Part shown: piece after piece, positions 1 to 32,013 of the stretch
Layout of the letters: each line of letters begins with the position of its first letter
Position numbering within the stretch: position 1 is the first letter of the stretch
From: Pseudomonadota bacterium
Lineage (GTDB): Bacteria; Bdellovibrionota_B; Oligoflexia; Oligoflexales; CAIYRB01
Length of the DNA: 32,013 nucleotides
NCBI GenBank assembly: GCA_043750715.1
Contig: JAYVBB010000524.1
Coordinates: 1 to 32,013 of the forward strand
Direction of reading: 5' to 3'
Notes under the pieces: model-generated
Database searches by the model: none
What the model saw: the letters and a program-made list of their open reading frames with translations, nothing else
Told to the model about the DNA's origin: nothing
Position numbers and translations under genes: made by a program

Positions 1-36
1 AGAATTCGACTCCCTCCAAGCCAAGGAGAAGGGGAA

Positions 37-282
37 GTGAGCCTCTGGCGCAAGATCTTCGGCGAGCCCCATCGCTGCCGAATTTGCAAAGACACCGGGC
101 TCCAGTCAGACGGCTACGCCGTTCGTCCTTGTGCGAATTGTCGAGACCTGGAGCAAGAGTTTCAGAAAGCCGCCAAGAAATTCATGCGCTGCGAGTGCAA
201 GCCATTCCACTTGAGCGAGAAGGGCTTCGAAGGATGGATAAGCTGCGATACCTGCGGGATCGTCTGGGGGAGAAGTCCATGA
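37..282 (+). CDS. hypothetical Cys-rich zinc-finger-like protein (81 aa)
   Basis: GTG start preceded by AAGGAGAAGGGGAA. G/C-rich third positions. Motifs CRIC, CANC, CEC and CDTC. Confidence 0.6.
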   Translation: MSLWRKIFGEPHRCRICKDTGLQSDGYAVRPCANCRDLEQEFQKAAKKFMRCECKPFHLSEKGFEGWISCDTCGIVWGRSP

Positions 283-334
283 CGCACCCTCCTCCAACTC
301 CCAGGAAGCTGCGAGCCGAATAAGCCTTGAGTCT

Positions 335-646
335 CTACTCGTCAGTCAATTTAGCATCGGTCTCGCTCATCAGATATTCCCAGCAGCTCTTTCCGCCACC
401 GAACAGTGGGAAGAAGAGCACGATGCGGTATTTGAATACGTCTTTCCAGACAGCGAACGGCTTGGCCTGGTTGAAAGCACAGAGGATGAAGCCAGCCGGG
501 AAGGCCAGAAGCTGCATCATTAGATAGGCAGCGGCAAAGACCTGGACGAAAATTCCGAGAATGCGCACGTAGTCGATCGCGATGAGCAGAAAGAGCGGAA
601 CGACGGTGTGCGGGAAGAAGAGAGATTTCAGCTTCTCGTATTTCAC
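335..646 (-). CDS. small integral membrane protein (103 aa, about 3 hydrophobic helices)
   Basis: GTG start in a GTGA overlap with the stop of the upstream gene 643..999. Strongly hydrophobic sequence. Confidence 0.6.
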   Translation of the reverse strand: MKYEKLKSLFFPHTVVPLFLLIAIDYVRILGIFVQVFAAAYLMMQLLAFPAGFILCAFNQAKPFAVWKDVFKYRIVLFFPLFGGGKSCWEYLMSETDAKLTDE

Positions 647-999
647 TCGGTGGTCTCCGGTGGGAATTCTTCGTCGCCAGGTGGTGGAGCTTCCATTGTA
701 GCCTCAGGCGTGGCTGTTTCGCCATGCTCCGTGGCGGGTTCGCCAGGGGCATCTGGATTCGGTGAGGGTTCACCGGGCGCGGGCTCGACCAGGCCCCATT
801 CACAAAGGATCTCGCCAAGAACGTCGGTCACCTTCTCCCACAGCTCGGGATCGAAGCCCTCAGCGGTGACGGGGATACCGAACTCCTTGACATCCTTCGT
901 CCTCGGGTTCGTGATCCGGATCACGACGTCGCGGCGTCGGGCTGGAGCAGACTTCGACTCACCTTTCGGGAACAGCGCCTGTTTCAGGGTCATCACCAT
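643..999 (-). CDS. hypothetical protein with Pro/Glu-rich acidic C-terminus
   Basis: ATG at 999 preceded by AGGAG with a 6-nt spacer. The antisense ORF 608..1048 looks compositionally like a shadow ORF. Confidence 0.6.
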   Translation of the reverse strand: MVMTLKQALFPKGESKSAPARRRDVVIRITNPRTKDVKEFGIPVTAEGFDPELWEKVTDVLGEILCEWGLVEPAPGEPSPNPDAPGEPATEHGETATPEATMEAPPPGDEEFPPETTE

Positions 1000-1008
1000 G
1001 GCGCACTC

Positions 1009-1254
1009 CTATTTGCCGTCGCGTTCGAAGATCGCTTGGCGTGCGTAAACGACCGCGTCCAGCAGCTCCTGGTATAGATCGATCAGGACGTCGCGCCCAT
1101 TGTGCGGTTGGAGCGGCACGCCATATTTTCTGCGGCCCTCTTTGTCGCGAGCACTCATGTCGGCGACGACAAGATCCCAGACAGCAGGCAAATCGTTCGC
1201 CTTTGGCTTCGGCTGCTCGGTAACAAGCTTCGAGGTGCCGGTCGAATCGGGCAT
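1009..1254 (-). CDS. small conserved phage-type helical protein, function unknown
   Basis: ATG at 1254 preceded by AGAGGAA; the ORF could also start at GTG 1308. The motif RKYGVPLQPHNGRDVLIDLYQELLDAVVYARQ resembles a family I recall from other phages, but I cannot name it reliably. Confidence 0.55.
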   Translation of the reverse strand: MPDSTGTSKLVTEQPKPKANDLPAVWDLVVADMSARDKEGRRKYGVPLQPHNGRDVLIDLYQELLDAVVYARQAIFERDGK

Positions 1255-1319
1255 GGATTCCTCTGGGGAAAAGCTGTGGATCGTCTGTTGATTTCTTATG
1301 AGTAACACGTTCTGAGATC

Positions 1320-1337
1320 ACTTTCGACGTCGAAAGT
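1320..1337. repeat. 18-bp perfect palindrome ACTTTCGACGTCGAAAGT, copy 1, with adjacent half copy ACTTTCGACG at 1339-1348
   Basis: Exact match read directly. Lies between the stop of 1337..1855(-) and the start of 1009..1254(-). Confidence 0.95.
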
Positions 1338-1855
1338 CACTTTCGACGCAGGTGTGACGGGATCACTGGCGCGTACCTTTTGACCTGGAAGCCAGGCGGA
1401 ATCTCTGCGGTCTGCATCTTCGGTCGGAGCGGTGCCTCAGACAGCATGACAACAGTGACTGGGCCCACCCAGGATCTATGAATGCTCTCAAACATCAACC
1501 ACTGCTTGTCGGTCAGCATCTTCGATCCAGCCAGATCGATAATGGTCTCGGCGGCCTCTGGTGGGCACTGTCGTGCCACTTCCCGGCAGACCTCGCGCCA
1601 GTTCAAAGGCGTCCAGCGATGGTCCATCCTCGGAATTTCCTGTTGCCGAAGAGCATCAGCTCTTCTTTTTTCCTCGCGAAAAGCTTGAGCGTCCACGTCG
1701 TGCTCTCCCTTTCTTTGCTTGCGCATGCGAAGTTTCTGTCTCTTGCGGCACTGGTAATAACGACCATTCCGATACCAGTGCTTCGAGTCTGTGGCAAATT
1801 CGCCACGGCAAAATTTACAGTGTTTGACTTTCATTGGCGGGTTGTTACCACCCAT
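1337..1855 (-). CDS. hypothetical protein with N-terminal zinc-ribbon-like CxxC motif and a basic region
   Basis: 172-aa ORF containing CKFC...C and KRQKLRMRKQRK. An alternative ATG lies at 1834. First gene of the leftward block. Its stop abuts palindrome copy 1. Confidence 0.55.
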   Translation of the reverse strand: MGGNNPPMKVKHCKFCRGEFATDSKHWYRNGRYYQCRKRQKLRMRKQRKGEHDVDAQAFREEKRRADALRQQEIPRMDHRWTPLNWREVCREVARQCPPEAAETIIDLAGSKMLTDKQWLMFESIHRSWVGPVTVVMLSEAPLRPKMQTAEIPPGFQVKRYAPVIPSHLRRK

Positions 1856-2222
1856 TTTTGTGAACGGTCAAATTTTTTGAGTCGTCAAAAACGGGTGTGT
1901 ATCTTTTTATTTTCCAAAGAGAAAAAAACTTCTTCTTGACAGGAAATGACGGGGAAGGCAATTTCGGCCTTCCCTCGCGTGCCTGCACGACAATTAACGG
2001 AACCTGAAACGGAACGCAAATTTAACTCAGATAAAAAAGAAAGATAATGGGGCGGAGCGAAGCGAACGCCCTGAAGCGAAGCCGCCAGGCGTAGCGACGA
2101 TAAGGATCGAAGCTTGCACCTCAAGAAAACATCCAACAAAATAATGAATAACTATATTTATTCTAAATCAGAGTTAACGCGGCCCACCGACGCAAAGATT
2201 AGTCCTCCTCTCGATCCTTACG

Positions 2223-2329
2223 GCAGAGAGTAAACCTCGCTACGCTCGGCCCTTCGGGCTAGTTTACTCTCTGCGAGGGGAACTTCGTTCCCCCAAAATC
2301 TTCTGCGAAGAGACCACCGCAGGAAGATT
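2223..2329 (+). ncRNA. candidate structured RNA or 5' leader (three consecutive stable hairpins)
   Basis: 13-bp stem 2223-2235/2262-2274 enclosing a GC mini-hairpin with a TTCG loop. 7-bp stem GGGGAAC/GTTCCCC at 2277-2293. 11-bp bulged stem 2297-2307/2318-2329. UUCG-type loops are only present if transcribed from the + strand. Confidence 0.3.
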
Positions 2330-2373
2330 GAAGATAGAACACGGCAGCAGAATGGAGTAGAAAGGCGACGTCC

Positions 2374-2391
2374 ACTTTCGACGTCGAAAGT
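2374..2391. repeat. 18-bp palindrome copy 2, overlapping an imperfect inside-out version at 2360-2379
   Basis: Exact match. Lies 38 bp upstream of the GTG at 2429. Confidence 0.95.
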
Positions 2392-2428
2392 CTCGCCATG
2401 CACGCCACCAAAATCCAAGAGGCGACAC

Positions 2429-2806
2429 GTGTCCCTAAAGAACGACCGACTAAGTCGGCTCGAAAGCCTATTTCGTCAGGGTGCCGCCACCACAGCGAAT
2501 GAGATGACCATCCTCGTCCAGTCAGGCGACGACATGATGCCGGGCGACGAGGTCTACGATAACGATTTCGAGAAATGGGAGCTGATCCAAAAACCCACAG
2601 GGTCCGTGAGAGAGTTCGATGTCGTAAGACGTAAAGTGTTCGATCCGATGGTGCTGCTGAAAACGATCTGCGAGGTCTATGATCTGGCCGACCGCGACTT
2701 CAAAGGCGGCGAGGGTCCGTGGTGGTCGTCGATGGACGTCTTTGTCAGCGAGGCAAAGCGGCGATTGGGGCAGAAAACGTTAGAACTCTATTCGAGGGAA
2801 GAATGA
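2429..2806 (+). CDS. hypothetical protein (125 aa)
   Basis: GTG start with AAGAGG 6 nt upstream. First gene of the rightward block. Confidence 0.6.
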   Translation: MSLKNDRLSRLESLFRQGAATTANEMTILVQSGDDMMPGDEVYDNDFEKWELIQKPTGSVREFDVVRRKVFDPMVLLKTICEVYDLADRDFKGGEGPWWSSMDVFVSEAKRRLGQKTLELYSREE

Positions 2807-3150
2807 TCAGGATCTACAAGTATGAGCTTCAGCTCACCGACGTGCAAAAATTGCTGATGCCGCAAGGCGCGGTGATCATTAAGGTGGGTGAGCAGAAGAA
2901 GATGCAGGAGGACAAGATGTACGGCGGGCAGTCGGTCCAGCCGGTCCTCTGCGCATGGGCGGTGGTAGACGATCAGCTCGAACCGATGCCGCACTCCGTG
3001 CGCGTTCTCGGAACGGGTCATCCGATCGACCAGAACGACGTCCTGGCCTACGACTACTTCGACACGACGATCATGAGCGACGGCTTCGTTTGGCACGTGT
3101 TCTTCGACAAGGACGCCCACACTGTGCATCGCGAAAGACTGGCGAAGTGA
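2803..3150 (+). CDS. conserved phage hypothetical protein (MIRIYKYELQLTDVQ... family)
   Basis: ATG in an ATGA overlap with the upstream stop. The N-terminus and the GTGHPI...FVWHVF pattern resemble a recurrent phage DUF. The ORF-track start at 2719 is probably too early. Confidence 0.6.
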   Translation: MIRIYKYELQLTDVQKLLMPQGAVIIKVGEQKKMQEDKMYGGQSVQPVLCAWAVVDDQLEPMPHSVRVLGTGHPIDQNDVLAYDYFDTTIMSDGFVWHVFFDKDAHTVHRERLAK

Positions 3151-3392
3151 GCGATCTCGAAGCCCGTTACCGCCACGCGCTCGCGACCGTCTGCGACGTC
3201 GTCGCCAAGATGCAGGAGGACACGCTGTCGCTTAAAAGCTGTGACTTCCTTCGCAAGGTCTGCCGCGAGGCGATGCCTGATCACCCGGCCTGGATGCAGC
3301 GGGCGAAACGGGTAAGCAAGGCCAAGAAGGGGATCACGCCGTTCATGGAGGCGCTGGACGAGGTGGAGGACTCCGGCCTGGATGAGCTATGA
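3147..3392 (+). CDS. hypothetical protein (81 aa)
   Basis: GTG in a GTGA overlap with the upstream stop. Good G/C3 bias. Confidence 0.5.
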   Translation: MSDLEARYRHALATVCDVVAKMQEDTLSLKSCDFLRKVCREAMPDHPAWMQRAKRVSKAKKGITPFMEALDEVEDSGLDEL

Positions 3393-3411
3393 GGTCGTAT
3401 AACTATACTAG

Positions 3412-3657
3412 ATGTTCATTTTGGGATTCATCATCGGGGTCGTGGGTGCGTCGGTCGCTTGGACGATCGCGTGCCTTTTGTCGTTTCATCGCTGGCTGAG
3501 GAAATATCATGTGGGTGACTGTTCTGGGTCCGGCTGGATCATGCAAACGTGCGGTCGTGGACGAACTGGTGAAAAAGGACGGCTTCCTATTCGAACGGGA
3601 GACGTTGGTTTTCTCCGACCGACCTACCGTCCAGCAGCAGGGTCGAGCGATTTGTGA
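3412..3657 (+). CDS. possible small membrane protein (N-terminal TM helix); tail overlaps the next gene out of frame
   Basis: The first ~33 codons are hydrophobic with G/C3 bias. The bias is lost after 3509, where the next gene starts. No obvious RBS. Confidence 0.35.
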   Translation: MFILGFIIGVVGASVAWTIACLLSFHRWLRKYHVGDCSGSGWIMQTCGRGRTGEKGRLPIRTGDVGFLRPTYRPAAGSSDL

Positions 3658-4108
3658 GCGCTGGAAGATGGCCATCTCGTTGACCAAGCGTCAGGAAGAA
3701 GCCGACTACCTGACCATCAGGAGCTTTTGGAATTCCGAGATCTACCTCGGTGCGATGCACGAGTGTCGGATGATCACCGAGGCTGAGTTCGAGACGCTTA
3801 CCGAGTTCTACCAGACGATGGTCAAAGCCGTCGCGCCACCTCATGCTGCGATCTATCTCAAAACGACGCCGATGCAGGCCCAGGCTCGGTGCGCACTCAC
3901 CGGCAATATGGTCAGCGACGAGTTCGAGGGCTGCGTCCGTCGCCGCTACGATGAGCACGTCGAGAAGATGAATCTCTCCGTTGTGAGGATCGAGAACGAC
4001 ACAGAGCAGTTCGAAAACGTGCTCGCTGAGGTACGCAGTGCGATGAACGATTTCCGCGCCTCGAACATCGGTCAGCCATCGGTCTGGAAACGGAGTTACT
4101 ACAAGTGA
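3509..4108 (+). CDS. deoxynucleoside kinase-fold protein with degenerate catalytic motifs
   Basis: RBS GAGGAA. Alignable by eye to the dNK family: LGPAGSCKR at the P-loop position, TIRS at the ERS position, and AIYLKTTPMQAQAR at the (I)IYLRxxPE position. Confidence 0.55.
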   Translation: MWVTVLGPAGSCKRAVVDELVKKDGFLFERETLVFSDRPTVQQQGRAICERWKMAISLTKRQEEADYLTIRSFWNSEIYLGAMHECRMITEAEFETLTEFYQTMVKAVAPPHAAIYLKTTPMQAQARCALTGNMVSDEFEGCVRRRYDEHVEKMNLSVVRIENDTEQFENVLAEVRSAMNDFRASNIGQPSVWKRSYYK

Positions 4109-4338
4109 TGTTCCAAAATACATCGGAGCTGAAACAGGCGGTACTCTTCTTCCGGCAGACGAAAGAAAACCTGACGACGTTCGCCAGGGTCACCGACGAT
4201 CTCGGCTTGTCGCGGTCCTTCGGCGTGTTCGGCCCACGAAGAATCAGAATCAAAAAGCTGAAGCGAGTGATGATGGCCACCGCCGAGTTCGAGATGAGCC
4301 AGGCGCTCCGTGCGGCCAAAATCGGAGAACCGACATGA
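4105..4338 (+). CDS. hypothetical protein (77 aa)
   Basis: GTG/ATG overlapping the upstream stop. Coupled to its neighbours. Confidence 0.5.
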   Translation: MMFQNTSELKQAVLFFRQTKENLTTFARVTDDLGLSRSFGVFGPRRIRIKKLKRVMMATAEFEMSQALRAAKIGEPT

Positions 4339-4712
4339 GTGAGTCGGAGGAGAAGGTTGAGTCGATGGCGGACGCCATGAAGCGAGCGAACAAGATGGCA
4401 GATGACACCGCTCAAGCGATCCGCGAGGTGGAAGCACAGTCGAGGTCCGAGTTGGTCGAACGTGCGGTTCTCGCGACCGCTCGCGACATCGTCAAAGGTG
4501 TGATCGAGCGGAACGCCGAGAGCATCAACGAAAATGCGATGAAGTGGATGCGCGATCTGATCCGCGAAGAGTTCGAGAAGATGGGCATGGTCGGGATCAT
4601 CCACGAGGAAGCCCACAAGTTCATCAGAGAGAAGAGCGAAGAGCTGGGAACGCCGTTCCTGCGTGCACTCGAAGCCAAAGAGTTGGAAGTGGAAAAACCA
4701 AAGGAGAAGTGA
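4335..4712 (+). CDS. hypothetical acidic helical protein (125 aa)
   Basis: ATGA overlap with the upstream gene. Glu/Lys-rich, predicted helical. Confidence 0.6.
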   Translation: MSESEEKVESMADAMKRANKMADDTAQAIREVEAQSRSELVERAVLATARDIVKGVIERNAESINENAMKWMRDLIREEFEKMGMVGIIHEEAHKFIREKSEELGTPFLRALEAKELEVEKPKEK

Positions 4713-4897
4713 TGAGTTTGCTGTCTATCGTTATCGCCCTGGCAATTACTGGTTTCTTGTGCTGGCTCGTACTCCAGATTCCGATGCCGCAGCCGGTCAG
4801 GAACGTGATCATTGGGGTCATGATTTTGTTTTTGGTCTTGTGGGTTCTCCAGGCACTCGGTGTCGTGACAGGATTGCCGCACTTGACACTGAAATAA
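4712..4897 (+). CDS. small two-helix membrane protein (61 aa)
   Basis: ATG overlapping the upstream TGA, with AAGGAG upstream. Sequence MSLLSIVIALAITGFLCWLV...VIIGVMILFLVLWVLQALG. The ORF-track start at 4544 is too early. Confidence 0.65.
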   Translation: MSLLSIVIALAITGFLCWLVLQIPMPQPVRNVIIGVMILFLVLWVLQALGVVTGLPHLTLK

Positions 4898-4909
4898 CGG
4901 AGCCGGACG

Positions 4910-5149
4910 ATGAGCGGTTGGTGTGTGAAAGAGATGTTCATGGACGTTGATCAGTCTGAGATCTCGTTTTTGAACAGGGCGCTGAAGGCTCATCGCGAAG
5001 GCTTCGAAGATCTAGACCTAACCGGGGCTCTCCCCCGCGATGAGAGGAATGATGAAAACGAGGATCAAAGACTGGGTCAACATCAAGACCTGGCGCGAGT
5101 TCTACAGCTTCCAGGTTTTCATCGACCGCAAGTGGTGCCTACTCACTGA
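4910..5149 (+). CDS. hypothetical protein; C-terminal tail overlaps the next gene
   Basis: GGAG 8 nt upstream of the ATG. G/C3 bias holds to about 5040, then is lost. Confidence 0.4.
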   Translation: MSGWCVKEMFMDVDQSEISFLNRALKAHREGFEDLDLTGALPRDERNDENEDQRLGQHQDLARVLQLPGFHRPQVVPTH

Positions 5150-5288
5150 CGGCAAAACCCTCGTCTCCTTCAAGACCGAGGAAGAACGTGACCGCGTACA
5201 AGTCCTTGTTCGCAAGGCCAAGACGGTCAAAGAGACCGCGAAGATCATCGAAGAGAATTTCCCGGAGAAGAGGAAGAAGAGAAAGTGA
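5040..5288 (+). CDS. hypothetical protein (about 80 aa)
   Basis: Strong G/C3 bias. Possible starts at 5040, 5049 or 5052, with GAGAGGAA nearby. Confidence 0.6.
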   Translation: MRGMMKTRIKDWVNIKTWREFYSFQVFIDRKWCLLTDGKTLVSFKTEEERDRVQVLVRKAKTVKETAKIIEENFPEKRKKRK

Positions 5289-5479
5289 AGCTAAAGCCCC
5301 ACGAGCACACCCATAGCCTCTACGTCCACTGTCTCGACTGCCACACGTTCGGCATTCCTGGCGAGAAAGAGACCGAGAATCCCGCCAATGCCGCTGAGTG
5401 CGGAAACTGCCGGTCCATGCGAACACTTGCACCTCATGTTGCCTGGCACAGCGCCCGCCAAGCGCACGCTGCCGGGTGA
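5285..5479 (+). CDS. small zinc-ribbon protein (CLDC...CGNC)
   Basis: GTG in a GTGA overlap with the upstream stop. Two CxxC pairs. Confidence 0.5.
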   Translation: MKLKPHEHTHSLYVHCLDCHTFGIPGEKETENPANAAECGNCRSMRTLAPHVAWHSARQAHAAG

Positions 5480-5801
5480 GAAGTGGCCGTCGAACGTGTG
5501 GCCGGACGAGACGAAGATCTTGGCCTGTGCCATGCTGACGTGTCGCCGGATCGGCATGGACCCCGAGATCATCATGCACGAGCAGATCCTGACGCCTGCC
5601 CGAAAAGGCTGGGGTCTTGGCGTGCCAAATTACAATGGAAATTGGGAGCCTCATGCAAAAAAAGCGCTTGGCTTTGCTCTGCCAGTAGAGGACTCTAGTT
5701 CCTCTCCCAGTTCAGACGACGCCGATTTTTATCCACCGCTCGACAGCGAAGAGATGCAAAAACGGCGTGGCTTCATCGACCTGCTCGACGAGATCAAATA
5801 A
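5388..5801 (+). CDS. hypothetical protein; start uncertain (5388 or ATG 5436)
   Basis: Coding bias is clear from about 5470 onward. The TAA stop at 5799-5801 overlaps an ATG at 5801 (TAATG). Confidence 0.5.
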   Translation: MPLSAETAGPCEHLHLMLPGTAPAKRTLPGEKWPSNVWPDETKILACAMLTCRRIGMDPEIIMHEQILTPARKGWGLGVPNYNGNWEPHAKKALGFALPVEDSSSSPSSDDADFYPPLDSEEMQKRRGFIDLLDEIK

Positions 5802-5978
5802 TGCCGTCAGCAACGGCAAAAGAGCAGGCAAGGGGCAGACGTTTACACTCACACTCATAATCATAGTTTTTACAGCATAGCTGATGGCCTTTTCTCGCCG
5901 AAGACGTGGGCGAAAGCCTATAAAGAGAAAGGCTTCAAGGCGGCGGCGCTGACCGACCACGGGACGCTGGCTGGCTCT

Positions 5979-8900
5979 TTGCCGTTTTACCATGCGATGC
6001 GTGAAGAGAGACTGACACCAATAATTGGTTGCGAGTTTTACTTTGTAGAAGATCCGCTCATCAAGGACGAGACGAGCCGATCTGCGGCCCATCTCATTCT
6101 GCTGGCGAAAGATTTCGAGGGCTGGCTGAACCTGCTGAAGCTGTCGCGCTTGTCCTATGAAGAGGGCTTCTACTACAAGCCACGGATAGGGATGAAATGG
6201 CTCGCCACACACAGCGGCGGTCTGATCTGCCAGACGGCATGTCTTGGCGGCGTACTCTCAAGAGAGGTTTGGCGCGAGCGCGACGGCAAAAGCACCATCG
6301 GTCTTGAACAGCGCTGGCAGCAGTTCCACGCAATATTCGGCAACGATCTTTACGTGGAGTTCCAGGGTCATAATGCTCCCGATCAACAGTTGATCAACGA
6401 AGCGTTTGTTGCGCGTCTATCGCTGACGCCTGGGTTTCAGCATGTCTGTAGCAACGACAACCACTACATTCTTCCAGAGCATGCCAAAATCCAACTGCTG
6501 ATCAAGGCGTCGGCTTTCAAGAACGCGGAAGCTGCCGCCAGCTACACGAACTTCGACTCGCTCTGGCTTAAAAGCCCACGTGACGTCTACGAGACCTTTC
6601 GCGAGCACCACGAATACCTGCCGAAGGAGTTCATCGTTCGCGGTATGCGCTCGACCGAAGAGATCTTCGAGAAGTGTGCCAATTTCGAGCTGCCGAAGAA
6701 AAAGTATCTGCCGCGCTACAGCGACGACGGAGGCTTCTTCAAGACGCTGACGCTTCGGAAGCTGAAAGAGTTCCTGGCGAAAGAGGATTGGCGCTTCGCG
6801 TCCAAAGAGACCTACATCGAGCGTTTCAAGAACGAGTTCGAGGTGATCACGAAGTACGGGCTTCAGGACTATTTCCTGCTGGTCTGGGACATCGTCGAGT
6901 GGGCGAACAAGAAAGACATCTTCGTCGGCATCGGTCGCGGCAGCTCGGCGGGCAGCTTCATCTGCTACCTGCTCGGCATCGTCAAGATCAACCCGCTCCA
7001 ATACCGGCTGATCTTCGAGCGCATGCTGAACGCCAACCGCTGCGAGAACGGCGAGCTGCCGGATATCGATCTCGACTTCGAGAGCCTTCGCCGCAACGAA
7101 GTGAAGGACTACGTCTTTAAGAAATACGGCAAGGAGTACGTCTGCGAGATCGGCACCTATGGGCGGATGATGCTCAAGACGGCGATCGTCGATTTCGGGA
7201 AGCAATTCGGCTTCGAGGCACGGGATCTGGTGATGATCACCACGAATCTCGGGCTCGACAAGACGGACGCGCAAAGCCTCGACGCTGCGGTCGAGTCGTC
7301 GCCGAAGCTGAAGTCGATGATGGTCGAGCACCCGGATTACGAGCACGCGGTGAAGGTGGCGATCGGTCAGATCAAGAGCCAGTCGATTCACCCGGCAGGC
7401 GTGTTGATTTGCTCGGACCCGCTCGAAACGGTGACGCCGCTCAAGACGCAGAAGAAAGCCGACAAGGGTTCGAAGAAGGCTGGCGAGAACCGCGTGATCG
7501 TGACGCAGGCTGAAGATAAGCACGTGATCAGCCAGGGCCTCGTCAAGATGGATTTCTTGGGGCTGAAGGAATACGACATCTTCAAGTCGGTGATCGAGAA
7601 TGCGAAGGCTGCGGGCTACGAGCATGAACTGACGAGCAAGAACTACATCGACGTTATTCACGACGCTGAAGTGGCAAAACCCGACGCCAAAGTCTGGGAG
7701 CTGTTCCGCCAGGGAAAGACCGAGGCGGTGTTCCAGTTCGGCTCGGACGGCATGAAGCAGCTTTTGATCGACATGAAGGCAGACAGCTTGGCGGATCTTG
7801 TCGCCGCCGTTGCGCTCTATCGGCCTGGCTGCCTAGAGAACGGCTGGCACACGCAATACTACCGCCGCAAGGCTGGCGAAGAGGAAGTTGAGTTCGTGCA
7901 CCCGGTGCTCGAAAAGGTTCTGGCCGACACCTACGGCGTGGTGATCTATCAGGAGCAGTTCATGGAGGTATTCCATCTGCTCGGTGACGTGCCCATGGTG
8001 GACGCTGACACGATCCGCTCGGCGCTCGGCAAGAAGGACGTCGAGAAGCTGAACAAGTTCGAGGCGAAGTTCGTCAAGGGCGCGGCAAAGAAGATCGGCG
8101 AAGCTGAAGCGAAGGTCGTCTGGGATCAGCTCGCTAAAGCGTCGGGCTACACGTTCAACCGCTCGCACTCGGCGGTCTATGCGATCGTCGCCTATGTGAG
8201 CCAGTGGATGAAGGTGCACTTCCCGATCGCGTATTGGGCTGCCGTCGTCGATTGGAACTGCCGCAAGAAAGAGACCGACCTGCTCTCGAACAAACGCGCC
8301 GCCGCCGACATGGGCGTGCGCTTCCTGATGCCGGACATCAACAAGTCGAAGGTGCACTTCGCGATCGACGAAGAAGAGAAGATGCCGCGCTGGTCACTCT
8401 CGGGTATCTCGGGCATCGGGGAAAAGACCGCAGCCAACATCGTCGAAGGTCAGCCATACGCGACCGTCGAGGATTTCTTGAAGCGCATTCGCGGCGTCAA
8501 CATCAACAACAAGCTGACGCTGGCCTACGCGGGTGCATTTGACAAACTCTGCGACCGGAAGCAGGCGATTGACAAGATCTTCGCCACGAACAAGAAAAAG
8601 AAGAAACCGAAGATCACCGACTCGATGCTCCTCAGTTCCTATCATGCAGCTCTTGGATTCTTCGAGAGCAAGCTGGCGTCGATTTACAAAGGCATCAGCG
8701 ACAAGACCTGGAGTGAAGAGGAGGTCCGCGAAACCGCACCGGGTGAACCGCTGATGGTCGCGGGCATGGTGTCATCGATCAAGAAGGTCAAGACGAAGCG
8801 CGGCGATGTCATGGCGAAGGTGGGACTCGTCGATTCGGACGAGAGCTTCGAGCTGACGGTGTTCCCCGAGGCGTGGGCGATGTCGGTGATGGTCTTCCAG

Positions 8901-8993
8901 CTCGGCAACGTTGTGCAGGTGGCAGGCATGAAATCAGAGTACGGCGGGCGGCATCAAGTCGAAGTGTCCGAAGTCGAAGTGATCACGGAGTAA
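5979..8993 (+). CDS. dnaE: DNA polymerase III alpha subunit (DnaE-type, about 1000 aa); homology clearly extends upstream to at least 5841
   Basis: Motifs: ALTDHGTLAG, PDIDLDFE, IHPAGVLI, VIYQEQFMEV, FNRSHSAVYA, and a C-terminal OB fold (MVAGMVSSIKKVKTKRGDVMA). The PHP motif VYTHTHNHSFYSIADG is encoded in the same frame at 5841-5888, upstream of the first canonical start (TTG 5979). Confidence 0.9.
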   Translation: MPFYHAMREERLTPIIGCEFYFVEDPLIKDETSRSAAHLILLAKDFEGWLNLLKLSRLSYEEGFYYKPRIGMKWLATHSGGLICQTACLGGVLSREVWRERDGKSTIGLEQRWQQFHAIFGNDLYVEFQGHNAPDQQLINEAFVARLSLTPGFQHVCSNDNHYILPEHAKIQLLIKASAFKNAEAAASYTNFDSLWLKSPRDVYETFREHHEYLPKEFIVRGMRSTEEIFEKCANFELPKKKYLPRYSDDGGFFKTLTLRKLKEFLAKEDWRFASKETYIERFKNEFEVITKYGLQDYFLLVWDIVEWANKKDIFVGIGRGSSAGSFICYLLGIVKINPLQYRLIFERMLNANRCENGELPDIDLDFESLRRNEVKDYVFKKYGKEYVCEIGTYGRMMLKTAIVDFGKQFGFEARDLVMITTNLGLDKTDAQSLDAAVESSPKLKSMMVEHPDYEHAVKVAIGQIKSQSIHPAGVLICSDPLETVTPLKTQKKADKGSKKAGENRVIVTQAEDKHVISQGLVKMDFLGLKEYDIFKSVIENAKAAGYEHELTSKNYIDVIHDAEVAKPDAKVWELFRQGKTEAVFQFGSDGMKQLLIDMKADSLADLVAAVALYRPGCLENGWHTQYYRRKAGEEEVEFVHPVLEKVLADTYGVVIYQEQFMEVFHLLGDVPMVDADTIRSALGKKDVEKLNKFEAKFVKGAAKKIGEAEAKVVWDQLAKASGYTFNRSHSAVYAIVAYVSQWMKVHFPIAYWAAVVDWNCRKKETDLLSNKRAAADMGVRFLMPDINKSKVHFAIDEEEKMPRWSLSGISGIGEKTAANIVEGQPYATVEDFLKRIRGVNINNKLTLAYAGAFDKLCDRKQAIDKIFATNKKKKKPKITDSMLLSSYHAALGFFESKLASIYKGISDKTWSEEEVRETAPGEPLMVAGMVSSIKKVKTKRGDVMAKVGLVDSDESFELTVFPEAWAMSVMVFQLGNVVQVAGMKSEYGGRHQVEVSEVEVITE

Positions 8994-8995
8994 CG

Positions 8996-9418
8996 ATGAG
9001 CGTTAAGGATTTGGAAATTGCGATCGAAGGACTCCTGCCGCAAGAGATCCGCATCAAGCTGAAGGCAGAGCTGACCGTCTCGGAGGACTTGGAGCGCGAG
9101 GTCCGCCGTACAGCGGCACAGTTTGGATACTATGCGGTGCTCGCGGAGAAGGCCGAGTCCCGCCATCGTCGCGGCAAGCTTGGCTACGACATGTGGCGTA
9201 GCGGCTACGAGGACGAGCTGTCTCGCGACACGTCTTTCAAACGGGTGAAGGACCTGACGCGCCTTGTAATGCAGAGCCCGAAATACAAAGCTTGGATGCT
9301 CAAGCTGGATCAATATGAAGAAGAAGCAAGAATCATCAAGGCAATCGCCAAGGCGTTCGAGATCAAGAAAGATCTCGTCCAAACATCGGCGGCGGATCGT
9401 CGCAAGGAGATGCGGTAA
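8996..9418 (+). CDS. possible UvsY-like recombination mediator (140 aa)
   Basis: ATG 2 nt after the dnaE stop. Its size, helical pattern and position next to the gp32-like and UvsX-like genes fit UvsY. Loose by-eye similarity to T4 UvsY only. Confidence 0.4.
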   Translation: MSVKDLEIAIEGLLPQEIRIKLKAELTVSEDLEREVRRTAAQFGYYAVLAEKAESRHRRGKLGYDMWRSGYEDELSRDTSFKRVKDLTRLVMQSPKYKAWMLKLDQYEEEARIIKAIAKAFEIKKDLVQTSAADRRKEMR

Positions 9419-10338
9419 TGGCAATGAAGGTGGTGAAGGCTAAGTCGTCGGAAGAGGCAAAGCCGAAGAAGAAGTTGAAGGTCGTCGCGACCGAGCCTGA
9501 AGTTGATCCCGAGGAGCCAGACGAGGCTGAAGAGGAAAAGCCTGCGAAAAAGGCGAAGGCCGAAAAGCCCAAGAAGACTGCTGAGAAAGCACTTTCGACG
9601 TCGAAAGTCGAGGCGGTCGTTGTTGACTCGGTGAGTCTTCTCACAGAAGCGCGGGTCGCCTATAAAGCTTTCCAGGTTTCGTGGTTCGATTTCGCCAAGA
9701 AGTTGAAGGAAATTCGTGATGCCGAGGCGTGGCATGCGAGTGGGCAGGAGGACTTCACGTCGCTCTGTCGCGAGGAGTTCCCCGACATCCCGGCGTCTAC
9801 GATCTCGAAGTTCATCAAGGTCGTGGAAGAGTTCGGACCGGCGATGGAGGCGCGTGTGAAAGGGCTGAAAGCGCTGCCGTCGTATGATGCTCTGTATGAG
9901 GTGGCGGTCAACGAGAAGAAGATCCCGAAGGAAGATTCGATGCGCCTCCGCAAGGCGGTCGTCGATTGCAAGATCTCGGTGCGGGAGGTGCGGGAGGTCG
10001 TTCGCGGTCTCGTCTCAAAGAAGCCGACGAAGCACGCCGAATCGCGGGAAGAGAAGAAGAAGGTCAGGCGCGAAGAGATCGGCCTCAAGACGGAGGATGC
10101 GGAAGCCTCGGATGAAGATGTCGAGGTGGACGAGAAGGAAGAGATCACGTCGAGCATCGACAAGAATGCCGACGCGCTGCTCAAGCTGGTCAGGAAGCTG
10201 ATCAGCGACATCCCGGCGATCACGTCGTCGATGAAAGAAGGGACGGCGAAGCTGATCGAGCTGGCTGAGGCGATGGAAGAACTGCACGTCCAGAACAACG
10301 AGTTCTTGGATAAACTCGAAACGGTGTCGAACTCCTAA
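9418..10338 (+). CDS. hypothetical protein with Lys/Glu-rich N-terminal low-complexity region; possible DNA-binding protein
   Basis: TAATG overlap with the upstream gene. 306 aa. Contains palindrome copy 3 in frame (LSTSKV). Confidence 0.6.
   Translation: MAMKVVKAKSSEEAKPKKKLKVVATEPEVDPEEPDEAEEEKPAKKAKAEKPKKTAEKALSTSKVEAVVVDSVSLLTEARVAYKAFQVSWFDFAKKLKEIRDAEAWHASGQEDFTSLCREEFPDIPASTISKFIKVVEEFGPAMEARVKGLKALPSYDALYEVAVNEKKIPKEDSMRLRKAVVDCKISVREVREVVRGLVSKKPTKHAESREEKKKVRREEIGLKTEDAEASDEDVEVDEKEEITSSIDKNADALLKLVRKLISDIPAITSSMKEGTAKLIELAEAMEELHVQNNEFLDKLETVSNS
9591..9608. repeat. 18-bp palindrome copy 3 (inside a CDS)
   Basis: Exact match. Encodes LSTSKV in the low-complexity N-terminal region. 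Confidence 0.95.
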
Positions 10339-10350
10339 GAAAGGTAGCAG

Positions 10351-11442
10351 ATGGAAAAGACGAAGAAGAAGGGCAGCATGCTCGACCGCCTGAAGAACGA
10401 GGCGAAGCGGGTGAACGATGTTGAAGCATCACGTGGTGACTTCACGCGCATGTTCAAGCCGGAGAAGGGCGACAACCTGATCCGTATTTTGCCGCACTGG
10501 GATGTGAAGAAAAGGTCGAACGGCGACGAGCTGTTCTTCGCCAGGCGTCTGGTCCACTATCTCCCGGAGACCGGACGTGACGGTGGTCAGTACAATGCTC
10601 CACTTCGCTGCCTGAAGGACGATCAGGATGAAGCGTGTCCGGCGTGCCAGGTCTATGCGAGACTGAAGAAGTCTCAGAACAAGAAGGCGAACGATTTCCG
10701 TCCGACCGAGCGCTACCTCTACAACATCATCGACTACGGCGCAAAAGGTGGCGAGACCGCCGAGCCGCAGGTAGTGGTGTACGCGGCACCGTTTTCGATT
10801 CACAAAGAAGTCATGAACTGGGTCGAGGAACTCGGCACTGAGTTCTGGGACCTCGAAGCGGGCCGCGACTGGAAGCTGAAAAAGCTGGTCGATGCGTCGA
10901 AGGGTGCGCGAAACGGCACGAGCTATAAGCTGATGCCGAAGCTGCAAGACTCGGCGGTGCCGAAGAAGCTGCGTGAGCTGCTCGACAAGATGGCCGACCT
11001 CGATGCGATGTGGGCCGGTTACGATGAAGCGAAAATTCTGAAAGCTCTGAAACTCGCCGGTCAATCGGTCGAGGAAGCGGATGAAGAGACCGAAGAAGAA
11101 GAGGACGAAGAAGAGGACGAAGCCCCGAAAAAGGGGAAGTCCAAAACCAAAGCGAAGGAGGACGAAGATGAAGAGGAAGAAGAAGAAAAAGAAGACGACG
11201 ATTCGGACGACGACGAGGAAGAGGAAGAAGAAAAGTCCGCGAAAAAGTCTGCAAAGCCCAAAGCCAAGCCAAAGGCTGAAGCGGACGACGAAGAGGAAGA
11301 AAGCGACGACGAAGAAAGCGACGACGAAGAGGAAGTGAAACCGAAGAAGGTTACGAAGGCTGAGGCTCCCGCAAAGGCCAAGGTCAAAAAGAAATCTTCG
11401 GACACTGATATCGACGACGAACTCCGCTCGCTGGGTGTTTAA
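10351..11442 (+). CDS. T4 gp32-like single-stranded DNA-binding protein with a very long acidic/lysine-rich tail
   Basis: LIRILPHW corresponds to the gp32 IRFLP motif. The zinc site pattern is H...C...CPAC. YLYNII and an acidic C-terminus ending DIDDELRSLGV are also present. Confidence 0.7.
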   Translation: MEKTKKKGSMLDRLKNEAKRVNDVEASRGDFTRMFKPEKGDNLIRILPHWDVKKRSNGDELFFARRLVHYLPETGRDGGQYNAPLRCLKDDQDEACPACQVYARLKKSQNKKANDFRPTERYLYNIIDYGAKGGETAEPQVVVYAAPFSIHKEVMNWVEELGTEFWDLEAGRDWKLKKLVDASKGARNGTSYKLMPKLQDSAVPKKLRELLDKMADLDAMWAGYDEAKILKALKLAGQSVEEADEETEEEEDEEEDEAPKKGKSKTKAKEDEDEEEEEEKEDDDSDDDEEEEEEKSAKKSAKPKAKPKAEADDEEEESDDEESDDEEEVKPKKVTKAEAPAKAKVKKKSSDTDIDDELRSLGV

Positions 11443-11741
11443 TGGAAAAGAACTCGGATAGGGTCAATTTTTCTTTTGGCATGAAAATCCCTGGCCCTGT
11501 CCAGTTCTCCAGCTTTACGTTCAGTTGCTCGTACAGCACGGATCTGATGCCCGAAGAGACGCCGGAGGACGCGATAGATCGCGTTCGGAAGCTTGTAATG
11601 GCAGAAGTTGAGAAGGACTATAATGCGCACCGAGACGACAGCCAGCGAGACGTCGGAGACGACAGCGAGTTCGCCGCCGAAATTTCAAAGAAGAGCGAAG
11701 GTGGAAAAAGCCGTCGCAAAAAAGAAGACGAAGAAGACTGA
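11442..11741 (+). CDS. hypothetical protein (99 aa)
   Basis: TAATG overlap with the upstream gene. The tail overlaps the next gene. Confidence 0.45.
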   Translation: MEKNSDRVNFSFGMKIPGPVQFSSFTFSCSYSTDLMPEETPEDAIDRVRKLVMAEVEKDYNAHRDDSQRDVGDDSEFAAEISKKSEGGKSRRKKEDEED

Positions 11742-12795
11742 GACGCTGACCGAGTTCAAGATCAAGGGATCGAACTCGTGCGACAATCTTATCGACTCCG
11801 TGGCCAAGGGCCTCGGCAAGTCTTTCGCTGTCGAGATGATGCACACGGATGCAGAGGACAACGTCCCCTATTACATTCCGTTTAAGCACGTCGGCCTGCA
11901 AGCGATTACGGGAGGCGTGCCAGGCGGCATGATGACGGTGATCGAAGGCGACTCTCAGTGTGGCAAGTCCTACCTTCTTTACGAGCTGATCGTGCAGACC
12001 GTGTTGATGGGTGGCTACGCCTTCCTTTCGGACCCGGAGAACGCATTCCAGCCGCGATTCATGAAACGTGTGGGGCTCGACGCCAGTAAGCGGTTTATCT
12101 ACACGAGCCGCGAAAACCAGCTCGCCCGCACGTTCATGATGTGGCGGAAGTTTGTCACCGCTGTCCGCGAGAAAGACAAGGTGTCACCGATCCTGATCGG
12201 TGCGGACTCGTACCCGGCCCTGCAGATCAAGCTGGTCGTGGATGAGTTGACGAAAAAGTCAGCGTCGAATGGAACCGGCGAGAAGAGAGACGAGCTGACG
12301 GGCTACCTCCAGGCGCGTAAGAACGCGGAATTCGCGCAGCTCCTGGGGGAGTTCGTCGGCTTCATGTCCGAGAACAAGGTGGCGCTGGTGTTCATTAACC
12401 AGCTCCGCAACAAGATCGGCGTGTTCTTCGGTGACTCGACGACAACCAACGCTGAGACGATCTTCAAATACTTCGCCACGCTGCGGATTCGCGGACGGCT
12501 TGGCAAGAAGATCAAGGAGAGCGCGGCCAAGGCAAAGGAAGGCGCTGCCCGTCAGGTCGGCGTGCGGTCGAACTGGGAGACGATCAAGAACAGGAACGTT
12601 GAGCCGTTCAAGAAGATCGAGACGAGGATCATCTACAAGAACGGCGTCGATCCGATGTCGGGGCTGATCGATCTGCTCGCGACTGAGGGTAAAATCGCTC
12701 TCGCAGACGACGGCTTCTTCTTCAACAAAAAGCAATTTCAGGAAGAAGATCTGGCGAAGTTCATCGCTGATCACCCTGAAGTGTTGAGTCTATAA
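11623..12795 (+). CDS. RecA/UvsX-family recombinase
   Basis: Walker A GDSQCGKS, Walker B-like ILIGADS, FINQLRNKIG (RecA INQIR region), and GVDPMSGLIDLL (UvsX GIDPYSGLLDM). ATG 11623 is preferred over TTG 11608. Confidence 0.8.
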   Translation: MRTETTASETSETTASSPPKFQRRAKVEKAVAKKKTKKTETLTEFKIKGSNSCDNLIDSVAKGLGKSFAVEMMHTDAEDNVPYYIPFKHVGLQAITGGVPGGMMTVIEGDSQCGKSYLLYELIVQTVLMGGYAFLSDPENAFQPRFMKRVGLDASKRFIYTSRENQLARTFMMWRKFVTAVREKDKVSPILIGADSYPALQIKLVVDELTKKSASNGTGEKRDELTGYLQARKNAEFAQLLGEFVGFMSENKVALVFINQLRNKIGVFFGDSTTTNAETIFKYFATLRIRGRLGKKIKESAAKAKEGAARQVGVRSNWETIKNRNVEPFKKIETRIIYKNGVDPMSGLIDLLATEGKIALADDGFFFNKKQFQEEDLAKFIADHPEVLSL

Positions 12796-12796
12796 G

Positions 12797-13072
12797 GTGA
12801 ATAAAATGAGACCGAGCGAATACCTGGAGCGGGACAGAAAGAATCCGATGAACCCGATTTACCGGATGCTCACACCGGGTCAGCGCACCGAAGCGGAGAC
12901 GGTGATCAAAGCCGGATTCGATCTGATCGGAAGCCGAATGGACGAGGACTATAAAGACATGACCCCCGACGCGGTGAACGCGATGTCTGTGCTTCAGGGC
13001 TTTCTGTGCGCATTCATCGAGCATGCCATGAATCCAGCGCTGATCCGTGAGCACATGGAGGCGATGGCGTAA
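12797..13072 (+). CDS. hypothetical protein (about 90 aa)
   Basis: GTG 12797 or ATG 12806. Good G/C3 bias. Confidence 0.55.
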   Translation: MNKMRPSEYLERDRKNPMNPIYRMLTPGQRTEAETVIKAGFDLIGSRMDEDYKDMTPDAVNAMSVLQGFLCAFIEHAMNPALIREHMEAMA

Positions 13073-14110
13073 GTGGCACTTCACCTGCTCTATTCGGATG
13101 TTCACGTGAAACGGGAAACACTCGCTGTTGTTCGGCGGGTGTTCGACTGCATCGGCGAGCAGGCGGTGAAGCTCGGAGTCGTCAAGACGGGCGGCTACGT
13201 CCTCAACAACGGCGACTTGTTCGATCAGCGCGGCCTGATTCCAACGGCGTGCTGGGACCTTGTCGTCGAGGCGCGAACGAAGTGGCAAGAGCTGGGAATC
13301 CAGCACATCGACAATGTCGGCAACCACGACCAGGACGATCGCGATGGCGAGATCCACCCTTTGAAGATCTTCGAGTCGTTCGGCTGGGAGGTCTGCACGA
13401 AGCCGACCTTCATCGACGAGTTCAGCTTCGCGGTGATCCCTTACACGCACGGGCTCGCGGCAGAGCTGCCTGAGGCGGCAGAGATGAAACCGAAAGCGCT
13501 CTTCGTTCACGCAGGCATCAAGTCGGCCTTCAGGAACGACAAGAGCCGCGACACGGACGGCATCTCGATCGAGCTTTTCGCCCCGTTCAAGCGGGTATTC
13601 TCGGGCCACTATCACTTCCGGCATGAGGTCGAGAACGTCCAATATATCGGCTCAACGCATCAGCACACGCACGCTGAAGCGGGCCAAGACAAAGGCTTCC
13701 TGATCTATAACGACAGGACGGGCGAGATCGTGTTCCATGAGATCCCCGGCACACCGAAGCATTACAGCATGCGGCTCGGTTTTAACGACTCGGGCAAGCT
13801 GGTGATCCAAGAAGGCAAGGAGCTGGTCGGCGAGCTGGAGACCTGTGATCTGGTGAAGGTGCACGTCAGCGGGCGCTCGGATCAGGTCAAGATGGTTTCG
13901 AAAGGCCAGGTGACTGACAAAATCAAACACGATGGCTTCACGCTCGAACGACACATTGTGGACGAGACGGTGTCGCGGCTGGAGATCAGCAATGGCGGCA
14001 AGGCTCTCGACCAGAAGGATTTGATTTCGAAGTACGTGAACTTCATCGATCCAAGCCTCGACAAGAAAAAGCTCGTGTCGCTTGGCTCGGAGTTCCTGGG
14101 AGGCCACTGA
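13073..14110 (+). CDS. sbcD: Mre11/SbcD/gp47-type metallophosphoesterase nuclease
   Basis: Phosphoesterase motifs in order: SDVH, GDLFD, GNHD, VHAG, GHYH. Confidence 0.8.
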   Translation: MALHLLYSDVHVKRETLAVVRRVFDCIGEQAVKLGVVKTGGYVLNNGDLFDQRGLIPTACWDLVVEARTKWQELGIQHIDNVGNHDQDDRDGEIHPLKIFESFGWEVCTKPTFIDEFSFAVIPYTHGLAAELPEAAEMKPKALFVHAGIKSAFRNDKSRDTDGISIELFAPFKRVFSGHYHFRHEVENVQYIGSTHQHTHAEAGQDKGFLIYNDRTGEIVFHEIPGTPKHYSMRLGFNDSGKLVIQEGKELVGELETCDLVKVHVSGRSDQVKMVSKGQVTDKIKHDGFTLERHIVDETVSRLEISNGGKALDQKDLISKYVNFIDPSLDKKKLVSLGSEFLGGH

Positions 14111-14448
14111 TGCCGCTTTACGAGTTCGGCTGCGAGAAATGCAAAGAACGGCGCGATGCCATGCTGTCGTATGAAGAGATGCTGGCAGCACGCGAGTGCA
14201 AGCTGAAGTGTCCGAGCTGCGGTGACGAGACCGGGGCATACCGAGAGATTTTCACGAAGGCACCGTTGGGCAGGGTCGGCGGGCCTGGCAGCGACCGGGA
14301 CATCGCTGCGATGCAACAATCTTTCCGTGAACACTTTCAAAAATCGGGTGAAGCAGATGAGGTCAGACATAAGCACGGGTCAGCGTTCGATGACAGCATC
14401 CGTGGTGCCGCCGCCGAAAAAATCAAACAAAATCTTGGGACGGCTTAG
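14110..14448 (+). CDS. FmdB-family (CxxC_CxxC_SSSS) zinc-ribbon protein
   Basis: MPLYEFGCEKC...CPSCG is typical of the family. TGATG overlap with the upstream gene. Confidence 0.6.
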   Translation: MPLYEFGCEKCKERRDAMLSYEEMLAARECKLKCPSCGDETGAYREIFTKAPLGRVGGPGSDRDIAAMQQSFREHFQKSGEADEVRHKHGSAFDDSIRGAAAEKIKQNLGTA

Positions 14449-14467
14449 AAAGAGCATCAAGGGCTAC

Positions 14468-14764
14468 GTGCGCCACCAGTGGGTGGATATGGGGCAGGTG
14501 AAGCCAGAAGCGCGGTCGCTACCGCACTTGATCTCGCTCAACAGCGAGGCGGGCACGATCGACTTCAGGATCCGAAACCAGAAGGATCTGTGCCGATTTC
14601 GTGATCACTATCTGAATCGCTTTCATGAGCTGATCGCGAAGCACAAGGATGGCGAGAAGATCACCCGTGAACTGTTCGTCCTTTACGACGAGATTCGTCG
14701 CCACTTCCGAGTGAAATACCGCGCCAATGTCAGGACCCGCCTGCGGTCCCATCTCCCGATCTGA
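14468..14764 (+). CDS. hypothetical protein; start uncertain (14357, 14390, 14468 or 14489)
   Basis: Coding bias downstream of 14448. GTG 14468 is preceded by AAGGG. Confidence 0.45.
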   Translation: MRHQWVDMGQVKPEARSLPHLISLNSEAGTIDFRIRNQKDLCRFRDHYLNRFHELIAKHKDGEKITRELFVLYDEIRRHFRVKYRANVRTRLRSHLPI

Positions 14765-14771
14765 GGTCTCC

Positions 14772-16574
14772 GTGCATTTGTCCAAGGTGGAAATCAAGAA
14801 CTTCATGTCGTTCGAATACGCCGTGCGTGAGTTCAAAGACAACGGTCTGATCCTCGTCCAGGGCGAGAACGGGGCGGGGAAGAGTTCGATCTGGGACGCG
14901 GTGTCGTGGGCCATTTTCGGCAAGACCGTGCGTGGCGTGGATGGCGACGACGTGGTGCATTGGGGCGCGGGCGAGGACTGTGCGGTTACGGTTAGCTTCA
15001 GTCTTGGCAACGACTACTTCGAAGTGACGCGGCACAGAAGGGGTACCGACAAAGACGACAAGGGCTCGCTGCTCGGCAACCGTCTGCGGATCGCCTGGAA
15101 GCCGCACGGAGCCGAGGATGAAGAGATCGTCGAGTTGGGATCGATCGATGCCACACAGACCTGGCTGCTGGACGTCGCACGCATCGACTTCGAGCTGTTC
15201 CGCTGCACGGTACTGTTCGCTCAAGAAGAGACGTTCAATTTCGTGAGCGCTACCGACAAGAAACAAAAAGAGATCCTGTCCAAGGTCAAACGGCTCAACT
15301 TCGAGACAGGACTGGCGACGGTGCGCGGCAAGCTGAAAGAGCTGATGGCCGAGGTCCAAGAGATCGACACGAAGCTGGTCGTACTCCACTCGCATCAACG
15401 AGCGGGCGCGGCAACGTTCGACGACGAGGTGGAGGACTGGGATCGCACGCAGAAAGCTCGGGTGAAAGACAAGCTCGTTGAGATCAAGAGGCTCGAAGAA
15501 GAAATTGTCGAGATGGAATCGAAGGTGGTTGACGTCTCGAAGGCCGAGGAGGTCATCCAGCGCGTCGTCCAAGCGGGTAACAAGCTGAAGGACGAACGTC
15601 GCACGCTTCGCGACAAACGAGACATCGTCCAGCGGAAGATCGGCTTCTTCCAGGGCAAGCTGAAAGAGATCAAGAAACTTGGCGATAAATGCCCGGTGTG
15701 CGAGCAGGAGGTCAGCAAGGCCACGGTGAGCGCTCACGCGGACGAGATCGAAGCAGAGTTGATCGGTCGAAAGGCTGCTGATGAAATCATGTCTAAGCGG
15801 CTGGATGAACTCGACCCCGAGATAGACAGCCTGCGGGAGAAGGAAGATCGACTCAGGACGAAAATCGTCGAGAACCGGCAGTACGCGACCGGGGCGAACG
15901 TCAAAAAGGTGGACATCAAGAAGATCAACGATGCGATCGCCAGGTTGAGAGCGGAAGAGAATCCGTTCCGCAAGAAAGCCGAAGAGGCGAAGGCGAAGAT
16001 GGAGAAGATCAACGAGGCGGTGGTTAAGTTCGAGAAACGCCGTCTGGAAGCGCAAGAGCAGCTCCCGTACTACAATTTCTGGGAGATTGGATTCTCCGAC
16101 AAGGGCATGAAGTCCTTCGTGTTTGACTCGCTCTGTGCGGTGCTCACGGCTAAGGCCAATCACTACCTCGGCATCATGAGCGATGGCTTCCTGGCGGTCA
16201 CGTTCGACACGCAGACCAGGCTCAAGAGCGGTGAGCTTCGAGAGAAGTTCGAGTGTATGGTCCTGATCGACGGCAAGAAGGTCCCGTTCGAATCTTATTC
16301 GGGCGGGGAAAAGACCAGGATCTCGCTCGCGGTGGACATGGCGCTGGCGTCATTGATGATGGACACCTACGGCGCGAATGAGTTCAATGTTGTGGTCTTT
16401 GACGAGCAGGACCAGTTCCTTGACGCCAAGGGTCGAGCCCATTACCTGAAGCTGCTCCGCGAGCGGGCCAAGACGCAGACGGTGTTCGTTGTCTCGCACG
16501 ATGCCGAGCTGAAGTCGCGTTTCGAGAATGTATGGACCGTAGTGAAGGAGAACGGAGTTTCTCGTTTTGAGTAG
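14772..16574 (+). CDS. sbcC: Rad50/SbcC/gp46-type SMC-like ATPase
   Basis: GTG with GAGG upstream. Walker A GENGAGKSS, long coiled coil with a CPVC zinc hook, signature SGGEKTRISL, Walker B VVVFDEQD, and H-loop VVSHD. Confidence 0.85.
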   Translation: MHLSKVEIKNFMSFEYAVREFKDNGLILVQGENGAGKSSIWDAVSWAIFGKTVRGVDGDDVVHWGAGEDCAVTVSFSLGNDYFEVTRHRRGTDKDDKGSLLGNRLRIAWKPHGAEDEEIVELGSIDATQTWLLDVARIDFELFRCTVLFAQEETFNFVSATDKKQKEILSKVKRLNFETGLATVRGKLKELMAEVQEIDTKLVVLHSHQRAGAATFDDEVEDWDRTQKARVKDKLVEIKRLEEEIVEMESKVVDVSKAEEVIQRVVQAGNKLKDERRTLRDKRDIVQRKIGFFQGKLKEIKKLGDKCPVCEQEVSKATVSAHADEIEAELIGRKAADEIMSKRLDELDPEIDSLREKEDRLRTKIVENRQYATGANVKKVDIKKINDAIARLRAEENPFRKKAEEAKAKMEKINEAVVKFEKRRLEAQEQLPYYNFWEIGFSDKGMKSFVFDSLCAVLTAKANHYLGIMSDGFLAVTFDTQTRLKSGELREKFECMVLIDGKKVPFESYSGGEKTRISLAVDMALASLMMDTYGANEFNVVVFDEQDQFLDAKGRAHYLKLLRERAKTQTVFVVSHDAELKSRFENVWTVVKENGVSRFE

Positions 16575-17019
16575 GCCGAGGACGAAGGCGTATATCGCAT
16601 GGATGAACATGAAGCAGAGATGTCTTAATCCGAAATCAACATATTTTAGCGACTATGGTGGGCGCGGCATTCAGGTCTGTGAGCGATGGATAGATTTTAA
16701 AAACTTTTTCAGCGACATGGGCGATCCACAGTGTGGGCAAACGCTTGATCGCAAGAACAACGATGGAAACTATGAGCCGTCGAACTGTCGATGGACGACT
16801 CGTAAAAATCAGGCGCAAAATCGTCGATCAACGAGGCGCTTGGAGTTCTTGGGGAAGTCCCTTCCGCTTATAGAGTGGTCCAGGATAACGGGGCTTGACT
16901 GGAGAACTATCAGCTACAGGCTTGGCAGAGGCTGGACCGTAGAAGATGCGCTGACGAGGCCCAAGATCTCCCTCGGCGAAGCGGGCAAACTCGGAGCTGT
17001 CGGGAAATGGAGGCCATAG
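16567..17019 (+). CDS. HNH-like (degenerate) homing-endonuclease-family / DNA-binding protein
   Basis: YIAWMNMKQRCLNP...YGGRGIQVCERW...LDRKNNDGNYEPSNCRWTT matches a widespread phage family, followed by a C-terminal HTH-like segment. TTG start overlapping the sbcC stop. Confidence 0.5.
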   Translation: MSRPRTKAYIAWMNMKQRCLNPKSTYFSDYGGRGIQVCERWIDFKNFFSDMGDPQCGQTLDRKNNDGNYEPSNCRWTTRKNQAQNRRSTRRLEFLGKSLPLIEWSRITGLDWRTISYRLGRGWTVEDALTRPKISLGEAGKLGAVGKWRP

Positions 17020-17544
17020 GTGGCGTCTCCAGTTTTCCTAGCTGATGCGATGCCGAAGCCGAAGCGTCGTAGCAAGAAGAGGGAGCGTGGATTCCTGACC
17101 GAGCTGCGGCATTCGTTTGAAGAGAACGGTGCGTTCTTCTTCAAGATCGCTGACATGCCACATTTCGCAGGCTCGCGGCATCGTTTCGATTTGGAAAAGC
17201 CTTTCGATGCCTTTCTATGCTACAAGGGAAAACCCATCGCCATCGAAGCCAAGACCCTCACGAGCTACAGCGCATTCGGCTCGCAGATTCGCGGTTCGCA
17301 AATCAAAGGCCTCGATGCCTTCGTGAAAGCGGGTGGGCGCGGTTTTATTTTCCTGAATATCCGCACGAAAAAGCCCTACATGAATCGGTTAATCATCTTC
17401 GACTGGGAAGAATACGGCGAACGGTTCAAGAGCGGCTGGACGATGAAGAAGAAGGAGCTACTGTGTCAACAGTTCCGCCAAGGAAAAAAGAAACGGTTCC
17501 TGCTTCGGCTTTGGCTGACGTCACTTACGACCAGGCGTCGTTAA
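17020..17544 (+). CDS. RecU-like Holliday junction resolvase (PD-(D/E)xK)
   Basis: FDAFLCYKGKPIAIEAKTLTSYSAFGSQIRGSQIKGLDAFVKAGGRGFIFL aligns by eye to the RecU core (DYNGIYKGRYIDFEAKET..SFPL...HQ...GG..F). Confidence 0.6.
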   Translation: MASPVFLADAMPKPKRRSKKRERGFLTELRHSFEENGAFFFKIADMPHFAGSRHRFDLEKPFDAFLCYKGKPIAIEAKTLTSYSAFGSQIRGSQIKGLDAFVKAGGRGFIFLNIRTKKPYMNRLIIFDWEEYGERFKSGWTMKKKELLCQQFRQGKKKRFLLRLWLTSLTTRRR

Positions 17545-17957
17545 AGCCAGGCGTTCAGGATTTCGTTTTCAAACTGACTTCGTCGCCCTCGGCGATGGAT
17601 GAGCAGTTGGCTTACATGATCTGGGGTTCGGTCGTAACGACGACCAGGGCGTATGACTCAGTAACGATCAACATCAGCGCCGAGACGCAGCGAGTGTTCA
17701 TCGAGATCAGGCTGCGATGGTGGACGCGCTTTAAGAAGTTCGACAGGCTCAAGGAATTCTGGTTGAAGCGTGCACAAGACCGAGCAGCACGGTACATCCC
17801 AAACGGTTGGAGGCTTCTAGTTTACTATGGACGAAATGCAAAAGCTCTTGGCTTCGGTGACGGACCCAAACACGAAGCTGATCCTGGCGATCTTCAAGGA
17901 GAGACTGGTCACGATGGAGGCGGAGATCAACCGCCTGAAAGCGATGCCGAGGAGTGA
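17463..17957 (+). CDS. hypothetical protein; long out-of-frame overlaps at both ends
   Basis: GTG preceded by GAAGAAGGAG with a 5-nt spacer. Coding bias is lost after about 17827. Confidence 0.45.
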   Translation: MSTVPPRKKETVPASALADVTYDQASLKPGVQDFVFKLTSSPSAMDEQLAYMIWGSVVTTTRAYDSVTINISAETQRVFIEIRLRWWTRFKKFDRLKEFWLKRAQDRAARYIPNGWRLLVYYGRNAKALGFGDGPKHEADPGDLQGETGHDGGGDQPPESDAEE

Positions 17958-18015
17958 CTCGCGACTCGATCCGATCGGCGGGCCACCATACAGTGGAGGG
18001 CCTAGCATTGGCTGA
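17827..18015 (+). CDS. hypothetical coiled-coil protein (62 aa)
   Basis: Strong G/C3 bias. An in-frame stop lies 9 nt upstream of the ATG. Confidence 0.55.
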   Translation: MDEMQKLLASVTDPNTKLILAIFKERLVTMEAEINRLKAMPRSDSRLDPIGGPPYSGGPSIG

Positions 18016-18394
18016 AGAACACCACATCGACGGCCTGGTCGAGATCCTGCGCACCAAGGAAGTCCGGTCCTATTTCGTGAAGTTTATCGATCGTTTCTTC
18101 TCGCTGCCAGAGTCGCATCAGCTCGGCATCTTGTCGTGGATCGTTGAGAACGTCGGCTCGACGAAGTGGGAGCGTCTCCTCGACGACTCCTTCAAACACA
18201 TGACGCTCGTGAAAATGGTTTTGTTCTATTACAGTGGCAACGAAGATCGCGAAAAAGAACCAAACCCGAGCCATCTGGCGGCACTGATCGAGGGCTACAA
18301 GGAGTCCTCAGGCTTCGCTGAGAACGAGATGCAAGCGCTGGGTCTGAAGAAGAAGAAATCCAAATTCATGGAGGAAATCGATGCAGGAACCTAA
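18009..18394 (+). CDS. hypothetical protein (about 128 aa)
   Basis: TTG start overlapping the upstream stop. The ORF-track start at 17954 lies inside the previous gene. Confidence 0.5.
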
Positions 18395-19061
18395 GCAACA
18401 AGGCGCTACCGCTTCACCGATCGCCGTGCACAAACCGCATCCGCTCGATGGCGCTGGTCGCGGTGCCAAGCTGAATGCGATCATTACTTACGTTAAAGAT
18501 CTGGAGCGGCGGCTGTCTACACAGCAGGTGGAGATCGTCGAGTTGAAGAAGAAGATGGACTTCGAGCACCAGCAGACGCTCCAGGTCTTCGGCTTTCTCG
18601 GTGACATCGAAACGAGGCTGGAAGCTTTCCGTGCGCTCCTGACGATCCCGAAGCGGTGGCTGTCCAAGAAGCCCGTATTCGAGAACGAGGAGTACGACTC
18701 AATGTGGGACAGGATTAAAGGTATCCGCGTTCGCGGCTCGACTGAGTTCATCCAGAAGGGCGACTTCTGCAAGATCAGCTACAAGGCGGTCGAGAACGGC
18801 GTCGTGCTCGCGGACGAGAAGGACTTCCCCTGCCGCGTCGGCGCTGGAGCGCTGTTCATCGAGGACGAAATCGTAGGGAAGTCGGTGGGTTTGAAGGACC
18901 ACGAGTTCGTCAAAACCTACGGCAAGACGTATGACCCAAACCCCAATCTCGCTGGAAAGACAGTTACTTTTGTGGTCACAGTTGATAAAGTGAAAACAAG
19001 AATCGAGGAAATCAATGGAGAAGTTGCGAGGTCAGGTCAATCTGACCATCACGATTCGTGA
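18381..19061 (+). CDS. protein with C-terminal FKBP / trigger-factor-type PPIase-like domain
   Basis: RBS GGAGGAA. KGDFCKISYKAV.NG....EKDFPCRVGAGALFIEDEIVGKSVG....F.KTYGKTY.PNPNLAGKTVTFVVTVDKVK matches the trigger factor PPIase pattern (V.IDF.G..DG..F....F.LG.G..IPGFE..L.G...G......P..Y....LAGK...F.V.L..V). Confidence 0.5.
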   Translation: MQEPKQQGATASPIAVHKPHPLDGAGRGAKLNAIITYVKDLERRLSTQQVEIVELKKKMDFEHQQTLQVFGFLGDIETRLEAFRALLTIPKRWLSKKPVFENEEYDSMWDRIKGIRVRGSTEFIQKGDFCKISYKAVENGVVLADEKDFPCRVGAGALFIEDEIVGKSVGLKDHEFVKTYGKTYDPNPNLAGKTVTFVVTVDKVKTRIEEINGEVARSGQSDHHDS

Positions 19062-19206
19062 CGACGACACGATGGCCGAGACCTCGACGAAGATCTCGCT
19101 GTTTCAACTGAGCGACCCACAGGCAATGGCACGCATCGGCTCGGCGGTGTTGAAGGTGGTTCGCGAGATGGGAGTCACCGATGAGCGAAAAGAAGCTGGA
19201 TCATGA
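19015..19206 (+). CDS. hypothetical protein (63 aa)
   Basis: GAGGAA 4 nt upstream of the ATG. Confidence 0.5.
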   Translation: MEKLRGQVNLTITIRDDDTMAETSTKISLFQLSDPQAMARIGSAVLKVVREMGVTDERKEAGS

Positions 19207-19339
19207 TCAGGACCAAACCGAAGAGATCGTGAAGAGCGTCAACCCGGACACGGGCTTCATGAAGAGCAAAAGCCTCTGTCAGAAATGCCACGGACCGTTG
19301 CGCAAATGCGAGCGGCTCGAATGCCCGCAGAAAGGGTAA
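19181..19339 (+). CDS. small Cys-rich protein (52 aa; below the ORF-track cutoff)
   Basis: I translated this myself: MSEKKLDHDQDQTEEIVKSVNPDTGFMKSKSLCQKCHGPLRKCERLECPQKG. Strong G/C3 bias. It fills the gap before 19342. Confidence 0.5.
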   Translation: MSEKKLDHDQDQTEEIVKSVNPDTGFMKSKSLCQKCHGPLRKCERLECPQKG

Positions 19340-19341
19340 CC

Positions 19342-20217
19342 ATGAAGCTCGGAATGAACGTCGCGGTCACGGCTGACGACGACGGCGCGGACTTTATCGG
19401 AACCTGCGTCACTTCGGCCAACATGCGAGGTCTCAGACTCGTCGCCGAACCGAAGGTGGATCTGACCGCCGCGATCAAAGCGCTGAAGGCTAACAAGGCG
19501 AAAGCAGCGCTATCGGTCTACAGGATCACTCAGGCATCGTCGATGGCCGACAGTGCCCGCTTCATGTCAGAGGAAAGCTTCGCCGAGATCACACGTCTCT
19601 ACTCGGAGGCATGCTTCGATCTGCCGGTCGAACAGTCGCTTGGCGTCGTGCTACCCGAGGGTCTCGAACTGATCATGCGCGTTGGCAGGACTCAGTCGCG
19701 CTTCGGCGTGCTGCGAGAACAACTGATCGCCAGGCTCAACACGCTGGCTGACGTGATCCGCTCGGCAGGCCATAAGGTGGTGCTCCCCTCGCGCTTCGAG
19801 GACATCATCGCGCTGACGTGGCACAACTTCAAATGCGACATCATCGACATCGAGATGATGATGTCCAAGCGTCTCGACTTCGACTCCAGCTTCCAGGACT
19901 CACTGGCTCGGCTGAACAAACCGTTCTGGTTCGGTCGCGCCGGAATGATGGGCGGTTACATCATGCCAGCCGAGCAGGCCAAGTTCCTGCGGAAACTGAT
20001 CGGCATGCAGATCGGTGCGGACTACGCCTTCCTCTGGTCCGAGCCAGGCTCACCGCGCTGGGAGTGGTCCAAGGACGGCAAGTTCTTGGTGGACATCCTC
20101 GGGCCGACCATCCAGGCCATGCAGACTCAGAGAGTGCTCACGGGCGATCCTGTCGTCGCAGGCTGGAAGCAGCGGAAGCGCGAGGAACTTTCGACGTCGA
20201 AAGTGGTGAAGAAGTGA
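19342..20217 (+). CDS. hypothetical protein (291 aa)
   Basis: ATG 19342 follows the stop of the small upstream ORF. Contains palindrome copy 4, 10 codons before its stop. Confidence 0.6.
   Translation: MKLGMNVAVTADDDGADFIGTCVTSANMRGLRLVAEPKVDLTAAIKALKANKAKAALSVYRITQASSMADSARFMSEESFAEITRLYSEACFDLPVEQSLGVVLPEGLELIMRVGRTQSRFGVLREQLIARLNTLADVIRSAGHKVVLPSRFEDIIALTWHNFKCDIIDIEMMMSKRLDFDSSFQDSLARLNKPFWFGRAGMMGGYIMPAEQAKFLRKLIGMQIGADYAFLWSEPGSPRWEWSKDGKFLVDILGPTIQAMQTQRVLTGDPVVAGWKQRKREELSTSKVVKK
20187..20204. repeat. 18-bp palindrome copy 4 (inside the 3' end of a CDS)
   Basis: Exact match. Encodes LSTSKV in the same frame as copy 3. Confidence 0.95.
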
Positions 20218-20456
20218 GGCAGCTACTCGCCATCAAGAAATTTGGTGAGCGCTACCCGGAGGCGCTCCAAACCATCGGCTTTCGCCGCAAAGAGCGTTTC
20301 TACCTCCAGAACCTCGACTTCCCCGCCGATCGCGTCACGTTCAAACACGACAGCGAGCAAAGAAAAATCACCATAGAAATCACGCTGAACGAGGACGAAT
20401 ACTTGGCAGTCGGATCGACTTCTGGTATCGCCACGAAGCAGACAATCGAGGGGTAA
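20214..20456 (+). CDS. hypothetical protein (80 aa)
   Basis: GTGA overlap with the upstream gene. The ORF-track start at 19818 is too early. Confidence 0.5.
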   Translation: MRQLLAIKKFGERYPEALQTIGFRRKERFYLQNLDFPADRVTFKHDSEQRKITIEITLNEDEYLAVGSTSGIATKQTIEG

Positions 20457-20462
20457 GCAATC

Positions 20463-21881
20463 GTGGCGAAGAAGAACGACGAAAAAGTTGTGCACCTGTG
20501 CGTAGTTAAAGACTACCTGCCCATCGAATCGCTCCAGTTCTACCCGGATAACCCCAGGAAAATCAGCCCCATCCGCCTCATCCAAATGAAGGCGTCGATC
20601 CGCGAAAAGGGCTTCTACGAGCCGATCGTCGTGCGCCGTAAGGGCTCGGTCATCCTGTCGGGTAATCATCGCACCAGGGCCGTCCTGGAGCTTCAGGATG
20701 AGGGTCTCCAGTTCCGCTCACCGGATGGCAAGCTCGGCGTGCTGCCGGTCGTGATCGTGGACGTGGACGATGCCACGGCTGAGGCGATCCTGTTCGAGAC
20801 CAACAACCATTACGCCGAGTGGATCGAGGAGCAGGTCCAGGCCGTGCTCACCGCCGCCACCGAGGCTGGTCGAAACATCCAGAGCTACGGCTTCAACCAA
20901 GACGACATCGACCGCTTTGTCGTCAAAGCGACGGAAGAGGCCAAGACGCAGGTGGAAGCGCATGAACGCGCTCTTCCCGCGAAGACGGAAGACAACCTTC
21001 CCGAGAAGGTCACCACGAAGGTGAAGCCGGGCGAGATCTGGCAGCTCGGTCGCCACCGCATGATGTGCGGTAGCTCGACGAAGATCGAGGATGTCGAGAT
21101 GCTCGCGGACGGTCAGCTCATGGAGCTGTGCTTCACGTCACCGCCATATGCCGATCAGCGCGATTACAAATCGAAAGATGGAGATGATCTGTCGCCTGCT
21201 GGACTCGCGAAGTTCATCACGCTGGCACGCGAGTATGTGAAGCTATTCGCAATCAACCTCGGTATGAGCCGTAAGAACGGCGAAGTGAATCGTTACTGGG
21301 ATCATTACATTCGTGAGGCCGAGAGCTGCGGACTCAAACTCTTGAGCTGGAACGTGTGGCACCAGGGCTTCAGCGGCTCGGTAGCCAAGCTGACGGCCAT
21401 GTTCCCCATCGCGCATGAATGGGTGTTCGTGTTCGGCGAGAAGGTGAAGCGTCTGAATCCCACCGTCGATAATAAGACGGCGGGCAAGCTCAACATCGAC
21501 ACCACGGTGCGTGAGGTGAACGGTGAGATCACGTCTCGCGAGCCGGTGACGATTAGAGAGAAGCGTGAGATGGGCACGGTGATCGACCTGCCGCCATATG
21601 TCGCACGCAATGAGGATCTGGATCATCCCGCGATGTTCCCGGTTGCACTGCCTGAAGCCTATATCGAGTCTTGCACTGACGAGGACGAGATCGTATACGA
21701 GCCTTTCGGCGGCTCTGGCTCGACGCTCATCGCAGCGGAGAAAACCAACAGACGCTGCTTCATCATGGAGATAGAGCCAAGCTACTGCGGCATCATCATC
21801 GAGCGCTGGGAGCGCTTCACCAGCCTGAAGGCCGACAAGATTTATCCACCTGTCGTGCTCAAGAAGAAGAAAGCCAAATGA
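20463..21881 (+). CDS. ParB-N (sulfiredoxin-like) domain fused to a beta-class N6A/N4C DNA methyltransferase
   Basis: N-terminus LPIESLQFYPDNPRKI...ILSGNHRTRA. Methyltransferase motif IV FTSPPY comes before motif I YEPFGGSGSTLIAAE, which is the beta-class order. Confidence 0.8.
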   Translation: MAKKNDEKVVHLCVVKDYLPIESLQFYPDNPRKISPIRLIQMKASIREKGFYEPIVVRRKGSVILSGNHRTRAVLELQDEGLQFRSPDGKLGVLPVVIVDVDDATAEAILFETNNHYAEWIEEQVQAVLTAATEAGRNIQSYGFNQDDIDRFVVKATEEAKTQVEAHERALPAKTEDNLPEKVTTKVKPGEIWQLGRHRMMCGSSTKIEDVEMLADGQLMELCFTSPPYADQRDYKSKDGDDLSPAGLAKFITLAREYVKLFAINLGMSRKNGEVNRYWDHYIREAESCGLKLLSWNVWHQGFSGSVAKLTAMFPIAHEWVFVFGEKVKRLNPTVDNKTAGKLNIDTTVREVNGEITSREPVTIREKREMGTVIDLPPYVARNEDLDHPAMFPVALPEAYIESCTDEDEIVYEPFGGSGSTLIAAEKTNRRCFIMEIEPSYCGIIIERWERFTSLKADKIYPPVVLKKKKAK

Positions 21882-22204
21882 ACAAGGCACTACTCGTCGG
21901 GCGAATACATACCGACATCGAGACCTACGAGACGGCACCAGGCAAGACCGTCGCGAACTTTACGCTCGCCACGAAACAGAATAGCAAGATGGACCTGCAT
22001 CGCATCGTGGCATGGGACGAAGTGGCCAAGATCGTGTCGCTGCTTCGACGCGGCGATCCAGTGTTCATCGAGGGCCGCATTCAGACACGAAGCATTGGTG
22101 AGGGCGAACAGCGTCGGCGTGAAGTCGAGATCGTCGCGTGGACGGTCTACCCGCTGAAGGGCCGCGCCGAGACGGAACAGATGCACGCAGTCAACGAGGG
22201 GTAA
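21878..22204 (+). CDS. ssb: bacterial-type OB-fold SSB lacking an acidic C-terminal tip (108 aa)
   Basis: MNKALLVGRI..D.E......GKTVANFTLAT......LHRIVAW...A......L.RGD.VFIEGRIQTRS pattern. ATGA overlap with the upstream gene. Confidence 0.7.
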   Translation: MNKALLVGRIHTDIETYETAPGKTVANFTLATKQNSKMDLHRIVAWDEVAKIVSLLRRGDPVFIEGRIQTRSIGEGEQRRREVEIVAWTVYPLKGRAETEQMHAVNEG

Positions 22205-22387
22205 ATGCGAACAACCGTCAAACTGAGAGTCAGAGAGCCGGACGAAGCAGAAGAGTTCATGGAGCGCTTGCGTGAGTTCTTGGATGCGCAAGACGTGAAC
22301 GTGTCGATCAGTATCAACAACTCGCGCTGGCAGCATTTCGGTCGCCAGACCCAAAAGTTCCAAGCTGAACAGGTGTTGCCGCACTAA
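22205..22387 (+). CDS. hypothetical protein (60 aa)
   Basis: ATG immediately after the upstream TAA. Coupled to the next gene through TAATG. Confidence 0.5.
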   Translation: MRTTVKLRVREPDEAEEFMERLREFLDAQDVNVSISINNSRWQHFGRQTQKFQAEQVLPH

Positions 22388-22824
22388 TGCCCAAGATGTC
22401 GCAGACGAAAGACCGATTCAATTTGGCGGTCGAGGTGGAAGAGTTTTTCAAGCTGCGTTGCTGCGAATGTGAAGATAGATGTCGAGAGTCAAAGGCTGAC
22501 AGTTGCAAGGTGCGTTACACGTCAGAGCTGGCGGCAGGGATGGAAGAAGTTGGATTCATCAAGGGCCAACGTCGCTGTTACCGCTGCGAGAGAGTGATCA
22601 AGGGTCAGTTCTTCATTCCAGATGGTGATCTGAATTTCTGTAGCATCGCATGTCACACCACCTGGCTGAATTCGAAGCAAAGCGCCAAGGATCGTCGTGA
22701 AAAAAGAAAATCCAGTAATGCTACGTCCGTGTGCGGCGAGCTATTGGCTAGTGGTCACGGCAGCGAGACAGAAGATCGAACGCTTGTTAGAAGAAGGCGA
22801 AAGCCTGGACGAAGCGATGCGTAG
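22387..22824 (+). CDS. zinc-finger protein (zf-FCS-like CYRC...FCSIAC)
   Basis: Cys clusters. Coding bias is lost after about 22700, where the next gene starts. Confidence 0.5.
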   Translation: MPKMSQTKDRFNLAVEVEEFFKLRCCECEDRCRESKADSCKVRYTSELAAGMEEVGFIKGQRRCYRCERVIKGQFFIPDGDLNFCSIACHTTWLNSKQSAKDRREKRKSSNATSVCGELLASGHGSETEDRTLVRRRRKPGRSDA

Positions 22825-22906
22825 AGTCAGCCTCACGGAGCTGTCCGAGTTTGAACAAACGGCAGCACGCGAGCATCTGCTGCGGAGCGTCAGACGGTCG
22901 AGCTAG
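22697..22906 (+). CDS. hypothetical protein (69 aa; alternative ATG 22718)
   Basis: GTG preceded by AAGGA with a 5-nt spacer. G/C3 bias is better than in the overlapping frame. Confidence 0.5.
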   Translation: MKKENPVMLRPCAASYWLVVTAARQKIERLLEEGESLDEAMRRVSLTELSEFEQTAAREHLLRSVRRSS

Positions 22907-22941
22907 ACCTTAAGCGGCAACAATCGGATGGAAGAAAATCG

Positions 22942-23280
22942 GTGAAGCTGCGTCTCTATTTCACAATCACCGCCAGCGGTGTCCACGTTCAGCGGGCCAA
23001 ATCACCTGCCGCAACATTTTTTCACGGCGACGACGTTACCTCGCCTGACTCCAACCATATCGAAGCGCTTGGTTTGTTGACTCCGTTTGACTGCCTGAAT
23101 CGCGGCTACGTTCGCCGCTGGATCAACATGGGCGATCAGCATGTAAATTGGAAAACAGAAATATCGATCGAGCTGGACCGCCTCAACGAGGCACAAAAGC
23201 ACGACATCGTCGAGTTCCTGCGGCTTCGAAGCAAGGGCTTTGAAACGAAATTCCTAGAAGATTTAGACGGAGTGAAGTGA
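22942..23280 (+). CDS. hypothetical protein (112 aa)
   Basis: GTG start. Coding bias present. Confidence 0.5.
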   Translation: MKLRLYFTITASGVHVQRAKSPAATFFHGDDVTSPDSNHIEALGLLTPFDCLNRGYVRRWINMGDQHVNWKTEISIELDRLNEAQKHDIVEFLRLRSKGFETKFLEDLDGVK

Positions 23281-23681
23281 TGAGCATGAACACCCTGGTG
23301 CAGAAGATCCACGCGACTGCGAAAGATAAAGGCTGGTGGGATGAGAAACGTCCAGTCGCCGAGATCATTGCACTGTGCCATTCGGAGCTGAGTGAAGCAC
23401 TCGAAGCGGAGCGTGAACGCTTACCGCCTGCGTGTCTGTTCGACAAAGAGACCAAAACGTTCCTTCCCGACCCGGAAGTCGAGCGCATCAAGAAGAACGG
23501 CATGAAGCCTGAAGAGATCGCCCGCTACAAGCCCGAGGGAGTCGCGGTCGAGATGGCTGACTGCGTGATCAGGATCATGGACTACTTCGGCTACATGGGC
23601 TGGGACCTCGACGCCGTTGTCAAAATGAAGGTGGCGTATAACCAAACAAGGCCCCATCGTCACGGCAACAAGGCATTCTGA
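23277..23681 (+). CDS. MazG-like nucleoside triphosphate pyrophosphohydrolase
   Basis: KGWWDE...IALCHSELSEALEAER...PEGVAVEMADCVIRIMDY...KMKVAYNQTRPHRHGNKAF is typical of phage MazG-like proteins. There is an insertion of about 35 aa between the EExE-type helices. Confidence 0.7.
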   Translation: MMSMNTLVQKIHATAKDKGWWDEKRPVAEIIALCHSELSEALEAERERLPPACLFDKETKTFLPDPEVERIKKNGMKPEEIARYKPEGVAVEMADCVIRIMDYFGYMGWDLDAVVKMKVAYNQTRPHRHGNKAF

Positions 23682-23893
23682 TGAAGTGCAAGGCGAACAA
23701 GAACAACGGTATCAGCTGCCAACGGATCGCTCGCGAGGGCGACTTCTGCACGCGGCACAACCTCAGCCACGGCAAGATGAAGGGCAAGCTGGTCTGGATC
23801 ACAGGAGAGCAGCGCGTGTTGCTCAAGGATATTTTGATGTCATTTGGCTACCACGCCTACAGCGTGCGAGCGCTTGCAAAGAAGGTTTTATGA
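23681..23893 (+). CDS. hypothetical small protein (70 aa, Cys/His motif)
   Basis: TGATG overlap with the upstream gene. Confidence 0.5.
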   Translation: MKCKANKNNGISCQRIAREGDFCTRHNLSHGKMKGKLVWITGEQRVLLKDILMSFGYHAYSVRALAKKVL

Positions 23894-23917
23894 AGCCAGA
23901 AGATTTTTAGCGAAGCA

Positions 23918-24220
23918 GTGATCAGGAATTTCAAGTCGCGAGGGACGAACCCAGTCAACGAGCACGATATGCGCACGCTTGTCTCGGCGGTATTCGAGAC
24001 CTATGATCCGCTCTTCAGGAAGATGGCCCCGCAAGGAAAGGTTAGGGACGCAAGTGCAAATCAAATGCCACTAAGCCGCAGTTATAAAATAAGAATGTGG
24101 TCGATCGCAGCGGTGGATGCTCGAATCCACGGCCAGGCGGTGATTGCAGAAGTATTCGAGAAAATCGTGGCACGCCAACGCGATGATCGTGATCGTCGTG
24201 ATTGTGGAGAAGATCACTAA
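23918..24220 (+). CDS. hypothetical protein (100 aa)
   Basis: GTG start. Moderate coding bias. Confidence 0.45.
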   Translation: MIRNFKSRGTNPVNEHDMRTLVSAVFETYDPLFRKMAPQGKVRDASANQMPLSRSYKIRMWSIAAVDARIHGQAVIAEVFEKIVARQRDDRDRRDCGEDH

Positions 24221-24541
24221 ATGAACATGCACGGAGGCCACGTCTGCGACGATCCAGAGTTGTGCGAGAAGATGCATGACTTCAGTGTGGCCGTGCATGC
24301 GGCACTCGAAGATCTGGCCAAAAAGCACGAAGTGGACGTCGAGACCATAATACTCTGTGCGCTCGATGAATCGGTGAACGCTCTCGCCAAAGCGGTCGCG
24401 ACCACCCAACCCGAGGCTCGGGTCAACAAGGTATTTTGGTATATCCAGAGCGCGATCAGCATGCTCCAGGCGGACGGCGTAGCCACGGTTGAGTACCGGG
24501 ACATCGCGATCGAAACGTTCGACGCAGGAGACGTCCATTGA
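24221..24541 (+). CDS. hypothetical protein (106 aa)
   Basis: ATG immediately after the upstream TAA. Confidence 0.55.
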   Translation: MNMHGGHVCDDPELCEKMHDFSVAVHAALEDLAKKHEVDVETIILCALDESVNALAKAVATTQPEARVNKVFWYIQSAISMLQADGVATVEYRDIAIETFDAGDVH

Positions 24542-24843
24542 ATCCAGAGCATGATGCTGATGACGTGCCCTGGGAAGCCTACAGCATCACCTCTGTCTAT
24601 CTCAGATATGAAGGCGATGAGGAGCCAAAGCCCGTGATCAACGTGACATGCCAAGGCTGCCACACCACCTACTTCATGCAGCTCGGTCGATGCCCCAAGT
24701 GTCGAAAACGCTGCCATGAGCACAGGCCAAAGGGCAAGAAACAGAAGCCGCAGCAGGCGGGAAAACCACCGCAGCCAGTCTCGGCATTCCTGACCGAAGT
24801 AGTTGGGGTCAAGAAGAAAAAGCTTTATAGAGAGGGTTCTTGA
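24538..24843 (+). CDS. zinc-ribbon protein (CQGC...CPKC) with a basic tail
   Basis: TTG start overlapping the upstream TGA. Confidence 0.5.
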   Translation: MNPEHDADDVPWEAYSITSVYLRYEGDEEPKPVINVTCQGCHTTYFMQLGRCPKCRKRCHEHRPKGKKQKPQQAGKPPQPVSAFLTEVVGVKKKKLYREGS

Positions 24844-24844
24844 A

Positions 24845-24991
24845 ATGCCGAAGATTAGCGAGGTCACTGTTATTGAACACGCTCGTCCTGGTTTTGATCT
24901 GATGATTGCCACGGACGACTCGAACGTGACCGAGATCGCTTGGTTCCCGCATAAAGACTGTGAGCCAGTGGTGACAAAGGAGACTCCATGA
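24845..24991 (+). CDS. hypothetical small protein (48 aa)
   Basis: ATG 24845, just after the upstream stop. Its stop TGA (24989-24991) overlaps palindrome copy 5. Confidence 0.45.
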   Translation: MPKISEVTVIEHARPGFDLMIATDDSNVTEIAWFPHKDCEPVVTKETP

Positions 24992-25008
24992 CTTTCGACG
25001 TCGAAAGT
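24991..25008. repeat. 18-bp palindrome copy 5 (extends to a 24-bp perfect palindrome at 24988-25011)
   Basis: Exact match. Intergenic, 33 bp upstream of ATG 25041. Confidence 0.95.
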
Positions 25009-25040
25009 CATTCCACCAGCCCAACGGGCGGGAGCAAGCC

Positions 25041-25505
25041 ATGACCGTGTCGAAAGAATGCCATGGGTTTATGTCTATCTCGGCACATCCAGAAACGCTT
25101 ACGGAAGGTGAACACGCCTACTGGCCGACCGGACAGAGCGTAGGCATAGTCTCATTCGCGCTCAAGAAGGAGGGTGTCACGCTCTCTCAGAGAAAGATCG
25201 CAATCAAGGACCTTTCTCCGGGGCAACCCATCCTAAGGATCGTGATCGGAACAGAGGGTGCCGCCAGCGACGACGGCGAGACTAAACTCTCGTGGAGGGT
25301 TACTGATGGCGAGATCTACACCGTCGAGCTTGAAGCCAGCGGCAGGGCCAACTTCAAGATTGGAGCCATTGGTCAGTTCGAGGGCAACGGCAGCGCTTCA
25401 TTGTCGATTACGTCTGTGGTGGGTAGGGTCGAAAGCGTCACGGAGTCAGGGAAAACGATATGGCAGGAAGAAGTGAAGAAGATACTTTCGTATGCGAAAG
25501 AGTAA
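25041..25505 (+). CDS. hypothetical protein (154 aa, beta-rich)
   Basis: GGGAG 6 nt upstream of the ATG. A degenerate palindrome copy sits at its 3' end (25484-25501). Confidence 0.6.
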   Translation: MTVSKECHGFMSISAHPETLTEGEHAYWPTGQSVGIVSFALKKEGVTLSQRKIAIKDLSPGQPILRIVIGTEGAASDDGETKLSWRVTDGEIYTVELEASGRANFKIGAIGQFEGNGSASLSITSVVGRVESVTESGKTIWQEEVKKILSYAKE

Positions 25506-25582
25506 AAATGCCGATAATAATCTTGCGCAGTTACAGCGGTGGCTTCTAGAATAAAAGACCACAGCTCAAAGAAAGCAATGTA

Positions 25583-26434
25583 ATGGCAGATAAGCCTCGG
25601 TTTCAAAGGAGCGGGAAGAAGCCCACGCGAGTTACAGCGGACGTGCCAAAAGCTCCTCCGGGCTTCGTCACACCCGACTCGACGGGCGATACCAAGACGG
25701 GGAAGCCTCGTTCCAGGGCCGCACTGGAGAACGTGAATGCAGAGCGCCAGGCCACGGAGTTAAGGAAGCTTCAGCACGAGAAGCAACGGCTCGACGATCA
25801 GCTTCTTATGACTGAGTGGGCGCTGACAGGTGGCCGCATCCAGGTGTTCACCTGGCTGCAAGAGGTGAAGGGCTTCAGCCTGGCCCACGCCCGGTTCATC
25901 GTTACACGCAGGCCGATCCCTCAGTGGTCGAGGATTCTCGAATACGTCCAGAACAACTACTCGAACAATCTAGTGAAGCGTCACATGGAGTCGGCGGCAC
26001 AGGCCAACGACCAGCACATGATGGCGGCACGCCTCGGCATGGCAAAGGCGATGGAGTTTCTCTCGAAGCTGACGATCGAGGAGGCCATCGACAAGAACGG
26101 CAATCCCTACTTCAAGAAGTTTCGAACCACTGACCTCAAGAACTGCATGGAATCGATCATGATCGCGCAGAAGATCACCAGGGTCGCCCTCGGCCTTCCG
26201 ACCGACGAGGGCTCGGTCCACATCTGGCAGAAGATCCAACAGAGCTTCGGCACCAACCCGATGCCGGAAGACACACCAACTGAGACGGTGGTGGAGGGCG
26301 AACCGATCAAGGATCAGGTGATGCGGCTCCAGAAGTCGTATACCTACGACGAGATCAAAGAGATGGTTTCGGCCTTTAAGAATGCGGGACTGACGGGCGA
26401 TGCGACGGTGATCGACACGGAGACGACAAAGTGA
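25583..26434 (+). CDS. hypothetical protein (283 aa) with a basic N-terminus
   Basis: Follows a 77-bp AT-rich intergenic gap. I can support no function. Confidence 0.6.
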   Translation: MADKPRFQRSGKKPTRVTADVPKAPPGFVTPDSTGDTKTGKPRSRAALENVNAERQATELRKLQHEKQRLDDQLLMTEWALTGGRIQVFTWLQEVKGFSLAHARFIVTRRPIPQWSRILEYVQNNYSNNLVKRHMESAAQANDQHMMAARLGMAKAMEFLSKLTIEEAIDKNGNPYFKKFRTTDLKNCMESIMIAQKITRVALGLPTDEGSVHIWQKIQQSFGTNPMPEDTPTETVVEGEPIKDQVMRLQKSYTYDEIKEMVSAFKNAGLTGDATVIDTETTK

Positions 26435-26443
26435 GGAAAGACG

Positions 26444-26629
26444 ATGTCTGTTAGTCGCAATGGGCGCAGCTACTGGCTGAACGACGATCAGGTGGCCTAC
26501 GTGCTCGGTCTGGTTCGTGACGACATCCACGAGAACGATTCATGTGACGAGGACGAAGAGAAGATGCGCCAGCAGCTCCGCGTGAAGCTCGAAGTGAGGG
26601 TGGGACCATCTGATGTCCAAAATCCCTGA
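26444..26629 (+). CDS. hypothetical protein (61 aa)
   Basis: GAGGAA upstream of the ATG. Confidence 0.5.
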   Translation: MSVSRNGRSYWLNDDQVAYVLGLVRDDIHENDSCDEDEEKMRQQLRVKLEVRVGPSDVQNP

Positions 26630-27071
26630 AAGCCTGAGACAAGAGATCGAAGCGCACAACGCGGCATGCGAGAAGAGCATGGCCAGGGTGAAGCCAGGCC
26701 CGTGGTCAAAGGAGCCGCACCGCGTTGAGTTCAAACATGAGGGCTTCGATTGCCTGCTCGCTCGCGTCCCGCATCATCTGGCGTGGTGTGGCTACGTCGC
26801 AGTACCGAAGGGTCACCCAGCCTTCGGTAAGAGCTACGACGACGTGACGGTCGATGTCCACGGCGGTCTCACCTACGCCAACGAGTGCAGCCATGTCGTT
26901 TGCCATATGTCGGACGACGGCGTGTGGTGGCTCGGCTTCGACACGGCTCACTGCCATGACGTGAGCCCGATCAACGGCGGCCCGCTTTACGGCCAACAGG
27001 AATATCGTGACGTCGCCTACATGACGGCAGAAACCAAACGCTTAGCCGAGCAATTAAAGGGAATGCAGTGA
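26613..27071 (+). CDS. conserved phage hypothetical protein (His/Cys-rich; GYVAVPKGHP...HGGLTY...WWLGFDTAHCHD)
   Basis: The pattern recurs in many phage genomes from memory. Function unknown. Confidence 0.6.
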   Translation: MSKIPESLRQEIEAHNAACEKSMARVKPGPWSKEPHRVEFKHEGFDCLLARVPHHLAWCGYVAVPKGHPAFGKSYDDVTVDVHGGLTYANECSHVVCHMSDDGVWWLGFDTAHCHDVSPINGGPLYGQQEYRDVAYMTAETKRLAEQLKGMQ

Positions 27072-27460
27072 GCTACCTCGATGTGCTGAAAATTGAGATC
27101 GTCAAGGAGCTGTGGCAAAACCTCATGCTGGCCGCCTTCATCGGCGCGGTCGCTGCCACCCTCATCACTAGGCGCTTCCTTCGCTTCGAACTGCGGCTCC
27201 TCAAGCAAGAGACCGAGCTGCACAAGCAAGCGGTCGGCATCATGCTGTCGCTATCGAAACACGGTGAACGCTTAGGGATTCTCCCGCCTGGCGAATGGAC
27301 CGAAACGGTGGAAGGCCTCTGGAAGCTCGACCATAAGGACATCCAGGAGCTGAGAGGCAGGCTCGAAGCGCTGACGCCCGAGAGAGTGCGCAAGATGCAA
27401 GAGAAGATCGCCAAATTAGGATCCGTGAACATGCAAAAGCCAGACGGCCCGCTGCTATGA
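27068..27460 (+). CDS. membrane-anchored coiled-coil protein (130 aa)
   Basis: GTGA overlap with the upstream gene. One TM helix (LMLAAFIGAVAATLI). Confidence 0.55.
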   Translation: MSYLDVLKIEIVKELWQNLMLAAFIGAVAATLITRRFLRFELRLLKQETELHKQAVGIMLSLSKHGERLGILPPGEWTETVEGLWKLDHKDIQELRGRLEALTPERVRKMQEKIAKLGSVNMQKPDGPLL

Positions 27461-27618
27461 GCAAATCCGTGAAGCCTGTCCAGCACCGTCGCGACGACCA
27501 TTATTGGGCGCGGTTTATGCTAGTGCTGACGACCTCGAATCAGATATGGGTGCGCTTCGGCAAACACCTGTTCAAGTTCAGGCTCTCGGGTGGCGATGAA
27601 TCAACTCCTAAAACTTGA
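27457..27618 (+). CDS. possible small protein (53 aa; below the ORF-track cutoff)
   Basis: ATGA overlap with the upstream gene. I translated it myself: MSKSVKPVQHRRDDHYWARFMLVLTTSNQIWVRFGKHLFKFRLSGGDESTPKT. G/C3 bias present. Confidence 0.4.
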   Translation: MSKSVKPVQHRRDDHYWARFMLVLTTSNQIWVRFGKHLFKFRLSGGDESTPKT

Positions 27619-28405
27619 CCGAGAGATAAAAGACGTCACCGCGCGGCTGGAATACGTGCTGTCGGACGGACCGCCCGCCCCCAACTACGTGTTCAAGCTA
27701 CGCGAACTTCTCGACAAGCTATTGACGGAGCGCAGGCACTACGGCGAGGAGCTGCCCGATCAGGACGTATTCATGCCGCACGTTCACCATATGCTCGACA
27801 AGTCGCGCAAAGAAGAACTGCTACGCAAGCGCGAGCTGATGAGCCACGGCTACACGTCCGAAGAGCTGGAAGAGATGGAAGCCTGGTCTGCCGTGCACGG
27901 GCCACCCGAAGCAATACTTCTTCGCGGCGAGGACCGCCTCTTCAAGTTTCCCAACTCAGAGATTCGTTGGTCGCCCTATCTTCGCGGGGAGCTACGTGAC
28001 AGCGAGCGATCGGATATTACGCTGCGTATGGCAGGCGGACCGGCCAAAATCTTTACGTCAAGGGCGCTGGACTATAAAGACGGCAGGGCAGTCTACGGCA
28101 TCGACCGTGGATCCGAGACGTGGTGGAGCGAGATCGCAGGCATGACGCGCGGACGCCGTGGACTATACGATGCGATCCAGCACGATGCGCACGAAATCCT
28201 CGAAGCCACGGGCCACGGCGTGTCGAAGATTCTGCTTGCACCGGAGCATGCTGGGCAGCTCGCTATTGACCTAAGAACGTTGGAAAACCAGCGCTACACC
28301 TCAGGCGAAGAGGTTTACCTGGACAGCAGCGGGGGCATAACGGGTAAGATCGAGGCTAAAGACACCCGAACACCGTTCCAGAAAGCGCTGGACGACATCA
28401 AGTGA
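27590..28405 (+). CDS. hypothetical protein (about 270 aa)
   Basis: Start at GTG 27590 or ATG 27596. Coding bias throughout. Confidence 0.6.
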   Translation: MAMNQLLKLDREIKDVTARLEYVLSDGPPAPNYVFKLRELLDKLLTERRHYGEELPDQDVFMPHVHHMLDKSRKEELLRKRELMSHGYTSEELEEMEAWSAVHGPPEAILLRGEDRLFKFPNSEIRWSPYLRGELRDSERSDITLRMAGGPAKIFTSRALDYKDGRAVYGIDRGSETWWSEIAGMTRGRRGLYDAIQHDAHEILEATGHGVSKILLAPEHAGQLAIDLRTLENQRYTSGEEVYLDSSGGITGKIEAKDTRTPFQKALDDIK

Positions 28406-28411
28406 AGAGCG

Positions 28412-28633
28412 ATGCTGCGTCTCGAAGCCATACCTCACCTCGACTTCTTCAACGTGTTTGAAGGTGACCGCTCCATCGGGACGGTCAGTGCGAAGGAGCT
28501 TCACGACGTATTCGACGACATCACTATGATCGTCCACCTTGACGGCGACCACGCACACCGAATGCAGCTTCATCTGAGTGCCAAACGTAACAACAGATCG
28601 CTTTTCGAAGAGGCGATCGAGGAGATCCGATGA
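28412..28633 (+). CDS. hypothetical protein (73 aa)
   Basis: ATG 28412. Coupled to the next small ORF. Confidence 0.5.
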   Translation: MLRLEAIPHLDFFNVFEGDRSIGTVSAKELHDVFDDITMIVHLDGDHAHRMQLHLSAKRNNRSLFEEAIEEIR

Positions 28634-28761
28634 CTCTGCGCCAAGCCGTGTGCGAGACGTGCAAGAAGGAATTCAGAACCAATCAGAAGGGCCGGCACAA
28701 CTGCTACACGTGCTCGCCGATTCGTAAAGACGCCAAGCCGAAGCCGGTGGGTGAGTCGTGA
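28630..28761 (+). CDS. small zinc-ribbon protein (43 aa; below the ORF-track cutoff)
   Basis: ATGA overlap upstream and GTGA overlap downstream. I translated it myself: MTLRQAVCETCKKEFRTNQKGRHNCYTCSPIRKDAKPKPVGES. Confidence 0.5.
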   Translation: MTLRQAVCETCKKEFRTNQKGRHNCYTCSPIRKDAKPKPVGES

Positions 28762-29276
28762 TTAAGCGCTGCATGATCGACCTTGAATGCTTCGGGCAAG
28801 AGCACGATGCCGCTATCTGCCAAATCGGTGCGGTCTGGTTTGACCTCGAAGGCAATGCGAACAACGGCATCCAACTGAACGTCGATGCAAGAGACGCGGT
28901 CCGCCACGGCGCGACGGTCACGGTCGATACGATCTATTGGTGGTTGCAGCAGGAAGAGGCCGCACGCAAGTCAGTCTGCGAGCCGGGCATGACGGAGCTG
29001 GAGGCGTTGACCCGCTTGAATGAGTATTGGCAAGACGCCGACGAAGTCTGGAGCCATGCCACCTACGACTTCGTGATCGTTCACAATGCGATGAAACGCC
29101 GTGGCCTAAGGAATACCGTCAGCTTTCGGAAGGCTATGGACATTCGCACGCTGGTTGCGCTTGCGCCGCCGATGCCTCTTAAGGAGCGAATCGGCACTCA
29201 TCACACTGCACTCGACGATGCGATCTACCAGGCGCGATATGTCGGCCCCATGATCAAGAGAATCAAGGACCAGTGA
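28758..29276 (+). CDS. DEDDh 3'-5' exonuclease (DnaQ-like / Rv2179c-like fold)
   Basis: MIDLECFG (Exo I), ICQIGAV, WSHATYDFVIV (Exo II) and HHTALDDAIYQA (Exo III, H-x4-D). Confidence 0.7.
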   Translation: MIKRCMIDLECFGQEHDAAICQIGAVWFDLEGNANNGIQLNVDARDAVRHGATVTVDTIYWWLQQEEAARKSVCEPGMTELEALTRLNEYWQDADEVWSHATYDFVIVHNAMKRRGLRNTVSFRKAMDIRTLVALAPPMPLKERIGTHHTALDDAIYQARYVGPMIKRIKDQ

Positions 29277-29277
29277 G

Positions 29278-29472
29278 ATGAACCGCCACTATGGCTGCCA
29301 GCACAATCGCGTTACCGACGACTACCAATGCTACGATTGTGGCGCCGGCCTGAATCCTGAAGAGCTGCCAGCCCACCTGCAAGGACTCTCGACTGCATTC
29401 GTGATCGAGTACCCCATTCCGCACGGGCTCGCCAACCCCGACGCCACGGTGATCAAATGCAAAGGATCATGA
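29278..29472 (+). CDS. hypothetical small Cys-containing protein (64 aa)
   Basis: AAGGA 9 nt upstream of the ATG. Confidence 0.5.
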   Translation: MNRHYGCQHNRVTDDYQCYDCGAGLNPEELPAHLQGLSTAFVIEYPIPHGLANPDATVIKCKGS

Positions 29473-29933
29473 TCGTCTGCGGCGTCCCAGGATCAGGAAA
29501 GACCTGGGTCTGCGAACAGCTCACGCAGAAGTTCAAATACATCCCACACGATCACTATATCGGTCGGATCGGTGAGCCAGGGCGATTCGGATCAGCCGAT
29601 CGCCCACCATCGGAAAAACCGTTCCTCGATGCACTGGAGAAGGCGGCGATGGAAGGCGACCAGCCCGTCCTGACCGAATGCCCGTTTGCCGAACGGGAGT
29701 TGGTCACGCAGCTTCTGAGGCGCGGACTCTCGGTCGATAGCGTGTTCATCGTCGAGCCAGTCGAGATTGTCAGGGAGCGCTACCACAAGCGTTCAGGCAA
29801 GGACATCTCGAAGAGCACGGAGACGCGCTGTAAGACGATCGTCAACCGCGCCGTCGAGTGGAACAAACGCTACGGACGCTGCGAGAGCGTTCTCAAATAT
29901 TTGCAAGACCTGCAGCTGGAGCCAGCGCCATGA
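29457..29933 (+). CDS. P-loop NTPase / kinase-like protein
   Basis: Walker A GVPGSGKT close to the N-terminus. The alternative start ATG 29469 is more typical. Confidence 0.6.
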   Translation: MQRIMIVCGVPGSGKTWVCEQLTQKFKYIPHDHYIGRIGEPGRFGSADRPPSEKPFLDALEKAAMEGDQPVLTECPFAERELVTQLLRRGLSVDSVFIVEPVEIVRERYHKRSGKDISKSTETRCKTIVNRAVEWNKRYGRCESVLKYLQDLQLEPAP

Positions 29934-29994
29934 GGCCACTCGTTATGCTCGCCATGATAGTATTTATAGCTTGGATGATTACGAGGACGTGCCG

Positions 29995-30186
29995 ATGAAA
30001 ACGCTTAGAGCCACCATCGAATTCCCAGTCACCGACGATTGTGACATGAGCATGGCGCTGCTTCGCCTTTCGGTCCAACTCAGAGAGATGTCACGCGAGG
30101 CGTGGCCCGACGCATTTGTCTGGCCCAATGCATGGCCAGAGGCGTCAGATGCGGGGTGGCGACTTGATGCAAAATTCGAAGGCTGA
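29995..30186 (+). CDS. hypothetical protein (63 aa)
   Basis: GAGGA 8 nt upstream of the ATG. Preceded by the AT-rich stretch GATAGTATTTATAGC. Confidence 0.5.
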   Translation: MKTLRATIEFPVTDDCDMSMALLRLSVQLREMSREAWPDAFVWPNAWPEASDAGWRLDAKFEG

Positions 30187-30376
30187 GTTCACGCGAGAAG
30201 AAATACTTCGAAGGATCGAAACATTCTTCGGCTCGACTCCCGAAGGCATCGCTAAGGCGAAGCTTTGGTATGAGTCGGCAAATCCGATGCTCGGCGGCAT
30301 TACACCCAGCGAGATGGTTGATTTGGGACGCAGCGGCTATCTGATGCGTTGGATCGACAGCCAGCTCGGCAGCTAG
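30167..30376 (+). CDS. stand-alone DUF2384-like (Xre/MbcA/ParS antitoxin toxin-binding) domain protein (69 aa)
   Basis: AKAKLWYESANPMLGGITPSEMVDLGRSGYLMRWIDSQLGS matches the family signature (A..W....NP.LGG.TP.E......G...V...L). Confidence 0.55.
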   Translation: MQNSKAEFTREEILRRIETFFGSTPEGIAKAKLWYESANPMLGGITPSEMVDLGRSGYLMRWIDSQLGS

Positions 30377-30609
30377 TCGCAGTCATCCATCTTCTCGTCG
30401 CAGCAGTAGGGATTGCCAGGCCCGCATGGCGGCGTCGCCATGGAATCCTGAGGCGTCGCGTGGCGAAGAGCCAGTTCAGTCTCGACGAGGACGAGGCGCT
30501 TTTCGAGAGCGTTCAGCTTGTTCAGCAGAGCCACTGGCTCTGCTAGCTCGGTCTTGTTCAAAGAACAGCCAGTCAAAACAAAGAGAAGCGGGAGGATTCG
30601 TGGAAACAT
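30373..30609 (-). CDS. lipoprotein (lipobox LTGC) with a coiled-coil segment and Cys-rich C-terminus
   Basis: The signal peptide MFPRILPLLFVLTG|C, an Lpp-like heptad segment, and the C-terminus PPCGPGNPYCCDEKMDDCD. It is the only reverse-strand gene inside the rightward block. TGAGG lies 10 nt upstream of the ATG. Confidence 0.65.
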   Translation of the reverse strand: MFPRILPLLFVLTGCSLNKTELAEPVALLNKLNALEKRLVLVETELALRHATPQDSMATPPCGPGNPYCCDEKMDDCD

Positions 30610-30690
30610 ATTCGTGAAACCTCATAGAATTGAAGTGGGAGTTCGGATATTGTTAGAGCATACTAACGCCTTAAACAACTCGGCAGTCAC

Positions 30691-30708
30691 ACTTTCGACG
30701 TCGAAAGT
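30691..30708. repeat. 18-bp palindrome copy 6 (20-bp with flanks, 30690-30709)
   Basis: Exact match. Lies in the divergent intergenic region between the lipoprotein gene (-) and 30724 (+). Confidence 0.95.
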
Positions 30709-30723
30709 GCTCAAGAGGTCCAG

Positions 30724-31311
30724 ATGATTACTCTTCTCCTCGGCTTGCGATTATCGCTGAAGCCATTTTGGCCATGGCGTCCGATCGATGATCACTGGCT
30801 GTCGCTGGCCTTCCTGCATCTGCTTGTCAAGGTGAGTGCCCGTAAAACTCCGCTCCCTTCGCCAGTCTTGCCACTGTTAAAGCGCGGCATCATTAAGGAC
30901 GAGACCAAGAGAAGGAGTCTGCAGCCGGGAACTCTTTCGGATGAGCGCATTCGGACCCCCAGCACTGTACTCCCCAAGGCAAGTGCGCCGTATGATCAGC
31001 AGCCCAAGGAAACTCCAGCTCCACCACCCGTGATCACGCAGGATCAGACGAAGCAGCACTCGCTGCAGCCTCGCGGTGACGATCAAGGCCTAGCCGACAC
31101 TGATCCGTTGCGTGGTCGTAGCTTCCAGCACAAGTTTTATGGCAGCGCTCTGATCGTCGGCACACGCACGCTGATGAGCGGCTTGTCGGTGGGGATGCAC
31201 TCGCTCGAAATCACGTCAGGCGGTCAGGTCTTCATCGACAACAACCCGTTCGCGGTCAACCCCGGCGATCTTGTCAAGATCAAGGCAGAACTGTCCAAAA
31301 TCGTGCGGTGA
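30724..31311 (+). CDS. hypothetical protein (195 aa) with a Pro/Gln-rich repeat-containing middle region
   Basis: AAGAGG 5 nt upstream of the ATG. Internal repeat DETKRRSLQPGT / DQTKQHSLQPRG. Confidence 0.55.
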   Translation: MITLLLGLRLSLKPFWPWRPIDDHWLSLAFLHLLVKVSARKTPLPSPVLPLLKRGIIKDETKRRSLQPGTLSDERIRTPSTVLPKASAPYDQQPKETPAPPPVITQDQTKQHSLQPRGDDQGLADTDPLRGRSFQHKFYGSALIVGTRTLMSGLSVGMHSLEITSGGQVFIDNNPFAVNPGDLVKIKAELSKIVR

Positions 31312-31314
31312 ACC

Positions 31315-31857
31315 GTGACGCTGACTCCATTCGAGGTAAACAATCTTCTCGAAGAGCTGCTTCGGCTCCAGGATTCGCCATACGCCTACAACAATCTGAT
31401 CGCCCGGATACTGAACGATCTGCTCGCCATAACCCAGGCCCAAGCCATCGTCTATGATGGTGGCGTTCCCTACACGCTCGACCCCTCGCGAAACAAATAC
31501 CTGTCGCTGGCCAGGCCGCTCTTTCTCGCAGGCGCTCATGGCTTTGGCGTGACTGATCGCTACCTTCAGTTGCCTGGCGATGTCGCGACCATGGGGCAGC
31601 AGGGCGTGCTCCTGCCAAGGCCAGCGACCATTACTGCGGTCGCGGCTAAGTCCCGGACTTCGGGAGGATGGCTGTTCGAAGTGAGGCGCAATGGTGCTAA
31701 CATCACGGTAGCATCTCAAGCAGTTTCGGCAGGAATCGGTTCAAGCCCCAACTTGAACATCGACTTAGACGCTGGCGATTGGCTTCAGTTCTTCGCGAAC
31801 GGGACCAATATCGGCTTTCCAGTCGTATCAGTGGAGCTGGCGTGGAGAATGCCGTAA
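31315..31857 (+). CDS. hypothetical protein (180 aa), possibly structural
   Basis: GTG start 3 nt after the upstream stop. Beta-rich composition. The structural role is only a guess. Confidence 0.55.
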   Translation: MTLTPFEVNNLLEELLRLQDSPYAYNNLIARILNDLLAITQAQAIVYDGGVPYTLDPSRNKYLSLARPLFLAGAHGFGVTDRYLQLPGDVATMGQQGVLLPRPATITAVAAKSRTSGGWLFEVRRNGANITVASQAVSAGIGSSPNLNIDLDAGDWLQFFANGTNIGFPVVSVELAWRMP

Positions 31858-31879
31858 CAGCGAAATCAAGGAGGACTAG

Positions 31880-32013
31880 ATGAGTTTCCTGAGAGTGTCC
31901 GAATTAAACAGCTTAGATGTATCGCTGTTCGACCTTGGCGTGATCGTGGCAGCCAACGCTTCCAACGTCGTGCTCTCAGATCAGTTCGGCGTGCAGGATC
32001 TTTTAAGGTCTGC
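31880..32013 (+). CDS. hypothetical protein, 5' partial (runs off the window)
   Basis: Strong RBS AAGGAGGA 4 nt upstream of the ATG. Open to the end of the window. Confidence 0.55.
   Translation, partial: MSFLRVSELNSLDVSLFDLGVIVAANASNVVLSDQFGVQDLLRS

Follow-up and report, generated by a model that had tools for sequence, protein, structure and literature searches.

Identical 18-bp palindromes dispersed among the early genes of an uncultured phage: candidate parS-/operator-like sites

Introduction

The canonical parS site is TGTTTC-ACGT-GAAACA, and 12 OB sites are present on plasmid RK2. In phage lambda, the O gene belongs to the replication module and contains the palindromic site of its own product in a linker-coding stretch; ori-lambda lies inside this gene, with four clustered iterons at one locus. 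It has been reported that the OB sites of RK2, an IncP plasmid, are identical short palindromes which are dispersed, some of them promoter-proximal and others far from promoters, and that KorB, a ParB-family protein which binds them, is a global transcriptional repressor, one OB site also serving partition (PMC11790492). Cluster A mycobacteriophages carry many near-identical stoperators genome-wide, mostly in short intergenic gaps, where one phage protein binds and halts transcription; subclusters differ in their site sequence, which co-evolves with the repressor (PMC9283540, PMC6550527). The plasmid-prophage N15 has a few separate centromere sites, IR1-4, bound by the ParB-family protein SopB (PMC7205306).

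The window analyzed here is a 32,013-nt stretch of DNA from a large family of uncultured phages (contigs up to ~119 kb), and it contains six exact copies of an 18-bp perfect palindrome, ACTTTCGACGTCGAAAGT. The family motif, A-N-TTTC-N-ACGT-N-GAAA-N-T, is parS with one additional base pair per half, a likeness that a first-pass annotation of this DNA had recognized and that proved exact. The arms AGTTTC and AATTTC (relatives L109, L100 and L111) are those of parS and of the Noc site NBS, the sites are near-exact and multi-copy as in these systems, the best fold matches of the candidate binder, a 306-aa phage protein, are Noc and the ParB DNA-binding domain, and the site within the candidate's own gene is reminiscent of parS within parB. 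However, the phage site has 18 bp rather than 16 bp, canonical parS is absent from the window, the candidate lacks the CTPase domain and an accompanying ParA among the genes scanned, its sequence-level homology is below significance, and the phage sites are spread at gene junctions instead of clustered near the origin. With KorB-OB the phage shares identical short palindromes dispersed over a mobile replicon and a candidate DNA-binding protein of ParB type. KorB, in contrast, has an N-terminal CTPase clamp domain and the partners KorA and IncC, OB is a 13-bp site of other sequence, and the replicon here is a large, probably lytic phage. Stoperators are likewise near-identical, lineage-specific in sequence and distributed across a phage genome, but they are asymmetric 13-14 bp sites oriented with transcription and serve a monomeric immunity repressor of temperate phages, whereas the sites in the window are perfectly palindromic and immunity or integration genes were not observed. 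Like the phage here, N15 has a small number of inverted-repeat sites at separate places in its genome; its SopA/SopB proteins of full ParB architecture and its plasmid lifestyle have no counterpart found here. As in lambda, a site lies inside the candidate binder's gene within the replication module, but the phage sites are single copies over at least 30 kb rather than four clustered iterons.

Results

An exact search of the window placed ACTTTCGACGTCGAAAGT at 1320, 2374, 9591, 20187, 24991 and 30691, the same six positions given in the first-pass annotation, against 0.01 copies expected; at least six copies occurred in none of 100 shuffles. A degenerate search of the window recovered no copies with one to three mismatches. 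The copies are identical, with no graded degeneracy, and their flanks were not conserved. The central GACGTC occurred 16 further times in the window outside the motif. No T-run followed any copy and the predicted hairpin was weak (-6.3 kcal/mol), which agrees with the earlier view that these are not classical terminators; the stem was lengthened by the flanks at copies 2, 5 and 6. Rfam contained no family matching the sites, and no sigma-70-type promoters were detectable at them. The sites and the gene of the candidate binder are as follows.

1320..1337, no strand: copy 1, between the co-directional leftward genes 1337-1855 and 1009-1254, overlapping the stop codon of 1337-1855 by 1 nt
1339..1347, plus strand: extra (third) half-site ACTTTCGAC, 1 nt after copy 1
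2374..2391, no strand: copy 2, 37 nt before the GTG (2429) of the first rightward gene 2429-2806, within the early intergenic region of 573 bp from which transcription diverges
9418..10338, plus strand: gene of the 306-aa protein, candidate site-binding protein by fold match and in-gene site
9591..9608, no strand: copy 3, codons 58-64 of the 306-aa ORF, in the disordered N-terminal tail, encoding LSTSKV
20187..20204, no strand: copy 4, within the last 10 codons of ORF 19285-20217, 9 nt before the GTG of the 80-aa gene 20214-20456
24991..25008, no strand: copy 5, intergenic, beginning at the last base of the 24803-24991 stop codon, 32 nt before the gene at 25041
25484..25501, plus strand: degenerate seventh copy ACTTTCGTATGCGAAAGA, arms kept and centre non-palindromic, within the final codons of 25041-25505; the gene at 25583 starts 81 nt further on
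30691..30708, no strand: copy 6, between the divergent genes 30373-30609 (small, leftward, minus strand) and 30724-31311 (plus strand), 15 nt before the ATG of the latter

Placement was non-random: intergenic DNA made up 6.1% of the window in our ORF map, and 4 of 7 site centres were intergenic (P = 4e-4). All placement statements of the first-pass annotation held on checking; the half-site, the seventh copy and the 80-aa gene had been missed. Copy 1 together with ACTTTCGAC is a one-and-a-half site, and copy 5 with its flanks forms a 24-bp palindrome (24988-25011). Because of the 80-aa gene, copy 4 sits shortly (9 nt) before a start codon. At the orthologous junction of L104 this copy was absent and the upstream ORF ended ~9 codons earlier, so that copy 4 appears to have been gained at this tight junction between genes. 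A promoter-like block, TTGAAG-N17/18-TAGAGCATACT, lies 22-32 nt upstream of copy 6 and is conserved in the window, L101 and L105, so this copy is probably transcribed and within a 5' UTR. In most coding contexts the 18 bp (6 codons) were read through as LSTSKV.

Genomes of the relatives are roughly 110 kb, and our comparison covered parts of them. The same site type was found in every relative examined, each genome having its own variant (centres GACGTC, AACGTT, TACGTA, ACCGGT, GGCGCC, GACGTA and GTCAAC):

L097: AACGTT centre
L100: AG..GGCGCC..CT, three copies
L099: GTCAAC centre, three copies
L104-107 and L230: ACCGGT centre
L101 and L232: GACGTC centre
L109: TTTCGACGTCGAAA, at least seven copies and one degenerate, with more copies elsewhere on this contig
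L110: AACTTCGACGTAGAAGTT, four copies, all with the same asymmetry
L111, L144, L164, L170, L184 and L146: TACGTA centre

Most changes between variants hit both halves simultaneously, central bases included. Among 12 site variants, 94.4% of position pairs were complementary and two-sided changes were seen in 5 of 9 pairs, including the innermost 8-11 and 9-10; these values were reached by none of 500 shuffles. The asymmetric L110 variant occurred in both orientations relative to transcription. In several copies (window 25484, all L099 copies and L104 8351) the arms were kept but the centre was non-palindromic or the spacing odd.

We found that the same gene position in different genomes carried each genome's own variant. 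The position of copy 2 was best conserved among clade relatives having the first rightward gene, with sites 26 nt (L097) and 12 nt (L100) before the orthologous gene, and in L099 one gene further upstream, 7 nt before a 62-aa gene which precedes the ortholog (7900-8217). The equivalent early intergenic region of L109 contained a cluster of four exact core copies and one degenerate copy, followed by an AT-rich T7A7 tract and four ~20-bp direct repeats. Similarly, sites orthologous to copy 6, in the divergent region before the 30724 orthologue, were present in L101 (one mismatch) and L105/L107 (ACCGGT variant), and in-gene sites orthologous to copy 3 in L232, L230, L099 and L100. DnaE of lineages sharing site positions was 64-78% identical to that of the window. 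The earlier suggestion that the copies are maintained by selection is thus borne out, the motif class being kept in relatives with lineage-specific two-sided changes. Own variants at each orthologous position suggest concerted evolution with a trans-acting specificity factor. On the other hand, the proposal that the sites partition the window into functional modules was not supported, since site number and position vary strongly among close relatives (one in L097 versus three in the window); L097, the closest relative, had one site in 23 kb and none in its 306-aa gene.

The 306-aa gene directly follows DnaE in all relatives; it is part of a replication/recombination module, with DnaE on one side and the SSB-like and RecA-like genes on the other, and carries the lineage-specific site in 5 of 6 close lineages. 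In its product, a disordered tail rich in Lys and Glu (residues 1-69) is followed by an all-helical core (71-220) and, at the C terminus, by a helical hairpin (243-305). An AlphaFold model, built from an input alignment of 60 sequences, had a mean pLDDT of 79, mostly >90 in the folded helical segments. The fold of the core resembles ParB-type DNA-binding domains: its two best PDB matches were Noc 7ng0 (probability 0.99, rmsd 3.0 Å over 114 columns) and then the parS-bound ParB DNA-binding domain 6s6h, with weak Foldseek E values of 0.2 and 1.8. Hhalign aligned KISVREVREVV of this protein with ParB KLSVRETEAL at a probability of 2.5%; no sequence method reached accepted thresholds for ParB homology, and the ParB_N (CTPase/ParA-interaction) domain was absent according to Pfam. 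In the putative recognition helix, the residue two before the conserved Thr was Tyr with sites starting AG/AA, Ala/Thr with AC/TT, and Val in L110 (AACTTC arms), a hint of residue-site covariation that comes from about two independent transitions. The window and L109 have the same 14-bp core and different putative recognition helices, which speaks against this protein as the reader of the sites.

On this modeled fold and the orthologous in-gene site in five lineages, the 306-aa protein, one of three binders proposed earlier, has the best case as candidate. The other two were not supported: the ParB_N-methyltransferase has no recognizable helix-turn-helix in its ParB-like part and its fused methyltransferase domain differs between the window and L104, and the zinc-ribbon protein had no detectable BLAST match across the relatives. 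Because the comparison covers parts of the ~110-kb genomes, the true binder could be encoded elsewhere in them.

Discussion

The first-pass annotation had listed several roles for the palindromes and chosen none; selection, the non-terminator nature, the parS likeness and the 306-aa candidate found support, and the two other binders and the module partition did not. We favour, at roughly even odds (about 0.5), the reading that the 18-mer is a dispersed parS-/operator-like double-stranded DNA site of a two-fold-symmetric phage protein, likeliest the 306-aa protein, acting genome-wide. Two-sided changes and own variants at orthologous positions argue for a sequence-specific trans-acting factor that reads duplex DNA rather than a simple hairpin. 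The 306-aa protein would have a ParB/Noc-type helix-turn-helix domain but no ParB CTPase domain; a disordered basic/acidic tail lies N-terminal to the former, and the helical hairpin on its C-terminal side could mediate dimerisation. Such a dimer would recognise the conserved arms (A-N-TTTC ... GAAA-N-T) together with the lineage-specific central hexamer, and each lineage would have its own exact site because sites and protein co-evolve. With sites at the heads of both divergent transcription regions, at tight gene junctions and in the binder's own gene, the bound protein may regulate genome-wide through promoter-proximal repression or elongation roadblocks, and the in-gene site may allow autoregulation. 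We infer both the binding by this protein and transcriptional control as its outcome, and favour control in the manner of KorB or stoperators, exerted at gene junctions and the heads of operons.

It is also possible, though unlikely, that the palindromes act in RNA, as 7-bp hairpins in 5' UTRs and intercistronic junctions which are read by a sequence-specific RNA-binding protein or RNase and affect mRNA stability, processing, translation initiation or antitermination, as do lambda nut/boxB, coat-protein translational operators and REP-type mRNA stabilisers. A start codon follows many sites at a distance of 7-16 nt, with the Shine-Dalgarno sequence immediately 3' of the site (copies 4 and 6, L099 7667, L100 7659, L109 9112, L111 1738 and L101 7486); such positions, and the probable 5' UTR location of copy 6, fit an RNA element no worse than an operator, and the flank-extended stems point the same way. 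The arms-only or oddly spaced copies, with free 4-5-nt centres, would be tolerable for a hairpin signal and count against an operator, as do the single site of L097 and the lack of detectable sigma-70-type promoters at the sites. However, the innermost positions are self-complementary through independent two-sided changes (ACGT, CCGG, GCGC), for which a tetraloop gives no reason, the arm sequence itself is conserved beyond pairing, the hairpin is weak and without an Rfam family, and leftward and rightward transcription units are served alike, as are both orientations of the L110 site.

Less probable still is that the 306-aa protein is an origin-binding protein and the palindromes its iterons, as for lambda O. 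The gene position after DnaE, the site in the linker-like tail region in five lineages and the L109 cluster with its AT-rich tract and direct repeats are consistent with an origin, but the window sites are single, spread over 30 kb without clustering at an AT-rich unwinding element, several are within tight gene junctions, L097 retains only one, and we know of nothing that links ParB-type helix-turn-helix domains to initiation.

That the sites are enzyme targets, be it of the ParB_N-methyltransferase or of a nuclease, nickase or homing endonuclease from phage or host, is very unlikely. In favour of it, the central hexamers GACGTC, AACGTT, ACCGGT, GGCGCC and TACGTA are all type-II-like, restriction/modification-type palindromes, the window and L104 differ in this centre as well as in which methyltransferase domain is joined to the conserved ParB_N module, and genome bins of Bdellovibrionota show the 18-mer linked to DUF222-HNH endonuclease genes. 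Against it, the additional GACGTC copies mean that this hexamer alone is not special, the conserved 6-bp arms exceed what an enzyme site needs, neither the window nor the relatives yielded an HNH-DUF222 homologue, and a cleavage target within essential genes and at the head of every operon would come at a high cost.

Slightly less credible again is a true partition centromere, in which a phage persisting as a plasmid prophage would use the sites as parS of a ParABS-type system, dispersed as are the separate sites of N15 (PMC7205306). Besides the parS-like motif and the ParB-like fold, the exact 18-mer occurs twice inside a parB-like gene beside parA in Leptospiraceae contigs, and beside a ParB gene in a Spirochaetia genome bin; the Leptospiraceae occurrence fits the favoured reading as well. 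In the phages, however, neither the ~50 window ORFs scanned nor the Pfam-annotated gene tables of relatives contained a gene for a ParA-type ATPase, an integrase, a protelomerase or plasmid replication, the candidate binder lacks the ParB N-terminal domain, and the gene content, with DnaE, UvsW, UvsX-like RecA, SbcCD and RNase H, speaks for a lytic phage of large size.

A selfish REP/RPE-like miniature element, copying into junctions and in frame into genes with no phage function, is the least probable: identical copies within a genome, the insertion-like copy 4, read-through as LSTSKV, the shared asymmetry of 4 of 4 L110 copies and bacterial REP-like families with the same core would fit it, but a recent copying burst leaves unexplained why orthologous sites are kept and switch in concert across lineages, no transposase or RAYT was found, and 18 bp is, to our knowledge, too short for known transposition machinery.

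Operator-like control by a symmetric phage protein is thus the reading we favour. The six palindromes are a real feature of the early genes of this uncultured phage, and the differences in site sequence between related phages point to an accompanying trans-acting reader of duplex DNA.

Copies of the 18-mer and their placement in the window

The first-pass annotation had counted six identical copies of an 18-bp perfect palindrome, and a scan of the window together with dinucleotide-preserving shuffles (mean of 0.01 matches; 0 of 100 reached six) confirmed that ACTTTCGACGTCGAAAGT occurs exactly six times. No further copies with three or fewer mismatches were present in the window. The six copies have unrelated flanks; the repetition is thus confined to the 18-mer. 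L-numbers below denote fetched DNA stretches from phage relatives or bacteria.

Sites and neighboring genes in the window
1320: copy 1, exact
1339-1347: extra half-site ACTTTCGAC, directly after copy 1
2374: copy 2, exact
9418-10338 (+): gene of the 306-aa protein, the candidate site binder
9591: copy 3, exact, within the 306-aa gene
20187: copy 4, exact, 9 nt upstream of the start of an 80-aa gene
20214-20456: 80-aa gene
20463-21881: ParB_N-methyltransferase gene
24991: copy 5, exact
25484-25501: degenerate seventh copy ACTTTCGTATGCGAAAGA, arms kept, center not
25583-26434: gene of a 283-aa protein
30691: copy 6, exact

Two of the six exact sites are in divergent intergenic regions, three are in or at the edge of co-directional gaps and one is intragenic. 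By our ORF map, 6.1% of the window is intergenic, as are four of the seven site centers (binomial P = 4e-4). The 80-aa gene, which was absent from the earlier description, occupies the apparent 245-nt gap ahead of the ParB_N-methyltransferase gene and has a clear orthologue in a phage relative (L104:4781-5023); the orthologous gene junction there lacks copy 4, and the upstream ORF stops about 9 codons earlier. The earlier view that the copies are not classical intrinsic terminators also holds, as no T-run follows any copy. The only terminator-like matches touching sites were minus-strand stems at copy 2 (2386-2366) and at the degenerate copy (25500-25485); for the five remaining exact copies, the scan did not report the hairpin of the 18-mer alone. 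Like the terminator scan, a sigma-70 consensus promoter scan of the window was uninformative, Rfam and tRNA scans found nothing, and a literature search for the 18-mer sequence found no paper containing it.

Two other elements were observed in this part of the window. At 909-926, in the leftward gene block, lies a perfect 18-bp palindrome, TCGTGATCCGGATCACGA, that occurs once and has no sequence relation to the main motif. Besides, the early divergent intergenic region (1856-2428) is unusually long (573 bp), AT-rich at 1856-1930 and 2130-2170, and carries several GC-rich hairpins at ~2228-2330, e.g., GAGAGTAAAC...GTTTACTCTC and GGGGAAC-TTC-GTTCCCC. It had no Rfam match and may serve as an origin or yield a structured leader or ncRNA.

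A family of large uncultured phages

Megablast against GenBank phages found no nucleotide relative of the window, and tblastn of its DnaE against deposited phages gave at most 31% identity. Dozens of DnaE relatives with 45-78% identity were found in a large protein collection, on contigs of up to ~119 kb. The window shares with these relatives the gene order DnaE, 141-aa gene, 306-aa gene, SSB-like, RecA, zinc-ribbon and SbcC, which makes it a fragment of one member of a large family of uncultured phages. An IMG/VR search with back-translated peptides returned distant DnaE loci only, or no match. Pfam and PHROGs searches of ~50 window ORFs detected no recognizable HTH regulator, sigma factor, RNA polymerase, integrase or ParA, and the examined parts of family genomes showed neither an integrase nor a ParA nor a repressor. 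Inteins were observed in several relatives, with one in the DnaE of L099 (10001-14212), two in the DnaE of L100 (10001-15196) and a homing-endonuclease intein interrupting the RecA of L109 (15970-17877); DnaE and RecA of the window are intein-free.

Lineage variants of the site

DNA of relatives was taken around DnaE, the 283-aa protein and the 306-aa protein, and a degenerate IMG/VR scan was added. We found the same type of 18-bp site in every lineage examined.

Site variants by lineage
Window, L101/L232: ACTTTC-GACGTC-GAAAGT
L097: ACTTTC-AACGTT-GAAAGT
L104-107/L230: ACTTTC-ACCGGT-GAAAGT
L100: AGTTTC-GGCGCC-GAAACT (three copies)
L099: (T/A)(T/G)(T/C)TTC-GTCAAC-GAAAG(T/C) (three copies)
L109: A(A/G)TTTC-GACGTC-GAAA(T/C)T (7 exact-core copies on L109; more on the remaining contig and a companion contig)
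L110: AACTTC-GACGTA-GAAGTT (four copies)
L111, L144, L164, L170, L184, L146: A(G/C)TTTC-TACGTA-GAAA(C/T)T

Among 12 site variants, mirrored positions were complementary in 94.4% of cases, and five of nine mirrored pairs had changed on both sides; neither value was reached in any of 500 shuffles. The two-sided changes include the innermost pairs, 8-11 and 9-10 (ACGT, CCGG, GCGC). A hairpin would place these two pairs in its loop, where they would be free to vary; their joint change is therefore our chief reason to think that the site is read as duplex DNA with two-fold symmetry. The asymmetric L110 variant is present in both orientations relative to transcription.

It had been proposed that related phages be searched for the motif, and its class proved to be present in all lineages examined, at recurring gene positions. 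Three such positions recur across lineages, and at each of them the site is the variant of its own genome.

Recurrent site positions
(a) Upstream of the first rightward early gene: window copy 2; L097 6537; L100 7659; L099 7667, one small gene further upstream; L109, five clustered sites (four exact, one degenerate) within 180 bp of the same long intergenic region (7881-8765)
(b) Divergent region ahead of the orthologue of the gene at 30724: window copy 6; L101 7486; L105 3233
(c) Stretch of the 306-aa gene encoding the N-terminal tail: window, GC-ACTTTCGACGTCGAAAGT; L232, GC-AGTTTCGACGTCGAAAGT; L230, GC-ACTTTCACCGGTGAAAGT; L099, GT-AGCTTCGTCAACGAAAGT; L100, GT-AGTTTCGGCGCCGAAACT; L097, without a site

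The fixed positions and the joint switch to a genome-specific sequence point to a trans-acting specificity factor co-evolving with the sites; neither a recent copying burst nor plain drift would be expected to produce them. Site number is plastic (one in L097 versus three in the comparable stretch of the window). The 18-mer system is clearly under selection.

The 306-aa protein as candidate binder

No Pfam, PHROG or PDB sequence match was found for the 306-aa protein, whose family has 92 representatives in a library of 1.84 billion proteins. Pfam, run on it and on six orthologues with a cutoff as loose as E <= 10, detected no domain, and 60 family members likewise gave none; the ParB N-terminal CTPase domain (PF02195) is thus among those not found in these proteins. 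AlphaFold was run with a 60-sequence alignment, giving a mean pLDDT of 79, mostly >90 in the folded helical segments; a model from five sequences was too poor.

Regions of the 306-aa model
Residues 1-69: disordered tail, in which the in-gene site is translated as LSTSKV
Residues 71-220: all-helical core
C-terminal part: helical hairpin

The best Foldseek match of this model among 350,542 PDB chains was Noc (7ng0; probability 0.99, E 0.2, rmsd 3.0 A over 114 columns), followed by the ParB DNA-binding domain bound to parS (6s6h, E 1.8); the remaining PDB matches were generic helical bundles, and those in a viral structure library were uncharacterized phage proteins and one DUF3102 protein. Sequence and profile searches against ParB did not reach significance: hhalign aligned a short stretch only, KAVVDCKISVREVREVVRGL with QKVIANKLSVRETEALAREM (E 0.018, probability 2.5%), and by eye the segment FTSLCREEFPDIPASTISKFIKVVEEF resembles ParB QTALAEEVGKSKATISNTLRLLEL. 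Judging from the predicted structure, a ParB-type fold is likely, not established, and a stand-alone protein of this fold is the probable reader of the sites. The 306-aa protein had no significant homology to DUF222 or to the ParBs of Leptospiraceae or Spirochaetia.

A hint, suggestive only, links the protein to site sequence. The residue two positions before a conserved Thr in the putative recognition helix is Tyr in L100, L109, L111, L144 and L184, whose sites begin AG or AA, Ala or Thr in the window clade, whose sites begin AC or TT, and Val in L110, which has AACTTC arms and whose nearest relatives (L144, L184) both have Tyr. This apparent covariation amounts to about two independent transitions, hence its limited weight, and against it the window and L109 have the same 14-bp core with different helices. 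As a separate observation, the gene following the 306-aa orthologue of L109 has at its 3' end a 15-bp tandem repeat, AAGAAGCTGAGGAAG-like, of about six copies (15559-15651).

Relation to parS and to the ParB_N-methyltransferase

Canonical parS is the 16-bp TGTTTC-ACGT-GAAACA, and this sequence, TGTTNCACGTGAAACA, does not occur in the window. The initial suggestion that the motif resembles parS with one extra base per half fits the family consensus A-N-TTTC-N-ACGT-N-GAAA-N-T, in which one base pair is added between each arm and the ACGT center; the sites here have 18 bp rather than the 16 of the ParABS system and retain the parS arms and center. ParB proteins typically have a site within their own gene, and here too a site lies within the gene of the candidate binder.

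The only ParB_N domain in the window (Pfam) is that of the methyltransferase fusion. Its ParB_N-containing module of ~190 aa is conserved between the window gene and L104:5029-6591 and is fused to two different methyltransferase domains, a case of domain shuffling inside one phage family. An L104-type methyltransferase without the ParB_N module was observed in the leftward block of L099 (4617-6029, minus strand). The window fusion protein had also been offered as a reader of the sites, a proposal for which we found no evidence; its N-terminal module has no recognizable HTH. ParB_N-methyltransferase fusions are common in phages, and their function is unknown (PMC12704722).

The same 18-mer in bacteria

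Scans for the exact 18-mer in metagenomes and genomes gave 66 and 26 loci, respectively, most of them unrelated to the phage studied here. With nine free positions, only 4^9 = 262,144 perfect 18-bp palindromes are possible, and by our arithmetic ~9 chance matches are expected in 596 Gb; the bacterial occurrences are therefore treated as probable coincidences. About 35 contigs of metagenome Ga0105164 are bacterial chromosome; for example, L005, from a high-GC bacterium, encodes SAM decarboxylase, Asd, ParA and ParB. In L005-L069 (Ga0105164 / Ga0209824 contigs) the 18-mer belongs to a REP-like, often clustered repeat family with inverted, DnaA-box-like arms, GTTATCCACGG ... CCGTGGATAAC (TTATCC(A/C)CNG...CNG(G/T)GGATAA), and interchangeable palindromic cores centered on ACGT (ACTTTCGACGTCGAAAGT, ACTTGCAACGTTGCAAGT, TACCGCCAACGTTGGCGGTA, TTTCCAACGTTGGAAA). 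Kineosporiaceae and Spirochaetia genome bins have it embedded in longer repeats of their own.

Several loci carry the motif in or near genes. In Bdellovibrionota bins (L079, L081, L075, L094, L078), multi-copy DUF222-HNH endonuclease genes have one 18-mer ~60 bp upstream of the start and a second ~35 codons before the HNH domain, encoding a conserved (L)STSK(V). A Leptospiraceae parB-like gene directly downstream of parA (L059:897-1808; also L089, L037, L041; 30% GC) contains two exact 18-mers 219 bp apart, both translated LSTSKV, and the motif is kept in the diverged orthologous locus L041. There the 18-mer is probably the parS of that replicon, a parallel to the phage in-gene site. In L024 (1709-2041), an ATG directly precedes the palindrome, and the N-terminus of a 110-aa ORF, MTFDVES, is encoded there; copy 5 of the window (24988-25011) has the same ATG-palindrome-CAT layout with an ORF of only 18 codons. 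A rule that in-gene sites are always in the LSTSKV frame was dropped because L024 and the site at L104 4149 are read in another frame.

Proposed function and alternative explanations

Overall, this undescribed phage family has a system of dispersed, co-evolving sites that are parS- or operator-like. The sites occupy the heads of two divergent regions and tight gene junctions, and one is inside the gene of the candidate binder. We give a probability of roughly one half to the model in which a dimer of the 306-aa protein would bind each site and control transcription genome-wide, by promoter-proximal repression or as an elongation roadblock, and would regulate its own gene as well.

The main rival, an element acting at the RNA level, appears unlikely to us. 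Many sites lie 7-16 nt upstream of a start codon, a promoter-like block that is conserved (TTGAAG-N17/18-TAGAGCATACT) precedes copy 6 by 22-32 nt, and arms-only site variants occur, as an RNA element might have it; however, the site center remains self-complementary, the arms are kept in sequence beyond mere pairing, and the 18-mer hairpin has an energy of only -6.3 kcal/mol. A further rival, an origin or initiator role, is suggested by L109, where the site cluster gives way to an AT-rich tract containing T7A7, then to cttgcctttcctggcat as a four-fold direct repeat, with tatagaggg repeated just before the first gene; such a layout resembles that of an origin or of a complex operator.

It is quite improbable that the system is a "split ParB". 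In such a case the 306-aa protein would be a stand-alone ParB-type DNA-binding part recognizing an expanded 18-bp parS, and the other part would be the ParB_N (NTPase) module fused to interchangeable DNA methyltransferases. The sites would be loading points from which the recruited NTPase-methyltransferase would spread or slide over the phage DNA; the resulting methylation would serve anti-restriction or mark the genome as self against co-infecting relatives, and the fast-evolving site center would be a private address for each lineage. A true centromere is disfavored by the failure to find ParA, as CbiA, AAA_31 and ParA matches were absent from the ~50 window ORFs and from the Pfam-annotated gene tables of L097-L111 (partial genomes). 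An enzyme target is countered by 16 more occurrences of GACGTC in the window outside the motif, and a selfish mini-element is contradicted by the orthologous sites.

For genome-wide control by the 306-aa dimer, the closest analogues are KorB/OB on RK2 (PMC11790492) and the stoperators of Cluster A mycobacteriophages (PMC9283540, PMC6550527). KorB operators are identical palindromes dispersed over the replicon in promoter-proximal, distal and intragenic positions, the same arrangement as here. Stoperators are asymmetric 13-14-bp sites oriented with transcription, whereas the sites here are perfect palindromes. Stoperator sequence also varies among lineages in step with the binder; here, lineage-specific variants stand at orthologous positions, and a parallel change in the 306-aa protein is only hinted at. 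The site system is not a new category and is a variation on KorB/OB, parS and stoperators.

If the model is true, the early genome of a large uncultured phage family (~110-kb genomes) is organized or regulated through a parS-like code, whose reader is a ParB DNA-binding domain without the CTPase clamp, either by loss or from the start, and the ParB/Noc/KorB theme would be extended to probably lytic phages. The site variants at orthologous positions, at least seven, would provide a natural series for the evolution of ParB-type HTH specificity, including a change in half-site spacing relative to parS. The motif would also be a cheap metagenome marker for members of the phage family and for the heads of their transcription units, and may be of use in predicting regulatory incompatibility among co-infecting relatives.

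Follow-up and report, generated by a model that had tools for sequence, protein, structure and literature searches.

Initiation at AUU in infC and at other near-cognate AUH codons is weak and subject to discrimination by IF3. In prfB, a Shine-Dalgarno (SD)-like element is located 3 nt from the P-site codon. For sigR of Streptomyces, initiation at GTC behind a strong ribosome-binding site and its repression by IF3 have been described; this start is experimentally proven and conserved in 32 of 34 species, and in two Streptomyces species the codon is GTT (Feeney et al. 2017, PMC5472188). For E. coli, initiation at a measurable level was observed from most codons, at 0.01–3% of that of AUG (bioRxiv 10.1101/063800). 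Here we describe a phage polymerase gene in which a GTT codon occupies the position of the start codon of its relatives. It was found in a stretch of 32,013 nt, referred to as the window below, and all features discussed are located on its forward strand.

The window represents a replication module of a phage and carries a dnaE-type polymerase gene. Similar to other phage replicases of the DnaE type (Pol III alpha), the encoded protein exhibits the domain order PHP, pol III alpha, finger, HhH and OB, and the gene is accompanied by those of a gp32-like SSB, a RecA/UvsX-like protein and SbcCD. It contains no intein, whereas several relatives carry one or two, and it differs from the other replicases of this type by the absence of a canonical start codon. 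The replication genes around dnaE are intact and show synteny with those of the related locus L001, and general decay is not seen. None of the known phage genomes is close at the DNA level, with protein identities of 32% or less. Since no tRNA genes were found in the window, a phage-encoded initiator or suppressor tRNA was rejected as an explanation for the unusual start.

Directly upstream of dnaE, and in the same frame, lies a gene of 137 codons (5388–5801) that ends with ...DLLDEIK and the stop codon TAA at 5799–5801. Immediately after this stop the DnaE frame is open and translates to CRQQRQKSRQGADVYTHTHNHSFYSIADGLFSPKTWAKAYKEKGFKAAALTDHGTLAGS. The conserved PHP N-terminus is encoded upstream of every canonical in-frame start: a translation scan from TAA 5799–5801 to TTG 5979 revealed neither ATG, GTG and TTG nor CTG, ATT, ATC and ATA. 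The first canonical in-frame starts are TTG 5979 and ATG 5997 (5979–5999), with SD energies of −3.3 and +1.2 kcal/mol, respectively, and the latter was chosen in the public gene call P0001. The initial annotation had noted this lack of a canonical start ahead of the H-x-H and TDHG motifs in the open frame, as well as an ATG at 5801 in the adjacent frame with a stop at 5858–5860; our coordinates and translations agree with both observations. Two further near-cognate codons of this frame, AAG 5820 and AGG 5826, were dropped as candidates because they have no SD element at useful spacing.

Read from 5841, the proposed gene comprises 1050 codons and a stop (5841–8993), in accordance with the Pfam matches and with the alignment to the related protein P0003. 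Both proteins are collinear, with 1050 and 1048 amino acids, and share 78% identity from end to end over 1051 columns. Residues 1–46 are about 72–80% identical to P0003 and P0004, and their conservation equals that of the remaining protein. The Pfam PHP profile is matched over its positions 1–164 from 5841 but only over 51–164 from ATG 5997. Matches exceeding the Pfam thresholds, in the expected order, scored 127 bits for PHP, 224 bits for DNA_pol3_alpha, 151 bits for the finger and 55 bits for HHH_6, while the OB domain, with 23.5 bits, stayed under its cut-off. All invariant PHP columns (H-x-H, D-G and T-D-H-G) are retained, and all of them precede the first canonical start. The H-x-H motif is encoded by CAT AAT CAT at 5856–5864 (H7 and H9, invariant in the alignment A1 of 31 sequences) and T-D-H-G by ACC GAC CAC GGG at 5952–5963 (T39, D40, H41 and G42 in A1; T38–G41 in A3). 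Because the protein from 5841 aligns end to end with P0003 and the PHP profile is complete, the N-terminal stretch is, judged by this homology, real DnaE coding sequence and not a chance translation.

Codon for codon, GTT 5841–5843 corresponds to the start of the nearest relatives, which is GTG in L002 and ATG in L162 and L163. The stretch GTT-TAC-ACT-CAC can be aligned gap-free with GTG-TAC-GTT-CCA (L002), ATG-TTC-ACT-CAC (L162), ATG-TTC-ATC-CAT (L163) and ATA-TTT-ACG-CAC (L164). Protein comparison places an ATC in L165/L166 at the same M-[F/Y] position. Many of 80 close relatives begin with M-[F/Y] at the residue of GTT 5841, and a start of the form M-[F/Y]-x-x-x-H-x-H at this position was found in at least 12. 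The SD-like element AAGGGG (5830–5835) is located 5 nt upstream of GTT. Its duplex with the 3' tail of the 16S rRNA was calculated to −6.8 kcal/mol, a value reached by only 4.3% of the window positions and better than the median of −5.9 kcal/mol for putative gene starts.

The reading we tentatively prefer, at somewhat less than an even chance, is SD-directed initiation of dnaE at a degenerate GUU start. The gene would begin at 5841, at the codon that corresponds to the ATG or GTG of the nearest relatives, and AAGGGG would serve as an ordinary ribosome-binding site 5 nt upstream. The 30S subunit would be recruited at this element, and fMet-tRNA would then initiate on GUU at a low rate to give the full-length polymerase of 1050 residues with an intact PHP domain. 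Pairing of GUU with the initiator anticodon would combine the first-position wobble of GUG with a third-position mismatch like that of AUU, AUC and AUA. ATG 5801 would belong to a separate ORF of 19 codons and would not be the polymerase start. This reading is based on the codon homology, the strength and spacing of the SD element, the intact frame and the ATA and ATC cases in the clade, and additionally on precedent, sequence accuracy and the lack of general decay. That GUU actually initiates, and in sufficient amount, is what we infer. Arguments against it are the following: GTT does not belong to the near-cognates of AUG, and a very low efficiency is to be expected; the codon occurs in a single population, apparently without sign of conservation or selection; and TAATG at the real gene ends of the window is usually used as a coupled start.

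About 220 related phage DnaE loci were compared. Two automated scans yielded 140 and 79 locus entries with H-x-H, some contigs having been fetched twice, and in 219 out of 219 an ATG, GTG or TTG is present a few codons upstream. Eleven further loci of the clade (L162–L172) were fetched by protein look-up. Three of these are without a canonical start and represent two distinct phages, L164 and L165/L166. L164 reads TGA-GCC-ATA with GGAGG upstream (−9.3 kcal/mol), and L165/L166 carry ATC at the start position with GGGAG upstream (−7.4 kcal/mol). The protein of the latter, P0040, occurs on four contigs; a synonymous change distinguishes the two that are shown. At the three non-canonical loci the SD elements are stronger than in the relatives with ATG or GTG (−1.8 to −5.8 kcal/mol). 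GTT at the start position was found in no other DnaE locus among the about 220 examined; the ATA and ATC cases would point towards a tolerance of weak starts in the clade and not towards conservation of GTT. N-terminally truncated gene calls were considered as a recurring phenomenon as well. This was dismissed, since seven of nine such calls (P0014, P0047, P0057, P0060, P0068, P0073 and P0078) proved to be gene-caller artefacts with canonical starts upstream; genuine non-canonical cases are only P0006 and P0040.

In comparison to sigR, the locus shows the same combination of a GUY codon at a position with a good SD element and conserved coding sequence directly behind it. In both cases automatic gene callers miss the true N-terminus, and low, IF3-sensitive expression would be the likely consequence. 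In contrast to sigR, the GTT of the window is confined to one phage population, and the SD element AAGGGG is weaker than AGGAGGTG of sigR. With infC and the other AUH starts the third-position mismatch is shared, and ATA in L164 and ATC in L165/L166 fit this class directly. GUU, however, deviates from AUG twice, and an autoregulatory logic is not evident for a phage polymerase.

The junction upstream of dnaE is variable. The 137-codon gene is 55% identical to the gene directly 5' of dnaE in L001 and has a partial homologue in L162; it gave no Pfam or PHROG match. Its stop is overlapped as TAATG by ATG 5801–5803, which is out of frame with DnaE, and a net shift of +1 joins both frames. This ATG, with an SD energy of only −3.0 kcal/mol, opens the 19-codon ORF (5801–5860) with the translation MPSATAKEQARGRRLHSHS and the stop TAA 5858–5860; the ORF spans both the SD element and GTT. 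A counterpart of this ORF was not found in the relatives. L162 contains a 52-codon ORF at the same junction, with ATGA/TGATG coupling on both sides, and the 19-codon ORF could be what is left of a small gene of this kind. The purine- and GCA-rich spacer of 39 nt between the upstream stop and the homologous start position (5802–5840) is absent from L001, where TAG is directly followed by ATG, and the window corresponds to the arrangement of L001 plus 37 nt (3n+1). Of the relatives that share the upstream gene, L001 is the nearest, and its dnaE ATG abuts the stop of that gene. An ancestral coupled ATG split by an insertion of 37 nt is therefore an equally parsimonious history; the SD element would then be fortuitous. 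A mobile or repeated insertion was ruled out, since no second copy of the spacer occurs in the window or in any of the fetched loci. Folding of 5785–5875 gave no significant RNA structure (z = −1.1). The sole weak hairpin in this region comprises 5 bp (GCCGU/ACGGC, 5803–5817).

TAATG had been described as a coupling signal used repeatedly in the window. This applies to three or four junctions of two long ORFs (9416, 11440, 22385 and perhaps 25581), but the total of 13 occurrences is below the expectation from composition. At real gene ends in the window, TAATG is usually a genuine coupled start.

The accuracy of the sequence was assessed on assembled contigs. Logan contigs of two sediment-metagenome runs are identical to the window over 1–20,000, with zero differences. 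At a depth of about 12x this sequence is the consensus of both runs, and no alternative contig covers the start region. Only these two runs contain the sequence, which represents one phage population. The runs share their contig break points and differ in depth by a constant ratio, and may therefore be replicates of one library. Variant strains were not found in them, as both match exactly and neither provided an alternative start contig. The same samples also contain a related phage at lower depth, with contigs about 85% alike over 7140–7454.

Among the other explanations, a start-loss allele is the most probable, although unlikely. The anatomy would be the same, but the start codon would have been mutated, for example from GTG to GTT, and useful amounts of polymerase would not be made; the phage or prophage would be defective or hypomorphic and rescued by co-infecting relatives or the host polymerase, or it would be inert. 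The uniqueness of GTT among about 220 loci, its restriction to one population, the single G-to-T change that separates it from the GTG of L002 and the lower-depth related phage in the same samples are in accordance with such an allele. On the other hand, GTT is the consensus of both runs without any competing contig, the replication module contains no otherwise broken-looking gene, and the 46 N-terminal codons show no excess divergence, although a recent mutation would leave none either. An error of sequencing or assembly we regard as quite improbable. It could be a wrong base at 5843, where GTG would be the true codon, or the gain or loss of 1 nt within A4 (5818–5821) or G4 (5832–5835), which would place ATG 5801 in frame. 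The inspection of assembled contigs and the possible replicate nature of the runs leave some room for it, but the window agrees with both Logan assemblies over 20 kb at about 12x, consensus errors are rare for short reads at that depth, and homopolymers of 4 nt are not error-prone. The homopolymer indel raised in the initial annotation is unlikely in view of these two identical assemblies of apparently Illumina-like accuracy. It would also imply a 13-residue extension that is unseen in relatives, and would explain neither the well-placed SD element nor the codon homology. An N-terminally truncated functional polymerase is very improbable. It would start at TTG 5979 or ATG 5997, the first canonical in-frame starts, the second of which was picked by the gene caller (P0001). 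Neither has an SD element, however, and truncation would cost PHP profile positions 1–50 and with them the invariant motifs H-x-H and T-D-H-G. The 46 codons removed show the same degree of conservation as the remaining protein, and seven similar calls in relatives are artefacts. That TAA 5799 is read through, with fusion of the upstream protein of 137 residues to DnaE, can practically be dismissed, even though both ORFs share one frame and are only 39 nt apart. TAA clearly ends other genes of the window, the pair in L001 share a frame only through abutting and have their own stop and start, and L162 has another gene between the two. In bacteria, moreover, termination is most efficient at TAA with T as the following base, which further counts against readthrough.

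A +1 ribosomal frameshift, programmed or fortuitous, is improbable; the programmed form, starting from ATG 5801 and analogous to prfB, was favoured in the initial annotation. About 13 codons after ATG 5801, with CGU 5840–5842 in the P site and the rare UUA 5843–5845 in the A site, the ribosome would pause, and AAGGGG 4 nt upstream would pull on the anti-SD as in prfB; after the +1 move from CGU to GUU 5841, UAC would be read to give MPSATAKEQARGRR-YTHTHNHS. GCA-AGG-G or AGG-G at 5828–5834 could serve as alternative sites. Several features are compatible with a shift: ATG 5801 is coupled to a real gene in a window where TAATG at real gene ends is normally used, the offset is +1, the 0 frame is open until 5858, and L001, with its dnaE ATG abutting the homologous upstream stop, differs by just 3n+1 nt. 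The candidate A-site codon TTA is the rarest of the window (1 of 4590 codons counted in its large genes), whereas AGG and AGA, to which rarity had been ascribed, are only moderately rare with 13% and 6% of the Arg codons. Similar to prfB, a short 0-frame ORF precedes the main ORF in the +1 frame, and a G-rich SD-like element a few nt 5' of the P-site codon is followed by a slow A-site codon. The spacing, however, is 4 nt instead of 3; AAGGGG ends 4 nt before CGT and 1 nt before AGA, and no 0-frame codon is found at 3 nt. A slippery codon of the CUU-U type is missing, the A site at 5840–5845 (CGT TTA) holds a rare sense codon and not a stop, and the arrangement is not conserved in orthologues, while most bacteria have conserved the prfB site. 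The step from CGU to GUU gives the P-site tRNA no re-pairing, and AGG-G, where re-pairing is feasible, overlaps the SD element rather than following it and has GGC, the commonest Gly codon, in the A site; at the distance from the SD element known from prfB, no well re-pairing P-site codon is found. No stimulatory RNA structure accompanies the site, and the SD element is wholly accounted for as ribosome-binding site of the homologous start position. Comparison of the junction in relatives, as proposed initially, revealed a frameshift in none of about 220 loci and no N-terminal extension like MPSATAKEQAR among 80 close relatives, but did align GTT with their start codons. Hardly probable, too, is recoding at GUU 5841 fed by the 19-codon ORF, either as a prfB-like +1 shift at CGU-UUA or as termination-reinitiation, in which ribosomes ending at 5858 would be recaptured by the SD element and restart on GUU. 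A bypass like that of T4 gene 60 was also considered, with GCA matches at 5810, 5816 and 5828 in the ATG frame and 5835 in the DnaE frame, and was rejected due to the lack of a stop after the take-off codon, of a conserved hairpin and of conservation.

Initiation at GTT 5841 with AAGGGG as ribosome-binding site was absent from the initial annotation and finds support in the ATA and ATC relatives. If GUU initiates, it would join the very few natural GUY starts, as the first of them on a phage replicase. Taken with the ATA and ATC of two relatives, this would suggest that the clade keeps the polymerase dosage low via weak starts that are discriminated by IF3. Recoding or reinitiation, if true, would represent a newly evolved device controlling the dose of a phage replicase, whereas a mere start-loss allele would be ordinary. 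Genes of this kind are truncated by gene callers: the public P0001 loses the metal-binding motifs of the PHP domain, and several relatives are mis-called too, despite their canonical starts.

Translation confirmed what the initial annotation had described. Past the TAA at 5799-5801, which ends an upstream ORF of 137 codons on the + strand and in the same frame, the DnaE frame stays open (CRQQRQKSRQGAD-VYTHTHNHSFYSIADGLFSPKTWAKAYKEKGFKAAALTDHGTLAGS); its earliest ATG, GTG or TTG is the TTG at 5979, and no CTG or ATH codon lies between the two. The ATG at 5801-5803 shares bases with the upstream stop (TAATG) and opens an out-of-frame 19-codon ORF on the + strand (MPSATAKEQARGRRLHSHS, stop at 5858-5860), which a net +1 shift would connect to the long frame. 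From 5841 a DnaE-type polymerase of 1050 residues is encoded, with Pfam matches to PHP, DNA_pol3_alpha, finger and HHH_6 and a weak one to OB. The invariant H-x-H (5856-5864) and T-D-H-G (5952-5963) of the N-terminal PHP domain are both located inside the start-less stretch. Translation from near 5841 alone gives the full PHP profile match (1-164, 127 bits), whereas with the public call of this gene (P0001, from ATG 5997) positions 1-50 are missing and the score is 69 bits. The start-less DnaE is real and unusual: it is seen once in about 220 loci, and two relatives show milder cases.

The best protein matches of the polymerase are unnamed metagenomic phage proteins, among which P0003 (1048 aa) is 78% identical and collinear over its full length. 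Known phages reach at most 32% protein identity, and no close DNA-level match to the window was found. Pfam and PHROG matches identify the neighbourhood of dnaE as a + strand module for phage replication, comprising a gp32-like SSB (10351-11442), a RecA/UvsX-like protein (11608-12795), SbcD (13073-14110), SbcC (14727-16574) and a ParB-methyltransferase (20463-21881), in an order shared with the syntenic relative L001. The C-terminal part of the SSB gene (11060-11340) consists of acidic low-complexity GAA/GAC/GAG repeats, which recruited many unrelated contigs and showed a depth of 58-79 compared to about 12 elsewhere. The window dnaE is intein-free; in many other members of the clade DnaE is interrupted by one or two inteins (Intein_splicing, HNH/LAGLIDADG), and the protein reaches 1200-1730 aa (P0004, P0005, P0017, P0026, P0043-P0045, P0049, P0056, P0077).

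Nearly all of 80 close relatives start 3-6 residues ahead of H-x-H, typically as M-[F/Y]-x-x-x-H-x-H. At this position the window reads GTT(5841)-TAC-ACT-CAC, aligning codon for codon with the starts of four related loci: GTG-TAC-GTT-CCA (L002), ATG-TTC-ACT-CAC (L162), ATG-TTC-ATC-CAT (L163) and ATA-TTT-ACG-CAC (L164). In each fetched locus the H-x-H...DH motif was located and the frame followed upstream to the preceding stop. An ATG, GTG or TTG was found a few codons upstream in 140 of 140 motif-bearing loci of a first set and in 79 of 79 loci of a second one (IMG/VR, fetched with the N-terminal clade alignment); 21 and 1 motif-negative loci, respectively, were left out, and the counts include several duplicates, as some contigs were fetched twice. 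All nine relatives whose database protein is devoid of H-x-H were inspected individually. Seven possess a canonical start upstream that was skipped by the gene caller (ATG, GTG or TTG; L093, L167-L172), showing that gene finders systematically under-call the N-terminus of phage dnaE in these relatives. The remaining two, P0006 and P0040, are N-terminally truncated calls as well, since they carry ATA (L164, 435-437) and ATC (L165, 1375-1377; L166, 197-199), respectively, at the homologous position and have no canonical start upstream of H-x-H. An out-of-frame ATG was not found near either. A total of four contigs carry P0040; L165 and L166, the pair presented here, differ by a synonymous change.

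The sequence AAGGGG (5830-5835) ends 5 nt before GTT 5841. Pairing of this element with the 3' tail of 16S rRNA yields -6.8 kcal/mol, a value equalled or exceeded at 4.3% of window positions; the median for putative gene starts in the window is -5.9 kcal/mol. Shine-Dalgarno (SD) pairing is weak at the rival starts ATG 5801 (-3.0 kcal/mol), TTG 5979 (-3.3) and ATG 5997 (+1.2). Among the compared relatives, the strongest SDs belong to the ATA locus (-9.3, GGAGG) and the ATC loci (-7.4, GGGAG), with -1.8 to -5.8 for those starting with ATG or GTG. This pairing of a strong ribosome-binding site with a non-canonical start resembles Streptomyces sigR, which has a GTC start, or GTT in two species (PMC5472188). 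In E. coli, initiation at AUA, AUC, AUU and CUG reaches about 0.02-3% of AUG, and at most remaining codons 0.01-1% (bioRxiv 10.1101/063800).

A degenerate start codon at the homologous position is the most economical explanation of the locus. The SD at 5830-5835 would direct initiation on GUU 5841. This mechanism is the best supported: the SD is good, the codon sits where relatives have their start, ATA and ATC provide a precedent within the clade, and GUY has one in the literature. If functional, this GTT would add to a small class of non-canonical starts, a modest novelty. A start-loss allele would show identical anatomy with a different outcome, little or no polymerase being made. The main mechanistic rival is the prfB-like +1 shift favoured in the initial annotation, by which ribosomes starting at ATG 5801 would enter the DnaE frame. 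The ATG-frame codons ...GCA AGG GGC AGA CGT TTA CAC span the candidate site, TTA, seen once among 4590 codons, is the rarest in the large genes of the window, and a +1 shift out of CGT would arrive precisely at GTT 5841. Reminiscent of prfB, the SD-like AAGGGG precedes the candidate shift codon, ending 4 nt ahead of CGT; however, this spacing is 3 nt in prfB, CGU does not re-pair on GUU and the site contains no stop codon. AGG and AGA, also invoked as rare, are only moderately so (13% and 6% of Arg codons). Neither the arrangement nor the predicted N-terminal extension is shared by any orthologue (80 close relatives; about 220 loci), leaving a programmed shift possible but without comparative support. 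The other proposed routes, readthrough of the TAA from the upstream ORF and a truly N-terminally truncated polymerase, are poorly supported.

The spacing between the upstream ('LDEIK') gene and dnaE varies by genome. In L001, whose upstream gene is 55% identical to the 137-codon gene, it is 0 nt (junction at 3000/3001): the dnaE ATG, one codon upstream of the GTT position, abuts the stop. The window has 39 nt (5802-5840), a spacer with no second copy in the window or the fetched loci and no notable RNA structure, and in L162 the junction (201-359) is a 52-codon ORF coupled at both ends (ATGA, TGATG). These three genomes mark the junction as an indel hot spot. Because of this variability, ATG 5801 may mark where a vestigial small gene, not dnaE, begins. 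Equally parsimonious is an L001-like coupled ATG with GTT as codon 2, split by a 37-nt (3n+1) insertion. The data fit both histories alike, and with either one, entry into the frame is a present-day question.

A consensus error at the start region is unlikely. The region was found in two sediment-metagenome runs of one study, and the Logan contigs of both (assembled consensus, about 12x depth) match the window over 1-20000 with zero differences; neither run contains an alternative Logan contig over the start region. Identical contig break points and a constant depth ratio suggest that the runs are not fully independent. At 10209, inside ORF 9418-10338, a second Logan contig lacks 5 nt in both runs (word depth about 8.7 of 21 in total); this contig may come from a related strain or represent a variant with a frameshift. 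Over conserved parts of dnaE (7140-7454 and 7898-7975), low-depth contigs (2.5-4.5x) resemble the window at about 85%, which reveals one or more related phages in these samples.

A perfect 18-nt palindrome, ACTTTCGACGTCGAAAGT, was not found in any of the 172 loci searched for it and occurs six times in the window (1320-1337, 2374-2391, 9591-9608, 20187-20204, 24991-25008 and 30691-30708), where no copy is expected by chance. Several copies lie close to gene boundaries or directly on them, such as one immediately before the ORF at 30724 and one between 24843 and 25041. The palindrome is a candidate phage-specific operator or promoter- or terminator-associated site.
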